From Candidatus Latescibacterota bacterium (GTDB lineage: Bacteria > Latescibacterota > UBA2968 > UBA8231), in contig OZ242318.1 of the NCBI GenBank assembly GCA_965208105.1, positions 4,192,001-4,256,000 on the forward strand: a stretch of 64,000 bases of DNA, given 5' to 3'. Position numbers and translations under genes: made by a program. How positions within the stretch are numbered: position 1 is the first letter of the stretch; every line of letters begins with the position of its first letter. Positions 1 to 64,000 of this stretch are shown one piece after another. Below the pieces are notes generated by a model. It did no database searches and was not told the origin of the DNA. It was given only the letters and a program-made list of their open reading frames with translations.

Positions 1-808
1 CGTCGAGCGCCTGCATGACCTTGCCGACGTTGTGGTCCACATAGCTGCACAGGGCGTAGTAAGTGATCGTCGCCCGACGGATCTCTTCCTCTTCCAGCCC
101 TCTGTCCCACATGAACCGGTATCGGAAGTGAGCCAGCGCAGGGTGGTCGGGCCACTCCTGGCGCCGCCATTGTGGAGGCATTGCGACCTGAGCCGGATCG
201 TAGAGCCGATAGAATTCCTCCGGGGCCGTGAATGGCGGATGGGGGCACACCAGCGACAGGAAAAGCACCCAGGGCTTCTCGTCGCCGGCATGAGCGGCCA
301 GCCAGCGGCAGGCAGCATCCGTGTTTTCGGCGTCGTAGCGCAGATAGGAGGAATTGCCGGGACCCGCCTGGCGCACGCCCTCCGGGCCGTCACGGGGAGG
401 GGCTTTCTCGCGCAGGCACTCGATGATTTCCCCGATTCCCTCGGCTACGTTCAGGGGTTGGTGTTCCGCGCTGAAGCCGTTGTCGTCATCGCGGCTGCGA
501 AAGTGCAGCTTGCCGATGGAATCCACCCGGCAGCCCCGGTCCCGCACCCTGTGCCCCCAACTCGGAAACTCGCCGTGGTAGGGAAAGGCATTGTCCCAGT
601 GCCCCGTCTGGTGGACGTATCGCCCGGTGGCCAGTGCAGCCCGGGCGGCCACGCAAATGGGGGAATTGGTGTAAGCCCGGGTAAACCGGACCCCGCGAGC
701 CGCGAGCCCATCGAGGTTGGGGGTATGCACCACCGGATGGCCGTAACATCCCAGCGCATCGCGCCTGTGCTCGTCGGCGAGGATGAAGAGCAGATTGGCA
801 GGATTCAT
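1..808 (-). CDS. Sulfatase (choline-sulfatase-like), 3' end runs off the window
   Basis: Not in the ORF track. Manual translation from ATG at 808 gives MNPANLLFILADEHRRDALGCYGHPVVHTPNLDGLAARGVRFTRAYTNSPICVAARAALATGRY, a sulfatase N-terminus with a CxxxR formylglycine motif. Confidence 0.9.
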   Translation of the reverse strand, partial: MNPANLLFILADEHRRDALGCYGHPVVHTPNLDGLAARGVRFTRAYTNSPICVAARAALATGRYVHQTGHWDNAFPYHGEFPSWGHRVRDRGCRVDSIGKLHFRSRDDDNGFSAEHQPLNVAEGIGEIIECLREKAPPRDGPEGVRQAGPGNSSYLRYDAENTDAACRWLAAHAGDEKPWVLFLSLVCPHPPFTAPEEFYRLYDPAQVAMPPQWRRQEWPDHPALAHFRYRFMWDRGLEEEEIRRATITYYALCSYVDHNVGKVMQALD

Positions 809-844
809 GGTCCGGTCAGCGGATCGGATGCAGTCCGACCCCTG

Positions 845-1759
845 TCATTCGTTGTGCTTTTCCGGCGGCACGCGATGATCGCTGGAGAATTCCATGTCCT
901 CGGGCAGGGGCAGGAACGCGGCGGTCATATCGCTTACGCGTCCCATGTGGACTTCCATGGATTCGTCCACCTTGTCCAACTCGAAGTCGGAGATGGGCAG
1001 AGTGTAGCGCACCATGGGGGTATAGCGCTGGAAAGCCTCGGCGTAGGCCACCCCGGCCTTGTTGCCGAAGTGACCGTCCTCGTTCTCTCCGCGCTTGCGC
1101 GAATAGGGACCGCCGTAGTACTGGCTGGAAATGCAGTCCAGTGCCCTGACCTTCCTGTCGATGACGTCGGTGATATCGACGTAGAGGTCGACGCGGGCGG
1201 TACCGGCGTACTCCAGGGTGTTTGCGCCCATGTAGGCGATGGGGTTCATGAAATAGTGTACCGGTGTGCGATGGCGGACCTGGCGGGAGCGCCCGGTCCC
1301 CTGGGCGAGCTGGGTAGCGTAGACGGCTGCCTGTCCGATGGTACCGTGCATCTTGAGCCCGGCCGTCTCGTAGGGATGATGGGAAATCAGGAGGTCCGGC
1401 CTTACCTCGCGGATGATGGCGGCGATTGCCTCAACCTTCTCCCGGTTCAGCAGCAGGTCGTCGTCCTCGAAGCCCAGGTCGCGCAAATCGTCGAAGCCCA
1501 GAAGGCGGCAGGCGGTTCGGGTCTCCTCGAGTTTCTCGGCCACCGCGGCCTCGATCTTCGATTCCACGTCCAATTCGCCGCCGGCTCTGTGCTTGGCGTC
1601 CTTCAGCTCCCAATGATGCGAGCGCACGCCGGTGGTGGCGATGGCCACGGTCACCTGGTCGCCGCGGGCGACGTGATGGGCGAGGGTTCCCCCGGCCTGG
1701 TCGAAACCGTCCGCCGGATGGGCGGCGACGAGGAGGATCTTGATTGGTCTGCTTGGCAT
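845..1759 (-). CDS. PIG-L/LmbE-family metallohydrolase (HPAD variant)
   Basis: ILLVAAHPAD..AGGTLA, DLGFEDDDL, IIREVRPDLLISH, YVDITDVIDRKVRAL and YAEAF match the PIG-L family pattern. Confidence 0.85.
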   Translation of the reverse strand: MPSRPIKILLVAAHPADGFDQAGGTLAHHVARGDQVTVAIATTGVRSHHWELKDAKHRAGGELDVESKIEAAVAEKLEETRTACRLLGFDDLRDLGFEDDDLLLNREKVEAIAAIIREVRPDLLISHHPYETAGLKMHGTIGQAAVYATQLAQGTGRSRQVRHRTPVHYFMNPIAYMGANTLEYAGTARVDLYVDITDVIDRKVRALDCISSQYYGGPYSRKRGENEDGHFGNKAGVAYAEAFQRYTPMVRYTLPISDFELDKVDESMEVHMGRVSDMTAAFLPLPEDMEFSSDHRVPPEKHNE

Positions 1760-1897
1760 GAGAGATTTCTTTCTTCAATCTTCCGTGAGGGTTTAAGCGG
1801 CATTTTGCCGGGCGCATTCACAATATGTAGATTCCGCTTTTTCAACGCTACCCGGGGCCGCCGCAGTCTGCGGCCGCGGGCAGCGCAGGAGGAGAGA

Positions 1898-2923
1898 ATG
1901 GGCGGGCCGCAGGAAAACGTCAACCGGTTGCTCGCGGTCATGGCAGATCTCTGCAGAGGGGGCCGGCTCGATTCCATGGTTCTCCTCGGCGTGGACAACT
2001 TTTCCAGGCTCGAATCCCGGGAAGGTGCGCGGACCGGTGCTGCGGTCCAGGAATACCTTCAGACTCTCCTGCGCCGGGAATCCGGATGGTCCGGCCTCGT
2101 GGGCAGAGGCAGATTCGCCTGGCTGCAGGTGGAAGAAGCCAGGGTCCGGGAGATTGGAAGGGAGTTCAGGCAAGGCTGCGAGAGGGTATTCGGTTGCCGC
2201 GTTACCATGTCCGGGGGCGGTGTGAGATTCTGTCCCCTCACCATCGTCTGCACGCAGGAGACCTTTCTGGCCGTATATGAAGCCGCTGCCGAGATGCTGG
2301 CGCTGGCCAACAAGCGCGGCGAAGGGACCTGCATGTGGCTGACTGCGGCGGCCGGGGTCGATCACCACACCGCCGCGGCAGGCCGTCGCCTCTACGAGGA
2401 TCTTGCCCGAATCAACGCCGCAATGGTCCGGCGGATGGAGATGGAATCCCGCGTGGATTCCCTCACGGGGCTCTACAACAGGCGCGGATTCGACGATATC
2501 TTCGACCGCCGCCTCGGCTCCGCGGCGCGCTTCAAGCAGCCGCTGTCGCTCATCTACCTGGATTCCGACAATCTCAAGGGCATCAACGACACCGAGGGCC
2601 ACGAGGCCGGGGACAGATTCATCGTCCAACTGGGGGTCGTGCTGAAGTCGGTAGTCAGGAGGTCGGACTTCATTTTCAGGTGGGGCGCCGATGAATTCGC
2701 CGTCATTCCCGAGTGCACCACCGCGGAGACGGCGGTCAGCCTGGCCGAGCGCTTGAGGACCGCGGTCGAAGAAAGGACGGCCGGGACCATTTCAGCGGGG
2801 ATATATCACGGCATCCCCTCCAGCGCCGACGAAGCATTGTCCGCCGCCGACGCGGCCATGTACGCGGCCAAGCAGGGAGGAAGGAACCGGGTCGTGCTCA
2901 ATGGCCGCCGCCCGCCGAAATAG
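1898..2923 (+). CDS. Diguanylate cyclase with a degenerate N-terminal GGDEF-like domain
   Basis: ATG 1898 follows AGGAGGAG. Motifs DSLTGLYNRR, YLDSDNLKGINDTEGHEAGD, RRSD I-site, RWGADEF, ADAAMYAAKQGGRN. Confidence 0.88.
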   Translation: MGGPQENVNRLLAVMADLCRGGRLDSMVLLGVDNFSRLESREGARTGAAVQEYLQTLLRRESGWSGLVGRGRFAWLQVEEARVREIGREFRQGCERVFGCRVTMSGGGVRFCPLTIVCTQETFLAVYEAAAEMLALANKRGEGTCMWLTAAAGVDHHTAAAGRRLYEDLARINAAMVRRMEMESRVDSLTGLYNRRGFDDIFDRRLGSAARFKQPLSLIYLDSDNLKGINDTEGHEAGDRFIVQLGVVLKSVVRRSDFIFRWGADEFAVIPECTTAETAVSLAERLRTAVEERTAGTISAGIYHGIPSSADEALSAADAAMYAAKQGGRNRVVLNGRRPPK

Positions 2924-2972
2924 GGGTGTGGCTGGTCTGGGCGGGAGGGGGCTGCAGGGGTCCCCGGTCGAG

Positions 2973-3998
2973 TCAACTTCCATTCCCGTTGAGCTGATTG
3001 GCCGCGCGAGTGATGCCGGCCATGTAGCCGATGGCAAAGGCATGGCCCTGAAATTGGGGCGGGGAATCGTTCACGGTGCGGGGCAGATGGGCGACGGCCA
3101 GGAAAGAATCGACACCCACCTGGTCGAAGGTCCTCACGACTTCCAGGAAATCGCAGTCGGCTTCGTCCAGGAAACACTCGTTGAAGCGGGGCACCGTGCC
3201 CTGGACCCCCTGGGCATGTCCGTAGAGAATCCTGCCCGCCGCTCCGAAGCGGCGGATCGAGGCAACGATGTCGGTGCCCATGGCAGTCCAGTTTCCCAGG
3301 CAAAGATTCACTCCGCTGACCTCGCTGTCAGCCAGGTCCAGGGCGCGCTGGTAGCAATCGGGGTCGTGGAAAATCCGCGCGACACCGCCGACTTTCGGGG
3401 ACGGAGGATCGTCGGGGTGCAGGCCCATTCTCACGCCCGATTCCTCCAGCACGGGAACAATGGCGCGCACGAAGTACTCGTAGTTTTCCCACATTTCCCC
3501 GGAGCTGTACTCGCGGTCTCTGAAGAGCGGTCCCTTGTTGACCACCTCGAGGTCGAGAAGATCGTACTTGGCTCCTCCCCTGCCCGGGAAGTTGAGGGAT
3601 GAGCGGGTGGAAAAGCGCCAGTTCCGCGACGGGTTCGCCATCCAGTTATACCCATAGTAGGGGATTCCCGCCCGCCCCATGTTGCGGATGGTGATGCTGA
3701 GGTTTTCGAGCTGCTGATCGCGTCCCGGCAAGCCCAGCATCACCTGGTCGAAGCACCATTGCGGCAGCGGGTTCTCCATGCTGGCCAGCCGCAGCCCGTA
3801 GGACTCGACGCGCTCGCGCAGTTGCACCAGGTCCAGATAGTCCCAGTACTGGCCGGGTTTGTCGCCCGCATCCGGGGGAAACTTGCGGGTGTAGTCGGGA
3901 CAACTGGTGAATCCTCCCACGACATCGCTCACCCCGTACTGCTGCAGAAACTGGAGGAAATCATCTCCCTGATTGCCCAGGAACGCACCTATTCTCAT
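2973..3998 (-). CDS. Mannonate dehydratase (UxuA) family protein
   Basis: IRNMGRAGIP..YNWM, MWENYEYFVRAIVPVLEESGVRMGLHPDDPP, NLCLGNW. Confidence 0.85.
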   Translation of the reverse strand: MRIGAFLGNQGDDFLQFLQQYGVSDVVGGFTSCPDYTRKFPPDAGDKPGQYWDYLDLVQLRERVESYGLRLASMENPLPQWCFDQVMLGLPGRDQQLENLSITIRNMGRAGIPYYGYNWMANPSRNWRFSTRSSLNFPGRGGAKYDLLDLEVVNKGPLFRDREYSSGEMWENYEYFVRAIVPVLEESGVRMGLHPDDPPSPKVGGVARIFHDPDCYQRALDLADSEVSGVNLCLGNWTAMGTDIVASIRRFGAAGRILYGHAQGVQGTVPRFNECFLDEADCDFLEVVRTFDQVGVDSFLAVAHLPRTVNDSPPQFQGHAFAIGYMAGITRAANQLNGNGS

Positions 3999-4255
3999 CG
4001 TTTTTCTCCTTCCAGGAAAACTGGAGCAGGGCCGCTGCTCCGGCTCATGGCCCGCCAGTGCAGAATTCGGTACACCATCTCATCATCGATGCCAGGATGA
4101 CGGTCGGCTTCCAAGCTTATTCCCTTCTCACCCGGTCGTCAAGCCTGCCTCGAGTCTGAATGGCCTTGTCCGCTTCGGTAGCCTGGACAGCCGCGTCACC
4201 GCTGGCTACTTTCAGAAACCAACCGCGACAACCCTTTGCCAGGAGGCAGCTCCGA

Positions 4256-5758
4256 ATGAATGACGGACGACCCGCTCCAACTCCGATTCTCGATCACTAT
4301 GGAATCTGGGCATCTCACCGCAAGCTCGAGCCGGACGGCACCATATGGTCCCAGGATCCTCCCAGGGGGGTGAAGATCGAGATCGAAACGGCGGGAAAGT
4401 CTGCCGTGTTTTTCCACAAGGAGCGTCCCTGGGAGAGGGGGGCGAATCTCCACCTCAACTCCATGATTTGCGACCAGGGTCGCTACCGCCTCTGGTACGG
4501 GGTGACCAGGGTGAGTGATGTTTCCAGGAACTATGTGTGCTACGCCGAAAGCGAAGACGGATTCAACTGGGAGCGCCCCGAGCTCGGTCTCGTAGACTAC
4601 GACGGGTCCACCAGGAACAACATCATTTGCCATGGAAAGGACCATCACCTGGGCTTCGTCTTCATCGATCCTTCCGCCCCGGAAGAGGAACGCTACAAGG
4701 CCATAGCCGGCGAGGGCAGATTTTACCGGGACGGAAAACTGGATGAGAACATGGACGGGAAGAAGTTCAAGGAGTTGATGATCGCCATGGACGTTGGCGG
4801 GGTCAGTCCCGAGGACCGCAGGAAGGCGGTGGAGCTGCGCCAGGCGGTGCATGCCTCCGTTTCCCCGGATGGGATTCGCTGGAAGAATATCGAGGACCAC
4901 ATTCTCGACGTGGGGGCGAGCGCCCTCGACACCCACAACCTCTGCATCTACGATCCCTATGAGAAAAAGTACGTGGCCTACCTTCGCGGCCACCTCGAAC
5001 GCCGGCGCTCGGTGCGGCGCGCCGAAGGAACGGATTTCCGCCATTTGCAGGAACCGCGGCTCTGCCTGATGTGCGATCCTCAGGACCCCATTGGCGACGA
5101 CATCTACAATCCTTGCTACAGTGCCTATCCGGGGCGGCGGCTCTACCTGATGTTTCCCTCCTTCTACCACCGCATTCCCTCCACGGTGGACATCCACCTG
5201 GCCATCAGCCACGACAGCTACAACTGGAGCCGGCCCGAGCGCAAGCCCATCATCGACCTGAGCTACGAGGGCGGAGAATACGGCTCGATGTACGCGAGTC
5301 CCAGCCTCGTCGCCCTGGACAGCGGTGAATGGCGGCTTCCCTTTGTGGGCAACCAGCGCAAGCACGATTTTCTGGACCGAGGCCGCAACTATCCGGAAGA
5401 CGGCGAGTTTCGCTGGGCAAGCTGGCGGGAGGATCGCCTCGCGGGGCTGCATGCCGCCGCCGAGGGCTCGGTGGTCCTGGTGCAGCGCCCCTGCGCCGGA
5501 AAGGAGCTGCGCCTGAACTATCGCACCGAGAAGGACGGGTGGGTAAAGGTGGAACTGGTGAATCCGCCGGTGACTCCACCCCGGCCGGTGCAGGCTTTCG
5601 AAGGGTTCGGTCTCGATGCGGCCGAGACTCTGAGCGGCGACGAACTCTCGAGGGTAGTCCGCTGGAACGGAAAGAGCGATCTCTCCATGCTGCGCGGCAA
5701 GGAGGTGAGCGTTCGACTGCACCTGAACAGGGCCAAGGTCTTTTCCACCGCTCTTTGA
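4256..5758 (+). CDS. Uncharacterised five-bladed beta-propeller glycoside-hydrolase-like protein, paralog 1
   Basis: ATG 4256 follows AGGAGG. Asp-box-like CYAESEDGFNW, SVSPDGIRW and AISHDSYNW; C-terminal GDELSRVVRWNGKSDLS; no signal peptide. Confidence 0.7.
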   Translation: MNDGRPAPTPILDHYGIWASHRKLEPDGTIWSQDPPRGVKIEIETAGKSAVFFHKERPWERGANLHLNSMICDQGRYRLWYGVTRVSDVSRNYVCYAESEDGFNWERPELGLVDYDGSTRNNIICHGKDHHLGFVFIDPSAPEEERYKAIAGEGRFYRDGKLDENMDGKKFKELMIAMDVGGVSPEDRRKAVELRQAVHASVSPDGIRWKNIEDHILDVGASALDTHNLCIYDPYEKKYVAYLRGHLERRRSVRRAEGTDFRHLQEPRLCLMCDPQDPIGDDIYNPCYSAYPGRRLYLMFPSFYHRIPSTVDIHLAISHDSYNWSRPERKPIIDLSYEGGEYGSMYASPSLVALDSGEWRLPFVGNQRKHDFLDRGRNYPEDGEFRWASWREDRLAGLHAAAEGSVVLVQRPCAGKELRLNYRTEKDGWVKVELVNPPVTPPRPVQAFEGFGLDAAETLSGDELSRVVRWNGKSDLSMLRGKEVSVRLHLNRAKVFSTAL

Positions 5759-5939
5759 TCGGTGGAGAGGTTCACAAGGCCAAGGCCTCTGCGGATTCAC
5801 CGCCAGGAAGCCCGACCTCCTCCATCCATTCCAGGATTCCTATCGCGTTCCTGCCTCTGCGTCTGCTTGACACACTAGCGATAATGCCTCTTATTTGCCG
5901 TGCGCGACAGGCCACGCGGTCAGTCCCAGGTTCCCGCCT

Positions 5940-7265
5940 ATGTCCGACACTTCCCCTCAGACAACAGCCAGCGGCAAGGATACGAGTGCAATGTCGCGGC
6001 GGTCTCTGCTTCGCGCCGGCCTTGCCGGTTGCCTGGCCGCCCCTTGGTGGCCGGCCTTGCGCGCATTTGCCGAAGCCCCTGCCGCCGCGGCATCCGGGGT
6101 GACCGACTCCGAGATCATCCTGGGTACATCGGCCGCGTTCTCCGGACCATCCCGGGGGTTGGGAATCGAGCTCTATCGCGGTTCCGGCGCCTATTTCGCC
6201 CACGTAAATCGGCAGGGGGGCGTGGCCGGCCGCAGCGTTCAGGTCACGGCCTACGACGACGGCTATCAACCCGGTCCTTCAGTGAGAAACACCATGAAGC
6301 TGATGCTGGAGGACCAGGTTTTCCTGCTCTTCGGATACGTCGGCACGCCGACGGTAACGCGCGTTCTGCCCATCCTGAAGAAGTTCCAGGACCGCGACAT
6401 CCTGCTGTTCTTCCCTTTCACCGGAGCCCAGCCACAACGCGAACCCCCCTACGGAGCCTTCGCCTTCAATCTGCGCGCCTCCTACCGACAGGAGACCGCC
6501 GGTCTGGTGGACAATTTCGTGCGCATCGACCGGCGGCGCATTGCCGTGTTCTACCAGGCCGACGCATATGGCCGCAGTGGATGGGCGGGGGTCAGAAGCG
6601 CACTGAAAAAATACGGGGAAAGTATCGCTGGAGAGGCCACCTACCGCCGCGGTGAACGGTTCACGGGAACCATGCGCAAGCAGGTCGAGATTCTCAAGGC
6701 GGCCAGGCCTGAAGCGGTGATTTGCATCGGTGCCTATGCGGCCTGCGCGGCCTTTGCCCGCGATGCGGTGGACCTCGGCCTGCAGGTTCCATTCGCGAAT
6801 CTTTCCTTCGTTGGAAGCGAAAATCTCCTCAAGCTCCTGACCGAGGGACGCGAGGACAGCCGGCGCTACACCCGGTGGCTGGTAAACTCCCAGGTGGTGC
6901 CGAGCTACGAGGATGTATCCATTCCCGCCGTTCAGGAATATCGCGAATTGATGAAACGCTACGCTCCGTTGCCGCCGGCGGAGTTGATGAAGGACCCCTA
7001 TACCCCCTTTGATTACAGCTTCGTCAGCCTCGAAGGATTTCTCAACGCCAAGTTGATGGTCGAAATCCTGCAGCGCCTCGGTGACGAGCCGCAACGCAGC
7101 CAACTGGAGGAAGCGGTTCTCTCCGTTGCGAATTTCGATCTGGGTATCGGGGAACAGGTCTCCTTCGGGCCGGGCCGGAGACAGGGGCTGCAGCAGGTAT
7201 ACTACACGGTGGTGGACGACGGCCGTTTCGTTCCGCTCGATGATTGGCGCGCCAGGTTCGCATGA
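5940..7265 (+). CDS. Periplasmic binding protein type 1 (LivJ-like), Tat-exported
   Basis: SRRSLL twin-arginine signal; GVTDSEIILGTSAAFSGP, YDDGYQP, GYVGTPT, FNLRASYRQE, SLEGFLNAK. Start could be 5940 or 5991. Confidence 0.85.
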   Translation: MSDTSPQTTASGKDTSAMSRRSLLRAGLAGCLAAPWWPALRAFAEAPAAAASGVTDSEIILGTSAAFSGPSRGLGIELYRGSGAYFAHVNRQGGVAGRSVQVTAYDDGYQPGPSVRNTMKLMLEDQVFLLFGYVGTPTVTRVLPILKKFQDRDILLFFPFTGAQPQREPPYGAFAFNLRASYRQETAGLVDNFVRIDRRRIAVFYQADAYGRSGWAGVRSALKKYGESIAGEATYRRGERFTGTMRKQVEILKAARPEAVICIGAYAACAAFARDAVDLGLQVPFANLSFVGSENLLKLLTEGREDSRRYTRWLVNSQVVPSYEDVSIPAVQEYRELMKRYAPLPPAELMKDPYTPFDYSFVSLEGFLNAKLMVEILQRLGDEPQRSQLEEAVLSVANFDLGIGEQVSFGPGRRQGLQQVYYTVVDDGRFVPLDDWRARFA

Positions 7266-7990
7266 TGATGAAGGTACAGAAGCTGTTCAAGAAGACCCTG
7301 TTCGGCGTCTTTTCGCTGTTCGGCCTGATCGGCCTCTCGACCTCCATCCTCTGCGTCTATACGGTCGATACGCATCTGTCCGCCGAATACGAGAGCAACA
7401 GCCGCGACATCGCCAAGACCATTGCAGATTCGAGCGTGGACATTCTTCTGAACCGCGACTTGTCGGCCCTGCAATCGCTCATCGATCAGTTCGTCGAGAT
7501 TCAGGGCATAAAATACATCTATATCACCGACGAGTCCGGTGAGTTCCTGGCCCATACATTCGTGCCCGGCATCCCCGCCGAGATTCGCGCCAGCGACCCC
7601 TTCAATATGGAGACCGTGGAGCGCAGCCTGCCTGGAATGGGGGATTTCGTCGAGGTCGGGAGCCCGATTCTAGCCGGTGTTGCAGGAACGGTGCACGTGG
7701 GCATGGACACCGGTCTGATTGCCCTCAAGATCCAACGGGCCATCGGCCAGCAGGTCTATCTCTTCTCCATAATTCTCGTGGCCGGGGTATTTGCCGCCAT
7801 CTGGCTGGTCAATCTGGCCGCAAAACCGGTGGGCTCGCTTCTGGGGTATGCCGTGGGCATGGCGCGCGGGGAGGGGGAAGCGGTGGACGCGGACGACAAG
7901 CTTCTGGGACGCGACGACGAAGTGGGACACCTTGCCCGACTTTTCCTCCATGTTGCCGAAAAGAAGCCGCCCCCGCCATCCGGCGACTGA
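7262..7990 (+). CDS. Two-TM periplasmic-sensor plus HAMP-like protein with no output domain
   Basis: Two hydrophobic helices flank a Cache-like region (IKYIYITDESGEFLAHTF, GTVHVGMD). HAMP-like KPVGSLL...RDDEVGHLARLF is followed by a stop. ATGA overlap with the upstream gene. Confidence 0.75.
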   Translation: MMMKVQKLFKKTLFGVFSLFGLIGLSTSILCVYTVDTHLSAEYESNSRDIAKTIADSSVDILLNRDLSALQSLIDQFVEIQGIKYIYITDESGEFLAHTFVPGIPAEIRASDPFNMETVERSLPGMGDFVEVGSPILAGVAGTVHVGMDTGLIALKIQRAIGQQVYLFSIILVAGVFAAIWLVNLAAKPVGSLLGYAVGMARGEGEAVDADDKLLGRDDEVGHLARLFLHVAEKKPPPPSGD

Positions 7991-8008
7991 TCCGCCGTCG
8001 GTATCCAG

Positions 8009-9325
8009 GTGAAAATGTCGAAAGGAAGGGAATTGGTCCCGCGCTCCCTTATGGCGCTATTCTGCACGGTCCTGCAGGTATGCTTCGGGACGGTGTATGC
8101 CTGGAGTTTCTTCCAGACCCTGCTGGTCCGGCAACTGGGCTGGACCTTCACCGAAACGGCCTGGGCATTCAGCCTGACGATCCTTTCCCTGGGCACCTCG
8201 GCGGCCTGGGCAGGCGCCCTGTTGCCGCGGGTAGGACCCCGGCGCCTGGCCGTGGCGGGAAGCGTCATGTTCGCGGTGGGCTATGTGCTGGGGAGCCTGG
8301 CGCTGAACCTGAATAGCCTCGCGCTGTTCTATGTGGGGTATGGTATAATCGGTGGCGCGGGAATCGGGCTGGGATACGTTACCCCGGTGGCGACGGTGGC
8401 CAAGTGGTTCCCGGACAAGAAGGGGTTGGCGACGGGGATCGTGGTGATGGGGTTCGGGGTAGGCGCATTTCTGTTGAGCAAGGGCCTGGCGCCGCTGCTC
8501 GTGTCCCACCTGGCAGGGGACCTGCCCCGTGTCTTCCTGGGGCTCGGGGTGATCTTCGCCGCGGTGCTCATACCCTGCAGCCTGCTGTTGAGCAATCCTC
8601 CTGCGGCCGCTGAAGCCGTCGCCGAAGAGACGCCCGGCGACGAGTCCGACTCGGTTGCTCCCTATCTGCGTTCATCCGAGTTCGTCCTCATGTGGATCGT
8701 CTTTTTCTTCAATATCGCCGCCGGAATCTCCGTCATCAGCTTTCAGTCCGAACTCCTCCAGGAAGTCTGGGGTCTGGCCGACCCCACGGTGGAGCCGGCG
8801 ACCCTGGCCGAGTACGGAGCGACCCTCATAGCGGTCAGCTCCCTGTGCAACGGGGTGGGACGGTTGTTCTGGGGACTGCTGTCGGACCGCCTGGGACGCG
8901 TCAGGGTCTTCCGGATACTCCTCGCCAGTCAGATGGTGGTCTTCGGCATACTGATGACCGAGCGCAATCCCTGGATATTTTCGATCCTGGTCTGTTATAT
9001 ACTTCTGTGCTTCGGCGGGGGTTTTGCCACCATGCCGTCATTCGTGCTCGATGTATTCGGCCAGAAGAAGATGTCGATCATCTACGGGACCATTCTGACG
9101 GCATGGGCGGCGGCGGGGATTTGCGGACCTCTGTACGTGGGCTACCTGAAGGATCAGTATCCCGACCGGGCGATCATCTATTGCTTCCTGATAGGCATTC
9201 TGATGCTGGGGCTCGGCTTCGTGTTCTCCTATCTATTGAGCGACGATCGCATTCGACTGCGCCGGCCGACCATGGAGGATACATTGCGCCAGTTCGGCAT
9301 TGCCTCTCCGGGTCCGGGCGGTTGA
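8009..9325 (+). CDS. OFA-family MFS transporter (oxalate/formate antiporter-like)
   Basis: GTVYAWS, GLGYVTPVATVAKWFPDKKGLATGIVVMGFGVG, NGVGRLFWGLLSDRLGR, CFGGGFATMP, YGTILTAW. Confidence 0.9.
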   Translation: MKMSKGRELVPRSLMALFCTVLQVCFGTVYAWSFFQTLLVRQLGWTFTETAWAFSLTILSLGTSAAWAGALLPRVGPRRLAVAGSVMFAVGYVLGSLALNLNSLALFYVGYGIIGGAGIGLGYVTPVATVAKWFPDKKGLATGIVVMGFGVGAFLLSKGLAPLLVSHLAGDLPRVFLGLGVIFAAVLIPCSLLLSNPPAAAEAVAEETPGDESDSVAPYLRSSEFVLMWIVFFFNIAAGISVISFQSELLQEVWGLADPTVEPATLAEYGATLIAVSSLCNGVGRLFWGLLSDRLGRVRVFRILLASQMVVFGILMTERNPWIFSILVCYILLCFGGGFATMPSFVLDVFGQKKMSIIYGTILTAWAAAGICGPLYVGYLKDQYPDRAIIYCFLIGILMLGLGFVFSYLLSDDRIRLRRPTMEDTLRQFGIASPGPGG

Positions 9326-9359
9326 CGGGCGCAGGCTGCTGCCGCTTTCATACTCCTCC

Positions 9360-10808
9360 CTAAAGTGAAACCGAGAACAGGCGGGCCCGGCAAAGCTCTA
9401 TCCGCAGGCACAGATCCCTGCCCTTCAATGGCGACAGGTCGCTGGTTCCGTTCCAGCTCACCTCCGCCTCGAGGTGGTCGCCCCGAACCTCGGCGCAATC
9501 GGCGAAGCTGTAACCTTCCATGGGCTCCAGATGGGCGGGCGGCCACAGGGTGGGCTCGATCAATTCCACCCGGATCCAGCCATTGGGGGCGGTCTGGCAG
9601 TTGAGCAGCAGTGGGGCTCCGCTGGCGGGCAGTTGATTGAGAGTGACCCGGCCCGTCTCCGCGGCCTCCAGGGCAACCAGGCGGTCACGGGTCCATGTCG
9701 CCCAGCGGATCTCACCCCTGGACCGCTCGGGCTCGTAGTAGTAGCTCTCGTTGTGGAGCTCCTCCTCGCCGCGGCAGATCAGGCCCCAGCGCTCACCATC
9801 AAGGGGGACAAGGCCCGGCCCCGGATAGATCCCCCCCTTGTACGGATGGGAGGGGGGAATGACCGGTTTGCGCTCGGGCCACGACCAGTTGAACCCGTCG
9901 CGGCTCACCGCGATGCGCACCTCAACGCAGTCGAGCAGGCGACGGTAGATGGCCGGGAACATCAGGTGGAAGTCCCCTGACCCGGGATAGGGAGAGTACC
10001 CGTTGGTGTAGTAGTCGTCCGTGGGTGGTTCATCGCCGTCGGGCTGCAGCACGATGTCCGGTTGCGGCCAATGGCGGAAATCGGCGGTCTCGGAGCGCGC
10101 TATGCTGCGCCTCCTTCCGGCACTGGAGCGCCAGTAGCCCACGTATTTCCCGCTGTCCTCGTCGTAGAGCACGACGTTCTGCGTATCGCAAAACTTCTCG
10201 AAAAGGGGCTCGTCGAGGAAGGTCCAACGAAGCCCGTCGGGTGAAACCGCGCCGTGGACCGCGCCTACCAGCTTCAGTTCCTTTCCATAGATCTCCGCCG
10301 GAGGAATGCCGCGCTCCTCGAGCTCGGAAAGGGCGCGCTCCAGCTCTGCGCCGGCTAGGCGCGTCCCCTTGCGGTCGGCCGATGCCTGCATGGTCACCAG
10401 CTTGTAGCGCTCGGACTCGGGGGCTGCCGGGTCCAGGAATACGCTGCCTTCGATGCTTCTGTCGAGCACCAGATTGTTGGCCCTGGAGCCTTCGTGGTCA
10501 ACCAGGTCGAGTTCGGGTTTGGTCCAGGCGAAGCCGTCGTCGCTCTCGGCGTAGGCCAGCCCCTCCTTGCAGCCGTACCACATGCGGTACTTGCCTTCAT
10601 CGCAGCGGGCGGTGACGTAGCCGGGGGTGGTGCCTTCCCATGGTTTGTCGAGGACCACCACGGGATCGGTGATGGCCGCGGGCTGCACTGCAAGTCTGAC
10701 CTCCTGCGGCGCCTCGCTGATGAAGGCGGTGCCGTCCTCGTCGTAGCCGGTGGCTCCTGGCCAGATTCCATGCCAGTCCAGGAACAACTCCTTCGTGCGC
10801 GCGCTCAT
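9360..10808 (-). CDS. Beta-propeller glycoside-hydrolase-like protein, paralog 2
   Basis: AYAESDDGFAWTKPEL, AVSPDGLRW, CDTQN, AVSRDGFNW; clearly homologous to 4256..5758 and 10819..12342. Confidence 0.7.
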   Translation of the reverse strand: MSARTKELFLDWHGIWPGATGYDEDGTAFISEAPQEVRLAVQPAAITDPVVVLDKPWEGTTPGYVTARCDEGKYRMWYGCKEGLAYAESDDGFAWTKPELDLVDHEGSRANNLVLDRSIEGSVFLDPAAPESERYKLVTMQASADRKGTRLAGAELERALSELEERGIPPAEIYGKELKLVGAVHGAVSPDGLRWTFLDEPLFEKFCDTQNVVLYDEDSGKYVGYWRSSAGRRRSIARSETADFRHWPQPDIVLQPDGDEPPTDDYYTNGYSPYPGSGDFHLMFPAIYRRLLDCVEVRIAVSRDGFNWSWPERKPVIPPSHPYKGGIYPGPGLVPLDGERWGLICRGEEELHNESYYYEPERSRGEIRWATWTRDRLVALEAAETGRVTLNQLPASGAPLLLNCQTAPNGWIRVELIEPTLWPPAHLEPMEGYSFADCAEVRGDHLEAEVSWNGTSDLSPLKGRDLCLRIELCRARLFSVSL

Positions 10809-10818
10809 GAGCCTCCTC

Positions 10819-12342
10819 CTACATCAGGGTTGAGAATACCCGCGCCCGGCAGAGTTGCAGGCACAGGCAGATGTTGCGTCCCTTCAATGCCGAAAGATCG
10901 GCGTTGCCCTTGAAGCGGACTTCGCTATCCAGGCCGTCCCCCCGCACCGGGTCGCAGTCATCGAAGCTGAATCCCTGGATGGGTTTGATCTTCTCGGGGG
11001 GCCACAGCATGGGTTCCACGAACGCTGCCCGCACCCATCCACCCGGCTCGGTCTGGCAGTTGAGGAGGAGCCGCTCGCCCCGGCAGACCCGGGGCAGGAG
11101 GGTCACCTGTCCCTGCACCTCCGCCTCGAGGGCGACGAAGCGGTCGCGCTTCCATACAGCCCAGCGATGGTAGACATCCTGGTCGTAGTTATCGTAGTAG
11201 TAGCCTTCGTTGTGGCGGTGGCTCATGCAGATATAGGGAACTCCCCAGTGCGACTGGTCCAGCGGAAAAATCCCGTGGCGCACGTAGATGCCGCCGTCCT
11301 CGCACCTCTCGGGAGATCCCAGCTTGAGGATGGGGTCCCTGTGGCGGAACCAGGTAATGCCGTTGCGGCTCACCGCGATCTGGGTGTCGACCACGTCCGT
11401 GCCGCGGTGGAAGATACTGGGAAACATGATGTGGTAGTTCCCGGTGGGATAGGGAGCGTAGGCGTTGGTGTAGATGTCCTGCACAGGCGGGTCGTCGGCG
11501 TCGGGCTGGACCACGATGGTGGGAGTGGGCCATTGGCGGAAATCGCCGGTCTCGGCGCGGCCGATGCAGCGCCAGGGGTTGGGCGGCCACACCGTGGGCA
11601 CGGTCTCGCGGAACATGTTGTGGCGGAAGTAACCCACGTAGCTGTTCCTCTCCTCATCGAAGAAGACGATGTTGTCCGAGTCGCAGAACATCTCCAGGAG
11701 CGGCCGCTCCAGCTGGGTCCAGCGCAGCCCGTCGGGGGAAACCGCGCCCATCAGGTTGCCCATCAGCCCGATCTCCTCCAGGATCTCCTGCTCGCTCTTG
11801 CCCTGGGCGCACAACTCGGTGCGCAGCTTGAGCGCATCGGGCTCGTCCTCGGCCCCTTCCATGTGACCGCCTCCGCGTTTCCACCAGCCCTTCATGCCCA
11901 CCATCTTGTAGCGTTCGGCCGGGGGTGCCTGGGGATTGGTGTCCAGGAAAATGTGTCCTTCCAGATCGCTGTCGATGATGTTGTTCTCCCTGGAGCCCTC
12001 GAACTCGCACAGTCCCAGCGACGGTTTTTCCCAGGCGAGGCCGTCGTCGCTTTCGGCATAGCAGGTTGCGCTCCCGGACCACCCCCGCGGCTGGGTGTGA
12101 TACCACAGCCGAAAGCGGCCGTCATGGTGCATCAGGGTGGAAATATTCACCCTGCCGCCCTCCCAGGGACGATCGTTGTCCATCTCGAAATCCCGTTTCT
12201 CCTGGGGAGGCTGCACGGAGAGCTTCACCCCGGTCGGAAACTCGCCGATGAAGGCGCGGCCGTCCGCCTCGTATCCGGAAGCTCCCGGCCACAGCTCGAA
12301 CCAGTCGAGAAACGGTACTGGAGTTTTGGCATCCTCGCTCAT
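10819..12342 (-). CDS. Beta-propeller glycoside-hydrolase-like protein, paralog 3
   Basis: CYAESDDGLAWEKPSLG, AVSPDGLRW, CDSDN, AVSRNGITW; same C-terminal domain as paralogs 1 and 2. Confidence 0.7.
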   Translation of the reverse strand: MSEDAKTPVPFLDWFELWPGASGYEADGRAFIGEFPTGVKLSVQPPQEKRDFEMDNDRPWEGGRVNISTLMHHDGRFRLWYHTQPRGWSGSATCYAESDDGLAWEKPSLGLCEFEGSRENNIIDSDLEGHIFLDTNPQAPPAERYKMVGMKGWWKRGGGHMEGAEDEPDALKLRTELCAQGKSEQEILEEIGLMGNLMGAVSPDGLRWTQLERPLLEMFCDSDNIVFFDEERNSYVGYFRHNMFRETVPTVWPPNPWRCIGRAETGDFRQWPTPTIVVQPDADDPPVQDIYTNAYAPYPTGNYHIMFPSIFHRGTDVVDTQIAVSRNGITWFRHRDPILKLGSPERCEDGGIYVRHGIFPLDQSHWGVPYICMSHRHNEGYYYDNYDQDVYHRWAVWKRDRFVALEAEVQGQVTLLPRVCRGERLLLNCQTEPGGWVRAAFVEPMLWPPEKIKPIQGFSFDDCDPVRGDGLDSEVRFKGNADLSALKGRNICLCLQLCRARVFSTLM

Positions 12343-12452
12343 ATCATCTCTCTTTCTTCCAAATTAAAGCCCCTGGCAAGATGCGGTGCGGGTGCGCCCG
12401 GGACATCGGCCGCCCCGGTTGGGGCCGCCCGACGGCATCCTGCCAGGGACTT

Positions 12453-14441
12453 TCAGAACCGCAGGTGAATGATCTCGTGAACGCCCACGTCGGGAAGAAA
12501 GCACCTGATCCCATCCCCACTCCTCTCCCAGCTCAAGGTGCGGTCCCCCGGTTGAAGGGATGCTGAAGCTGGCGCGGCCGGACAGCGCAGACGCAGAGTG
12601 CGCGGACCACCGCCGGGCACCTGCTCCACGAAATAGCTGCCCGCCCCCATGTCGCGGTCCGCCCCGTGGTTCACCAGGTGAACCAGCCATTCATCCGGCC
12701 TCTGGCGCACCGCCACCTCGAGTTGCCCGGCCGGGTCCAGCTCCGCCACCGGCCGCGGGTGCAGGTTTCGCAGTTCACCCAGTACCAGGTCGCGCAGTGC
12801 CGGAGCCTGTACGTTTCTGTAACCGTCGAAGACATGGCCCGCCAGGGTCGCGACCTTTCCACGGCCAAGCTGGTGCAGGTACGAAACCGGGACCCCTTGC
12901 AAGGGTTCGAAGCTCGAAACGTCCCAGAGCTGCCCCCGTGCCCGTGCATCACCGCCCCGCGCCTTCGCAGCCTTGTAGAAGACCCGGGCCCATCCCGACG
13001 GCAGGAGGGCCCGAAGCGCCACCTTTTCCAGCGGGTCCTCGGCGCTTTCCAGGGATTCCCATCCTGCGACTCCGGTCAGGTCGGCGCTCTCCTCGGGGAG
13101 GGGCAGACTCAGCAGCAGACGCCCCCCGCCGCGCACGAATTTCCTCAGCGCCTGCACCAGTTCCCGGGAAAGATGGGACACCCCCGGCAGCAGCGCGACG
13201 GGCCAGTTGGAACCCCGTTCAATAAAGGCTTCCTCGCTGACCAGATCGTGGTGCAGTCCCGCCTCCACCAGCACCTGATGGGCGGCGAAGACCCGGTGCA
13301 CGTCCTCGGTCTCCAGCTGCAGCTTGGGATCGTTCTCCCACCCGGCGGCTGAAACAATCAATGCCAGGTCCGCCACCGAGGTCGTCCCCGTGCAGAAGGG
13401 CTGGCGCTCCCGCGCGAAACGGCCGACCGCCGCCAGGGTCGGAGGATCCTCCACTCGAAAAGCCGCTTCCCGCGTCGGCGTCACCCAGTAGAACAGGCGC
13501 GCTCCGTTGGCAAGCAAGGCTGCCGCTTCCTGCTCCATCTGCGCGGCGGACTTGTGGTAGGTGTACCCCCGGGTGCGGTAGTCCAGGCTGAAATCGCAGA
13601 CCATGATGTCGAAGGGCAGGCCCTGATGATTCATGAACCGAGCCTCGCGCCCGGCCGCCTTGACCCCGTGGTTGAGCGGCACGTCACCGGACAGCCAGTC
13701 CACCTTTCCCCGGCTCGCCCACGGATTGCGCAGGGTGTGCAGCCAGTTCACCGAGAACAGGCAACCGGGATGGACCTCCCGGATCAGGTCGCGGACCTTC
13801 TGCAGGTAGTCCATGTAGGTGCCGCGGCAGAAGCGCAGAGCAAGAGGCCAGTCCTGGTGTCCATGGTCTCTTGGCACCTTGCGGCCGCCGTGGCGGCTGG
13901 CGAAGATTTCCTCGCAGGAAGCGCAGTAACACACCTGGGAAACCCACACGTCCCCATCGAACCACATTCCGTCAGGGCGGTAATTTTCCAGGATCTCGCG
14001 GATCTGGGGGAGCAGGTACTCGTCGACGTACTGGCTGTTGTGGCACAGGAAGAAGCTGTGCATGGTGTCGCCTTCCCACTTCTCTTCCGTGCCGTAAAAA
14101 TTCCCATCGGCCTTGACGATGCGCCAATCCTCGTGCCCGTCCGCCGCCACCGCGTCCACCAGGCTGGAGTAGTAGACGCTGAAGCGCACCCCCATCTCGC
14201 GGCACACGTCGCGATAGACCGCCAGCACATCTTCGCTGTGCGCGCTGCTCACCTGCCCGACCTTCGTAGGGTAGGATGCGATCCCCGGATGTCCCTTGGA
14301 GTGCACCTGGATCATGTCCGGCTGCACTTCGCCCAGGAACTGGCGCAGGATGCCGCGGCTGATGCCCGCTCCCGTCCTGGCATCCTTGCGGGTGTGGTAA
14401 TCCACGTGGACGTTGAAGAAGCTCTCTTCGTACCAGTTCAT
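12453..14441 (-). CDS. Glycoside hydrolase, GH151/GH29-like alpha-L-fucosidase fold with a beta-galactosidase trimerisation-like domain
   Basis: HVDYHT, VHSKGHPGIASYPTKVG, LCHNSQY, YRPDGMWFD and LRKFVRGGGRLL. Start taken at MNWYEE. Confidence 0.72.
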   Translation of the reverse strand: MNWYEESFFNVHVDYHTRKDARTGAGISRGILRQFLGEVQPDMIQVHSKGHPGIASYPTKVGQVSSAHSEDVLAVYRDVCREMGVRFSVYYSSLVDAVAADGHEDWRIVKADGNFYGTEEKWEGDTMHSFFLCHNSQYVDEYLLPQIREILENYRPDGMWFDGDVWVSQVCYCASCEEIFASRHGGRKVPRDHGHQDWPLALRFCRGTYMDYLQKVRDLIREVHPGCLFSVNWLHTLRNPWASRGKVDWLSGDVPLNHGVKAAGREARFMNHQGLPFDIMVCDFSLDYRTRGYTYHKSAAQMEQEAAALLANGARLFYWVTPTREAAFRVEDPPTLAAVGRFARERQPFCTGTTSVADLALIVSAAGWENDPKLQLETEDVHRVFAAHQVLVEAGLHHDLVSEEAFIERGSNWPVALLPGVSHLSRELVQALRKFVRGGGRLLLSLPLPEESADLTGVAGWESLESAEDPLEKVALRALLPSGWARVFYKAAKARGGDARARGQLWDVSSFEPLQGVPVSYLHQLGRGKVATLAGHVFDGYRNVQAPALRDLVLGELRNLHPRPVAELDPAGQLEVAVRQRPDEWLVHLVNHGADRDMGAGSYFVEQVPGGGPRTLRLRCPAAPASASLQPGDRTLSWERSGDGIRCFLPDVGVHEIIHLRF

Positions 14442-14630
14442 TCCAGGGTTCTCTCCGGTGATGGAGTTCGCATGCCTGCTGCCCGAGTGCCGGGACGGAG
14501 GTTCAGGCGAATCGCACCGGTATCCGCGTTTTCCGCATTCGGTCTGTTGCCCGCCAGGGTAAGGAGACGGGCGGAATCCGGCGGCCGCCGCCGTCCTTTC
14601 GGCCTGCACCTGAATTCATGCCGGCAGGTC

Positions 14631-17591
14631 CTACAACGGGCGCCCGTACTCGGTGTACCCTATCAGGGTGCGGACAAAGAAGGACCGGGTTTCATATTCC
14701 CTGAAGCGCTGAATCTCGGCGTCGAAGTCGAGCTGGTCATTGGAGATCCCGACAATGGTATACAGATCGTAGCCGAAGTAGCGCGAGCGGTTGGTAAGGG
14801 TGATGAAGGAGGTGCGTCGTTCCTGACTGTTGCGGTCGGCTATCTGGTCATCGCGCCGGTATGGAAGGGGGCCCATTCCCTGGATCCCCGCCCGCAGCGC
14901 CGTTCGATCCAACAATTGGTACTCCAAGCCCAGGATCGGGATCGAGCGGGTCTCGGCCAGCAGATCCTCGTTCTGCTGCCGGTCGGCCAGGCGCAGCAGC
15001 ATGAATTTGTACTGGGGTGTCACCTTCAGCTTGCCCCAGTACCAGGTGTAGTCGACCCTGCTGACCCAGGTCCAGAAGTCAAGACGCCGCTGTCGCTGGA
15101 AGATTCCGGGACGCAGCTGCCCGCCCTGCTGCCAGTTCAGCTGCAGTCGCCACTTCTGCACGACATTGAGGGTGGACCATGGGCTGAGGTTCCCTTCGAG
15201 GTAGGTATCGTTGACATAGCTGTCCTGGAAGTAGAGCAGGTCCGGCCGGAAGCGGCTTGCCCAGATGGGGGGAGCGTTCGATCTGGAATTGGAGAAACGA
15301 ACTCCTCGTCCTCCGAAGCCACCTCCGCGCAGGGGGATGTCGTCCACCGTGGTGAACTCGTTGGCTATGTCATCCCGCACCCGGCGGAAGCGATTCTCGA
15401 AGAAGAGCCTTCTGAGAAGCGCCGTGCCTTCCCGGCGTTCCAACCCCTCGCGGAGGTAACTCAGCAGCGCGTAGTTCGAGTTGTTGCGCCCATTGCCGGC
15501 AACCTGATCGATCCGGAATCTTCCCGCTCCCAGGGACCAGTGGCGAGTCAGGTTCCACTGTCCGAAGAGGTGGTAGCCGCGCTCGTCGTAGTAGTAGGGA
15601 TAGTCCACCACGCCGTCGTCCTCCCGGTGGTCCGGCTCGTTGTTGTTGTTGCGGTCCAGGCCATAGGCGTAGATATTGGGCTCGACGTCGTACATCAGGA
15701 AGGGCTCGTCGAAATCGGGGATGTGATTGAGGTTGCGGTTTGTCTCCGGGGCTCCGTCCTTGTCCTCGTCCTGCCCGATGAAAATCCCGTCCATGTCGAA
15801 GTCCCTGCTGTCGTTGGGCAACCCCACTATGTTGCCGAAGCGGGCGTCGGGGTAGCGGTCGCCGTCGTCGTTGTCCTGCACCGTCTGCCAGTAGGCGGTC
15901 TCGTTGGTCAGTCCGTGCAGATTGGAGTAACTCAGGCCGAGCCCGAAGTCGAGGTAGGTGCGCATCTCCGTCTGGAATTCCGGATTGATGGAAAAATACT
16001 CGCCGCCTATGCGGCCCTGGCCGAACCAGTGCGAGGCGTTCAGGTAGTAGGCGTCGCCCCGGTCCTTGAAGCGGGCCCCGTCGTCGAGGAACGGGGCTCC
16101 TTCCACCTGGGCGGGATAGCGTGAATACACACTCGAACGGGCGTATTCTCCTATGACCTCCAGCCCGGGAAGGCGCAGTTGCAGGTCCGCACTGTAGACG
16201 AAGTTGGCGGTGTTCTCTCCAACCTTGAAGCGCCGCCGTTTGAGGTTCGACAGGTCGTGCACGTTGCCCGGAGAACGCAGGACCGTTCTGTAGTAGGTGC
16301 TCAGATACTGGGCATGGTAGGTCTTGCCGCGGGGGTCGGTCAGGCTCAGGACCGCCACCTCCACCCGGTAGTCATTGCCCAGGATGGCTTCCACCTCCAG
16401 GGACTCGACCATGGGTTCCTGCGACAGGTCGAAGAGGAAGGCCAGTTGCTCGTCGCCGTTTGACTGCAGGGACCCCTGGGAAGTTTCTATCGCGAAGCTC
16501 CCCAGCAGGCCGCTGAGGTTGGTGGATTTGCTCACGTCTATACCAGCTTCGTAGTCCAGGCGGTAATAGTAGTCCGAGTAGAGAGGGATCTCGCGCTCGC
16601 GATAGTAGAGATTGCCTACGAAGCGGCCTATGTCCACCGGTCCTCCAGGAGCTGGTCGGACATAGTTGGCCTGCCGGAACCGGCCGGTGGCCTGCGAGAC
16701 CGTTCCAACCTGAGGGGTGACACCGGCCAGGTGGCGGATCACCTGGGACTCCAGGTCCGGCCTCGCTTCGCCATTGACTATCAGTTGAACGTCCTGGACC
16801 ACGGCCCCGCCCATGCCATCCTCGGGTGAATCGTCCGAAAAGCGCACGATAACCCGGTGGATGAGCGGCTGATCGGGCCGCAGCCGGCCTTTGATCCCGT
16901 TGCCCGGCTGGGTGCTCTGGTAGACGTGCTGGTTCACCCAGTTGAGTCCCAGCTGCAATATGCCGAGATCGGCCTGCATCCGGCTGCCCAAAAGCAGGGT
17001 GGAATCGTCGGCGCGGTGGGCGTCCTCGTCGATCCAGATAGGCTGGTACTCGATATAGGACCTGGGCCGTTCGACCCGCGAGGCCAGGCCGGTGAATTTG
17101 AGGCGAGGAGTGGAAACATCCAGGCGCACGCCGTTGTAGTCCGTTTTGGACAGGGTCAGGGGGGTGAAGCGGGCTATCATCCCATCGCCGGCAATGGCGC
17201 GGTAGCCCCAACTGCCGTAGCCGTCGCGGCCCACCACCAGGTAGTCGAAAACGGCTGACCAGACTCCCAGGTCCTTGTAGATGCGGCTGCCGTAATCCAG
17301 GCCAGCGGTGCGGGTCTCGCTCCAGCCAAAGATGGGATAGCCGGTGATGAGATAGTTCCCCAGGGAGTTGTAGTAGTCCCTCGGGGCATCGTCGAAGGGA
17401 AACTCGTGGTTGGGATAGTGGGTGTATTGCTGAATGGCGAAATTGCGGTAAGCCGGCTGTGCCTTGCGCAAAAATGGCCGCGCTTCGGTCATCTGGTCGA
17501 GGTAAATTCTATGCTCTTCAGCGCCGGCTGCCGTTATGGCGGCTGCCCAAATCAGGCACCACGCCAAGTGTCGTAGGGATGAGCCCAGCAT
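14631..17591 (-). CDS. Large exported hypothetical protein, probably outer membrane, with DxDxDG-like loops
   Basis: Signal peptide MLGSSLRHLAWCLIWAAAITAAGA; many aromatic alternating strands; DNDDGD, DFDMDG, DEDKDG and DRNNNNEPD motifs. Confidence 0.65.
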   Translation of the reverse strand: MLGSSLRHLAWCLIWAAAITAAGAEEHRIYLDQMTEARPFLRKAQPAYRNFAIQQYTHYPNHEFPFDDAPRDYYNSLGNYLITGYPIFGWSETRTAGLDYGSRIYKDLGVWSAVFDYLVVGRDGYGSWGYRAIAGDGMIARFTPLTLSKTDYNGVRLDVSTPRLKFTGLASRVERPRSYIEYQPIWIDEDAHRADDSTLLLGSRMQADLGILQLGLNWVNQHVYQSTQPGNGIKGRLRPDQPLIHRVIVRFSDDSPEDGMGGAVVQDVQLIVNGEARPDLESQVIRHLAGVTPQVGTVSQATGRFRQANYVRPAPGGPVDIGRFVGNLYYREREIPLYSDYYYRLDYEAGIDVSKSTNLSGLLGSFAIETSQGSLQSNGDEQLAFLFDLSQEPMVESLEVEAILGNDYRVEVAVLSLTDPRGKTYHAQYLSTYYRTVLRSPGNVHDLSNLKRRRFKVGENTANFVYSADLQLRLPGLEVIGEYARSSVYSRYPAQVEGAPFLDDGARFKDRGDAYYLNASHWFGQGRIGGEYFSINPEFQTEMRTYLDFGLGLSYSNLHGLTNETAYWQTVQDNDDGDRYPDARFGNIVGLPNDSRDFDMDGIFIGQDEDKDGAPETNRNLNHIPDFDEPFLMYDVEPNIYAYGLDRNNNNEPDHREDDGVVDYPYYYDERGYHLFGQWNLTRHWSLGAGRFRIDQVAGNGRNNSNYALLSYLREGLERREGTALLRRLFFENRFRRVRDDIANEFTTVDDIPLRGGGFGGRGVRFSNSRSNAPPIWASRFRPDLLYFQDSYVNDTYLEGNLSPWSTLNVVQKWRLQLNWQQGGQLRPGIFQRQRRLDFWTWVSRVDYTWYWGKLKVTPQYKFMLLRLADRQQNEDLLAETRSIPILGLEYQLLDRTALRAGIQGMGPLPYRRDDQIADRNSQERRTSFITLTNRSRYFGYDLYTIVGISNDQLDFDAEIQRFREYETRSFFVRTLIGYTEYGRPL

Positions 17592-17714
17592 ATGCTTTCT
17601 CCTTGCAACCCGATTCGTTCTTCCAGGGACATCGGAACTATGTATTTCTCCCGGCAAAATATAATAAGAAACCATCCCATTCCCTAAAGGTTTCCTCCAT
17701 CAAGGGAGCGAATC

Positions 17715-18515
17715 TCACGGGTCGGCCTCTGACCGGGCCCACACCGGCATTGGCTGCCCCTGGGCGCAGCGCAGTTTCTCCAGATCGTCCCGGGGAGGCT
17801 GCTCGAACATTCCCAGCCTGCTCACCGGCGGCAGGCCGGCCTGGCGCAATACCGCCATGGTCTCGGCCATCTTGAACCCGGGCAGCATGCCGTCGACGAT
17901 CGGGGCGCCCTGCTTTTGGGGATGCTCGCGCGCCTCCCTGGACAGCACCGAGCCGGCCAGGGTGCAGCCGGCGATGAGCACCTCGGCGCCGTCCTCCTCG
18001 ACGCAGAGGCGCGCCGTCTCCAGCACCCGGCAACGGGTTTTCTCAGGCGTAGTGCGGTCCACGTAGAGGTCGTTGGCGTCGATGTCGAAGCTGCGCACTG
18101 AAACCAGCCCCTGTGCAAGCTGGTACTGCTCCAGCAGCATCTTCTGGATCTGGCCGTTCTGCGCATCGACGCTCAACAGGGAAAATCGACGGCCCATGGT
18201 CCGCGCCGTCAGGACTGCCGCCTCCAGGGTGGCGGTCACCGGAATGGTGCACATCTGCCTGCATTCGTAGAGGCCGATATCGAGATTGCAGCTGATGAAA
18301 ACGGCGTCGTAGCCCTCCCTTTCGGCCTCCATTGCCCGGTCGATGGTGGGGCCAGTACAGCTGTGCTTGAAGAACAGCCACTGGTTGTTGGCGAGAGGGT
18401 AGCGCGATTCGATGTTGACGATGTCGAATTCCGTTCCCGGTGCGGCGATTGCCTCCAGGTTTTCACGCCCGAAAAATTCGGTGCCTGCAAAGGGGTTTAT
18501 GACACAAATGCGCAT
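17715..18515 (-). CDS. Asp/Glu/hydantoin racemase family protein
   Basis: MRICVINP, EGYDAVFISCNLDIGL, EDGAEVLIAGCT (two catalytic Cys), PIVDG; RBS GAGGAG. Confidence 0.88.
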   Translation of the reverse strand: MRICVINPFAGTEFFGRENLEAIAAPGTEFDIVNIESRYPLANNQWLFFKHSCTGPTIDRAMEAEREGYDAVFISCNLDIGLYECRQMCTIPVTATLEAAVLTARTMGRRFSLLSVDAQNGQIQKMLLEQYQLAQGLVSVRSFDIDANDLYVDRTTPEKTRCRVLETARLCVEEDGAEVLIAGCTLAGSVLSREAREHPQKQGAPIVDGMLPGFKMAETMAVLRQAGLPPVSRLGMFEQPPRDDLEKLRCAQGQPMPVWARSEADP

Positions 18516-18927
18516 GGCGGCTCTCCTCGATGGGCGACCAGGACCCGGACGGTGTCCTGCACGCGGACACCCGGGGGAGAAGCGGTGAGGTCGCGGTTGA
18601 AGTATCGACACCAGATAACATGGCAGGATTCCACGTCCCGTTGCCAACCTTGATTCGAACCCCTGCGGTCGGAGATCGGATGGAGCCCACCACGGAGGGA
18701 CGGCTCTGCCCCCCATCTCGCAGGAGTTTCCCGGACCGGAGAAAGGGGCTTGCCGGTTAAGTAAGTTTTCCCATCACCGCAGCGCAAGAGGTCCAGCTTG
18801 ATGGCCCGTAATAAAAAGACGCGATTATCCCCTTGACACAACAAGGATGATTTCTTATAGATGAACAAGTACCACAAGTCGGCGCGGACCTCTGAAAGAC
18901 TCAGCCCTCGGGAGGGCCGCGGAAGAA

Positions 18928-20094
18928 TCAGGCGCGGTTGGCGCCGTAGGCCGCCTTGAACAAGGCGCCCCTCTCGAAACGGTTCAGATTGAAGCGCGAG
19001 ATGTCGATGGGAGGAGATCCCGAAAGGATCTCCGCGGCCATTAGTTCGCCGATGGCCGGGCCGATCTTGAAGCCGTGTCCGCTGAACCCGGCGCACAGGT
19101 AAAATCCGTCGACTGCCTCCGCCCTGCCCAGAATCGGGTGCCAGTCCGGGGTAACATCGTAGAGCCCGGTGTAGGAATTCAGCGCGAGGGCATCGGCAAA
19201 GACCGGCCAGCGCTCCCGGAAGCGCCTCCCGGTTTCCTCGATGAACTCGGCGTCGACCTCCTGGTTGTAACCATCCGCCTCGACGTACTCGTATTCCTTG
19301 GGAAAACCGCGTCCGACAAGGGTTCGCGCCGCCCCTTCGGGGCGATAGTAGATCGCCTTGGCCATGTCCGAGAAGCAGAGCCGGGGCGGCCCCCCGCCTC
19401 CCGCGGTCTGGTAGACGATCTCCTCCTCCCGGGTGACCCGGATGGGCACGGCGACCCCCGCCCACGCGCCAACCCGCGCTGCCCATGGACCGGCGGCGTT
19501 GACCACGACCCTGGTTGAAATATCTCCCTTGCCGGTGCGCACGGCCGCAATGGCGCCACCTTCGACAACAATCCCCTCCACGGCCGTAAGCTGCATCAGG
19601 CGGCCGCCCAATTCAGCGAACCGCTTCACGAAGGCATGGGTGCTCAGACGAGGATCGGCGTAGCCGGAATGTGGCTCGTAGACAATGCGGTGGACATCCA
19701 TCAGGTCAATCCGGCCTTCAAGTTCCTTGAGGTCCTCGCGGCTGATCTCCTCCACCTCCACTCCGAGCCGTCGTCCCATCTCCAGGTTTCTGCTCAAGCC
19801 CTCGGAGACCTCCTCGGGAACGAGGAATGCCCAACCGGTGTTGACAAAACCAGGATCTCCACCCACCACATCGTCAAAGTTTCGGAATACGTCGACGCTG
19901 CGTTTGACCATGCGCACCAGTTCCTCGTTGGAGTAGTGCTGGCGAATAATGGCGGCGGACCGTCCCGTCCCCCCGGAGGCGATGAGCTGCTTCTCGAGGA
20001 GCACGACGTCCTTCACCCCCGCCCTTTGCAGGTTGTAAGCTGTCGCAGCTCCGTTGATTCCCGCGCCTATGACCACAACGTCCGCAGTTTGCAT
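18928..20094 (-). CDS. FAD-dependent oxidoreductase (DAO/sarcosine oxidase beta-like)
   Basis: VVVIGAGING, GGTGRSAAIIRQHY, VNAAGPW, YDVTPDWHPILG, GFSGHGFKIGPAIG. Confidence 0.9.
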   Translation of the reverse strand: MQTADVVVIGAGINGAATAYNLQRAGVKDVVLLEKQLIASGGTGRSAAIIRQHYSNEELVRMVKRSVDVFRNFDDVVGGDPGFVNTGWAFLVPEEVSEGLSRNLEMGRRLGVEVEEISREDLKELEGRIDLMDVHRIVYEPHSGYADPRLSTHAFVKRFAELGGRLMQLTAVEGIVVEGGAIAAVRTGKGDISTRVVVNAAGPWAARVGAWAGVAVPIRVTREEEIVYQTAGGGGPPRLCFSDMAKAIYYRPEGAARTLVGRGFPKEYEYVEADGYNQEVDAEFIEETGRRFRERWPVFADALALNSYTGLYDVTPDWHPILGRAEAVDGFYLCAGFSGHGFKIGPAIGELMAAEILSGSPPIDISRFNLNRFERGALFKAAYGANRA

Positions 20095-20171
20095 TTTTCT
20101 CTCCACGAATTTCTAAGTTTCTCAGTCCATGACCCGACGGAGGTTGACCGCGAGTTGGTTCGAACCGGCCC

Positions 20172-22202
20172 TCACCACCAGTGCACGCGATGTCCCGCCG
20201 TGGGAAACCAGATCATGTCCACGACCGTGGACAGAACCACACCCACCACGTAGCCGATTCCCAATCCATAAAAAAAGGGCTTTCCGGCCAGATACGCCTT
20301 CACTCCGCCATAGCGCAGAAGGACCACCTTGATGGCGAAGGCGATGAAGAAATTGATCCAGTACCACCAGGTCGCGTGGGTGTATTGAAAGATCAACCCG
20401 ATGGGATGGATGGGAAACCAGTGAAAGCGGGCGCGCAAAAAGGAGATTCCGGCGGCCTCCAGGAACCCTCCCCACCACAGCGACCACTTGTACAGGTTGG
20501 GCGTGGTGGGGTTGGTGATCAGGTAGGTGATACCGTCGTAAAAAACGGCTGTCCTGCCGCCCACGTAAAGGGTCCCCCCCTCGTCGTAGGCCAGATCGAG
20601 CATGGCCCAGGCCGCCGCCGCGAATCCCACGGGGAATGCAACGAACACAACCGCCGTCACCCACCGGGGTTGGCGCGGCAGGGAAAAAATGCGCAGATGA
20701 TGCGCCATTGCCGGCCACGCCGGGATGGTGAACGGCCCGAAGAAGGCGAAGCTGGTGAGCACTTTGAAGGGGACCAGGCGTTGCGGCGGTATGTAGATCG
20801 AGCCGATTAGCTCCAGAAAGAAGGACTCCCCCTTGAGGTAGGGACGATTGGGATAGATGTAGGCGCAGCCGCTGGCCGCAACCAGCTTGACCGCGACGAA
20901 GTAGGCCAGCACCATCAGCCCGAACATGCCAAGGGCCAGCCACAGGCTCACCCCGAGATGCAGGGCCCAGCCGATCACGTAGGCGGCCGATCCCAACATG
21001 CCGGCCACGGCCCAGCGGTAGCGCCGTACATCCTGCGGGTCTCCCTCTCCGTGCCGCACCTGCTCCCACACCTGGCGGAGATGACGCCGCGCCACCCACA
21101 CCGACCAGAGGAATACGAAGACCATTGCTCCGTGGCTCTCGGTATTGAGGATCATCTGGGGCTCGGAAAAGCGGTTGTTGGCGTTTACCCCGGTGAAGCC
21201 CAGGCTGGGGGTGCCGAAGCGCCGCATCAGAACCATCTTGAACTCGGCCAGCCAGTGGAAGAGCACCATGCTGCCGAGGATGTCCACCGGGCACAGGTAG
21301 ATCACCATCAGCATCAGCGGCATTACGCGGATGAATCCCGACACCAGTCCATTGCCGAATTCGTAATGGTAGTAAGTCCAGAACAGGTCGAAGGAGGGAA
21401 GGCCGGGGGTGAAATAGGTGGTGACGTTATAGAGCAGCGGAAGGAAAACGGCCCCGAATCCTGCCCAGAACAGGCGCGAAAAGAAGATGTCCGGCATGCG
21501 CCTCCGGCCGTCGAAGCCCTGGGTCATGTCCATGGGCATCTGGGCCAGGGGGAAGGTGAGCTTTTCCGCTACCATCCACTGGCGCTGAAACACGATCAGC
21601 AGGCAGAAGCCGAAGGCCACCACCGCCATGGACACCCCCAGCCAATTGAAAATCTGAAGCACCCAGCCGTCCCAGGGCAGGCCCATACCCTCGGGCAGAC
21701 CATACCAGAAGGCGTCGGTGATCCGTCTCGTAGCAGGGGGAAAGGCGTGCCAGGGCACGAAGTTGAAAAATGTTTCCGCCCACTGGTTCTCGGGAGTGGC
21801 AAAGTGGGTCGGGCCCGTCAGGGTGGCGACCCAGGAGTTCATCCAGGAGGGAATGGTCGCCACTACCCATGTCATCGAGAAAAGGGTCAGCAGTTCTCCC
21901 CGGCTCAATGCCAGGCGGGGCCATACCGACTTGATGCCCACATTGAGCAATAGCCACATGGCGAAGGGCATGAACGCGGCGATGGGGTACTGCGACTGCA
22001 CGTAGGTGCCCGATCCCTGGCGCTGGGCGATCTGGATGATGTAGTAGAACATCGCCGCGATGGTCAGCGCTCCCAGCACCACGGCGCGCAGGGTGATCAA
22101 CGGCGAATCTTCACCATCGCGCTCAATTTGGTCGCAATCAGAGAATCGACCTGGAGTAGATCCCTGAGGATTTTCAGTTGCTCTATGGTGGGGAAGGGGC
22201 AT
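20172..22202 (-). CDS. DUF6785/DUF6784-type polytopic membrane protein (putative transporter)
   Basis: TLRAVVLG, LSRGELL, QRQWMVAEKLTFPLAQMP, RFHWFPIHPIG, KVVLLRYGG..Y...KPFFYGLGIG; many TM segments; start uncertain. Confidence 0.75.
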   Translation of the reverse strand: MPLPHHRATENPQGSTPGRFSDCDQIERDGEDSPLITLRAVVLGALTIAAMFYYIIQIAQRQGSGTYVQSQYPIAAFMPFAMWLLLNVGIKSVWPRLALSRGELLTLFSMTWVVATIPSWMNSWVATLTGPTHFATPENQWAETFFNFVPWHAFPPATRRITDAFWYGLPEGMGLPWDGWVLQIFNWLGVSMAVVAFGFCLLIVFQRQWMVAEKLTFPLAQMPMDMTQGFDGRRRMPDIFFSRLFWAGFGAVFLPLLYNVTTYFTPGLPSFDLFWTYYHYEFGNGLVSGFIRVMPLMLMVIYLCPVDILGSMVLFHWLAEFKMVLMRRFGTPSLGFTGVNANNRFSEPQMILNTESHGAMVFVFLWSVWVARRHLRQVWEQVRHGEGDPQDVRRYRWAVAGMLGSAAYVIGWALHLGVSLWLALGMFGLMVLAYFVAVKLVAASGCAYIYPNRPYLKGESFFLELIGSIYIPPQRLVPFKVLTSFAFFGPFTIPAWPAMAHHLRIFSLPRQPRWVTAVVFVAFPVGFAAAAWAMLDLAYDEGGTLYVGGRTAVFYDGITYLITNPTTPNLYKWSLWWGGFLEAAGISFLRARFHWFPIHPIGLIFQYTHATWWYWINFFIAFAIKVVLLRYGGVKAYLAGKPFFYGLGIGYVVGVVLSTVVDMIWFPTAGHRVHWW

Positions 22203-22281
22203 TGAGAGAGGGGGTCTATTCTAGGAGCAGTGCCGAGCCGAGGCGCATTGGCCTCTGTGTCGATAGGGTGGGCTGAACGCA

Positions 22282-22317
22282 AGTAGAGGGATGGATTTTG
22301 CAATCCATCCCTCTACT
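22282..22317 (-). terminator. 16-bp perfect hairpin downstream of secreted gene copy A
   Basis: AGTAGAGGGATGGATT-TTGC-AATCCATCCCTCTACT lies about 28 nt after the stop; the U-tract is weak. Confidence 0.65.
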
Positions 22318-22345
22318 CATGAAGCTGCGAAGCTGGTGATCGAGC

Positions 22346-24298
22346 TTACTTCAGCAGGGTCATCGAATGCGTGGCGGAAAAATCGCCGGCCTGCATGCGA
22401 TAGAAGTAGACTCCGCTCGACACCTGCGAGCCGGCCTGGTCAAGCGCGTTCCAGGTTGTCCGGTAGGTCCCCGCGCTCAACTCCTCGCCCACCAGGCTGG
22501 CCACGGTTTGGCCCACCGCGTTGAACACGTCGATTTCCACGAAGCCCTCGGCGGGCACGTTGAACTCGATGGTGGTCTCGGGATTGAAGGGGTTGGGATA
22601 GGCCGCACCCAGCGAGTAGCTGTCAGGTGTGCCAGCGCTCTCCACCTCTTCCACCGCGGTCATGTCCAGCCTGCCGCTGACCAGATCGTAGGGAATGTGG
22701 AAGAACATGGCCGCCCCGAACTTCTGCCCCTCGATGCGCTCGAAGGTGTGCCGGGTGATGTCGTAGCTGGAATCCCAGTACATGCCGTCCCACGGCCCGC
22801 GCTGACCGGCGTTGGGGCCGTCCCAAGTCGAGCTGCTGCCGATGGTGGAGCGGTCGTGGTCGATGATGTTGATGAAGGTCGACAGCGAGATGACGAGCGG
22901 GCCGACGATCGCCGGATCGGCGAAGATGTTGAAGATCCCCGCGCCGTCGCGGCCGGTGGTCCCGTAGTTGACGCCCAGGGCGTTGTGCCGCGGGCTGAAG
23001 TAGGCGGCTTTGCCGCTGAGATCGGCGTTGTAGCGGATGGGATAGGACGCGTCCACCGTCATGCCCGTCTCCGCCGCCAGCTCGTAGGTCACCCGGTCGC
23101 CCACCAGGTCGCCGTTGCGGTTGACCCAGATGGTGTTGCCGTCGTGGTCGATCTTGATGAGGTTGGGCGAGAGCCAGCCGGACAGGTAGATGCCATCCTC
23201 GTGGACGGACAGGTTGCCCGGTCCGCTGGCGCTGGCCACCTCGTTGCCCTCGTCGTCGACGCTGAAGTTGGTGAACCACTCGGCTATGTCGAGGGACTTG
23301 GTCACCTCGCCGGAGCCCTTGTCCCAGAACTCCACCGAACTGGCCGGCACGTCGGCGCGGCTCCAGTTGGCCGCCACCAGGTTGTTATTCCAGACCTCCA
23401 TCTGCATGATGCCGATGCCGGGGGCGCCGATGGGCGCCAGGCCGTTTTCGGCCCAATCCGTGTCGGCCTCGAAGGTCTGGGCGGCGCGGTTGATGGTCAT
23501 GCGATAACAGCCGGCGCCCTCGTCCGAGCGATGGGTGGTGTAGTAGATGTCCTGCTTATCAGGGTCCGGGTCGCCGCGCATGCCGCCCAGGGTCCGCGCC
23601 CCTTCGAAGTCGGTGACGCTGTTGGCGTCCCAGCGATCCCAAGCGTTGGGGTTGGCGATGAAGTCGGTGCCCAGGACAGAACGGCCGATGTCGCCGGAGC
23701 GGTGGCCGCCCCAGTCGGGCGCGTCGCGGTCGTACTCACCCATCCACACCTCGTTGGTGCGCAGATCGATCCAGGGATCGGCGAAGCCCGTGATCGGGGC
23801 GATGCCCGCCACGGACAAGTCCTCGAGAATGTTCAGACCGATGAGATCGAACTCGAAGGGTCCGGCGCCGGCGGCGTTGCCTTCCCAGTCGTTGCCGTCC
23901 CAGGTGATCACGTTGTTGCCGGCCTCGAAGTCCTGGCCTGCGGTGGAGGCGACGAACAGGGCGGGGCCGGGCTGCAGGCGCAGCCAAGCCTCGAAGGGTC
24001 CTCGCGCACCGGTCGTTGCCTTGGCTCCGTCGCTGGCGTCGTAGACGGCCAGCCACACGCGGGCGCGCTGGTTGAGACTGAAGGGTATGTCCACCGAACC
24101 CCCGCTGTAGCCAACGTCACCGGTACTCATGATGAGTGTATTCACCGCACCGGACTTGACGATGGGAGCCCAGAGGGAGGGATCCATGTTGTCAAAGGAC
24201 GGCTGGGCGGGAAGACCGGTCAACTCTTCGGCCTCCACGGAACCCAGGGCCAAGACAGCAACGGCTACTCCAAAAAGAGTTGCTCGTACTATTCGCAT
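22346..24298 (-). CDS. Secreted acidic beta-rich protein with C-terminal FlgD-Ig/secretion-sorting domain, copy A
   Basis: Signal peptide MRIVRATLFGVAVAVLALGSVEA; N-terminal FlgD-like AGNNVITWDGND; C-terminal AYPNPFNPETTIEF...SSGVYFYRM...SMTLLK; RBS GAGGAG. Confidence 0.85.
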   Translation of the reverse strand: MRIVRATLFGVAVAVLALGSVEAEELTGLPAQPSFDNMDPSLWAPIVKSGAVNTLIMSTGDVGYSGGSVDIPFSLNQRARVWLAVYDASDGAKATTGARGPFEAWLRLQPGPALFVASTAGQDFEAGNNVITWDGNDWEGNAAGAGPFEFDLIGLNILEDLSVAGIAPITGFADPWIDLRTNEVWMGEYDRDAPDWGGHRSGDIGRSVLGTDFIANPNAWDRWDANSVTDFEGARTLGGMRGDPDPDKQDIYYTTHRSDEGAGCYRMTINRAAQTFEADTDWAENGLAPIGAPGIGIMQMEVWNNNLVAANWSRADVPASSVEFWDKGSGEVTKSLDIAEWFTNFSVDDEGNEVASASGPGNLSVHEDGIYLSGWLSPNLIKIDHDGNTIWVNRNGDLVGDRVTYELAAETGMTVDASYPIRYNADLSGKAAYFSPRHNALGVNYGTTGRDGAGIFNIFADPAIVGPLVISLSTFINIIDHDRSTIGSSSTWDGPNAGQRGPWDGMYWDSSYDITRHTFERIEGQKFGAAMFFHIPYDLVSGRLDMTAVEEVESAGTPDSYSLGAAYPNPFNPETTIEFNVPAEGFVEIDVFNAVGQTVASLVGEELSAGTYRTTWNALDQAGSQVSSGVYFYRMQAGDFSATHSMTLLK

Positions 24299-24331
24299 TT
24301 GGTTCTTCTCCTCTTTGGTTAGAATGATTAT

Positions 24332-24442
24332 GAGATGCAAGGAATACATCTCACGACGAAAGAAATGTAAGAATTAATAGAACATTTTCTACAACGGTCA
24401 GGTGATACTGGCTTTCACCTCCTTTCAAACCAAGAGACCTGA
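24332..24442 (-). ncRNA. Candidate structured cis-regulatory 5' leader (two hairpins), copy A
   Basis: Hairpin 24398-24442 has loop GAAAGGAGGTGA; hairpin 24332-24352 is GAGATGTA-TTCCT-TGCATCTC. Both are conserved in copy B while the spacers diverge. Confidence 0.5.
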
Positions 24443-24495
24443 GGTAGAATTAAACTCAAGTTATTATTAAAGTTACTATATGGTGCAATATGCAA

Positions 24496-24522
24496 TATTG
24501 CCATTATTGCCATTATTGCCAT
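24496..24522. repeat. Three tandem copies of TATTGCCAT
   Basis: Read directly from the sequence; absent from the paralogous leader. Confidence 0.9.
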
Positions 24523-24539
24523 TATTATATATAACTCCA

Positions 24540-24570
24540 ATTAAATACAAAAATTCCATTTGAATGTCAA
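24540..24570 (-). promoter_or_regulatory. Putative sigma70-type promoter of copy A
   Basis: TTGACA at 24570-24565, then TATTTA (17-nt spacer) or TTTAAT (19-nt spacer). Confidence 0.5.
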
Positions 24571-24649
24571 GTTTTAAATCCATTTAGCGATAGAGGGTTA
24601 CAGCCTGTTGGAAAAATGAATTGGCCTGCGGAATGGTGGCCTGAACGCA

Positions 24650-24685
24650 AGTAGAGGGATGGATTTTGCAATCCATCCCTCTACT
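24650..24685 (-). terminator. 16-bp perfect hairpin downstream of secreted gene copy B
   Basis: Identical to 22282..22317. Confidence 0.65.
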
Positions 24686-24713
24686 CATGAAGCTGCGAAG
24701 CTGGTGATCGAGC

Positions 24714-26666
24714 TTACTTCAGCAGGGTCATCGAATGCGTGGCCGAGAAATCGCCGGCCTGCATGCGATAGAAGTAGACCCCGCTCGACACCTGCGAGCC
24801 GGCCTGGTCAAGCGCGTTCCAGGTTGTCCGGTAGGACCCGGCGCTCAACTCCTCGCCCACCAGGCTGGCCACGGTCTGGCCCACCGCGTTGAACACGTCG
24901 ATTTCCACGAAGCCCTCGGCGGGCACGTTGAACTCGATGGTGGTTTCGGGATTGAAGGGGTTGGGATAGGCCGCACCCAGCGAGTAGCTGTCAGGTGTGC
25001 CGGCGCTCTCCACCTCTTCCACCGCGGTCATGTCCAGCCTGCCGCTGGCCAGATCGTAGGGAATGTGGAGGAACATGCCGGCGCCGAACTTCTGGCCCTC
25101 GATGCGCTCGAAGGTGTGCCGGGTGATGTCGTAGCCGGTTCCCCAGTACATGCCGTCCCACGGCCCGCGCTGACCAGGGTTGGGGCCGTTCCAGGTGGTG
25201 CTGCTGCCGATGGAGGAACGGTCGCGGTCGATGATGTTGATGAAGGTCGACGACGAAATGGGGAGCGGGCCGACGATCGCCGGGTCGGCGAAGATGTTGA
25301 AGATCCCCGCGCCGTCGCGGCCAGTGGCCCCGTAGTTGACGCCCAGGGCGTTGTGCCGCGGGCTGAAGTAGGAGACCTTGCCGCTGAGGTCGGCGTTGTA
25401 GCGGATGGGATAGGACGCGTCCACCGTCATGCCCGTCTCCGCCGCCAGCTCGTAGGTCACCCGGTCGCCCACCAGGTCGCCGTTGCGGTTGACCCAGATG
25501 GTGTTGCCGTCGTGGTCGATCTTGATGAGGTTGGGCGAGAGCCAGCCGGACAGGTAGATGCCATCCTCGTGGACGGACAGGTTGCCCGGTCCGCTGGCGC
25601 TGGCCACCTCGTTGCCCTCGTCGTCGATGCTGAAGTTGGTGAACCACTCGGCTATGTCGAGGGACTTGGTCACCTCGCCGGAGCCCTTGTCCCAGAACTC
25701 CACCGAGCTGGCCGGCACGTCGGCGCGGCTCCAGTTGGCCGCCACCAGGTTGTTATTCCAGACCTCCATCTGCATGATGCCGATGCCGGGGGCGCCGATG
25801 GGCGCCAGGCCGTTTTCGGCCCAATCCGTGTCGGCCTCGAAGGTCTTGGCGGCGTGGTTGACGGTCATGCGGTAGCAGCCGGCGCCCTCGTCCGAGCGGT
25901 GGGTGGTGTAGAAGATCTCCAGCTTGTCGGGGTCGGGATCGCCGCGTATGCCGCCCAGGGTCCGCGCCCCTTCGAAGTCGGTGACGCTGTTGGCGTCGTA
26001 GCGCTCCCAGGCGTTGGGGTTGGCGATGAAGTCGGTGCCCAGGATAGCCCGGGCGATATCGCCGGAGCGGTGGCCGCCCCAGTCGGGCGCGTCGCGGTCG
26101 TACTCACCCATCCACACCTCGTTGGTGCGCAGGTCGATCCAGGGATCGGCAAAGCCCGTGATCGTGGCGATGCCCGCCACGGTGGCGTCCTCGAGAATGT
26201 TAATGGCCACGAGATCGAACTCGAAGGGGCCGGCGCCGGCGGCGTTGCCTTCCCAGTCGTTGCCATCCCAGGTGATCACGTTGTTGCCGGCCTCGAAGTC
26301 CTCACCGGCGTTGGAAGCGACGAACAGGGCGGGTCCGGGCTGCAGGCGCAGCCAAGCCTCGAAGGGGCCGCGTGCACCGGTAAATCCCTTGGCTGCGTCG
26401 CTGGCGTCGTAGACGGCCAGCCACACGCGGGCGCGCTGGTTGAGACTGAAGGGAATGTCCACCGAACCCCCGCTGTAAGCCACGTCACCGGTACTCATGA
26501 CGAGGGGATTCACCGCACCGGACTTGACGATGGGCGCCCAAATAGAAGGGTCTTCCCTGTCAAAGGCCGGCTGGGCGGGCAGACCGGTCAACTCCTCGGC
26601 CCCCACGGCACCCAGTGCCAAAACGGCCATCGCTACTCCGAATAGCGTTGTGCGTACCATTCGCAT
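24714..26666 (-). CDS. Secreted acidic beta-rich protein with C-terminal FlgD-Ig/secretion-sorting domain, copy B
   Basis: Colinear 650-aa paralog of copy A, roughly 90% identical by eye. Confidence 0.85.
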   Translation of the reverse strand: MRMVRTTLFGVAMAVLALGAVGAEELTGLPAQPAFDREDPSIWAPIVKSGAVNPLVMSTGDVAYSGGSVDIPFSLNQRARVWLAVYDASDAAKGFTGARGPFEAWLRLQPGPALFVASNAGEDFEAGNNVITWDGNDWEGNAAGAGPFEFDLVAINILEDATVAGIATITGFADPWIDLRTNEVWMGEYDRDAPDWGGHRSGDIARAILGTDFIANPNAWERYDANSVTDFEGARTLGGIRGDPDPDKLEIFYTTHRSDEGAGCYRMTVNHAAKTFEADTDWAENGLAPIGAPGIGIMQMEVWNNNLVAANWSRADVPASSVEFWDKGSGEVTKSLDIAEWFTNFSIDDEGNEVASASGPGNLSVHEDGIYLSGWLSPNLIKIDHDGNTIWVNRNGDLVGDRVTYELAAETGMTVDASYPIRYNADLSGKVSYFSPRHNALGVNYGATGRDGAGIFNIFADPAIVGPLPISSSTFINIIDRDRSSIGSSTTWNGPNPGQRGPWDGMYWGTGYDITRHTFERIEGQKFGAGMFLHIPYDLASGRLDMTAVEEVESAGTPDSYSLGAAYPNPFNPETTIEFNVPAEGFVEIDVFNAVGQTVASLVGEELSAGSYRTTWNALDQAGSQVSSGVYFYRMQAGDFSATHSMTLLK

Positions 26667-26700
26667 CTGATTCTTCTCCTCTGTTGGTAGGAATGATTAC

Positions 26701-26798
26701 GAGATGCAAGGAATACATCTCACGACGAAAGAACAAACAATTTTTTAAAACCGTCAGGTGATGCTGGCTTTTACCTCCTTTCAAACCAAGAGACCTGA
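26701..26798 (-). ncRNA. Candidate structured cis-regulatory 5' leader, copy B
   Basis: 26754-26798 matches 24398-24442 at 43/45 nt; 26701-26733 is identical to 24332-24364. Confidence 0.5.
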
Positions 26799-26827
26799 AG
26801 TAAAGTAAAGCCATAATATGACTCCAA

Positions 26828-26856
26828 ATTAAAAAAAAATTCTATTTGTATGTCAA
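26828..26856 (-). promoter_or_regulatory. Putative sigma70-type promoter of copy B
   Basis: TTGACA-N17-TTTAAT in an AT-rich tract. Confidence 0.65.
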
Positions 26857-27269
26857 GTTTTAAATCCGTTCAGGGCAACCGGTTGGAAGAATAAATTGCC
26901 CTGCGGAATTGTGGCCTGCACGCGGGGAATGGATGAAGTGCAGCTACAGGTCGAGTGTTGCCTGCTTTCACTTCCTTCCCGACCAGGTAACCTGGGGCCA
27001 TCCATGAACTGTCAGGTCCAGGATTGTCGTGAGGCGAATACAGCTCCGCCTGTCAATAATTTTATTTTCATCCAATTCAAGTTAATTCAATGCAGCGTAA
27101 ACAATTAACAACATTGACGCGGGGGGATTTGGATGGGGTTCTTCCCTCCGGTTGATAGGTGCCATAGCGGGCAATTTGATTTTACCCGCTTTTTCCACTA
27201 GGATTATGGGCCGGAACGGCAATCACCGGCCAGCAAGGCCTTCCTCCATCCGAAAAAGACAAGGACGAA

Positions 27270-27923
27270 ATGACGGAATCGACCCAGACCGTCCAAAGCC
27301 CGGTTGTCGGCAGCCTTATCGTTTATACCAACGCTCTCCTCCTGGGAACAGGGCTGATGTCCCTGGAAATGCTTGGCAGCCGCTACCTGGGCCCCTACTT
27401 CGGATCTTCGATTCACATCTGGGCGGCGTTGATTTCAACGGTTCTGGCGGCATTGTCCGCGGGCTACTTCCTGGGCGGCTACATCGCCGATAAATTTCCC
27501 TCTCTCCTGGTGTTGGGGGGGGTCGTCCTCCTGGCATCGGGCTACATCGCCCTGATTCCCTTTTTTCTGGACGAGGCCTGTATTCTGGTCATTCGAATGA
27601 TTTCAGGCCCCGCACTTGGCAGTCTCGCCGCCAGCTTCGCCATCTTGTTCCTCCCCCTGATGGGCATTGCCATATTCACCCCTTTCGGGGTCCGCCTCCT
27701 CGTCCGCGGCCACGGGAGCGACCGTCCCGGCACCGCCACCGGGATCATGTACGGGATTTCCACTCTGGGCAATATTTTTGGGATTCTGTTCACTACGTTC
27801 TACCTCATGCCAAGGTATGGTTCCAGGGTGATAACCTACCAGATTTCTCTGGTAATCCTCATATCTGCACTGTCGTTCTGGATTTACCATTGGGCAAACA
27901 GGGGGAAACCCCATAGCTCCTGA
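27270..27923 (+). CDS. Membrane half of the fused MFS/spermidine-synthase-like family
   Basis: LEMLGSRYLGPYFGSSIHIWAALISTVLAALSAGYFLGGYIAD and GIMYGISTLGNIFG; about 6 TM segments; no methyltransferase domain. Confidence 0.8.
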   Translation: MTESTQTVQSPVVGSLIVYTNALLLGTGLMSLEMLGSRYLGPYFGSSIHIWAALISTVLAALSAGYFLGGYIADKFPSLLVLGGVVLLASGYIALIPFFLDEACILVIRMISGPALGSLAASFAILFLPLMGIAIFTPFGVRLLVRGHGSDRPGTATGIMYGISTLGNIFGILFTTFYLMPRYGSRVITYQISLVILISALSFWIYHWANRGKPHSS

Positions 27924-27956
27924 GCCACGGGTCCGGATCGGGCTGCAGGGAAGGTT

Positions 27957-30614
27957 TTGACGGAGGAAACCGGGGGTTTTATCTTTCTGCATGCATTCCA
28001 GCGCCGGGAGTGCACCCTTTTCAACCATGCCTCCGCCGCCTCATCACATCATCCACCGGACTATCGAGGCCGATTCAACCTTCGATTCTCCCGCCCTTTT
28101 CATCCTTTCCGGCTTTCACCTGGGGAATTGAAACCACCCTTGCCAGGATCCACTGCGTCGACATGCAGCGCGGCGACTGCCTCGGCAATATGCGCGCTTT
28201 TCTTCCTGCACGCCTGGTGCCTTCCCGGCGCGGGCGAATCAGCGGGTCCACCCAGCCTCGCTGCAGAGCGCGGGTCCGGACATCAGCGCATGTTGGCGAA
28301 GCTGCGGCAGATGGCCGCCGATCCTCCCGGAGAGCACTTTGTCTTTCCCCTGCAGAAAGCGCGGCGATTGCGCCGGGACCTGACCAGGGTGGAGGGGGGG
28401 GAACGCAAGGTGGATCCGTTCGAAAGGTGGCGGCTTCATTTTGAACTGGGACAGGCGGAGGTCAGGCTTGGGAACACCCGCAGGGGCATTTCCTCGTTGT
28501 TGAAGGCCCAGGAGGTGCTCGATGACCTCAGGGAATTTCTCGTGCGCCGCAATTTGGTCGACGTCAATCCTGCCGCAAGGCGGCGGATGGAAGATTTCGC
28601 GCTGCAGACGCGATTCTACCTGGGAGTGGCCTATCTGCGCCTCGGAGAGGAGCAGAACTGCAACCAGGTCCACAATGGCGAGGCCTGCATCCTGCCCCTT
28701 CGCGGCGGGGGGCTGCACGCCAGACCGGAAGGTTCGAGGAAGGCCATCGAATATTTCCTCCAGGTGCTGACAACGTCTCCGGCCGCGGAAGGGCGGCAGC
28801 CTGAGAGGGGGATGGCCGCGTCGGGACTGGCGAGCCCGGCGGAACCGGGTTCGAGGCAAGCCGCCCTGGCCATTCACTACCAGCAGGCGGCGCGCTGGCT
28901 GCTCAACATCGCCTACATGACCCTCGGCGCCTTTCCCGAGCAGGTTCCCGGGCAGTACCTGGTATCCCCCGAAGCCTTTCAGCCGGAGATCGACTTCCCG
29001 CGCTTCGAAAATGTCGCACCCAGGCTCGGACTCGACACCTTCAACCTGTGCGGCGGGGCCATCGTCGACGATTTCGACAACGACGATTATCTCGATATCG
29101 TCACCAGCACCTGGGACCTGAAGGGACAAATGCGGTTTTTTCGCAACAACGGGGACGGCACCTTTTCCGACCGTACCGAGGAAGCCGGATTGCTCGGCTT
29201 CTACGGCGGCCTCAACATGGTGCAGGCCGACTACGACAACGACGGGGACACCGACATTTTCGTTCTTCGCGGTGCCTGGCTCTCCAAATGGGGCCGGCAT
29301 CCCAACTCCCTCCTGAGCAACAACGGGGACGGCACCTTCGTGGACCGCACCTTCGAGGCCGGTCTGGGCTACGTTCACTACCCCACCAAGACGGCCAGTT
29401 GGGGAGACTACGACAACGACGGTGACCTGGACCTGTTCGTCGCCAACGAAACGGACCACAATGTCTTTGCTCCTACCCAGCTTTTTCGCAACAACGGGGA
29501 CGGCACCTTTACCGATGTCGCGTCTCAATCGGGGGTTCAGAGACATTGCTTTGGAATGGGGACGGCCTGGGGAGACTACGACGACGACCGCTACCCCGAT
29601 CTTTACGCGGCCTGCTGGCCCAACCAGCTATTCCACAACGACGGCGACGGCACCTTTACGAACGTCGCCGAAAAATTGGGGGCCGAGGGGCCGAAGCGGC
29701 CCTTTGCGGTCTGGTTCTGGGACTTCAACAACGACGGCTCCCTGGACCTGCTGGTCAACTCCTCGGCCGGCCCGGTGGGAATCCTTGCCCTGAATCCGCT
29801 GGGGATAGACGTGCCTGCGAGCGACCCGGCGCTGCGTTCCCTTCAGGAATCCGCCCCCGTGGAAGTAATGCATCTCTACCAGAATGACGGAGACGGTGGG
29901 TTCAAGGAGGTTGGGGAGCTCAAGAACCTGACCTATCCCGCCCAGCCCATGGGGGCGAATTTCGGTGATCTGGACAACGACGGTTATCTCGACTTCTACC
30001 TCGCCACCGGAGACGTCTGGTATTCGGAGTTGCGGCCCAACGTGATGTTCCTCAACAACCGCGGTGATGGTTTCACCAACGTGACCATGGCGGGGGGATT
30101 CGGCCATCTGCAAAAGGGCCACGGGGTTTCCTTTGCCGACCTCGACAACGATGGGGACCAGGATGTCTACGTCCAGATGGGCGGGGCCTATCCGGGGGAC
30201 AAGTTCAACGACGCTCTTTTCGAAAATCCGGGATTCGGCAATCACTGGATTACGGTGGACCTCGAGGGGAGGAGCTCGAACCGTTCGGCAATCGGAGCCC
30301 GCATCCACGCGCGCATCGTCGAGGAGGGCGGGGAGCGCTCGGTTTTCCGGCACGTCAACAGCGGCGGCAGTTTCGGCTGCAATCCCCTGCGTCAGACCCT
30401 CGGTCTGGGCAAGGCCGAACGCCTCCTGAAGCTGGAGGTCTTCTGGCCGACCACGGGGCTGACCCAGGTATTCGAAGGGGTTTCCATGGATCAAACCATC
30501 CGGATCGTCGAAGGCGAGACCCGCTATTTGCCGATAGAGCTGAAGAAGTTTACCCTCGGCGGCCCGCAAAGCACCTCTGCAACCTCTGCAGGCCATGATA
30601 ATCACGTCCACTAA
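27957..30614 (+). CDS. CRTAC1-like FG-GAP/VCBS-repeat protein with a C-terminal ASPIC/UnbV domain and TPR-like N-terminus
   Basis: Repeated D(F/Y)DNDGxxD motifs, NNGDGTF.D, GHLQKGHGVSFADLDND, SNRSAIGARI, VNSGGSFG, LEVFWP. The true start is probably downstream of 27957. Confidence 0.88.
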   Translation: MTEETGGFIFLHAFQRRECTLFNHASAASSHHPPDYRGRFNLRFSRPFHPFRLSPGELKPPLPGSTASTCSAATASAICALFFLHAWCLPGAGESAGPPSLAAERGSGHQRMLAKLRQMAADPPGEHFVFPLQKARRLRRDLTRVEGGERKVDPFERWRLHFELGQAEVRLGNTRRGISSLLKAQEVLDDLREFLVRRNLVDVNPAARRRMEDFALQTRFYLGVAYLRLGEEQNCNQVHNGEACILPLRGGGLHARPEGSRKAIEYFLQVLTTSPAAEGRQPERGMAASGLASPAEPGSRQAALAIHYQQAARWLLNIAYMTLGAFPEQVPGQYLVSPEAFQPEIDFPRFENVAPRLGLDTFNLCGGAIVDDFDNDDYLDIVTSTWDLKGQMRFFRNNGDGTFSDRTEEAGLLGFYGGLNMVQADYDNDGDTDIFVLRGAWLSKWGRHPNSLLSNNGDGTFVDRTFEAGLGYVHYPTKTASWGDYDNDGDLDLFVANETDHNVFAPTQLFRNNGDGTFTDVASQSGVQRHCFGMGTAWGDYDDDRYPDLYAACWPNQLFHNDGDGTFTNVAEKLGAEGPKRPFAVWFWDFNNDGSLDLLVNSSAGPVGILALNPLGIDVPASDPALRSLQESAPVEVMHLYQNDGDGGFKEVGELKNLTYPAQPMGANFGDLDNDGYLDFYLATGDVWYSELRPNVMFLNNRGDGFTNVTMAGGFGHLQKGHGVSFADLDNDGDQDVYVQMGGAYPGDKFNDALFENPGFGNHWITVDLEGRSSNRSAIGARIHARIVEEGGERSVFRHVNSGGSFGCNPLRQTLGLGKAERLLKLEVFWPTTGLTQVFEGVSMDQTIRIVEGETRYLPIELKKFTLGGPQSTSATSAGHDNHVH

Positions 30615-30702
30615 TCTTCCCCATAAGGCCTGACCCGGGAAGACAGATGCGGCACCAGGGGTCGGTACTTATCCTGTCCGGCATCATCCGCGAGGAAGAA
30701 GA

Positions 30703-31638
30703 ATGAAAAAGTATCCAGCATACCTCTTTGCAACCTGTCTGTGTTTTCTGTTCCTCTACCCATCCGCTGCATCCGGCCAACCTTCCGCTGCTGAGGAAGA
30801 CGCCATGGAGCTCTTGGACCAGATCGAGACCCCCTACAACAACATCTTCATCTACGGCAACAAGAACCTTGTTTCAATGCGGTTCAAGCGCTACGGCCGC
30901 AGTTTCAACGAGTCAACGCTCAACGTCAACAACCCCCGGGATCTGCCCCTGTCTCATTATAAGCTGATGCCCGCCGGACTGCTGTACGTGGACGATCCGG
31001 AGAGCATGTTGATGGTGGGACTGGGTGGCGGAGTGACCTCGATGTACATTCACCGCTACGTGGCGGGCATGAACATCACCGCGGTAGAGATTGATCCCGG
31101 CGTCATCGATGCGGCGAAAAAATACTTTGGCGTGGCCGAGGATTCCACCTACAGCGTGGTCGCGGCCGACGGCCGCATTTTCCTGGTCAGGAGTCCCGGT
31201 TCCTTCGATGTAATCATCATCGACGCTTATAGAGGCGGCTACGTGCCTTTTCATCTGACCACCAGGGAATTCTATCTTCTTGTGGAAAAAAGGCTGAAGA
31301 AGGGGGGGTGTGTGGTCATCAACTCCCACGCCGGCAGTAGGCTGTTCGACAGCACCATAGCCACGGTGCGCAGCGTGTTCGAGAATATGGACGCTTTCAA
31401 AGGCGAAGGAAACAACGCCATACTGGTCGCCTATCACCACGCTGAAAAAAGCGCCGGCGAGCTGGAAGAAAAGGCGAAATCACTCCAGGAGAAGCACGGC
31501 TTTTACCACGATATAAGGGAAATCCTGAATGCGCGCTATCAGGTCTCGGCCGATTCAAACGCCGTAGTCCTCACCGACGATTTCTCTCCGGCGAACTATC
31601 TGAATGCGATTGAACGATACAATGAACCACGCTGGTAG
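30703..31638 (+). CDS. Spermidine-synthase-like SAM-dependent transferase with an N-terminal signal/TM segment
   Basis: MVGLGGG, AVEIDP, DGRIFL, FDVIIIDAY, PFHLTTREF, LTDDFSP. Confidence 0.85.
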   Translation: MKKYPAYLFATCLCFLFLYPSAASGQPSAAEEDAMELLDQIETPYNNIFIYGNKNLVSMRFKRYGRSFNESTLNVNNPRDLPLSHYKLMPAGLLYVDDPESMLMVGLGGGVTSMYIHRYVAGMNITAVEIDPGVIDAAKKYFGVAEDSTYSVVAADGRIFLVRSPGSFDVIIIDAYRGGYVPFHLTTREFYLLVEKRLKKGGCVVINSHAGSRLFDSTIATVRSVFENMDAFKGEGNNAILVAYHHAEKSAGELEEKAKSLQEKHGFYHDIREILNARYQVSADSNAVVLTDDFSPANYLNAIERYNEPRW

Positions 31639-31662
31639 ACTGACTCGCTCAGGGAGGGCAGG

Positions 31663-32916
31663 ATGCCCGGAATCCCTAGCAGCCCGTTGATAAAGTTGCT
31701 CTGCAGGCGAGGCCGAGGCATGGCGGTCGAAGGCAAGGCGTGCGACCGAGGCGAATCGAGGGGATTCGGGGAGGGAGCGCAACGCCGTATTCGACCGCCA
31801 GGGCCGGCCGCAGCCCGGATGGACTTTTTCAACGGGCTGCCAGCTCTCCTCTGTCTGCTGGTCGGCCTCTTGGGATGTTCCGAAGAACGCGGCGAAGGCG
31901 GCGAATCGACATTCGGCCATACCCCCCGCTTTGACCTCGATACGGCCTCCGAGTACACCGAATGGGGCGTCGCCCTCTCCAGGAAGGGTGACAGAGCCGG
32001 CGCCATGCAGGCATTTCGCCAGGCCCTCCGGCTCGATCCCGGCTTCGCCCCGGCGCATTATGGCGTTGGCAATGTATTTTATCTAGGCGGGGACCTGGTG
32101 GGTGCCGAGGGCGCTTTTCTCCAGGCGATACATTTCGACTCCAGTTTCGCCAAGGCTCATTTTCAATTGGCCAACGCTCTGAAGAGAAAGGGCGACCTCG
32201 CCGGAGCAAAGCGGGCCTATCGCCAGGCGATCCGCTTCGACTCCGCGTTCGCCGGGGCTTACAGCAATCTGGGGGCGGTCCTCTTCGAGCAAGGCCACCT
32301 GGACAGCGCCATCGAGCAGTACAGGGAAACCATCCGCATCGATTCCAACCACGCCAATGCCTACAGCAACCTGGGCTCCGCCCTCGGCGAGCGGGGAGAC
32401 CTGAAGGAGGCCGTGGCAGCATTGCGCCGAGCCATCGCGCTCAAGCCCGAGCACGGCAAGGCCCATTACCAACTCGCCCATGCTCTCAGAGAGCAGGGTG
32501 ACCTGGACGGTGCCATCCGCCATTACCGCGCCACGATCCGCCTCAACCCGGCACACGCCAGGGCCTATCACAATCTGGCGCTGACCCACAGGAAAAATGG
32601 GGAGGTGGATACCGCCCTTCAGATGCTGAGCCAGGCCATCCGCCTGAAGCCGGACTTCGCACGGGCGCACAACAGCATGGCTTCCATCCTGAATCAGAGA
32701 GGAGATGCCGAGGGAGCGGCCAGCGCTTATCGGCAGGCCATCCGCCTGAAGCCCGACTTCGCCAGTCCGCGCTTTGGTCTTGCCGCCATACTGAGGTCAC
32801 AGGGGGACGACGCCGGCGCCGTCGGGCAGTATCGCGAGATCGTGCGGTCGGGCGACGACGAACACCTGCGGCTCATGGCAAGCAAGATGCTGCGCTCCAT
32901 GGGGCAGGAGCCCTGA
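31663..32916 (+). CDS. TPR-repeat protein, possible lipoprotein (start 31663 or 31819)
   Basis: About 9 TPR units (A.AHYQLA, AYSNLG, AI.L.P) and a lipobox-like LLVGLLGC. Confidence 0.85.
   Translation: MPGIPSSPLIKLLCRRGRGMAVEGKACDRGESRGFGEGAQRRIRPPGPAAARMDFFNGLPALLCLLVGLLGCSEERGEGGESTFGHTPRFDLDTASEYTEWGVALSRKGDRAGAMQAFRQALRLDPGFAPAHYGVGNVFYLGGDLVGAEGAFLQAIHFDSSFAKAHFQLANALKRKGDLAGAKRAYRQAIRFDSAFAGAYSNLGAVLFEQGHLDSAIEQYRETIRIDSNHANAYSNLGSALGERGDLKEAVAALRRAIALKPEHGKAHYQLAHALREQGDLDGAIRHYRATIRLNPAHARAYHNLALTHRKNGEVDTALQMLSQAIRLKPDFARAHNSMASILNQRGDAEGAASAYRQAIRLKPDFASPRFGLAAILRSQGDDAGAVGQYREIVRSGDDEHLRLMASKMLRSMGQEP
31676..31843. mobile_element. MITE-like element with ~21-bp terminal inverted repeats
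   Basis: CTAGCAGCCCGTTGATAAAGT ... ACTTTTTCAACGGGCTGCCAG (19/21 inverted match); internal inverted repeat TGGCGGTCGAA/TTCGACCGCCA. Confidence 0.75.
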
Positions 32917-32979
32917 ATGCCGCTTCCCGGCTTCAGTTTCGGCATGCTCCCGGTTTCCTGGTGAAACTCAATCGCCCGT

Positions 32980-33648
32980 TCACCCGTCCGGGCCGATCTC
33001 TTCCAGGGCAACCGCTCTTGTCCACGCCGCGGTAACCCGGCGCATCTTTACCGGCATTCCGATAAAGAAGACCCTCTTTTTTACGATCTGGTCGAGGCCG
33101 TAGAGCGCGTCCACCATGGCAATGCCGTTTTCGAGCAGCCTGCGCTCGGCCGCCAGGTGACCTTCCCGGGTAGGTCCGTAGCGGAGGTTTCCACCGGAGG
33201 CCAGCAGCTTCATCTCCATCTCTATCAACCAATCCAGAGCCTCGCCGGTCATGTAGGGAAGGTCACCCATGAGTTCGGCGCTGGTCCGCGCCAGCACAAT
33301 GTCCCCTTTGCGGACGCCTGCCCGGCGGAAGTCCTCAGCGCTGATGGCCTCTCCTCCTTCCTTATGGGAAAAATTGCACACAGCTGCTTCCCCCAGATAG
33401 GATTCCAGCCTCATCCCGGCGACGTCGGGGCCCTCGTCGAGGTACTTGTAAGCCCCTTCGCAATGGGTGCCGCAGTGGGTCTGCCCCTGGATGAAGTGCA
33501 TCCGCGCTCCGTAGGCCATGAACTCCTGGACCTCGAGGGGGCGCATGACCCAGGGTTCGCCGTGAAGGTATTCCCCGTTGATTTTGCGTTCTCCCGGGAT
33601 CAATTCATAGGACAGATCGATGATGCGATATTTGCTCAAGTCAATCAT
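32980..33648 (-). CDS. Cyclase family protein (kynurenine formamidase-like)
   Basis: RIIDLSY, THCGTHCE (HxGTHxD variant), GDIVLART, RRLLENGI, TRAVALE. Confidence 0.8.
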   Translation of the reverse strand: MIDLSKYRIIDLSYELIPGERKINGEYLHGEPWVMRPLEVQEFMAYGARMHFIQGQTHCGTHCEGAYKYLDEGPDVAGMRLESYLGEAAVCNFSHKEGGEAISAEDFRRAGVRKGDIVLARTSAELMGDLPYMTGEALDWLIEMEMKLLASGGNLRYGPTREGHLAAERRLLENGIAMVDALYGLDQIVKKRVFFIGMPVKMRRVTAAWTRAVALEEIGPDG

Positions 33649-33714
33649 CTCCAACGACTCCTTTCATAATCGTTGACTGTATAATGCCAGTGGGCGCGGC
33701 GTTTGCTCCATACC

Positions 33715-35013
33715 TCACTGCGCGTCGTCGCGCCCGCGTTCTGCCGCGATGATTTCCATCAGATCGTTCACCCTTTCCAGGTTGCCTCCGGCCAGGTCCT
33801 CCTTCTCGCAGGGGTCGGAGCCGAGGTCGTACAGTTCTGCCCCGAGGGGGTCCATTCCCCCGTTGGTGATCAGTTTCCAGTCCTCCTGCCGGGCGGCGAA
33901 GGAATGCCCCCCGAAATTCCAGAAAATCGCCTCCCTCTCCACCGCGTTCACCTCACCCTGCAGCAGCCGCCAGACATCTATTCCATCCCATCGTGGATCG
34001 TCCTCCGGCTCATGGTCCAGCAGGCCGGCAATGGTGGGCATCCAGTCCACCATGTGGATGGGATGCTCGAGCTTGCGGGGTCTGAGGCCCGCGGGCCAGT
34101 TGATGAGGGAGGGGGTGCGAATTCCGCCCTCGTACAGTTGGGCCTTCTGGCCGCGCAGGGGCAGGTTGCTGCCCAGCCGGGGCATATCTTCCTGCCGCCC
34201 CGGGTACCTATCGGTATCGTGGATCGGATTCTCGGGAATGGCACCGTTGTCCGAGGTGAACACGATGATGGTATCCTCGCGCTGGCAGGTGCGCTCCAGC
34301 GCCTCGACCAGTTGCCCCACTCCCCAGTCCATATGGCTCGCGTAGGCGGCGTAGACCTTGAAGGAGCGGTCCCGATCCGGGTCCTCGTCGTAGGTCCCTC
34401 CGAAATAGGTGTCTATCCATGCCTGCGGGGCCTTGATGGGAGTGTGGACCGCGGTGAAGGGGACGTAGCAGAACCAGGGACCCTGCCTTGCCTCGATCCA
34501 GGCGGCCGCTTCCCTGACGATCAGGTCGGTGACGTGGCCCCGCTCCTCGAAAAGTTCGCCATTGCGGTGCCAGGTCATACTGTGGGGCCCCATCTTGTAG
34601 CGGTGGTTGTAGGGGTCCACACCTCCGGCCAAACTGCCGTAAGAGGTATCGAACCCGTAGTTGTTGGGCCGGAATTCCGGGTCGGAACCCAGGTGCCATT
34701 TGCCGAAAAGTGCCGTGTCGTAGCCGCAGTGGCGCAGCATCGTCGCCAGGGTCCGGTAGCCGTCGGGGAGCACAGGCGCGTTCGACGGAACCGTCGCATG
34801 ACGCCCGAAGCGCCCCGGATGCCTGCCGGTAAGCAGACAGACCCGGGTCGGGGTGCACATGGGACAGACATAGTGCTGGTCCAGCTCCACTCCCCGGGCC
34901 GCCAGCCGGTCGATATTGGGAGTGCGGATGTGAGAGCCGTGATAGCTCACGTCTCCCCAACCCAGGTCGTCGGCAAGGATGAAGAGGATATTCGGTTTTT
35001 CGGGGGTCATCAT
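33715..35013 (-). CDS. Arylsulfatase
   Basis: KPNILFILADDLGWGD, CTPTR, GKWHLG, FTSDNG, LYEGGIRTP. Confidence 0.93.
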   Translation of the reverse strand: MMTPEKPNILFILADDLGWGDVSYHGSHIRTPNIDRLAARGVELDQHYVCPMCTPTRVCLLTGRHPGRFGRHATVPSNAPVLPDGYRTLATMLRHCGYDTALFGKWHLGSDPEFRPNNYGFDTSYGSLAGGVDPYNHRYKMGPHSMTWHRNGELFEERGHVTDLIVREAAAWIEARQGPWFCYVPFTAVHTPIKAPQAWIDTYFGGTYDEDPDRDRSFKVYAAYASHMDWGVGQLVEALERTCQREDTIIVFTSDNGAIPENPIHDTDRYPGRQEDMPRLGSNLPLRGQKAQLYEGGIRTPSLINWPAGLRPRKLEHPIHMVDWMPTIAGLLDHEPEDDPRWDGIDVWRLLQGEVNAVEREAIFWNFGGHSFAARQEDWKLITNGGMDPLGAELYDLGSDPCEKEDLAGGNLERVNDLMEIIAAERGRDDAQ

Positions 35014-35256
35014 CGATGCATCTCGTTTCCCGGAGGGCACTCAACCCGGAATGGTGACCGATCTCGCTGTTGCAGGCGCACGGTCCAGGAGACAACCAGC
35101 GACTGCTTGCGCGACTCCGCGAGAATCCGGCCGACCCTGCAACACGGCTCACGGCGCTGGCCCCGCTCGCCGCGCCCGGGTACGACTCCCTCAGGCGCCT
35201 TGTGAGCCGGGCGCCTCGGCGGCCTAATTGCATCAACCTATCTCTGCGACGGGACA

Positions 35257-37134
35257 CTAGCGCAGCAGGGTTATCGAGCGAACCGCTGCGAATGATCCCG
35301 CCCGCATGCGCAAATAATACACCCCGCTGGCAACCGCCTGGCCGCGGCCGTTGCGTCCGTCCCAGGCGGCCTGGTAGCCGCCGGGGTAGAGCAATGCGTC
35401 CACCAGGACGGCGATCCGCTGCCCGGACGCGTTGTAGATTTCCAGCTTCACCCGCTCGCCGCCGGCCGCAACGGCAAACTCGACGGTGGTCCTCCCATTG
35501 AAGGGATTGGGATGGGCCGCGCCCAGAAAATGGCCGTCCTGAGACCTCGCGTTTCCCGCCTCTTCCACCGCCGTGCGCTCCTGGGTTATTTGTCCCGACT
35601 GCAGGTCATAGGGAATGTACAGCAGCATGCCCGGTCCGAATTTTCTGCCGGGGACAAACTCGAAGTTGCGCGCGGTTAGGCTCAGGTGGGTGCCGTAATA
35701 AATGCCGTCGAAGGGTCCGCCGTCTTCGTCGACGATGGTGATGTACCAGGTGGTGTCGTTGCGGAAGGGGCCCAGGTGCCCCGACATGAAGACCTCGAAG
35801 AGGCCCGCACCGTCGCGCCCGAACACGGAAAAATGCGAACCCCGGTTGTTTCTGTAGGTAGTGACGAATGCCGCGCGTCCGCTGCCGTCGGCCTGGATCT
35901 GCAGGTTGTTCCCCGTGGCTCCCTGAGCCATGCCCAGCCCGGCGGCTTCCTCGTTGGAGATATTGTCGCCCAGGATGTCGCCGTTGCGGTTGACCCAGAT
36001 CACGCGGCCCTGGTGGTCGAGATGGGCAATATTGGGGATTCCCCAACTATTCACCCAGATTCCATGGGTATTGACGGTCAGGTGAGAGGGGCCTCTGCTG
36101 AGGGCGATCCGGTTGCCTGCCTGGTCGCTGAAAAGCAGCACGAAGAACTCGGTAAGGTCGAACTCGGCGGTGAGGTCCCCGGTTTCCTTGTCCCAGGACT
36201 CGACCGTACAGGCGGGTATGCTGCCGCGTCCCCAGTGTGCCGCGTATACCAGGTCTTTCCAGGGTTCGATTGCGGCGATGCGGTCTTCCTTGTTGGGCGC
36301 GAATCCGTGGTCCCCGAAGGAGGTGACCCGGGACCAGGACCTGAAGCTGCGATTTATCCTCATCTTGTAGATGCCGCCATGGGGGCCGGAGTGGTGCGTA
36401 GTCCAGAAGATCTCGGGATCTCGGTCGTCCACGCGCAGGCCCCCGAGGGTGCGGGCATCATCGAAGCTGAAAACCTCCTGGTTGTAATCCCAGCGTTCCC
36501 AGTCGTTCGGACGGCTGAGGTAGTCCGTGCCCAGGACACCCCGGATCACATCGCCGGCCCGATGCCGGCCCCAGCTCTCGGCCCTGCGGTCGTACTCCTG
36601 AATCCAGATTTCCGGGGGATTTTGGCGCGTATCGACGATATTGTTGCCGAACCCGAGGCGGGAGCTGGGGCCGGCAAGGACCGCTTTTTCGAGGTTGTTG
36701 ACCGCAATCAAATCGAATTCGTACTCTCTCTCGCTCACCTCTTCCCCCCACCAGCTTCTCGCACTCCAGATAAGGGTATTCGATCCCGCGTTGAATGTCT
36801 GTCCGGGGGTGATGTCGACGAGTTTGTCCTGGGCAACCAGGCGCAGCCACGCCCCCCCGGGACCCGTCACCCCGACCTCGCTGCTGTCTTTCTCGTACAC
36901 CGCCAGCCAGACCGTGCCGCGCTGGTTCAGGGAAAAGGGTATTCTCACCGGACCGCTTCCATCCCATTGAACGCTCTCGACGCTTGCGCGCATGGGATTG
37001 AATTGCCCCGATACATGGGGCAATTCGAAGATATCGTCGAATATGGGAGTGGGGGGGAAGGTCTGGGCCCACAGGCCGCCGGTGGTCGCGGAGGCCAGTG
37101 CGATTCCGATCGGGCAAAAATACAGCAAATGCAT
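35257..37134 (-). CDS. Secreted FlgD-Ig protein, divergent third paralog of 22346 and 24714
   Basis: Shares IPFSLNQR..VWLAVY, EYDR...WG.HR.GD, ARTLGG, WVNRNGD, GRDGAG, KFG..M...IPYDL and PNPFN. Confidence 0.85.
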   Translation of the reverse strand: MHLLYFCPIGIALASATTGGLWAQTFPPTPIFDDIFELPHVSGQFNPMRASVESVQWDGSGPVRIPFSLNQRGTVWLAVYEKDSSEVGVTGPGGAWLRLVAQDKLVDITPGQTFNAGSNTLIWSARSWWGEEVSEREYEFDLIAVNNLEKAVLAGPSSRLGFGNNIVDTRQNPPEIWIQEYDRRAESWGRHRAGDVIRGVLGTDYLSRPNDWERWDYNQEVFSFDDARTLGGLRVDDRDPEIFWTTHHSGPHGGIYKMRINRSFRSWSRVTSFGDHGFAPNKEDRIAAIEPWKDLVYAAHWGRGSIPACTVESWDKETGDLTAEFDLTEFFVLLFSDQAGNRIALSRGPSHLTVNTHGIWVNSWGIPNIAHLDHQGRVIWVNRNGDILGDNISNEEAAGLGMAQGATGNNLQIQADGSGRAAFVTTYRNNRGSHFSVFGRDGAGLFEVFMSGHLGPFRNDTTWYITIVDEDGGPFDGIYYGTHLSLTARNFEFVPGRKFGPGMLLYIPYDLQSGQITQERTAVEEAGNARSQDGHFLGAAHPNPFNGRTTVEFAVAAGGERVKLEIYNASGQRIAVLVDALLYPGGYQAAWDGRNGRGQAVASGVYYLRMRAGSFAAVRSITLLR

Positions 37135-37469
37135 TACGGTTTTGCCTTCTGCAGCCCATTGCCACAAGATTCTCAGAACCAGGAGCCGGTCTCACTGGAA
37201 GCTACTTTGTCGCCTCGGACCGGTCAAGCTGTCAACCGGCCGGATGGATCGCGCGGAAGGCGGCGGGCAGCGGCGGCATTGGGGAGGAAGGGCCGCGGTA
37301 ACCGGCACTCCCCGAACAGCACCGTTGCCATTCTTGAGGCGGGAGAAGAGATTGGTTAATTTTACCCCTGCCTCTCCAGGTTCATCCTTTGAGGACCGCA
37401 ACCGTCATTGGATGAAGTGGGCTGCTTCGATTTTCCAGGGAGAATGGCCTTGCCTCAGCCCTGTCCTCC

Positions 37470-38987
37470 GTGAACCGCATTCATCACAGCAACGGCAATG
37501 CGGCCGTTTCGCTCGGGCGTCGCGCCGGTTGGGTCACCCTGGGCCGTCTCAGCAACGCCGCCGCCATCCTTCTGATCGGCGTCGTCCTCTCTCGCGCCAT
37601 GCAACCCGCCGAGTACGGCCAGTACCAGCTGGTCTGGGTTTTCTTGAATCTGGCGATTCCCCTATTCCTCTTCGGCACTCCTCTGAGTATCAGCTACTTC
37701 CTGGCTCCACTGGAGGGTGCCGAGCGCGACCGGGATGCCGCGCAGCATGTCGCCCTGATTTGTTTGTTCGCTGTCCTTTTCGCCCTGGGTTCAATTGGGG
37801 TATGGATCAGCAATGGAGTGGGCCCCTTCACCATTCCTGCGGAACTCCTGCCCGTTCTGCCCCTGGCGATCCTCATCGGAACGGGCATGATCGCCTGCGG
37901 GTTCCTCGAGCCGATCCTCATCGTATACGGGAAACACAGGATTCTGGCCGGGTCCCTGCTTTCGTTCTCCGCTCTTCACCTCATCGCCGCCATGTCGGGA
38001 TGGTTTCTAGGGAACTCGCTATGGTGGATATTCCTCTGTCTGAGTTGCTCGGTGGGCATCAGGGTCATCTGGAGTTTTATCCTGCTGTTCAGTCTGTTGG
38101 GACCTGGGTCGGTGACCTTCTGCCGTCGACGTCTGGCGGAACAATTAACCTACCTCTGGCCGGTGGGAATCCGCGACGGAATCGGGATTCTGTCCCAGTT
38201 CGCCGATAAACTGATCTTCGCCTCCTTCTTCACCGTTGCCCAGTTCGCCATTTACTTCAATGGGGCCTGGGAGTTGCCCCTCGTGGGAATCGTTGTCCAT
38301 TCCCTGCTTGCAATATTGCTGCCGGAACTGCGCGTCGCCTGTCGCCGCGGGGATATGGACCAGGTGGTAAGGCTGATGCACTTTGCCGCCAGAAGAGTGG
38401 CGTTGGTGCTCTTTCCGGCAACCGCACTGGGCTTTCTCCTTGCCCACGAGATAACCAGCTTTCTGTTCGGCGAAGCCTATCGCGGCAGTGGGGACATCTT
38501 CCGCGTTTTCATTCTTCTGCTTCCCATGCGGGTATCCACCGCCGGGTCGGTACTGCTGGCGGCGAACCGCGCCCGCACCGTGTTGCTGGGCAGCCTCGCG
38601 GACCTCGTGCTGGCGGTGGCCCTTGGATTGGCCCTAATTTCCCCCCTGGGGACCCTGGGACCGGCCGTTGCCCTGGTTGGCAGTACCTTCTGCCAGGTCT
38701 GCTTCTACAACTGGCGGGTGGCGGCTGCCGTCCATCGGCCCTTGCCGATGATTCTGCCATGGCGGGCGCTCTTGAGGCTGGGGCTGCTGAGCCTGGCCTC
38801 GGCGCTGGCAGCATCCTGGCTGGTTCGCTTCGAGTCAGTTGCATTGAACCTGGTCGTACCCGGGGCTGTTTTCCTCGTATTTCTCGTGGGATTGGGCTTT
38901 GGTTTCCGTCTTTTGGAGGCCGAGGAGCGCAACGCGGTGACGGCGGCGTGGCGCCTGGTCGCGGCAAAGTGCCGTTCCATCCTATGA
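37470..38987 (+). CDS. Oligosaccharide flippase (Wzx/MOP family)
   Basis: LSRAMQPAEYGQYQL, ADKLI...FAIY..GA, FLFGEAY; more than 12 TM segments. Confidence 0.8.
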   Translation: MNRIHHSNGNAAVSLGRRAGWVTLGRLSNAAAILLIGVVLSRAMQPAEYGQYQLVWVFLNLAIPLFLFGTPLSISYFLAPLEGAERDRDAAQHVALICLFAVLFALGSIGVWISNGVGPFTIPAELLPVLPLAILIGTGMIACGFLEPILIVYGKHRILAGSLLSFSALHLIAAMSGWFLGNSLWWIFLCLSCSVGIRVIWSFILLFSLLGPGSVTFCRRRLAEQLTYLWPVGIRDGIGILSQFADKLIFASFFTVAQFAIYFNGAWELPLVGIVVHSLLAILLPELRVACRRGDMDQVVRLMHFAARRVALVLFPATALGFLLAHEITSFLFGEAYRGSGDIFRVFILLLPMRVSTAGSVLLAANRARTVLLGSLADLVLAVALGLALISPLGTLGPAVALVGSTFCQVCFYNWRVAAAVHRPLPMILPWRALLRLGLLSLASALAASWLVRFESVALNLVVPGAVFLVFLVGLGFGFRLLEAEERNAVTAAWRLVAAKCRSIL

Positions 38988-39079
38988 GCGCAAAAAGGAT
39001 GCCGGGAGCGGTCGCCGATTCTCCCTGAGAAACCAGATTATGGGAAAACCTGCAAAACTCATCCTCGAGCGATAATCCA

Positions 39080-40363
39080 ATGTATGAAAGTGTCAATCCC
39101 AAGAACGTGGTTGCCGTAATTCTGGGAGGGGGACAGGGAACGCGGCTCTTTCCCCTGACCCAGTATCGTTCCAAACCGGCGGTGCCCATCGGCGGCAAGT
39201 ACCGACTGATCGACATTCCCATCAGCAACTGCCTTCACGCCGGCGTCAACAAGATCTTCGTGCTGACTCAGTTCAATTCCGCCTCACTCAATCGCCACAT
39301 CAGCGCTACCTACCAGTTCGATTCGTTCTCCGATGGTTTTGTGGAGATCCTCGCAGCCGAGCAGACCCAGGACAGCCCGGACTGGTACCAGGGAACCGCC
39401 GACGCCGTACGCCAGCAGATGCGTCACATATTTTCGCGAAAGGCCGACCAATGCCTGATTCTTTCCGGGGACCACCTCTACCGGATGGACTATCGCGCCT
39501 TTCTGTTCTCGCATCAGGAGCGCGAGGCGGAGGTCTCCATTGCGGTGAAACCGGTGGGCCGCCAAAAGGCGCCGGCGCTGGGGATCTTGAAGGCTGGAAA
39601 AGACCGGCGCGTGCTGGACTTTCACGAGAAACCCCGGGAAAAGGCCGAGTTGGATGAGCTGGAACTCGACGCGCCCCCGGGGGACGACCCCTCCGAAAAA
39701 TTCCTGGCCTCCATGGGCATCTACGTCTTTGAACCCCGGGTCCTCACCAGCCTGCTGGAGACCGACAGAAGAGCAGACTTCGGCAGGCACATCATTCCCG
39801 CGGCCATTCAGCGGGTAAGGGTTTTTGCCTTTCCCTTCCACGACTACTGGGAGGACATCGGGACCATCCGCTCCTTCTACGAGGCGAACCTGGCCCTGAC
39901 CAATCCGGATCCTCCATTCGAGTTCGATCTTCCCGACGCTCCCATCTATACCCACCAGCGCTATTTGGGCGGAGCGCGATTGGGAGGATGCAGAATCGAA
40001 CGGGGAATCGTGGCCGATGGATCATACATCGGCATGGGTGAGATCGAGCATTCGGTTATCGGCATCCGCAGCATTATCGGGGAAGGGACCCGCATCTACC
40101 ACACGGTGATGATGGGAGCCGACTACTACGAGACCACCTCGGATTTGGAGAAAAACGTGGCCAATGGCGTACCGCACGTCGGCATCGGCGCAAATTCGGT
40201 GATCAGCAGAGCCATCATCGACAAGAATGCCCGCATCGGCGAGAAGGTGATAATCGCCAACGACCGCGGAATCAAGGAAGCAGACGCCGAAAACTACTTC
40301 ATCCGCGACGGCATCGTCCTGGTGCCCAAGGGGGCGGTGATCCCTGCCGGCACGGTTATCTGA
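39080..40363 (+). CDS. glgC: Glucose-1-phosphate adenylyltransferase
   Basis: ILGGGQGTRLFPLT.RSKPAVPIGGKYRLIDIPISNC, WYQGTADAVR, SGDHLYRMDY. Confidence 0.97.
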   Translation: MYESVNPKNVVAVILGGGQGTRLFPLTQYRSKPAVPIGGKYRLIDIPISNCLHAGVNKIFVLTQFNSASLNRHISATYQFDSFSDGFVEILAAEQTQDSPDWYQGTADAVRQQMRHIFSRKADQCLILSGDHLYRMDYRAFLFSHQEREAEVSIAVKPVGRQKAPALGILKAGKDRRVLDFHEKPREKAELDELELDAPPGDDPSEKFLASMGIYVFEPRVLTSLLETDRRADFGRHIIPAAIQRVRVFAFPFHDYWEDIGTIRSFYEANLALTNPDPPFEFDLPDAPIYTHQRYLGGARLGGCRIERGIVADGSYIGMGEIEHSVIGIRSIIGEGTRIYHTVMMGADYYETTSDLEKNVANGVPHVGIGANSVISRAIIDKNARIGEKVIIANDRGIKEADAENYFIRDGIVLVPKGAVIPAGTVI

Positions 40364-40642
40364 ATTCGGAAGATCTTGATGTCCTGAGCTTGCGATCTAC
40401 GGACCTGGCTGTTTAGCTTCTTTTTCCGCTCCGGACCGTTTTCTTCCCGTTTCACTGTACAGGTTTTCTTCCGGGTATATTCCGGATCAGGGCACAGGGA
40501 CCGGCGCTGGTAATTCTGCCGCCGTCGGGCCCCTTGCGCCAAGGGGAGCTTCCTGGTAACCGGATGTTCTCGATCGGAAATGGTACGGGAGCGGATTCAA
40601 CGATGCAGATCTCGTAAACGCTCCGCAAGGAGGACGAGGAAG

Positions 40643-41377
40643 ATGAAGGCCAAACTGCAAGGAGAGACAGCGCTGGTAACGGGCGGAGGAAGAGGCATCG
40701 GCCGAGCAATCTGCAAGGTCTTTGCCCGCGAGGGAGCCCGCGTTGCCGTCGCCGATATCGAAATGGACAGCGCCCTTCGCACCGCGGAAGCACTTCCCAC
40801 GGAAAGTCTGGCTCTGGAGATGGACGTGAGTTCCGGCAGCTCGGTTCGCTCCGGCTTCGAGTATATCCTGAATGAATTCGGCCGACTCGATATCCTGGTC
40901 AACAACGCCGGCTTGCTGATCCTTCACAGCTTTGAGGATTGCACCGAGGAAATATGGAATCGCACCCTGGACGTCAATCTGAAAGGTTGCTTCCTCTGTG
41001 CCCAGGCCGCCCTGAGCCACATGAAGGACAGGAGGAGCGGAGCCATCGTCAACATGACTTCCCTGGCAGGCAAAACAGGAGGAATAGTTGCCGGTCCGGC
41101 CTATGGGGCGGCCAAGGCTGGAGTGCTGGCCCTCACTCTCGGGTTGGCCCGCTACTCGGCCTCTTTCAAGGTAAGGGTCAACGGCATAGCCCCGGGAATC
41201 ATAGCAACCGAAATGACGAGCAATCCACTGCACAACGAGCTCGCCGAGGACGTTCCCCTGGGAGAAAAGGGCAGGCCCGAGGACGTCGCCAACTGCGCCC
41301 TGTTTCTGGCCTCCGGTGACGCCAGCCACATTACCGGGGAGATCATCGATGTCAACGGCGGCCTGCTCATGGACTAG
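40643..41377 (+). CDS. SDR-family oxidoreductase (FabG-like)
   Basis: TGGGRGIG, NNAG, YGAAK, NGIAPG. Confidence 0.92.
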   Translation: MKAKLQGETALVTGGGRGIGRAICKVFAREGARVAVADIEMDSALRTAEALPTESLALEMDVSSGSSVRSGFEYILNEFGRLDILVNNAGLLILHSFEDCTEEIWNRTLDVNLKGCFLCAQAALSHMKDRRSGAIVNMTSLAGKTGGIVAGPAYGAAKAGVLALTLGLARYSASFKVRVNGIAPGIIATEMTSNPLHNELAEDVPLGEKGRPEDVANCALFLASGDASHITGEIIDVNGGLLMD

Positions 41378-41552
41378 TGAAAGGCTGAACGGCGGAGCGG
41401 GTGCCTGCGAGAACAGGCAGGCTCGGGAGAGAGGGCGACGAGAAGCTCCTGGCCCGAAGGGCGCTTGGGCGAGTGTAACGCCGCGAGAGGGGATGCCGAG
41501 CCGGCCGAACTCAGGCAGGCACTCGAGCAGGGATGTCCCGCAGATTCACGGG

Positions 41553-42365
41553 TCATTTCCTCCCATCGGCCAAGTCTTCGAGAAGTCGCCTGTATCCTTC
41601 CCTTCCCTTTTCCTCCCATTCCTCCAGAAGAGCAGATCCTACAATCGCCATCTCGACAGCACCTTGCAGGCCCCGCAGGTCCTCACCGTCCCGCAGCCCG
41701 AATCCCAGCCCCAGGGGCAGTTCGGTGGCGCCGCGACATTCCCGGACGAATGAATTCAACTCCTTGTCCAGGTCCGTCTTCCTGCCCGTCACCCCTTTGC
41801 GGGCAACTGCGTAGACGAAGCCGCGGGAATGCCTGCCGATCGCCTCCATGCGGGCCCTGGTATTGGTGGGCGCCATGAGCAGAATCGGACTCAGATGCCG
41901 TTTCTCGCTCAAGGCAAACAGATTCCCGTACTCTTCGAATGGCAGGTCCGGGAGGATGAAACCCGCGGCCCCGGCCTCTCTCAGGCGCGCGCAGAATTCA
42001 GTGTGGCCCAGGCGAAATGCCACGTTGTAATACCCCATCATCAGGTGTGGGAAATCGAATGAGCTGGTCGCCCTCCGCATGAAATCGAAATACTGCTCGA
42101 GGCGCATCCCCTGCCGCAGCGCCAGCTGGTTGGCACGGGCGAAGGTAGGGCCGTCGGCGACAGGCTCGCTGAATGGCATCTGCAATTCCACCATGTCGAC
42201 CCCCACCTCCTGCATGATTTCCAGCATCTGCCAGTTGGCATCCAGGGAAGGATATCCTGCGATCACGTGGGTCATGAGGAGAATTCTCCTGGTGGCCAGG
42301 CGCTCGCGGATGTAGTCCGTCAGGTCCGCAACTTGACTGCCTTGTCCATGAGAAATTGATTCCAA
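41553..42365 (-). CDS. trpA: Tryptophan synthase alpha subunit (start uncertain, probably near 42323)
   Basis: ELQMPFSEPVADGPT, MGYYN, ILPDLP, LMAPT, GFVYAVARKGVTG, IVGSA. Confidence 0.93.
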   Translation of the reverse strand: MESISHGQGSQVADLTDYIRERLATRRILLMTHVIAGYPSLDANWQMLEIMQEVGVDMVELQMPFSEPVADGPTFARANQLALRQGMRLEQYFDFMRRATSSFDFPHLMMGYYNVAFRLGHTEFCARLREAGAAGFILPDLPFEEYGNLFALSEKRHLSPILLMAPTNTRARMEAIGRHSRGFVYAVARKGVTGRKTDLDKELNSFVRECRGATELPLGLGFGLRDGEDLRGLQGAVEMAIVGSALLEEWEEKGREGYRRLLEDLADGRK

Positions 42366-43570
42366 TTCTCGTCCTCCAGTGCGTCGCCGATGGTGAAGAT
42401 GTCCTTGTCTCCCCGCCCTGACAGGTTGATCAGAACAATTTGCTCCCGGCCCATTTCGCCTGCCTCGCGCAATGCTCCCGCTACGGCATGGGTGCTTTCG
42501 AGGGCCCCGATGATGCCCTCGGCCTTCATGAGCCGCTTCAGCGCCTCAACCACCTCTGCGTCCGTGGCTGCTTCGATCCGCACCCTTCCCATCTCGTGCA
42601 AATGTGCCAGGATGGGGCTTACGCCGATGTAGTCGAGTCCGGCCGATACCGAGTGAGTGTGACGCATTTGACCTTCGCCGTCCTGAAAGAAGAAGGTCTT
42701 GTAGCCCTGGGCCACCCCGGGGGCCCCGACCGACCGCGTCAGTCGGGCGGCGTGACGGCCGCTCTCCAGACCCAGGCCTCCGGCTTCGATGCCGACCAGT
42801 TCCACATCCTCGTCATCCAGAAAGCCAAGGAACATGCCGGTCGCATTGGAACCGCCGCCGACGCATGCGTAAACCCGGTCGGGCAGCCTGCCGGTGCGGG
42901 CAAGAACCTGCTCCCGGCTCTCGGTTCCGATCACGCGCTGGAAATAGGCCACCATCTGGGGGAACGGATGGGGACCACAGGCAGTTCCCAGAACGTAGTG
43001 TGTATCCCCCATGGAGAAGGCCCAGTCGCGAAAACACTCGTTGATGGCGTCCTTGAGGGTTGCCGATCCGTCTTCCACCGATACCACCTCGGCACCCAGT
43101 TGCTCCATCCAGAACACGTTGGGGCGCTGGCGCTCAACGTCCACGGCACCCATATAGATCCTGCATTCCAACCCCAGGCGGGCGGCCATGGTCGCCGTCG
43201 CAACCCCATGTTGGCCAGCCCCGGTTTCCGCAATGACACGCCTCTTTCCCATGCGCTTCACCAGCAGCCCCTGGCCCATCACATTGTTGGCTTTGTGCGC
43301 TCCTGTATGGTTCAGGTCCTCGCGTTTGAGGTAGAGCTGCGCACTGCCCAATTCGGCGCTGAGGTTTTCCAGCGCGGTGAGAGGGGTAGGACGGCATGAA
43401 TAGGTTTGCATCACATGAAGATAGTCCTCCCAGAAGGACCCATCGCCGCGGGCGTCCTCGAAGGCCGCGATCAACTCGTCCAGAGTCGTCCGCAGAATTT
43501 CGGGGACGAACGCTCCTCCGTAGGAGCCGTAATAGCCCTCCCGTTCGAATTCAAAGAGTTCTTTCAGCAT
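42320..43570 (-). CDS. trpB: Tryptophan synthase beta subunit
   Basis: LKREDLNHTGAHK, AETGAGQHG, CVGGGSNA, SAGLDY, NLSGRGDKD. Confidence 0.97.
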   Translation of the reverse strand: MLKELFEFEREGYYGSYGGAFVPEILRTTLDELIAAFEDARGDGSFWEDYLHVMQTYSCRPTPLTALENLSAELGSAQLYLKREDLNHTGAHKANNVMGQGLLVKRMGKRRVIAETGAGQHGVATATMAARLGLECRIYMGAVDVERQRPNVFWMEQLGAEVVSVEDGSATLKDAINECFRDWAFSMGDTHYVLGTACGPHPFPQMVAYFQRVIGTESREQVLARTGRLPDRVYACVGGGSNATGMFLGFLDDEDVELVGIEAGGLGLESGRHAARLTRSVGAPGVAQGYKTFFFQDGEGQMRHTHSVSAGLDYIGVSPILAHLHEMGRVRIEAATDAEVVEALKRLMKAEGIIGALESTHAVAGALREAGEMGREQIVLINLSGRGDKDIFTIGDALEDENWNQFLMDKAVKLRT

Positions 43571-43881
43571 GAGCCTGTCCTGGTGACGGGTCTCCAGGTC
43601 ATTATTGAAGGGAGGCGAAGATTCTTCCCGGATTGCATCATTACCTGGACGTGTTCCCAGATGAAACGCGGCATGCAGGACCCGGGCACATCGATCGAAT
43701 CGAGGACCTGCCGTGCATTGGTCTCGAGGTGAGGGGGAGGGACTGGTGCCTGCCTGGGCAGGTCCCCGCGAATTCGGCCGCCGCCCCGCGTCCCGTCCCA
43801 CGGGGTTGCACCCGCTCAGGCGTATTGCGAGGGGTGGGTTTCGAGGCCCTCGTTTCGCAGGCTTGAATTCGCCGGCAGGAG

Positions 43882-45195
43882 CTAGCTGATCAGTTTGGCG
43901 CGCTGGAGGGCGTCCACCATGGCGTTGACACTCTGAGAATCCTCTCCGGCCTTTTTCTGACTTTTTTGAAATTCCTTCAGGTTGCTGTCCGCCTCAAACT
44001 TTTCGACCTGTTTAATGGACAGGCTCAGACGGCGCCGACGGTGGTCCAGTGCAAGGACGGTAACCTTAACCTCGTCGCCGACCGAAACGACATCGCCGGG
44101 GTGAGCCACGTGCTTTTCTGCCAGTTCGGATACGTGCACCATGCCGCGGACGTCGGGTGCAACCTCGACAAAAGCCCCGTAGTTTTCCACCGCGTCAATC
44201 TTGCCCTTGACTACGGATCCGGGGGGAAACTGCCGGCGGATCTCGTCCCAGGGATCTTTCTCCAGAGCCTTGAGGGAGAGCGAGATTCTCTCCCGCCTTT
44301 TGTCGCCCAGGTCTTTGAGCTTGACGACGACCACTCTCACCTCCTGCCCCTTCTGCAACACCTCGCGCGGATGCTCAACTCTTTTGTGGCTCAGCTCCGA
44401 AACGTGCAAGAGGCCCTCCAGGTTGCCGCCGATATCTACAAAAGCTCCAAAAGATTTCAGCCGCGTCACCGTCCCCTCCACTTCTACCCCCTCCTTGAGG
44501 TTTGCCCGGACTGCGTCCGAGACCTTGTTCTCCTCTTCCTCGAGCAAAGCCCTGCGGGAGACAACGATATCCCGGCCCTGGTGGCGAAACTTGATGATTT
44601 TGAAATTCAGGGTGCGATCGCGGTAGGATTCGGCATTTTCCACGTACCTGGTTTCGAGTTGCGATAGTGGACAGAAGGCGCGGACGCCGCCCCGCAGGTT
44701 CACCCCGACTCCCCACTTGTTTACCGCCTCGACCTTGCCCTCTACCGGAATACCCGAACTGTATGCCTGGCGGATCACGTCCGTGCTCTGGTCTGCCAGG
44801 CGCAGGGAGCGGGTCAACAGGATTTCGTCCTGGTCGTCGGCAACATACACCTCCAGGGGGTCCCCTGGGGAAAAATGCAGTTCACCCTTTTCGTCCTGGA
44901 GCTCCGCGGTCTTGATGGTTCCCTCGCAGCGTCCGCCAAAGTCGACGAAGCTGTTTTCAGCTTCGACCTTGACGAGGACCCCGCTGACTCTGTCTCCCTT
45001 GTTCACATCCCGGCCCTCCCGGCGTTCCCCGTCCTCTTCGAGCATGCGGGCGAATGGCTTGTCAGCAGGGGATGTGGCCGGAGGGGGAGCGCCCCCCGTG
45101 GCCGCATTGGTATCGTCCTTCGCCTCGCTGCTTTCACCGGAATGGGCATGATTGTCCTCGGGAACTTCGCTCCGGGATTCTGGACTGTTCTCCAT
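43882..45195 (-). CDS. S1-domain RNA-binding protein (short RpsA-like, about 4 S1 repeats)
   Basis: FVDFGGRCEG, AFCPLSQL, FGAFVDIGGNLEGLLHVSELS, YGAFVEVAPDVRGMVHVSEL. Confidence 0.88.
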   Translation of the reverse strand: MENSPESRSEVPEDNHAHSGESSEAKDDTNAATGGAPPPATSPADKPFARMLEEDGERREGRDVNKGDRVSGVLVKVEAENSFVDFGGRCEGTIKTAELQDEKGELHFSPGDPLEVYVADDQDEILLTRSLRLADQSTDVIRQAYSSGIPVEGKVEAVNKWGVGVNLRGGVRAFCPLSQLETRYVENAESYRDRTLNFKIIKFRHQGRDIVVSRRALLEEEENKVSDAVRANLKEGVEVEGTVTRLKSFGAFVDIGGNLEGLLHVSELSHKRVEHPREVLQKGQEVRVVVVKLKDLGDKRRERISLSLKALEKDPWDEIRRQFPPGSVVKGKIDAVENYGAFVEVAPDVRGMVHVSELAEKHVAHPGDVVSVGDEVKVTVLALDHRRRRLSLSIKQVEKFEADSNLKEFQKSQKKAGEDSQSVNAMVDALQRAKLIS

Positions 45196-45408
45196 CCTGC
45201 ACTCCTTTGAAGGAAAATTGCCTTCCGCGGAAGATTCGCGTATGTATCGGGTCTGCGACCCCATCCGGGAAGGACGGAACAATGCCCCGGTCTCCCGGAA
45301 TACCCGGGGGCGAGCTGACCCGCGATGGGTCAAGGTCTTCCGGGAGGAGGGTGGGCTGGACCAGGCAAGGACGTGCCGAGCCACCTCACCCGGAGAATCG
45401 AATGGTTT

Positions 45409-46380
45409 TCAACGGGGCAACAACAGGACCTTGCCACTGGTCTTCCTGCCCTGCAAAGCCCGGTGGGCATCCGCCGCGGCAGCCAGTTCAAAGCGATGGC
45501 CAATTCGCAGGTCGAGTTCCCCGCGCCCAATCCAATCCAGAACCGTACCGGACCTGGCGAGCAGCTCCTGGCGGCTTTGAACATAATGAACCAGGGATGG
45601 ACGAGTCAGAAAAAGCGAGCCCTTGGTGTTCAAAATGGCTGGATCGATGGGCTCTAGGGGTCCGCTGGACTGCCCGAAGAGCACCATGTAGCCCCTGGGC
45701 CGCAGCACATTCAATCCCTTTTCAAAGGTCGATCTGGCCACCGAATCGTAAACCACGTCCACACCTCTATCAGCGGTCAGCCGCATTACCTCCTCGGCAA
45801 AATCCTGTTCCGTATAGCGGATGATCTCGTCGGCGCCGGCCTGGCGGGCCAACTGCTCTTTTTCCTCGGTGGAAACCGTTCCGATCACCCGCGCTCCCGC
45901 TCGCCTGGCCATCTGCACCAGCAGCAGACCAACGCCGCCGGCTGCAGCGTGCACCAGGGCGGTGTGGCCCTCGTCCAGGGGAAAGGTACTGTGAGCCAGA
46001 TAGTGGGCGGTCATCCCCTGCAGCATGGCGGCGGCGCCCATCTCGCTGTCCACTTCGTCGGGCAAGGGCACCAGACGCTCGGCCGGCACCGCCGCCAATT
46101 CGGCGTAGGAGCCCATGACGCCCGCCCAGGCCACCCGATCACCAGGGTTGAACAGGGTCACCCCGGCCCCCACTGCCGCGACGGTTCCGGCGGCTTCCAT
46201 CCCGGGAGTACAGGGCAGGTCCACCGGGTAGAGGCCTTCGCGGAAGTAGGTATCGATGTAATTCAAGCCGATGGCATCGATCTCGACGATAACCTGCCCG
46301 GCCGCAGGAACAGGATCGGGCAGATCTTCGTAGCTCAGTACCTCAGGACCACCATGGCGATGGAAGCGAATGGCTTTCAC
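45409..46380 (-). CDS. qor: NADPH:quinone oxidoreductase (zeta-crystallin/MDR family)
   Basis: GGPEVL, GLNYIDTYFREGLY, MLQGMTAHYL, HAAAGGVG, GSLFLTRPSL. Confidence 0.9.
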   Translation of the reverse strand: MKAIRFHRHGGPEVLSYEDLPDPVPAAGQVIVEIDAIGLNYIDTYFREGLYPVDLPCTPGMEAAGTVAAVGAGVTLFNPGDRVAWAGVMGSYAELAAVPAERLVPLPDEVDSEMGAAAMLQGMTAHYLAHSTFPLDEGHTALVHAAAGGVGLLLVQMARRAGARVIGTVSTEEKEQLARQAGADEIIRYTEQDFAEEVMRLTADRGVDVVYDSVARSTFEKGLNVLRPRGYMVLFGQSSGPLEPIDPAILNTKGSLFLTRPSLVHYVQSRQELLARSGTVLDWIGRGELDLRIGHRFELAAAADAHRALQGRKTSGKVLLLPR

Positions 46381-46550
46381 GAGGTGGATTCACTCACTTG
46401 AAGGAGGGTTGTAATGGACCACCTATACAAAGATCAGGGAAATAAACTTAAGTACTGCGGAAAGATAAGACAACCGGCCATGCGAGAGGACAGCCGCAAT
46501 CGTCCAGGGGCCCGTCGGTAAGGTCGTCCACGTTCCGGACCTGCTTCCTT

Positions 46551-47681
46551 TCATCCGATTTTTTTCATGGCCTCCACGAAGCGCAGCACATCCTCTTCGC
46601 CGTTGTAGAGATGGCCCGACACCCGCACCCGGCCGGAGTCCCCCCACACCAGGACTCGATGGCGGGCAAGCCGATCCTGCACCCCTTCGGCATCGGTGGC
46701 CAGAAAGCTTGTATTGCCGGAACGGGACCCATATACGGAGGGGGAAATCACGGAATGTCCAAGCTGCTCGAGATCGGAGCTGATGCGTTCGGACAGCGCG
46801 CGCGCATGGGCCTGGATCCGCCCGATTCCGATTTCCAGGATCAGGTCGAGGGATTTATCGAGCAACAAGGCCACCAGCATCGCCGTGTTGGCGGGCTCCA
46901 GCTTCTCGGGCATTGGCAAGACGGCAACCTCCGGCGGGCATCTGGTTCTCCAGTCCCTCGACGCGGCCAGGTTGTGCCAACCGAAACAGGTGGCCTCCAC
47001 CTGAGCTTCGGCGCGCTCGCTCAGATAGCACGACGCCAGCCCGTGAGTTGCGAGCAACCACTTGTAGGAGCTGCTGACGCACAGGTCGGTGAGAGCCGCC
47101 GGCACTTCGACCACGCCGGAGGCATGGGTTGCATCCAGCGCCGTGAGGACCCCCAGGGGACGTACGCCTTCCGAGAGCTGCTCCACGTTGAGGCACTGCC
47201 CGGTAAAAAAGCTCACCTGACTCAGGGCGAGAACCCGGGTGCGGGAATCGACGGCTTCCAGTAGATCTTCCTCGGTCACCACCCAGTTCCGGTGAGCGAC
47301 CCTTCTCACCTCAACGCCCTCGTGGCGCAATCCTCGCCAGGCATACGCGACGGAGGGGAATTCCAGATCGGAGGTGACGATGTTGTCTCCCGGCCGCCAC
47401 GCGATTCCGCGCGCCAGCCAGTTCAGCCCCTCTGAAGCCGAGGGCATGAACCCGATGCGATCGGCGGGAACTCCCCAGAGGCGCCCCATCTTGCGGCGAC
47501 AGCGTTCCACCCCCTCCAGCATCCGGCTCCTGCCCGGCGCTCCGCCACTCTTCAAGCGGACGAAGTCTGCATACGCCGCATCGTGCCTTTTGAGCCATGG
47601 CGCCTCTCCGCCCGTGCACAGGTGCGTGACTCCTTCAATGCCGGCGAACTCGTCCGGGGAAACCAGGGGTTCAATTGCCAA
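46551..47681 (-). CDS. PLP-dependent aminotransferase class V (desulfurase/epimerase-like)
   Basis: DLEFPS, LDATH, SSYKWLL, RVSGHLYN. Confidence 0.85.
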   Translation of the reverse strand: MAIEPLVSPDEFAGIEGVTHLCTGGEAPWLKRHDAAYADFVRLKSGGAPGRSRMLEGVERCRRKMGRLWGVPADRIGFMPSASEGLNWLARGIAWRPGDNIVTSDLEFPSVAYAWRGLRHEGVEVRRVAHRNWVVTEEDLLEAVDSRTRVLALSQVSFFTGQCLNVEQLSEGVRPLGVLTALDATHASGVVEVPAALTDLCVSSSYKWLLATHGLASCYLSERAEAQVEATCFGWHNLAASRDWRTRCPPEVAVLPMPEKLEPANTAMLVALLLDKSLDLILEIGIGRIQAHARALSERISSDLEQLGHSVISPSVYGSRSGNTSFLATDAEGVQDRLARHRVLVWGDSGRVRVSGHLYNGEEDVLRFVEAMKKIG

Positions 47682-47955
47682 GTCAGCTGCCTCCTCCAGA
47701 ATTTTCAGCGGCTCATCGACAGCCAGGCCGCGGATCTCTGCCGCCTTCCCGCCGCCGCCCCAGTGGCCGCGGGGTTGCTCTCTTGCCCGGCAAGTGGAAA
47801 GAAAGGCGGCTTCGATGGGCGCGCTAGGTACGGCAAATTTCCGGCCGTGTCAAGCGGCGCCCCGCGTTGATCGGGAGCAGGCAGTTCCTTAGTTTAAGGG
47901 GCAGATGCAGCGAATTCATTCGCAGGTCCGGTATTCACTCACAGAGGGGACGACT

Positions 47956-49323
47956 ATGCCGCCGATGGAAGGCTTCGACCACCAGGAAATCATAGAGCAG
48001 GACCGCGCCCATGTCTGGCACCCGATGATGCAGCACCAGCTTCTGAAGGAGCGGGACCTGCTGCTGGTTAACGAGGGCAGAGGAGTCCACATCGTGGACG
48101 GAAACGGCAAGTCCTACATAGACGCTATCGCAGGGATCTGGAACGTGACTCTGGGCTACGGGCGCGATGAAATCGCGGAGGCCGCCTTCGACCAGATGAA
48201 GAAACTGCCCTTCTCCTCACATGCCATGGTCAACGAGCCGGCAGCCCGGTTGTCCGCGCAACTCGCCCGGATCCTTCCCGGAGATCTGCAGCATACCTTC
48301 TTCATCAACAGCGGATCCGAGGCCGCGGAAACAGCGCTCAAGATCGCCCGCCAGTACGGCAGGCAGAAGTACCCCGGCGAGGGACGCTACAAGATCATCT
48401 CGCGCTATCAGGGCTATCACGGCTTTACCATGGGGGCCCTGTCGGCCACGGGGCAGGTGGGACGGCGCAACCGGTTCGAGCCCCTGGTCCCCGGATTTCT
48501 GCACGTGGACCCGCCTTACTGCTACCGCTGTCCCCTGAAGTTGGACTATCCCTCCTGCGGCGTGGCCTGTGCCGAAGAGATCGAGGAGGTCATCATCAGG
48601 GAAGGAGCGGGCACGGTCGCCGCGGTAATTGCCGAGCCTATAATCGGCGGCGGAGGCGTGCTCGTGCCCCCCGACGAGTATCTTCCCAAACTGCGCCGGA
48701 TCTGCGACCGTTATGGTATTCTGCTCATCCTCGACGAGGTGATCACAGGGTTCGGCCGCACCGGGAGACCTTTCGCTGCGGAGCACTGGGATGTGGTTCC
48801 CGACATAATGATAACAGCCAAGGGCGTGACCAGCGGCTACCTGCCCCTTGGGGCATGCACGGTTACTTCAGAGGTCTTCGAGGTCTTTATGGGGACACCG
48901 GGGGAGGAGCGGGAGTTCGCCCAGATTTCCACCTGCGGCGGCCATCCGGTATGCTGCGCAGCGGCCAGTGCCGCGGTCGGCATCCTCGTCCGCGAAAGGC
49001 TGTGGGAGAACGCCGCCACCGTGGGAGCCTATCTCCTGGAAAAGCTGCAGGCGCTCGAATCCCCCTTCCTTGGCGACGTGCGGGGGAAGGGAATGATGAT
49101 CGGGGTGGAACTTGTAGGCGCGGACGGAGAGATGCTCGACGCGGGACGCGCTGCGCTGGTGCAGGAGAAGATGAAGGAAGAGGGAATGCTGGTGGGGCGC
49201 ATGAGCCGCGCCATGGTAGGGCCCGAGAGCGTCTTCCTGGTGGCGCCCCCGCTGGTTCTGACCGAGGACGAGGCGGACAGCATTGTGGAGATTTTCCGCC
49301 TGGGCTTGGCGAGCATAGAGTAA
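47956..49323 (+). CDS. Aminotransferase class III (omega-amine transaminase)
   Basis: NSGSEAAE, YHGFT, AEPIIGGGG, DEVITGFGRTG, AKGVTSGYLPLG. Confidence 0.92.
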   Translation: MPPMEGFDHQEIIEQDRAHVWHPMMQHQLLKERDLLLVNEGRGVHIVDGNGKSYIDAIAGIWNVTLGYGRDEIAEAAFDQMKKLPFSSHAMVNEPAARLSAQLARILPGDLQHTFFINSGSEAAETALKIARQYGRQKYPGEGRYKIISRYQGYHGFTMGALSATGQVGRRNRFEPLVPGFLHVDPPYCYRCPLKLDYPSCGVACAEEIEEVIIREGAGTVAAVIAEPIIGGGGVLVPPDEYLPKLRRICDRYGILLILDEVITGFGRTGRPFAAEHWDVVPDIMITAKGVTSGYLPLGACTVTSEVFEVFMGTPGEEREFAQISTCGGHPVCCAAASAAVGILVRERLWENAATVGAYLLEKLQALESPFLGDVRGKGMMIGVELVGADGEMLDAGRAALVQEKMKEEGMLVGRMSRAMVGPESVFLVAPPLVLTEDEADSIVEIFRLGLASIE

Positions 49324-49357
49324 GACCCGCGCGGCGGGAACGATGCTGTCCCGTGGT

Positions 49358-50509
49358 TCATTCCCCTCCTCCCCCATTCGGCACGATGGTCGCTTTGACG
49401 CATCGCATGGCAAGGACGCTCTCGGTTGCTTCCTCGATACCCTCCTCGGTAAAGGGGAACCGGGTCTGCATGTCTCCCCATGGGTAGCGGTCCCGGGCGC
49501 GCTGCAGCATGTCGATCGCCAGGGGAATGTCGTTGGCGGTAAAGGCCCAGCTTCCCAGAAGATTGATGTCCTTGGCGCATATGCGGTGCCAGTTGGTGTC
49601 TATGGATCCTGCGTCGGTAAACTGGCCCATCTCCACATAGGTCCCGCCATCGCGCAGCATCTCGATTCCCTCCGGACCCGCTGAAGGATGTCCGCTGCAG
49701 TCGACAACCACGTCCGCTCCGAAACCGCCGACCCTGTCGCGCACCGCATCGATGCGCTCCTGCGCCGTATCGAAGGTCTCGATCGAAACCGTCTCCTCGG
49801 CTCCGAAGCGGCGGCAGAGGGCCAGACGAGGTTCTTCGGGAGCTCCCACCACCACCACCCGGCCGGCTCCCATCTCGCGCGCGGCGGCGACCATCAACAG
49901 TCCAATGGGGCCCGATCCCTGAACAACCACAGTGTCCCCGATCCGGAATCCCTGCACTCCAATTGCCCTGTTCAAGGCGCGGATGCAGGAGGTGAGCGGC
50001 TCTGAAAGCGACCCCAGCATCAGGGGCATGCTGTCCGGCAGGCGATAGATCTTGGTGGCCGGCAGCATCTCCAGGTCCACGTAGACCATTTCGGACCAGC
50101 CGCCCCACAAATGCGGCGGCTTCGAGAAGGGCAGGTATCGGCCGTAGTAGGTTGGATTCAGACAGCGGTTGGCATTTTGCGGGTAGTGCAGGCAGTAGTG
50201 GCACTCGCCGCAGGGCATCAGCGGCGGAAGCATGACCTTGGCTCCAACGCTCAAAGGATTGCCCATGAAGTCCGCTTCGAGTCCCGGCCCTTTTTCCTCG
50301 ATCACCCCGGCCAGTTCGTGTCCCAAGGTAAACGGCCAGGGCAGGGACCCGGGCCAATGGCCCCTGAGAATGTGCATATCCGTTCCGCAGACGCCGCAGG
50401 CATCGATTCGTATCAATGCCGCCTTGTGCGGAACGCGCGGCCGGGGCACGGTCCTGATCCTGGGCCTGGCCCCGGGGCCATCGAAAGTTGCGACGCGTAC
50501 GGTGGACAT
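49358..50509 (-). CDS. Zinc-binding alcohol dehydrogenase
   Basis: CGVCGTD, GHE, CGECHYC, GSGPIG. Confidence 0.92.
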   Translation of the reverse strand: MSTVRVATFDGPGARPRIRTVPRPRVPHKAALIRIDACGVCGTDMHILRGHWPGSLPWPFTLGHELAGVIEEKGPGLEADFMGNPLSVGAKVMLPPLMPCGECHYCLHYPQNANRCLNPTYYGRYLPFSKPPHLWGGWSEMVYVDLEMLPATKIYRLPDSMPLMLGSLSEPLTSCIRALNRAIGVQGFRIGDTVVVQGSGPIGLLMVAAAREMGAGRVVVVGAPEEPRLALCRRFGAEETVSIETFDTAQERIDAVRDRVGGFGADVVVDCSGHPSAGPEGIEMLRDGGTYVEMGQFTDAGSIDTNWHRICAKDINLLGSWAFTANDIPLAIDMLQRARDRYPWGDMQTRFPFTEEGIEEATESVLAMRCVKATIVPNGGGGE

Positions 50510-50548
50510 TGGCGATCTCGCTTTCAACGATCTCGAAAGAACGATTCC

Positions 50549-52552
50549 TCAGGACCTTCCCACAACCCTTCCGGCCTCCCGCCGGGCAAGCTCCAGCAGT
50601 TCCTCGCCCTCCACCAGATCGTCGACGGCGAACTCGGGCAGCCCCGCCTGCCTTGTGCCGAACAACTCGCCGGGCCCCCTCAATTCCAGATCCGTCCGGG
50701 CAATTTCGAAACCGTCGTGCGTCCGGCAAAGGGTGCGCAGCCGGTGGATCGCATCGGAGCCTTCCGCGCAATCTTTCCCGGTAATCAGAATGCAGTAGGA
50801 CTGCAGCGCACCCCTTCCGACCCGGCCTCGCAGCTGGTGCAACTGCGCCAGACCGAAGCGCTCGGCGGATTCGACGATCATCAGGGTGGCGTTGGGCACG
50901 TCTATCCCTACCTCGATTACGGTAGTACTGACCAACACCTGGACCTCTCCTTCCTTGAAGCCCTCCATCACGCCGCTCTTCTCGTCGGGCCTCATGCGGC
51001 CGTGCAGCAGTCCCACCTTGAATTCGCGCAGAAGACCGCTCTGCAGCTCGTCGCAGGCTTCGAGGGCAGACTTGAGATCGCGGTTTTCAGCCTCCTCCAC
51101 AACTGGATAGATCACGTAGGCCTGGCGGCCGCCGCGGATCTGGTCGGCAGCAAAAGCGAAGACCCGTTCGCGCCTGTCCACCCGGCGCAGGACCGTGCGC
51201 ACAGATTTGCGTCCGGGAGGAAGTTCGTCCACCACCGATACGTCCAGGTCGCCGTAGAGGGTCAGGGCAAGGGTGCGGGGAATCGGGGTGGCGGTCATGG
51301 TCAACACATCGGCCAGACGGCTCTTGCCCGAAAGCTCGGAGCGCTGCGCCACGCCAAAGCGATGCTGCTCGTCGACCACCACCAGGCCCAGGCGGGGGAA
51401 CTCGACCTCTTCCTGAATCAGTGCGTGGGTGCCGACGACGATGTCGGGGACACCGGTCCGCACGCCGTGCAGCAGCTCCCGGCGCAGGGCGGTCCCTTGC
51501 CTCCCGACCAACAGCACCACCTCGATCCCCAGGGGCTCCACCAGGGACCTGATATTCAAGAAGTGCTGCTCCGCCAGGATTTCCGTAGGGGCCATCAGTG
51601 CGGCCTGGCGGCCATTGTCCACGGCATTCAGCATCGCGCACAAGGCGACAATCGTCTTTCCCGTTCCCACATCTCCCTGCAGCAGCCGGCTCATCGGAAA
51701 GGGCTGGGCCATGTCCCGCAGAATTTCTTCGATTACCCGCTGCTGGGCATGAGTGAGGTCAAAGGGGAGGGATTTGACCAGGGCGGGCACCAGGCTTTCG
51801 CTCCTCTTGAAGACAATGCCCTCTCTCCCGGCGATGCGGTCGCGTCGCCGGCGCGCCAGCTTCAGTTGCTGGCGAAAGAACTCGTCGAATGCCAACCTCC
51901 TTCGCGACTGGATCACATCCTCCATGGACCGTGGGAAATGCACCCGGCGCAGGCTTTGCGCCAAGCCCGGGAGAGCAAGCCGCTCCCGGACATCCAACTC
52001 CAGCTCATCGCGTATTTCGTCCCCGAAGGTTTCCAGGGCTTCGAACATCAGGCGGCGGAAGGTACGGCTGCGCAGCCCCCTGTCCTTCATGTCGGCGCTG
52101 GTGGTGTACAGGGGCACGATCACCCCGGTGTGCAGGAGGTTTTGCTCCCCAGATTCGGAAACGAACTCGTACTCCGGATGCACCATCTGGCGACTGCCCT
52201 GATATCTTTCCACCCTGCCGCTCAGTGCCAGGACATCGCCTTCCTTGAAGTTGTGCCGCATATACCTCGCGCCGTGAAACCAGACACAGGCCATCTCTTC
52301 GCTGTCGTCTGCCACAATCAGGGTGAACCTGGGCCTCGGCCCGGGCACAAAGCGCCCCTGCCTGACCCTGCCGAGAAGGGTCACCTCCCGGTGCAGAGGC
52401 AGCTGGTCGATCGGAAGGATTCGACTTCGGTCCAGGTATCGCCGCGGCAGGTGGTAGAATAGGTCGCCCACGGTGCGGATTCCCGCTCCTCTCAGAGCGT
52501 CGCCGCGCTTGCTGCTGATACCTTTAATCTGCTCTATGGGGATGTCGAGCAT
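50549..52552 (-). CDS. recG: ATP-dependent DNA helicase RecG
   Basis: LLQGDVGTGKT, DEQHRFGV, MTATPIPRT, QLHQLRGRVGRG, DLELRGPGE. Confidence 0.97.
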   Translation of the reverse strand: MLDIPIEQIKGISSKRGDALRGAGIRTVGDLFYHLPRRYLDRSRILPIDQLPLHREVTLLGRVRQGRFVPGPRPRFTLIVADDSEEMACVWFHGARYMRHNFKEGDVLALSGRVERYQGSRQMVHPEYEFVSESGEQNLLHTGVIVPLYTTSADMKDRGLRSRTFRRLMFEALETFGDEIRDELELDVRERLALPGLAQSLRRVHFPRSMEDVIQSRRRLAFDEFFRQQLKLARRRRDRIAGREGIVFKRSESLVPALVKSLPFDLTHAQQRVIEEILRDMAQPFPMSRLLQGDVGTGKTIVALCAMLNAVDNGRQAALMAPTEILAEQHFLNIRSLVEPLGIEVVLLVGRQGTALRRELLHGVRTGVPDIVVGTHALIQEEVEFPRLGLVVVDEQHRFGVAQRSELSGKSRLADVLTMTATPIPRTLALTLYGDLDVSVVDELPPGRKSVRTVLRRVDRRERVFAFAADQIRGGRQAYVIYPVVEEAENRDLKSALEACDELQSGLLREFKVGLLHGRMRPDEKSGVMEGFKEGEVQVLVSTTVIEVGIDVPNATLMIVESAERFGLAQLHQLRGRVGRGALQSYCILITGKDCAEGSDAIHRLRTLCRTHDGFEIARTDLELRGPGELFGTRQAGLPEFAVDDLVEGEELLELARREAGRVVGRS

Positions 52553-52803
52553 GGCAGGAAAGGAAATTTTTGGAAGATCGATCCAATGCGATGATTTGAT
52601 TGCGAGAGCCCGAAAGATCCACCGGCCGAGGACGACGGCTTGAAGGTTGGCCCCCCTATGGGATCGGTCCAGATCCTGGGCTGAATCAGCAGGGCGGACC
52701 GGGAACAGTCCACGAACCCGTCATTCTTGACATCCACCATTTCCAGGACTACCTTCGGGCACCCTCAAAACTTCCTCCCCAAGACAGATTCACCAGGGAA
52801 TCC

Positions 52804-53280
52804 ATGGCTGCTCGTCCAAGCTTCTCGCAACACCTCCTGGGCCTTGCATCGCCGCATCGGCCGGCTTTCTTCTTCGCCTACGCAGGCATGTGGATACATC
52901 AACTCATCGGGGTCGGTCTGCTGGTATTCGTCGTCCATGTACCCATGCTCGAAGCCTTCGCCGCGCTTACCGTCGCCTCGTTCAGCATTGCCGTCCTGGT
53001 CTACGCCGTCCTGTCCCGCCAGCACAGCCTGCTGGTGAACGCGGTATCCTACGGCCTGAGCATGACCAGCGCCCTGTCACCCGGGACCTTGCACTTCGTC
53101 TTTCCGTTCCTCGCGGTCATAATCGCTCTGGTCTCGGGCTATTCCATGATGTCGCGGGAATACTGCCGCTATGCCGAAGAGGTCGGCGGGGGCCGGCAGG
53201 CGGGAATGCCGGTGTGGATAGGCATGCTCGTGGCGGTGGTCGTTATTTCTCTGTGCTTGCTCGGCCTGAGTATGTTGTAA
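52804..53280 (+). CDS. Hypothetical small membrane protein
   Basis: About 158 aa with 4-5 hydrophobic segments; fills the recG-mraY gap. Confidence 0.6.
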   Translation: MAARPSFSQHLLGLASPHRPAFFFAYAGMWIHQLIGVGLLVFVVHVPMLEAFAALTVASFSIAVLVYAVLSRQHSLLVNAVSYGLSMTSALSPGTLHFVFPFLAVIIALVSGYSMMSREYCRYAEEVGGGRQAGMPVWIGMLVAVVVISLCLLGLSML

Positions 53281-53311
53281 GGCAGGGCTTGTGCCGCCGA
53301 AGCCCTGTCGG

Positions 53312-54418
53312 TCAGCGGATTTTGAGTGTGGCCAGGCTGCACAGAGCCAGAATTCCCGCGATAATCCAGAAACGAATGACGATTTTGGTGTCGGCCAGGC
53401 CTCTAGCCTGAAAATGGTGATGGATAGGGGCCCTCTCGAAATAGCGCCGTCCCAGCCACTTAATCCCCATCTTCCCCTGAACCAGGACGGAAAGCGCCTC
53501 GCCTACGAAGATCCCCCCCACTATCAGGAAAAGGAATTCCTGCTTGACGAGCACGGCCGCGGTGCTGAGCAATCCTCCCAGGGCCATGGAACCGGTGTCT
53601 CCCATGATGACGTTTGCGGGGTAGGAATTGAACCAGAGGAAACCGAGGCAGGCTCCGAACACGATCGAGCAAACTATCGCCACCTCGCCGACCCCCGGCA
53701 TGAAAGGATAGATGAGAAATTCCGAAATTCCCGCGTGGCTGGACACATAGGCGAAGATTCCGAATACAGCCACCGCGAAGGATACGGGAACAACGGCGAG
53801 CCCATCGATGCCGTCCGCTATGTTGACGGAATTGGAGATGGCCACGACAGTGAAGATGATGAAGGGGATGTATCCCCAGGAAAGGTCCACAACGGGATTT
53901 TTGAAGAATGGTATGCAGAGCTGAGTGGCCAGCCCGGGTGGAAGGGGCGAGAGTTCTTCCACCACGTAAACCAGGCCCAGAAAGCCGGCGAAGGTACCCT
54001 GAAGGGCCAGTTTGGCGGCTTCGGACAATCCCCGGTCGCTGCTGCCGTGCCGCACCTTCAGGTGGTCGTCTATCCAGCCCAATGCCGCAAACCAGAGGAC
54101 CGCGCCAAGGCAGAGCAATACGAAGACGCTGTGCAGTTTGCACCAGAGCAGGACGCTCAGGAGCACGGCGGCCACGATCAATCCGCCGCCATGAGTCTTG
54201 ACCTGGTTGGCGCCGGAGGAAAAATCGGCGTACTGGCGAGGTGTGTCCCGCTGTCCGGCGCGGTAGAAGTGGAGAATTATGCGGCCGCCGAAGAGTATGG
54301 TGAAAAGCAACGCGGTTATGGCCCCGACGATGGCCCGGAAGCTGATCGAGTTGAGCAACCGCAGAAACGACAGCGCGTCCACAGTTTCGTACAAATATGC
54401 GCCTAGATAGTAGAACAT
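53312..54418 (-). CDS. mraY: Phospho-N-acetylmuramoyl-pentapeptide transferase, atypical
   Basis: WIDDHLK, SNSVNIADGIDGL, FNSYPANVIMGDTGS, APIHHHF, IVIRFWI. Confidence 0.88.
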   Translation of the reverse strand: MFYYLGAYLYETVDALSFLRLLNSISFRAIVGAITALLFTILFGGRIILHFYRAGQRDTPRQYADFSSGANQVKTHGGGLIVAAVLLSVLLWCKLHSVFVLLCLGAVLWFAALGWIDDHLKVRHGSSDRGLSEAAKLALQGTFAGFLGLVYVVEELSPLPPGLATQLCIPFFKNPVVDLSWGYIPFIIFTVVAISNSVNIADGIDGLAVVPVSFAVAVFGIFAYVSSHAGISEFLIYPFMPGVGEVAIVCSIVFGACLGFLWFNSYPANVIMGDTGSMALGGLLSTAAVLVKQEFLFLIVGGIFVGEALSVLVQGKMGIKWLGRRYFERAPIHHHFQARGLADTKIVIRFWIIAGILALCSLATLKIR

Positions 54419-54428
54419 TCCCGCATAC

Positions 54429-56462
54429 CTAGCGTTCGAGGGCTTTGCGCCTCCCGGATTTGTCCGCGGCGGCTCTGTCGATGAATTCGACCAGCTCGCG
54501 CAGGTTTTCCGCCAGCGGAAATCCAGGCTCGAAGTAAGGTGAACTGACCAGGATCTGGTCGGCCGCCGCCATGACTTCATCCGGGGTCAGGACCCCGCGT
54601 TGGACCAGAAGTTTGAGGGCGGTGGTTACTTCCTGGCGGAATTGCCAGTTGCCGTGCAGATAGAATCTCTCGAGGTGGCCCAGGATGCCGGGCCTCGTTC
54701 CGATGCGCCCCAGAGCGCGGATGGCCTGGATGACAACCCCGGGCGAGCGATCTCCCAGGGCCTTCAGCAGGGCCGCTTCGATGGGCTCACCGGTGTCGAA
54801 GAGTTGCCCCAGGGCCTTGGCGGCGGCAGCGCGTACTTCGAAGTAGGGATCGTTCTTGAGGGACTCCAGCAATGCCTCCTCGACTTCATCGTCGCCGGCT
54901 CCCAACATCCCGACGCCGAACTCGATGGCATTGCGCCGTAGAATTCCTCCATGGATGAAATCTCCTCCGAAGAGACGCTGGAGAACTCCCGCGCGTCTCC
55001 TGTCCCGCAGAATTTTCAAAAGCAGGGGCAGTCGTTTCTGGTATTTGAGGAGACCCGCCAGCTTTATCCCGACGTTGCGGCGTCCCAGGGGGATCTCGTA
55101 CCATCCATCGTCGACCAGCAGGCGGTCGGCCTGGTAGCACCAGTAGACCCACTCCTCCAGCTCCAGATTATCGATGCTGCCTGCTTCCTCGATGCGCTGC
55201 CGGACCCAGCCCAAAAGGGCATTCGGATCTCCGGGCAGCTCATTTGAAGGAAGGGGGAACTCCAGGCTGAGGGAGGAGGTCCGCCGGCCCTGGACCATCC
55301 TCTCGATTTCGCCCAGCATCAGTTGCAGGCTGTTCTTCAGGGGCACCGAGCTTGCGGCGGCGGCCATGGCGCGGCGCTTTTGTGGAGCGTCGAGAATCTC
55401 GAGAATTTCCCCGGCCAGGCGGCGGCCGTCCACCCCGCTGCGGACCCCGCCGTCTGACCAGAAGGCTTCCTGGTAAATTACCCGTGCAGCCCCGGAGCGC
55501 TCGAGTTCGCGGGCATTCAGCGCCTGGTGATCCTCCGAGGCCGTGGCCAGAGGCACGATAAGGGCGGGGAGTCCGCAGATGCAGATTTCGGTCAGCGTGC
55601 TTGCCCCGCCCCGGCAAACCACCAGGTCCGCAGCCGCATAGGCGTCCTGGATTTCCTCCATGTAGTCGAAGCGCCTGTACCACCCGGATATATCGCCCTT
55701 CAGACGCAGCTGCACAATGCGTCTCTCGGTGTCTCTGGGAGCATTGTAATCCGGACCGGCATAACGGCCCGTAATATGCAGGATCAGAAGGTCCGAACGA
55801 TCCTGTAGCAGTGGCAGGGCGTCGGTCACAGCCTCGTTGATCGCCCGGGCGCCCCCGGATCCGCCAAAGACCAGGACAACCTGCTTGTCCGCGGCGATTC
55901 CCAGTCGTTGCCGGGAAGCCCGGCGATCCAGGTTCAGCAGCTCGCGGCGCACCGGGTATCCGACCACCGCCACCCGCCTCATGTCGAACCAGCGGGCAGC
56001 CTGCTCGAAGGCCAGGCCGATGCGGTCCGCCAGCCGGCCCACCACCTGGTTCAGCATCCCGGGGAAGGCGTTGGGTTCGTAGATGAAGACCTTGGCCTTG
56101 GACAGTCCCAGTTTTCCCAGGAAGCCATGGGCGAACAGGGCCGGTGCGCTGGCATAGCCACCGGTTCCGATTATGACCTGGGGACGGAAGCGCAGCACCA
56201 GGAAAACGGCCTTCACCACCCCGAGGCCCAGGGCGAGGGCAAAGGCCAGCCAGGACCAGGGAGAAGAGGATCGAGGACAGGGACGGGAGTGGACAAATTG
56301 GATGGGATAGCCCCTACCAGGCACAACCCAGGACTCGAGTTTTTTCGCCAGTCCTATGTAGAGGAATTCGGCATCCGGCCGGTGACGTCTGATCTCGTCT
56401 GCAAGAGCCAGTGCCGGATAGACGTGGCCGCCGGTTCCTCCTCCGGTAAGCAGGTATTTCAT
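54429..56462 (-). CDS. murG: MurG-like GlcNAc transferase fused to a C-terminal HEAT-repeat region
   Basis: TGGGTGGHVYPA, GTGGYAS, GYPVR, FGGSGGA, RGGASTL, HQALNA; then DPYFEVRAAAAKALG and DRSPGVVIQAIRALG. Confidence 0.85.
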   Translation of the reverse strand: MKYLLTGGGTGGHVYPALALADEIRRHRPDAEFLYIGLAKKLESWVVPGRGYPIQFVHSRPCPRSSSPWSWLAFALALGLGVVKAVFLVLRFRPQVIIGTGGYASAPALFAHGFLGKLGLSKAKVFIYEPNAFPGMLNQVVGRLADRIGLAFEQAARWFDMRRVAVVGYPVRRELLNLDRRASRQRLGIAADKQVVLVFGGSGGARAINEAVTDALPLLQDRSDLLILHITGRYAGPDYNAPRDTERRIVQLRLKGDISGWYRRFDYMEEIQDAYAAADLVVCRGGASTLTEICICGLPALIVPLATASEDHQALNARELERSGAARVIYQEAFWSDGGVRSGVDGRRLAGEILEILDAPQKRRAMAAAASSVPLKNSLQLMLGEIERMVQGRRTSSLSLEFPLPSNELPGDPNALLGWVRQRIEEAGSIDNLELEEWVYWCYQADRLLVDDGWYEIPLGRRNVGIKLAGLLKYQKRLPLLLKILRDRRRAGVLQRLFGGDFIHGGILRRNAIEFGVGMLGAGDDEVEEALLESLKNDPYFEVRAAAAKALGQLFDTGEPIEAALLKALGDRSPGVVIQAIRALGRIGTRPGILGHLERFYLHGNWQFRQEVTTALKLLVQRGVLTPDEVMAAADQILVSSPYFEPGFPLAENLRELVEFIDRAAADKSGRRKALER

Positions 56463-56742
56463 CGAGGTACTCGCAGCAGCAGAGGAGATTCAGGGCTGTG
56501 CGGAAAGGCGGAAATCAATGTCAGGGGAATTGGATACAACTCATAGATACCTAAAAATCGGATGGCTGTCAATACGACCGAAAGTCCGGCCTTATGCCGC
56601 GGGACCCTTATATGCTATCTTTGGAGGGAAGCGGTCGATTCCGCTCCGGGGATTTGCCGGATGGCAGGACCCCGGGGAATCGTTTCGCGTGACATGGGGC
56701 GCCAGGCCGGCGCCCCGGACTACTCGGCATGAGATAGTGAAA

Positions 56743-58059
56743 ATGACTTCCTCCTCTTCCTATGACAGGCGCGCGGTTTTTGCCTGGTCCATGTACGACT
56801 TCGCCAATTCCTCCTTTACGACCCTGGTAGTGACCTTCATCTATGCCACCTACTTCACCAAGGCGATCGCCCCCGACGAACTCACCGGCACTACCATGTG
56901 GTCGAGAGGAGTGGCCATCGCGGCATTGGCAGTAGCCCTGCTCTCGCCCATCATGGGGGCCCTGGCCGACCACGGCGGATACCGCAAACTCTTTCTGTTC
57001 ATTGCTACCGCCGTCGCGGTGACGGGCTCGGCTTTTCTCTTCTCGGTCCAGCCGGGGCAGGTGATGCTCGCCCTTGTCTGGTTCGTCGTCGCAGACATTG
57101 CCTTTGAAATGGGGATCGTCTTCTACAACGCCTACCTGCCGGACATAGCTCCAGCTGAGAAGATCGGCCGCATCTCGGGTTACGGCTGGTCACTGGGATA
57201 CGTCGGCGGCCTGTTGGCCATGGCAATTGCCATGGTGGGCTTCGTCAATCCCGACGATCCCTGGTTCGGTCTCAGCCGTGAGTCCGGTGAGAACGTCCGG
57301 GCTACCAACCTGCTGGTGGCCGGGTGGTTCGCCCTATTCAGCATCCCGATTTTCCTCTGGGTCAAGGAGAAGAGACGGCCCTATGCACCTGGGAAGAACC
57401 CGGTGTCCGCCTCTTTCAACCAGTTGAGGGAGACCCTTGGAACGGTCAGACACTACCGCGAGATCGTCAAATTCCTGGTCGCCAGGCTGTTCTACAACGA
57501 CGGCCTGGTCACCCTCTTTGCCTTCGGGGGCATCTACGCGGCCGGAACTTTCGGCTTTTCCTTCGAGGAAATCATGGTTCTCGGCGTCGTGCTGAATATC
57601 GCCGCGGGCCTCGGTGCCTTCGCCCTGGGTTTCCTCGACGATCTGCTCGGGGGAAAAAGGACCATCCAGATCAGTCTCGTAGGCCTGATTCTGGCAGGAG
57701 TTGCAGCCATACTTACCGATGACAGGGCCATTTTCTGGGCGGCTGCCATCGTGATGGGAATTTTCTCCGGGCCCAACCAGGCCGCCAGCCGGTCTCTCAT
57801 GGGGCGCTTCGTGCCCCGCGGCAAGGAAAACGAATTCTTCGGCCTTTTTGCCTTCTCGGGGAAGGCCACGGCTTTTCTGGGACCCCTTCTTCTTGGCGAA
57901 CTGACCCGGGTTTTCGCCTCCCAGAGAGTGGGTATCGCCACCATACTGTTGTTCTTCCTCGCCGGCCTGCTGATCCTCCTCTACGTGGACGAAGCGGCCG
58001 GAATGGCGGCGGCCGACAGAGGTGATCAGGGACGTGAGGGGGAGAAATCCGGCGGGTAA
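56743..58059 (+). CDS. MFS transporter (UMF1-like)
   Basis: AWSMYDFANSSF, FYNAYLP, GRISGYGW, GPNQAASRSLM, EFFGLFAFSGK. Confidence 0.88.
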   Translation: MTSSSSYDRRAVFAWSMYDFANSSFTTLVVTFIYATYFTKAIAPDELTGTTMWSRGVAIAALAVALLSPIMGALADHGGYRKLFLFIATAVAVTGSAFLFSVQPGQVMLALVWFVVADIAFEMGIVFYNAYLPDIAPAEKIGRISGYGWSLGYVGGLLAMAIAMVGFVNPDDPWFGLSRESGENVRATNLLVAGWFALFSIPIFLWVKEKRRPYAPGKNPVSASFNQLRETLGTVRHYREIVKFLVARLFYNDGLVTLFAFGGIYAAGTFGFSFEEIMVLGVVLNIAAGLGAFALGFLDDLLGGKRTIQISLVGLILAGVAAILTDDRAIFWAAAIVMGIFSGPNQAASRSLMGRFVPRGKENEFFGLFAFSGKATAFLGPLLLGELTRVFASQRVGIATILLFFLAGLLILLYVDEAAGMAAADRGDQGREGEKSGG

Positions 58060-58061
58060 TT

Positions 58062-59165
58062 TCAGGCATCCACCTCGCCAGGCCTCAGTCCCATGGGCAG
58101 CGGTGCCGGCCGGGAGCAGGTGCTCTCCAGGTCGATGTGTCTTCCCTGCTCGGAAGCTTCGTGGAAGGAGTGCATGAGATCCAGGACGTGGTAGGTCAAC
58201 TCGCCGGTGGCCCGGTGCTCACGGCCCGAGCGCAGGGCACTGGCCAGGTCGGCCACGCCGATACTCCGGCTGTTTTCGATGTATCCGTGGCTGAGTGGCA
58301 TCTCTTCCCAGGAGTCGGCGCGCTTGATGAGCACGGGTCCGCCGAAGCTGTTGGGATCGGGTACCCCCAGGGTACCTTCGGTACCGTAGACCTCGATGCG
58401 CGGCAACTGGCCTCCCCACACGTCGAAGCTGGTGATGATGGTGCCGATGGCTCCGGCGGCAAAGTCCATCAGGCCGGCGATGTGGGTGGGTATCTCCACC
58501 TGGATTTTCTCCCCGTACCTGGGCTCGCTGGTGATCGTTCGTTCTGCGAAGGTGCGGCGGGCGGCCCCGGTGACCCGGCGCACCGGGCCGAGGAGGGCCA
58601 GCAGGGCTGTCAGGTAGTATGGCCCCATGTCGAACATGGGGCCTCCGCCCGGCTGGTAGAAAAAGGCTGGATCGGGATGCCAGCGCTCGTGGCCTCGGCC
58701 CATCATGAAGGCCGTGGCCGCCACGGGTTCGCCGATCCATCCGTCGTCGATCACCTTGCGGCAGGTCTGCAGCCCTCCCCCCAGGAAGGTGTCCGGAGCC
58801 CCGCCGATGCGAACTCCCTTCCGACGGGCCAGCTCGATCATCTTTTGCCCCTCTTCGCGGGTGACGGCCAGAGGCTTTTCGTTGTACACGCTTTTGCCGG
58901 CCTCGAGGGCGGCGAGGCCGATGTCGGCGTGTGCTTTCGGAACGGTGAGATTGACCACCACCTCGATCTCCGGGTCCTCGAGCATTTCCTCAACCGTGCA
59001 GGCGCGGGCCACGCCGAACTCCCCGGCCTGCGCCCTTGCCCGCTCGGCCACCAGGTCGGCGCAGGCAACCACCTCGAGGATATCGAAGGTCCCGGCAATC
59101 CTGAAATAGGTGCTGCTGATGCTGCCGCAGCCGACGATGCCGATTTTAACAGGAGACCTGGTCAT
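58062..59165 (-). CDS. Gfo/Idh/MocA oxidoreductase
   Basis: [33 protein letters not shown]. Confidence 0.92.
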
Positions 59166-59395
59166 TTTTCACCTGATCTTTCGCTAGGGGAGCCATTGAT
59201 GATTGCGAGATCCTCTCGCCTGTACAGGGAATACCCCACCGGGACTTGAAAGGAGGGTCCGGACGAGCCGCTCTTGCTGCCGCTTTTATCGGTCCTTCGT
59301 TTCCCCGCTGGCATTTTCACGTGGGCAAATATTCAAAACCTCGTCAACGATGCCAAGCCTTCCATAGGGCTGGGCACTACTCCAGGAGAGAAACC

Positions 59396-59857
59396 ATGGG
59401 CGTCCATTTCCACCACACGAGTTTCACCGTTTCCGACATCGCCGCGGCCGAGAAGTTCTTTGTCGACCTTTTCGGAATGAAGCGCATCGGAGGCGGGACC
59501 TATGATTTCGACTACATCCGCACGGTGACGGGGTACAACGACGCGGTATTGGAGATAGCCTTCCTCAGTTATCCCGAAAGCGGCGAGAACCTGGAGCTCA
59601 TCGAATACGTCAAGCCGAAAGGAGAGCCGGTTTCGACGGCGACCTGCCGGCCCGGAGCGGCTCACCTGAGTTTCAAGGTCGAGGATATCGAGGCGGACTA
59701 TCGGCGTTTGAAGGAGAAGGGGGTGCGATTCAAGGCTCCCCCCGTGGAAATAACCTTCGGGATGAACAAAGGGTCGAAGGCCGTCTATTTCAACGGCCCC
59801 GACGGCATCGCCCTCGAGCTGATCCAGCCGGCATCCGCCGGGACCGCTCCAGCCTAG
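59396..59857 (+). CDS. VOC/glyoxalase family protein
   Basis: HHTSFTVSD, LELIEY, AHLSFKVEDI, GPDGIALELIQ; RBS GGAG. Confidence 0.88.
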   Translation: MGVHFHHTSFTVSDIAAAEKFFVDLFGMKRIGGGTYDFDYIRTVTGYNDAVLEIAFLSYPESGENLELIEYVKPKGEPVSTATCRPGAAHLSFKVEDIEADYRRLKEKGVRFKAPPVEITFGMNKGSKAVYFNGPDGIALELIQPASAGTAPA

Positions 59858-59860
59858 GCA

Positions 59861-61117
59861 CTAGCGGGCGTATAGGGCCTGGCGGCCCCTGCTGCGGATT
59901 TTTCCTTCCTTTACCCCTGCGACCACCTCGGCGAGGTCCTTGATGTAGCCATCTGCGCTGCCTTCATGCGACTTGTCGAAGAACAGATGGATCGCCGGGG
60001 GGTCCGCCAGGCGGGAGCCGAGCCACCCGCGTGCGGCCATCCCCTCGTCCACCGCGAATATGTCGAAGGACCCCGAGCCGAACGCGAGCAGGTAGGCATG
60101 GGGTTCGCCCCAGATCTCGAGCCCTTCGATCGCCCTGATCCCCTCGGCAAAGCAGTCGCGGACGGCGAGAATGGCGGCGACGATTTCGCGGTATCCTTCC
60201 TCCCCCAGGCAGTTCATTACCGCCCAGGCCGAGGCCAGCCCGCCACCCGAGCGCGAGCCCAGGAGATTCTGGGTGGAATAGAGGCCGGAGGGCCAGGCGT
60301 CGAAGGTGTAGCGCTGATACTCTTCCAGGCCTGCGTCGCGCAGGAGGAGCGAGGAAACCCCCTTGTTGGCGTAGCCCAGCTTGTGCACGTCCACCGAGAT
60401 TGAGGTGACGCCGGGGAGGGCGAAGTCGTATTCGGGAACGGAATAGCCGAGCTTGCGGGCGAAGGGGAAGACGAAGCCGCCGTTGCATGCGTCTACGTGC
60501 AGCCAGAGGCCGTTTTCGGCGGCCAGGGAGGCGATTTCGCCGACGGGATCGGTCACCCCGAAGGGATAGGAGGGCGCCGAGGCGGCCAGCAGGATGGTGT
60601 TGTGATTGACCGCTGCAGCCATGGCCTCCAGGTCGGCGCGAAAATCTACGTTCCTTTCCAGGCGCACCGTTTCGATTCCCATCAGGTGAGCCGCCTTGTC
60701 GAAGCCCGGGTGGGCAGCGTGAGGCACGATGATCTCGGGAGCCCCGGCTTGGGGCAGGTGGTCGCGCGCCCAGGCCAGTGCCGTCTTCACGCTCATGAAG
60801 ATGCTTTCGGTGCCTCCGCTGGTGATGCTGCCGCCGGCGCCCCCGGGCGCGCGATGCATCTCCAGCAGCGCCTCGACCAGGTCCTTCTCGTAGCGCACCA
60901 GGCTGGGAAACAGCTTGGTGGCGTAGAGGGCATTGTGGTTGATGTAGCTCTGGTAGGCCTCGTTGGCCACCGCCAGAATCTCCTCGCCGCCGAAGTAGCT
61001 CCCTCCGAGGAACATGCGCTCACCGTACCAGGGGCGATCGCCTTTGCGCGCTGCTTCCATCCGGACTCTGACCTCGGTCCAGGGACTTCCGTGGGCGGGC
61101 ATCTTGGGCTCGGTCAT
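59861..61117 (-). CDS. PLP-dependent group II decarboxylase, sphingosine-1-phosphate lyase-like
   Basis: TSGGTESI, SAPSYPFGVTDP, LHVDAC.GGF..PF, SISVDVHKLGY..KG, GSRSGG. Confidence 0.85.
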   Translation of the reverse strand: MTEPKMPAHGSPWTEVRVRMEAARKGDRPWYGERMFLGGSYFGGEEILAVANEAYQSYINHNALYATKLFPSLVRYEKDLVEALLEMHRAPGGAGGSITSGGTESIFMSVKTALAWARDHLPQAGAPEIIVPHAAHPGFDKAAHLMGIETVRLERNVDFRADLEAMAAAVNHNTILLAASAPSYPFGVTDPVGEIASLAAENGLWLHVDACNGGFVFPFARKLGYSVPEYDFALPGVTSISVDVHKLGYANKGVSSLLLRDAGLEEYQRYTFDAWPSGLYSTQNLLGSRSGGGLASAWAVMNCLGEEGYREIVAAILAVRDCFAEGIRAIEGLEIWGEPHAYLLAFGSGSFDIFAVDEGMAARGWLGSRLADPPAIHLFFDKSHEGSADGYIKDLAEVVAGVKEGKIRSRGRQALYAR

Positions 61118-61149
61118 GCTCCATCTCCTACTGGTCGGGGTTCGATCTC

Positions 61150-61182
61150 AGCAGCCCGTTGAAAAAGTCCATCCGGGCTGCT
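61150..61182. repeat. Solo MITE end forming a hairpin between the MlrC-like and lyase-like genes
   Basis: 61151-61181 is the exact reverse complement of 31810-31840 (31 bp); stem AGCAGCCCG/CGGGCTGCT. Confidence 0.85.
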
Positions 61183-62653
61183 AGGGCCATTCGTCCAGGG
61201 GATACACCTTGCGCCCCAGATTGTGGAACTTCAGGTCTCCAGCGGCCGGGTTGTGCACTCCGGGCTCGGAGACGGGGTAGATGGCTCCCGCCCAAGGCTC
61301 GAATGCGGCCCGGTAATGGGTGGCCGATTTGATTCCGATGTAGCGCATGCGCTGCGGCGTCAGACCCAGGGATCGGGACAGGGCGGTGTCGAAAGGCTGC
61401 TCCCGCTTGCTCACCAGGATGACGTGAACCCCGTCCTGCACAATGTGGGCGGAGGGTCCCGAATCGCCTTCCAGACCTGCGTTGCGGGGTCCTTCGAAGC
61501 GAAAACGGCCGTCGGAAAGGCCGACTACCCTGGCCTCCATGGTCAGGGGGTCCCCCTGCAAGGGGGTGGATTTTGCGCCCACATCAAGGGTCAGGACGGC
61601 GCCCGTGCCCGCCTCGTGGCATTGCGCGACCGCCTCCGGATCGACCATGTGAATGATGCAGGCATCTCTGAGCCCGGCCTCCATGAAGGCTCTCAGCATG
61701 CCCGTGCTGTCCCCGGGAGACCCGCCGCCGGGGTTGTCGCTGCGGTCGGAGAAGATTGCCGGGAAACGGGCGGCGGCTTCGGCCTCGGCGAGTGCCTCCC
61801 GGGTGGAGGCAACCTTCACGTGCCAATCTGCCCTGCGGTCAAAGATCCAGGCGGCCAACTCGTCGGCATGGGCCTGCGCCAGAGCCTGATCGGAATCGGT
61901 GACGACGTAGACCGAAGCTCCCATGTCGGGAACGTCCGCCAGGGGGAAGCTGGTGGCAATGGAGCCGCAGACCACTCCGGGCCGTGCCTCGATCCGGTGC
62001 AGTTCGGCAATGGCTTCGCGCATGGGTGAGTGGGCGGTGACCTGGTTCAAACCCCAGATCATCGGGAGCTTGCTCAGGGCCATGGTGGGACGCAGACCTT
62101 CCCGATGGATGCGCATCAGGATATCGGCGCATTCGAGTCCGCGCTCGGCCTGGTCGATTTCGGGGTAGGTTTCGCGCCCCACCAGGACGTCCGCTTTTTC
62201 CACCATGGTTTGCGAGACGTTGGAGTGGATGTCCAGTTGAGCCAGGATGGGAACTCCGGGACCGACCAGTTGGCGGATGGCCGTCAAGATGTGGCCCTCT
62301 CCGTCCTCGATGCCTTCGGCAACCATCGATCCGTGAAGCTCGAGCAGGATGCCGTCTATGCGGCCTGCCTTGGAAATGCCCTCCAGCATTTCGTCCAGGA
62401 CCGCGTCGAAGATACCCCGCGGCGTCGGACCGCTCGGGTAGGGGTTGGCATAGATGGTGGGCAGGAGCTCGAAGCCGTGGGCGCGGGCTCCCTCGGCGTA
62501 CCCGCCGATGGGAGTGTTGGTGCCGCTGAATTTGCGCAGAAGCTCGTCGCCTCGCAGGTAGCCGAAGCGCTCGTTGCGATAGCTCTCCCAGGTGGTTTCC
62601 ACCGGGGTGAAGGTACTGGTCTCGTGGCAGAATGCGCCGGTGATTATCCTCAT
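61181..62653 (-). CDS. M81-family metallopeptidase (MlrC-like)
   Basis: HETSTF, LELHGSM, DGEG, LDIHSN, DNPGGG..GDST, IKSATHYRAAF. Confidence 0.9.
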   Translation of the reverse strand: MRIITGAFCHETSTFTPVETTWESYRNERFGYLRGDELLRKFSGTNTPIGGYAEGARAHGFELLPTIYANPYPSGPTPRGIFDAVLDEMLEGISKAGRIDGILLELHGSMVAEGIEDGEGHILTAIRQLVGPGVPILAQLDIHSNVSQTMVEKADVLVGRETYPEIDQAERGLECADILMRIHREGLRPTMALSKLPMIWGLNQVTAHSPMREAIAELHRIEARPGVVCGSIATSFPLADVPDMGASVYVVTDSDQALAQAHADELAAWIFDRRADWHVKVASTREALAEAEAAARFPAIFSDRSDNPGGGSPGDSTGMLRAFMEAGLRDACIIHMVDPEAVAQCHEAGTGAVLTLDVGAKSTPLQGDPLTMEARVVGLSDGRFRFEGPRNAGLEGDSGPSAHIVQDGVHVILVSKREQPFDTALSRSLGLTPQRMRYIGIKSATHYRAAFEPWAGAIYPVSEPGVHNPAAGDLKFHNLGRKVYPLDEWP

Positions 62654-62774
62654 GGATTTCCCCGCCTTGGACTGAATGGAGGTGTGGTGCATCTGCAGAG
62701 CGGGAAAGGGAGGCCGCGCCCCTTTCTCGAACCCGCAGCCGCAGGATAGGGCCCGGTCTCCTGCTGCCGGCAGA

Positions 62775-63701
62775 CTATTCTGTCGATCCGTAGTGCGGTC
62801 CCCAGTCCTCCGCGATCCGCCGTCCCAGGGAGAGCAGGTCTCGTTCCTCGGCACTTGCGAGGGGCAGATAGCGCCGGACCCACTCGATGTTCTTGAGAAG
62901 TTCTTCCCCTGCGTACATACCTATCACGGCGAGGGCCACCCCGGGCAGACTCAGGGCGTAGCGCAGGGCGATTTCGTGATCGTGGTGCCCGAGGGCGCCA
63001 AGGGCGGACGGCCTCCCCTTTTCGCCTTCGGAGGTCTCGTACCTCATCGCCTTGGCTCCTCCGTAGACCTTCATTGCGGCCACGCCGACGTTGCGCTCAA
63101 CGGCGAGGGGCAGGGCTTCCTGCTCGAAATTGTAGGTGTGGCGGTCGGCGAAATTGAAGGCCAGCATGATTGCGTCCACCTCGGCTTCCCGCAGGACCCT
63201 GGCCGCCTTCCAGGGGGCGTTGTGGGACGAGAAGCCGACGTAGCGGGTCAGGCCCTGGCGTTGGGCCTGGCGCAGGCCGGCCAGGGCTCCGTCGGGGGCC
63301 TGGACCTCGTCCACGTCCAGGTTTCCCAGGGTGTGGACGAAGGTCAAATCCACCTGCTCGGTCTGCAGGTCGCGGAGGCTTTGCTCCAGGATGCCCAGGG
63401 CCTGGCCACCATTGGAGGTGGCGGTTTTGGTCACCAGGAAAACCTCGTCGCGCCGCCGCCTCATGACCTTGCCCAGCTGCACCTGGGCGCGGCCGTAGCC
63501 CGGTGCCGTGTCCAGATACGTCACACCCAGATCGATGGCCCGGTTGTAGAGTGCAATGGCGTCGCTGTCCTCCATGCCCATGCCGCCGGGTCCCGTCCCG
63601 AGCCCCAGAATGGGCACCCGTTCCCCGGTTTTGCCGAGCACCCTCTGGGGCAGCATCTCCGGCACGGCCGCCACCCTTTCCGATACAGCGGCGATTGACA
63701 T
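62775..63701 (-). CDS. Aldo/keto reductase
   Basis: LGKTG, LGLGT, LDTAPGYG, FLVTK, SLRDLQTEQVDL, AMKV. Confidence 0.9.
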   Translation of the reverse strand: MSIAAVSERVAAVPEMLPQRVLGKTGERVPILGLGTGPGGMGMEDSDAIALYNRAIDLGVTYLDTAPGYGRAQVQLGKVMRRRRDEVFLVTKTATSNGGQALGILEQSLRDLQTEQVDLTFVHTLGNLDVDEVQAPDGALAGLRQAQRQGLTRYVGFSSHNAPWKAARVLREAEVDAIMLAFNFADRHTYNFEQEALPLAVERNVGVAAMKVYGGAKAMRYETSEGEKGRPSALGALGHHDHEIALRYALSLPGVALAVIGMYAGEELLKNIEWVRRYLPLASAEERDLLSLGRRIAEDWGPHYGSTE

Positions 63702-63767
63702 ACCCGACCTCCTCTCAGCCCGGCTGCGCCGGGTGATTGGCCTTCATCAGATTTCCGCCCGCTTGCA

Positions 63768-64000
63768 TCACCTGAGCACAGCCGCGATGGCGGAACACAG
63801 ATAATCCATGTTCGCGGGCGTCATGCCGGCGACATTGATGCGCCCGGATCCGACCAGGTAGATGGAGTACCGGCTCCTCAGGGCCTCGACCTGGTCCGGG
63901 CCCAGGCCGGAGAAGGAGAACATGCCCCGCTGGCACCTGATGAAGGAGAAGTCCCGGTCCACCCCTTTGGTTTCAAGGGTTTGGGCAAACAGCGCACGCA
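63768..64000 (-). CDS. aspC: Aspartate/aromatic aminotransferase (AspC/TyrB), 5' part outside the window
   Basis: [31 protein letters not shown]. Confidence 0.88.

Follow-up and report, generated by a model that had tools for sequence, protein, structure and literature searches.

In the present study, the block of nine co-directional minus-strand genes at positions 9360-26666 of a 64,000-nucleotide stretch of DNA (the window) is interpreted, on what we judge to be a little better than an even chance, as one copy of a modular cassette for substrate utilisation that is repeated in Candidatus Latescibacterota and in which a substrate might be passed from a secreted protein (B) to an outer-membrane protein (O), an inner-membrane transporter (T) and finally cytoplasmic enzymes. 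The domains, the folds predicted for O and T and the non-random placement of the partner genes near T come directly from computation; surface display, binding, transport direction, energy coupling and substrate are inferred. With respect to the operational definition of a PUL, the co-localisation is statistically supported, and the roles in capture and passage are putative. An ORF listing with Pfam and NCBIfam scans yielded the following genes in transcription order, nine consecutive genes on the minus strand as an earlier note on this DNA had read them.

24714..26666, minus strand: B_A, a secreted protein of 650 aa (Pfam, NCBIfam, leader check)
22346..24298, minus strand: B_B, a tandem paralogue of B_A (Pfam, NCBIfam, leader check)
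20172..22202, minus strand: T, a polytopic inner-membrane protein of 676 aa, the proposed importer (Pfam, AF2 model, Foldseek)
18928..20106, minus strand: FAD-dependent amine oxidoreductase of the DAO family, sarcosine-oxidase-beta-like (Pfam DAO, 4.6e-65)
17715..18515, minus strand: Asp/Glu/hydantoin-type racemase (Pfam Asp_Glu_race, 7.2e-26, domain from residue 70)
14631..17591, minus strand: O, an exported beta-rich protein of 986 aa (AF2, Foldseek, leader check)
12453..14609, minus strand: GH151-like (GHL6/alpha-L-fucosidase-like) enzyme (Pfam GHL6, 54.9 bits; Alpha_L_fucos, 43.7 bits)
10819..12342, minus strand: P1, a leaderless protein of 507 aa from an unnamed family (family profile against the PDB)
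9360..10808, minus strand: P2, a leaderless P1 paralogue of 482 aa with 49% identity (sequence comparison)

The domain scans agreed with that note on the pair of secreted FlgD-tail proteins, the DUF6785 protein, the FAD oxidoreductase, the racemase, the exported beta-rich protein and the GH151-like enzyme, and also on the lack of a SusC/SusD or ABC system: a Pfam scan of the nine proteins at E<=0.01 detected no Plug, TonB_dep_Rec, SusD or ABC domain, and these domains were still absent from T, O, B_A, P1 and P2 upon rescanning at E<=10, where very weak matches may be lost to the HMMER filters. No regulator gene was found inside the block in the Pfam scan. Signal-like leaders were confined to B_A, B_B and O in a crude N-terminal hydrophobicity check of the block proteins, consistent with the claim that the enzymes have no signal peptides. 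The ORF starts of the racemase, GH151-like and O genes are probably over-extended. The racemase ORF of 333 aa reaches 18716 and likely starts at Met68, the true start of the GH151-like enzyme may be Met57 (14441), and O was taken as 986 aa because a 92% homologue of the same length (P0001) backs that Met. The start of B_B was placed at 24298, though the ORF reaches 24349, because the leader and the ribosome-binding site fit this position. Four further features lie between the genes.

24299..24713, minus strand: AT-rich spacer of 415 bp between B_A and B_B (sequence reading)
24650..24685, minus strand: perfect hairpin with a 16-bp stem and a 4-nt loop, 29 nt past the B_A stop codon
22282..22317, minus strand: identical second hairpin with a 16-bp stem, past the B_B stop codon
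18641..18915, minus strand: deletion scar (blastn synteny and tblastn against locus L001)

The internal hairpins and the spacer of about 400 bp, from which it had been argued that the block is not a single operon, were both recovered, and the spacer carries a Shine-Dalgarno-like AGGAG ahead of the B_B start; a generic terminator scan, with 18 sites versus 13.8 +/- 3.3 in shuffles, was not above chance. Locus L001, which is orthologous, carries a second T gene where the window has the scar, and only a homologue of the last ~160 nt of that gene is left in the window.

The proposed importer T matched DUF6785 (262.6 bits, cut-off 25) and DUF6784 (64.4 bits, cut-off 26.4), both above the gathering cut-offs, and among the T homologues listed (at least 120), PF20581 was present in 120 of 120 and PF20580 in addition in 117 of 120. 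The AF2 model (pLDDT 87.3, pTM 0.88) was compared with the PDB using Foldseek, and only barley Yellow Stripe 1 (YS1; 7wst and 7wsr), a solved OPT/YSL member, passed, with a match over the whole chain (E 5.5e-9, TM 0.62-0.63 by query and 0.68-0.70 by target) and the next match at E 0.1. By this model T has the OPT-family fold, as the earlier note had anticipated. In contrast to this structural likeness, the identity is 13%, no Pfam OPT match was obtained for T at E<=10, the T family profile gave 0 matches in the PDB at E<=10, and the family is filed under DUF6785/DUF6784, for which a literature search found no paper mentioning either name. Moreover, YS1 is an importer of metal chelates and not of glycans, whereas the context of T is catabolic rather than one of metal homeostasis.

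For O, a large outer-membrane beta-barrel is predicted, based on a leader, a long strand array and similarity to solved barrels. The AF2 model, of moderate confidence (pLDDT 75.4, pTM 0.73), contains ~26-30 long strands (DSSP), an inserted beta-rich domain of ~220 aa and an Asp-rich (DxDxDG-like) loop of ~100 aa; a conserved N-terminal segment of ~90 aa has pLDDT<50 and is unmodelled, and invariant D/G columns are observed among the homologues. All 17 Foldseek matches at E<=1e-3 were outer-membrane barrels or translocons, led by the SlpA/SDBC complexes of Deinococcus radiodurans (8agd, 8ae1 and 7zgx; E 2.4e-8 to 3.9e-7) and MtrB (6r2q_B), then ushers, TBDTs, LptD and SusC, but with TM-scores to solved barrels of ~0.2. 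The membrane barrel expected by the earlier note is therefore borne out as a prediction, with low TM-scores. The sequence match of O to SlpA_C (PF21620) reached 23.3 bits, below the 35-bit cut-off, and no other Pfam domain was found in O; some O homologues bear a precomputed PF21620 label. Unlike SlpA, an envelope-structural protein, O occurs in many paralogues beside transporters and enzymes. Plug (PF07715) and TonB_dep_Rec (PF00593) were not detected in O at E<=10. The absence of these domains is the sole basis for the claim that the system is TonB-independent, and set against it, a distant O-like gene in locus L048 is immediately preceded by two ExbD genes.

B_A consists of a signal peptide, an N-terminal FlgD-like Ig domain, ~400 aa in which no fold was identified and a C-terminal type-A sorting domain of the type IX secretion system (T9SS). 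FlgD_ig and Por_Secre_tail scored 44.6 and 28.5 bits in B_A (both cut-offs 27), and B_A and B_B, which share 92% identity, scored 31.0 and 31.2 bits for TIGR04183 (cut-off 23) and 28.5 and 28.6 bits for PF18962 (cut-off 27). No T9SS machinery (PorK/L/M/N, SprA, PorU/V) was seen in the scans within the 64-kb window. The B profile matched only FlgD Ig domains in the PDB (profile positions 108-154 and 556-614), and neither the block nor the scanned neighbours of related loci gave a SusD family match. Since B has no recognisable binding domain, the role of binder assigned to it by the earlier note is a guess and was not supported.

Among the enzymes, the DAO flavoenzyme is leaderless and has 1y56_B as its best PDB match (E 1.7e-60), and every NCBIfam equivalog match was under its cut-off; the racemase is leaderless as well. 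The GH151-like enzyme, also leaderless, exceeded the cut-offs for both GHL6 and Alpha_L_fucos and resembles, with low sequence identity, the GH151 alpha-L-fucosidase 6tvk across the catalytic domain (E 2.2e-17, residues 41-501 of the 718-aa ORF). P1 and P2 had no Pfam match, including at E<=10, and in a protein atlas P1 fell in unnamed clusters, the nearest named cluster being BNR_2 at 0.93. P1 carries Asp-box-like motifs and a five-bladed-propeller (GH130/GH43/GH32/GH117-like) signature. The P-family profile A3 matched the GH130 beta-1,2-mannoside phosphorylases 9fj8 (E 1.1e-12) and 7fip (E 4.9e-10), and more weakly 3,6-anhydro-alpha-L-galactosidases (GH117), fructosidases, invertases, a GH32 exo-inulinase and a GH43 enzyme. 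Unlike these propellers, the P proteins match in several short blade-by-blade stretches, belong to no Pfam family, exceed them by ~150 aa and carry an additional domain at the C-terminus. The earlier term "propeller hydrolase" stands only as a call at the level of the fold.

The 77 related DUF6785 loci, mostly from Latescibacterota, were reduced to 33 non-redundant groups by dereplicating T at 80% identity; 16 of the 77 fetched loci lie on one 5.9-Mb chromosome (OZ244619.1), and at least 14 of the O homologues listed (at least 120) come from one 5.87-Mb contig. Of the 33 groups, 17 had O within 10 kb of T, 15 had B and 15 had P; at least one of the three was present within this distance in 24 groups and none in nine. 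Conditional on presence within this distance, B lay within 650 bp of T in 8/15 groups (p 1.4e-6 versus uniform placement), P in 9/15 (p 7e-8) and O in 4/17 (p 0.02), and O lay within 5 kb in 14/17 (p 0.006). The linkage of B, O and P with T is non-random, in agreement with the association of the secreted protein, barrel and DUF6785 families assumed by the earlier note, and it is facultative. The co-diversification with T, measured by a Mantel statistic that is inflated by the common descent of whole loci, was r 0.70 for B (reached in 0/2000 permutations), 0.26 for O (84/2000) and 0.26 for P (22/2000). The cargo of the related loci is catabolic and varied, including sulfatases, GH95, GH38, GH32, heparinase II/III, M19 dipeptidases, hydantoinase and PhyH dioxygenases. 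A scan of 198 neighbour proteins turned up no TonB_dep_Rec, Plug or SusD domain. ABC importer genes are next to T in loci L015, L031 and L017, so T does not act as the sole importer in every locus.

Several relatives and recurrent partners lie in the window outside the block.

4160..5758, plus strand: P3, a third P paralogue (phmmer, 306-351 bits)
27957..30614, plus strand: divergent FG-GAP_3/UnbV_ASPIC protein (Pfam)
31819..32916, plus strand: TPR lipoprotein with lipobox LLGC (Pfam; sequence)
35257..37167, minus strand: B_C, a third, more distant B paralogue (phmmer, 376-387 bits; Pfam)

B_C bears an FlgD_ig tail (Pfam). The TPR lipoprotein likely starts at Met53 of an ORF that itself opens at 31663. 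The earlier note had overlooked both the leaderless P family, which is linked to T as tightly as B, and the FG-GAP/ASPIC protein and the TPR lipoprotein as partners of T. Homologues of the FG-GAP/ASPIC protein were observed in 30/77 loci (13/33 groups), in one case fused to TPR repeats (L017:3522-6401), and those of the TPR lipoprotein in 42/77 loci (15/33 groups), with possible cross-matching of unrelated TPR proteins. The linkage of both with T is non-random.

Herein, we propose a route for the cassette. B would be exported by Sec and then by the type IX secretion system via its C-terminal sorting domain, remain at or near the cell surface and meet the substrate as a binder or first-acting enzyme. 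O might serve as the outer-membrane passage, with no TonB-receptor plug domain, and its candidate gates are the inserted domain, the calcium-type Asp-rich loop and the conserved N-terminal segment. T, as an OPT-fold secondary transporter, would take the oligomer over the inner membrane, and the leaderless enzymes (the GH151-like fucosidase, the two GH130/GH43-like propellers, the secondary-amine flavin oxidoreductase and the racemase) would degrade it in the cytoplasm. Taken with the OPT fold, these enzymes tentatively point to a substrate of the kind of a glycosylated peptide or amino-acid conjugate.

Other explanations have to be weighed against this route. The block might be an ordinary catabolic island, with T as one of several nutrient importers and the enzymes as its cargo. 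O would then be a general or structural outer-membrane protein (an SlpA-like envelope protein or a porin), B simply a secreted enzyme, and the co-location a result of shared regulation or locus duplication rather than of a dedicated route from capture to import. We consider this account possible, if on the unlikely side. In its favour, O finds its best structural matches in Deinococcus SlpA/S-layer complexes, O and B are absent within 10 kb of T in 16/33 and 18/33 groups, respectively, ABC systems adjoin T in three loci, the co-diversification of O with T is weak, and B has no recognised binding module. However, a structural envelope protein would not usually have many paralogues per genome, as O does, and O is found within 5 kb of T in most of the groups that have it, a tail-bearing protein directly precedes O in at least five independent groups, and B adjoins T and shows strong co-diversification with it.

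Certain T9SS cargo genes in Bacteroidota adjoin genes for outer-membrane partners, and O could by analogy be a partner specific to one cargo, the adjacent tail-bearing B, which it would help to secrete by the type IX system or to anchor at the surface; O would then not be a nutrient channel, and the substrate would enter via other porins. A tail-bearing protein lies immediately upstream of O in 5/15 O-containing groups and likewise in the L036 group (Pfam), and Foldseek also matched O to the T9SS translocon SprA (8gl6, 8gl8, 6h3i) and to chaperone-usher secretion barrels (E 8e-5 to 1e-3). Yet SlpA and MtrB are matched more strongly than SprA, 10/15 groups have no neighbouring tail gene, B neighbours T instead of O in the window, as it does in L003, L004 and L008, and the sorting domain of B is of type A, which is not known to need a dedicated partner; we hold this reading to be improbable. 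About as little credence is given to the suggestion that T moves (imports or exports) a metal chelate or small peptide like characterised OPT/YSL transporters, the glycan-enzyme context being coincidental. The sole structural relative of T, the Fe(III)-phytosiderophore importer YS1, speaks for it, as do a spermine-synthase-like gene close to the block (30703-31638) and the M19 dipeptidases, hydantoinase and amine oxidases that recur in related loci. That gene is found in only 2/33 groups, however, and one genome holds at least 16 T loci, each with a different catabolic set including sulfatases and glycoside hydrolases, a pattern better matched by diversified nutrient specificities than by the uptake of metals. 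Insofar as it concerns peptides or glycopeptides, the suggestion shares ground with the cassette that we prefer.

The preferred cassette resembles the SusC/SusD PULs of Bacteroidota, which are placed with Latescibacterota in the FCB superphylum (PMC4454575). Both are multi-copy modular loci with a surface protein (putative in the cassette), a large barrel (predicted in the cassette), an inner-membrane importer (proposed in the cassette) and substrate-specific degradative enzymes, and the surface-protein and barrel genes are frequently neighbours. Unlike those PULs, the cassette has an O with no Plug/TonB_dep_Rec and no SusD-like protein, its putative surface protein bears a T9SS sorting domain and is not a lipoprotein, its importer has the OPT fold predicted for T and is not of the MFS or ABC type, and its parts are more loosely linked (O in 17/33 groups). 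All enzymes of the window copy are leaderless, and therefore the breakdown would be cytoplasmic. An undescribed uptake route analogous to SusCD, as the earlier note had proposed, gains support from the linkage and the predictions for O and T, whereas the missing binding domain of B, the facultative linkage and the ABC genes by T in three loci weigh against it. As judged from computation alone, the cassette is probably a PUL-like system undescribed so far, in which the usual SusC/SusD or ABC parts seem to give way to a surface-secreted protein, a giant outer-membrane barrel and an OPT-fold transporter.

The nine consecutive, co-directional genes at positions 9360-26666 of the minus strand were confirmed by ORF listing, and Pfam scans of the block revealed no Plug, TonB_dep_Rec, SusD or ABC domain, consistent with the claim of the earlier note that SusC/SusD and ABC systems are absent. 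In order of transcription, the genes are:

24714-26666, minus strand: B_A, secreted protein with a signal-peptide-like leader and a C-terminal FlgD_ig / Por_Secre_tail
22346-24298, minus strand: B_B, 92% identical to B_A, with a signal-peptide-like leader and a C-terminal FlgD_ig / Por_Secre_tail
20172-22202, minus strand: T, membrane protein matching DUF6785 (262.6 bits) and DUF6784 (64.4 bits)
18928-20106, minus strand: DAO-family flavoenzyme, best solved relative a 'sarcosine oxidase' chain (1y56_B, E 1.7e-60)
17715-18515, minus strand (ORF runs to 18716): Asp/Glu/hydantoin-type racemase
14631-17591, minus strand: O, exported beta-rich protein of 986 aa, the start being the Met that matches the 92% homologue P0001 (986 aa)
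12453-14609, minus strand: GH151-like enzyme (GHL6, 54.9 bits; alpha-L-fucosidase PDB 6tvk, E 2.2e-17)
10819-12342, minus strand: P1, leaderless paralogue of P2
9360-10808, minus strand: P2, leaderless paralogue of P1

In the orthologous locus L001 of OZ244619.1, in which T is 91% identical, a second DUF6785 gene (13150-15339) with 72% identity to the T of the window is located between the DAO and racemase genes. This gene is absent from the window, where a homologue of its last ~160 nt alone is kept at 18641-18915, and thus the 67 extra N-terminal codons of the racemase ORF are probably non-coding. Genes encoding a GGDEF protein, a UxuA-like dehydratase, a Peripla_BP_6 protein, an sCache_3_2 protein and an MFS transporter, the last convergent with P2, were observed upstream of the block (32-9325); for this locus they may serve in sensing and regulation or as an additional importer.

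The model of O, obtained from a 41-sequence alignment (pLDDT 75.4, pTM 0.73), contains approximately 26-30 long antiparallel strands as determined using DSSP, and this array is broken by a well-modelled beta-rich insert of ~220 residues and an Asp-rich loop of ~100 residues. In a Foldseek search against the PDB, all 17 matches with E<=1e-3 were outer-membrane barrels or translocons, led by Deinococcus SlpA/SDBC and MtrB (E 2.4e-8 to 3.9e-7, with TM-scores of only about 0.2) and followed by ushers, TonB-dependent transporters, LptD, SusC and SprA. The strand array and these matches at TM about 0.2 suggest that O is very probably a large outer-membrane barrel outside every solved family, in support of the earlier claim that the large protein forms a membrane barrel; the likeness to SlpA is one of fold rank only. 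A search of PDB chains with the O sequence returned nothing useful, and the O family profile gave no matches to the PDB. SusC and other TonB-dependent transporters are among the structural matches; assignment of O as a divergent SusC/TBDT was considered and rejected, as no Plug or receptor domain was detected. The Asp-rich loop (residues ~570-670) contains several DxDxDG-like motifs, with D/G columns invariant across the alignment, and the N-terminal ~90 residues (~26-118) are strongly conserved and left unstructured by AlphaFold (pLDDT below 50). Judging from the pattern of long and short inter-strand loops, we speculate that this segment might thread or plug the barrel.

For T, a model based on 40 sequences (pLDDT 87.3, pTM 0.88) matched one solved protein in the PDB using Foldseek, barley Yellow Stripe 1 (E 5.5e-9, TM 0.62-0.70; next match E 0.1), a member of the OPT superfamily. 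The OPT-like transporter fold proposed for the DUF6785 protein was recovered on the predicted model. This likeness is observed at the fold level only: no match between T and OPT was obtained at the sequence level, the T sequence returned nothing useful among PDB chains and its profile gave no PDB matches. A plain OPT member is thus ruled out at the sequence level, and T is assigned to DUF6785/DUF6784, for which no mention was found in literature searches.

The tails of B_A and B_B match the T9SS type-A sorting domain with 31 bits, compared with a curated NCBIfam cut-off of 23. A second FlgD-like Ig domain is located near the N-terminus of B, and the other ~400 residues showed no recognised fold in PDB and Atlas searches; the B sequence returned nothing useful among PDB chains, and the B profile matched FlgD Ig domains only. 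In the protein Atlas, the ectodomain gave sub-0.9 matches to NHL-type propellers with FlgD tails, which provide a lead only. The spacer and hairpins previously noticed inside the block were also found, as a 415-bp AT-rich spacer between B_A and B_B and two identical, perfect hairpins (24650-24685 and 22282-22317; 16-bp stem, 4-nt loop) directly after the B stop codons. A generic terminator/promoter scan was not above chance, with 18 terminator sites versus 13.8 +/- 3.3 in shuffles, and these two hairpins are the only solid sites. As parts of the duplicated unit, the hairpins may serve to terminate or attenuate transcription or to stabilise mRNA; their identity behind both B genes would fit higher or separately stabilised B expression. 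A third, more distant B paralogue (B_C, 35257-37167, minus strand) lies outside the block with no T or O gene adjoining.

No Pfam match was obtained for P1 or P2, and the P1 sequence returned nothing useful among PDB chains. The P family profile matched GH130 mannoside phosphorylases in the PDB (9fj8, E 1.1e-12; 7fip, E 4.9e-10) and, more weakly, 3,6-anhydro-alpha-L-galactosidases, fructosidases, invertases and a GH43 enzyme, the matches to propeller enzymes being short blade-like stretches. In the Atlas, P falls in clusters without a name, the nearest named one being BNR_2. The description of P1 and P2 as propeller hydrolases is retained at the fold level only. A third paralogue (P3, 4160-5758, plus strand) is located outside the block.

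O, T and B have numerous homologues, which are unnamed. At E<=1e-3, 217 O homologues were identified among 8,000 scored candidates, together with 222 for T and 51 for B, the latter all about 640 aa with the tail alone annotated; a single 5.87-Mb contig supplies at least 14 of the O homologues among the 120 matches listed. An exhaustive search of 1.84 billion representatives with the O profile revealed 753 proteins at E<=1e-3 and 232 at E<=1e-30. The T alignment was scanned over GTDB species genomes, and the best 80 of 173 confirmed relatives yielded 77 loci, labelled Latescibacter* (65), Gemmatimonad* (10) and 'uncultured bacterium' (2), with 16 on chromosome OZ244619.1 alone. The 12 loci with the latter two labels carry the same cassette, reflecting either mislabelled Latescibacterota bins or a wider distribution. 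Comparison of the window proteins with naive ORFs of the 77 loci revealed O in 42 loci, B in 33, P in 36-38, the DAO enzyme in 6, the GHL6 enzyme in 5 and the racemase in 2.

Because many loci are orthologs of one another, they were grouped at 80% T identity into 33 groups. O was observed within 10 kb of T in 17 groups, with the nearest copy within 650 bp in 4 of the 17 (p 0.02 versus uniform placement) and within 5 kb in 14 (p 0.006). For B and P, the corresponding number was 15 groups each, with the nearest copy within 650 bp in 8 (p 1.4e-6) and 9 (p 7e-8), respectively. At least one of O, B and P was present within 10 kb of T in 24/33 groups, and none in 9/33. In 5 of the 15 groups that contain O, the gene immediately upstream of O is tail-bearing, and according to Pfam this also holds in the L036 group. 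Random placement of the three families, which would have undermined the earlier proposal, was accordingly not what the adjacency analysis revealed. Pairwise identity co-varied with that of T most strongly for B (Mantel r 0.70, reached by 0/2000 permutations), followed by O (r 0.26, 84/2000) and P (r 0.26, 22/2000). These correlations, to which shared descent of whole loci contributes, demonstrate joint inheritance of the parts and do not prove physical interaction. Tandem T arrays of up to four genes (L013, L017-L019, L010, L034) and frequent tandem O pairs (L003, L004, L008 and the L036 group) were also observed, suggesting hetero-oligomers or rapid diversification of specificity.

Among neighbouring genes, a Pfam scan in two batches covered 198 of the 385 unlabelled ORFs in 33 loci chosen as representatives, after removal of locus-edge and short ORFs and, for the second batch, of ORFs far from T, and no TonB-dependent receptor or SusD was detected among these 198. 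FG-GAP_3/UnbV_ASPIC and TPR proteins recur. The ASPIC protein of the window (27957-30614) and its TPR protein (31663-32916), which has a lipobox, are both divergent from the block, with homologues in 13/33 and 15/33 groups, respectively, and we regard them as frequent accessories of the cassette. In the window and many other loci they are separate neighbouring genes; in L017 (3522-6401) a single 959-aa protein fuses FG-GAP_3/UnbV_ASPIC to TPR repeats, which provides a Rosetta-stone hint that the two work jointly. The ASPIC gene is flanked by genes for a small polytopic membrane protein with a weak MFS-like match (27270-27923; with T in 3/33 groups) and a spermine-synthase-like protein with a signal peptide (30703-31638; 2/33 groups); such parts are fused elsewhere as 'MFS/spermidine synthase' proteins. 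The cargo of related loci includes sulfatases, FGE-like proteins, GH95, GH38, GH32, heparinase II/III, BNR_2, M19 dipeptidases, hydantoinase, amidohydrolases, PIG-L deacetylases, class-III aminotransferases, PhyH dioxygenases, DHDPS-family enzymes and sugar-acid enzymes.

Two observations count against a closed, exclusive system. ABC importer genes adjoin T in L015, L031 and L017, and in L048 (1-6252) a distant O-like gene (888 aa; 375 bits with the O profile) is immediately preceded, in the same orientation, by a TPR/YfiO-like gene and two genes with ExbD domains; some O relatives may be energised. The domain architecture, the predicted folds of O and T and the non-random linkage were shown computationally, and a modular PUL-like cassette accounts best for the evidence. 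In this cassette, the substrate would be met by the T9SS-sorted surface protein B, cross the outer membrane via the giant plug-less barrel O, be taken in as a fragment by the OPT-fold inner-membrane importer T and be degraded by cytoplasmic enzymes. The likeness to a SusCD PUL lies in the proposed way of working, and the cassette differs in having neither a Plug or receptor domain nor a SusD. We lean slightly toward this overall mechanism, with confidence limited because the linkage is facultative; surface retention and binding are inferred for B, passage for O, and direction and coupling of transport for T, as is independence from TonB.

For the copy in the window, the fucosidase-like enzyme with two GH130/GH43-like propellers, the secondary-amine oxidoreductase with the racemase, and the OPT-type carrier suggest, with low confidence, a glycosylated peptide or amino-acid conjugate. 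Candidate substrates, at the same low confidence, are fragments of algal hydroxyproline-rich glycoproteins, and a published genome analysis, in the part considered here, predicts that Latescibacteria degrade these glycoproteins (PMC4454575).

A wider reading, which we consider rather doubtful with all its parts taken jointly, is a lineage-wide, SusCD-independent import machine of Latescibacterota with a dozen or more specificities per genome. In such a machine, T9SS-anchored B would be seated on the giant O barrel, whose gate would be formed by the N-terminal segment of O together with a calcium-binding loop, in place of a TonB-driven plug. The TPR lipoprotein and FG-GAP/ASPIC protein, fused in one relative, would deal with the substrate in the periplasm. 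Import of intact glycopeptide or oligosaccharide fragments to the cytoplasm would fall to an OPT-fold proton symporter, and a new family of leaderless propeller enzymes would dismantle them.

Latescibacterota are widespread, uncultured and thought to degrade algal polymers. Literature searches on DUF6785/DUF6784, Latescibacterota transport and TonB-independent SusC revealed no account of such a system, and the published Latescibacteria genome analysis, in the part considered here, proposes only non-specific porins with ABC, PTS and secondary transporters (PMC4454575). If the wider reading is true, 'selfish' polymer uptake would have a third architecture in addition to SusCD and ABC-based systems, and DUF6785/DUF6784 would gain their first function. 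A repeated cassette with unrelated families in place of all the core PUL parts would assign a first function to the unnamed families O and P as well, and would mean that within the FCB superphylum a PUL-like organisation arose from different components. It would also be a test case for the outer-membrane passage of large substrates without a TonB-type plug, and the profiles for O, T, P and B (A1, A2, A3 and A4) would provide markers of substrate use in metagenomes, in which SusCD-based PUL finders detect nothing.
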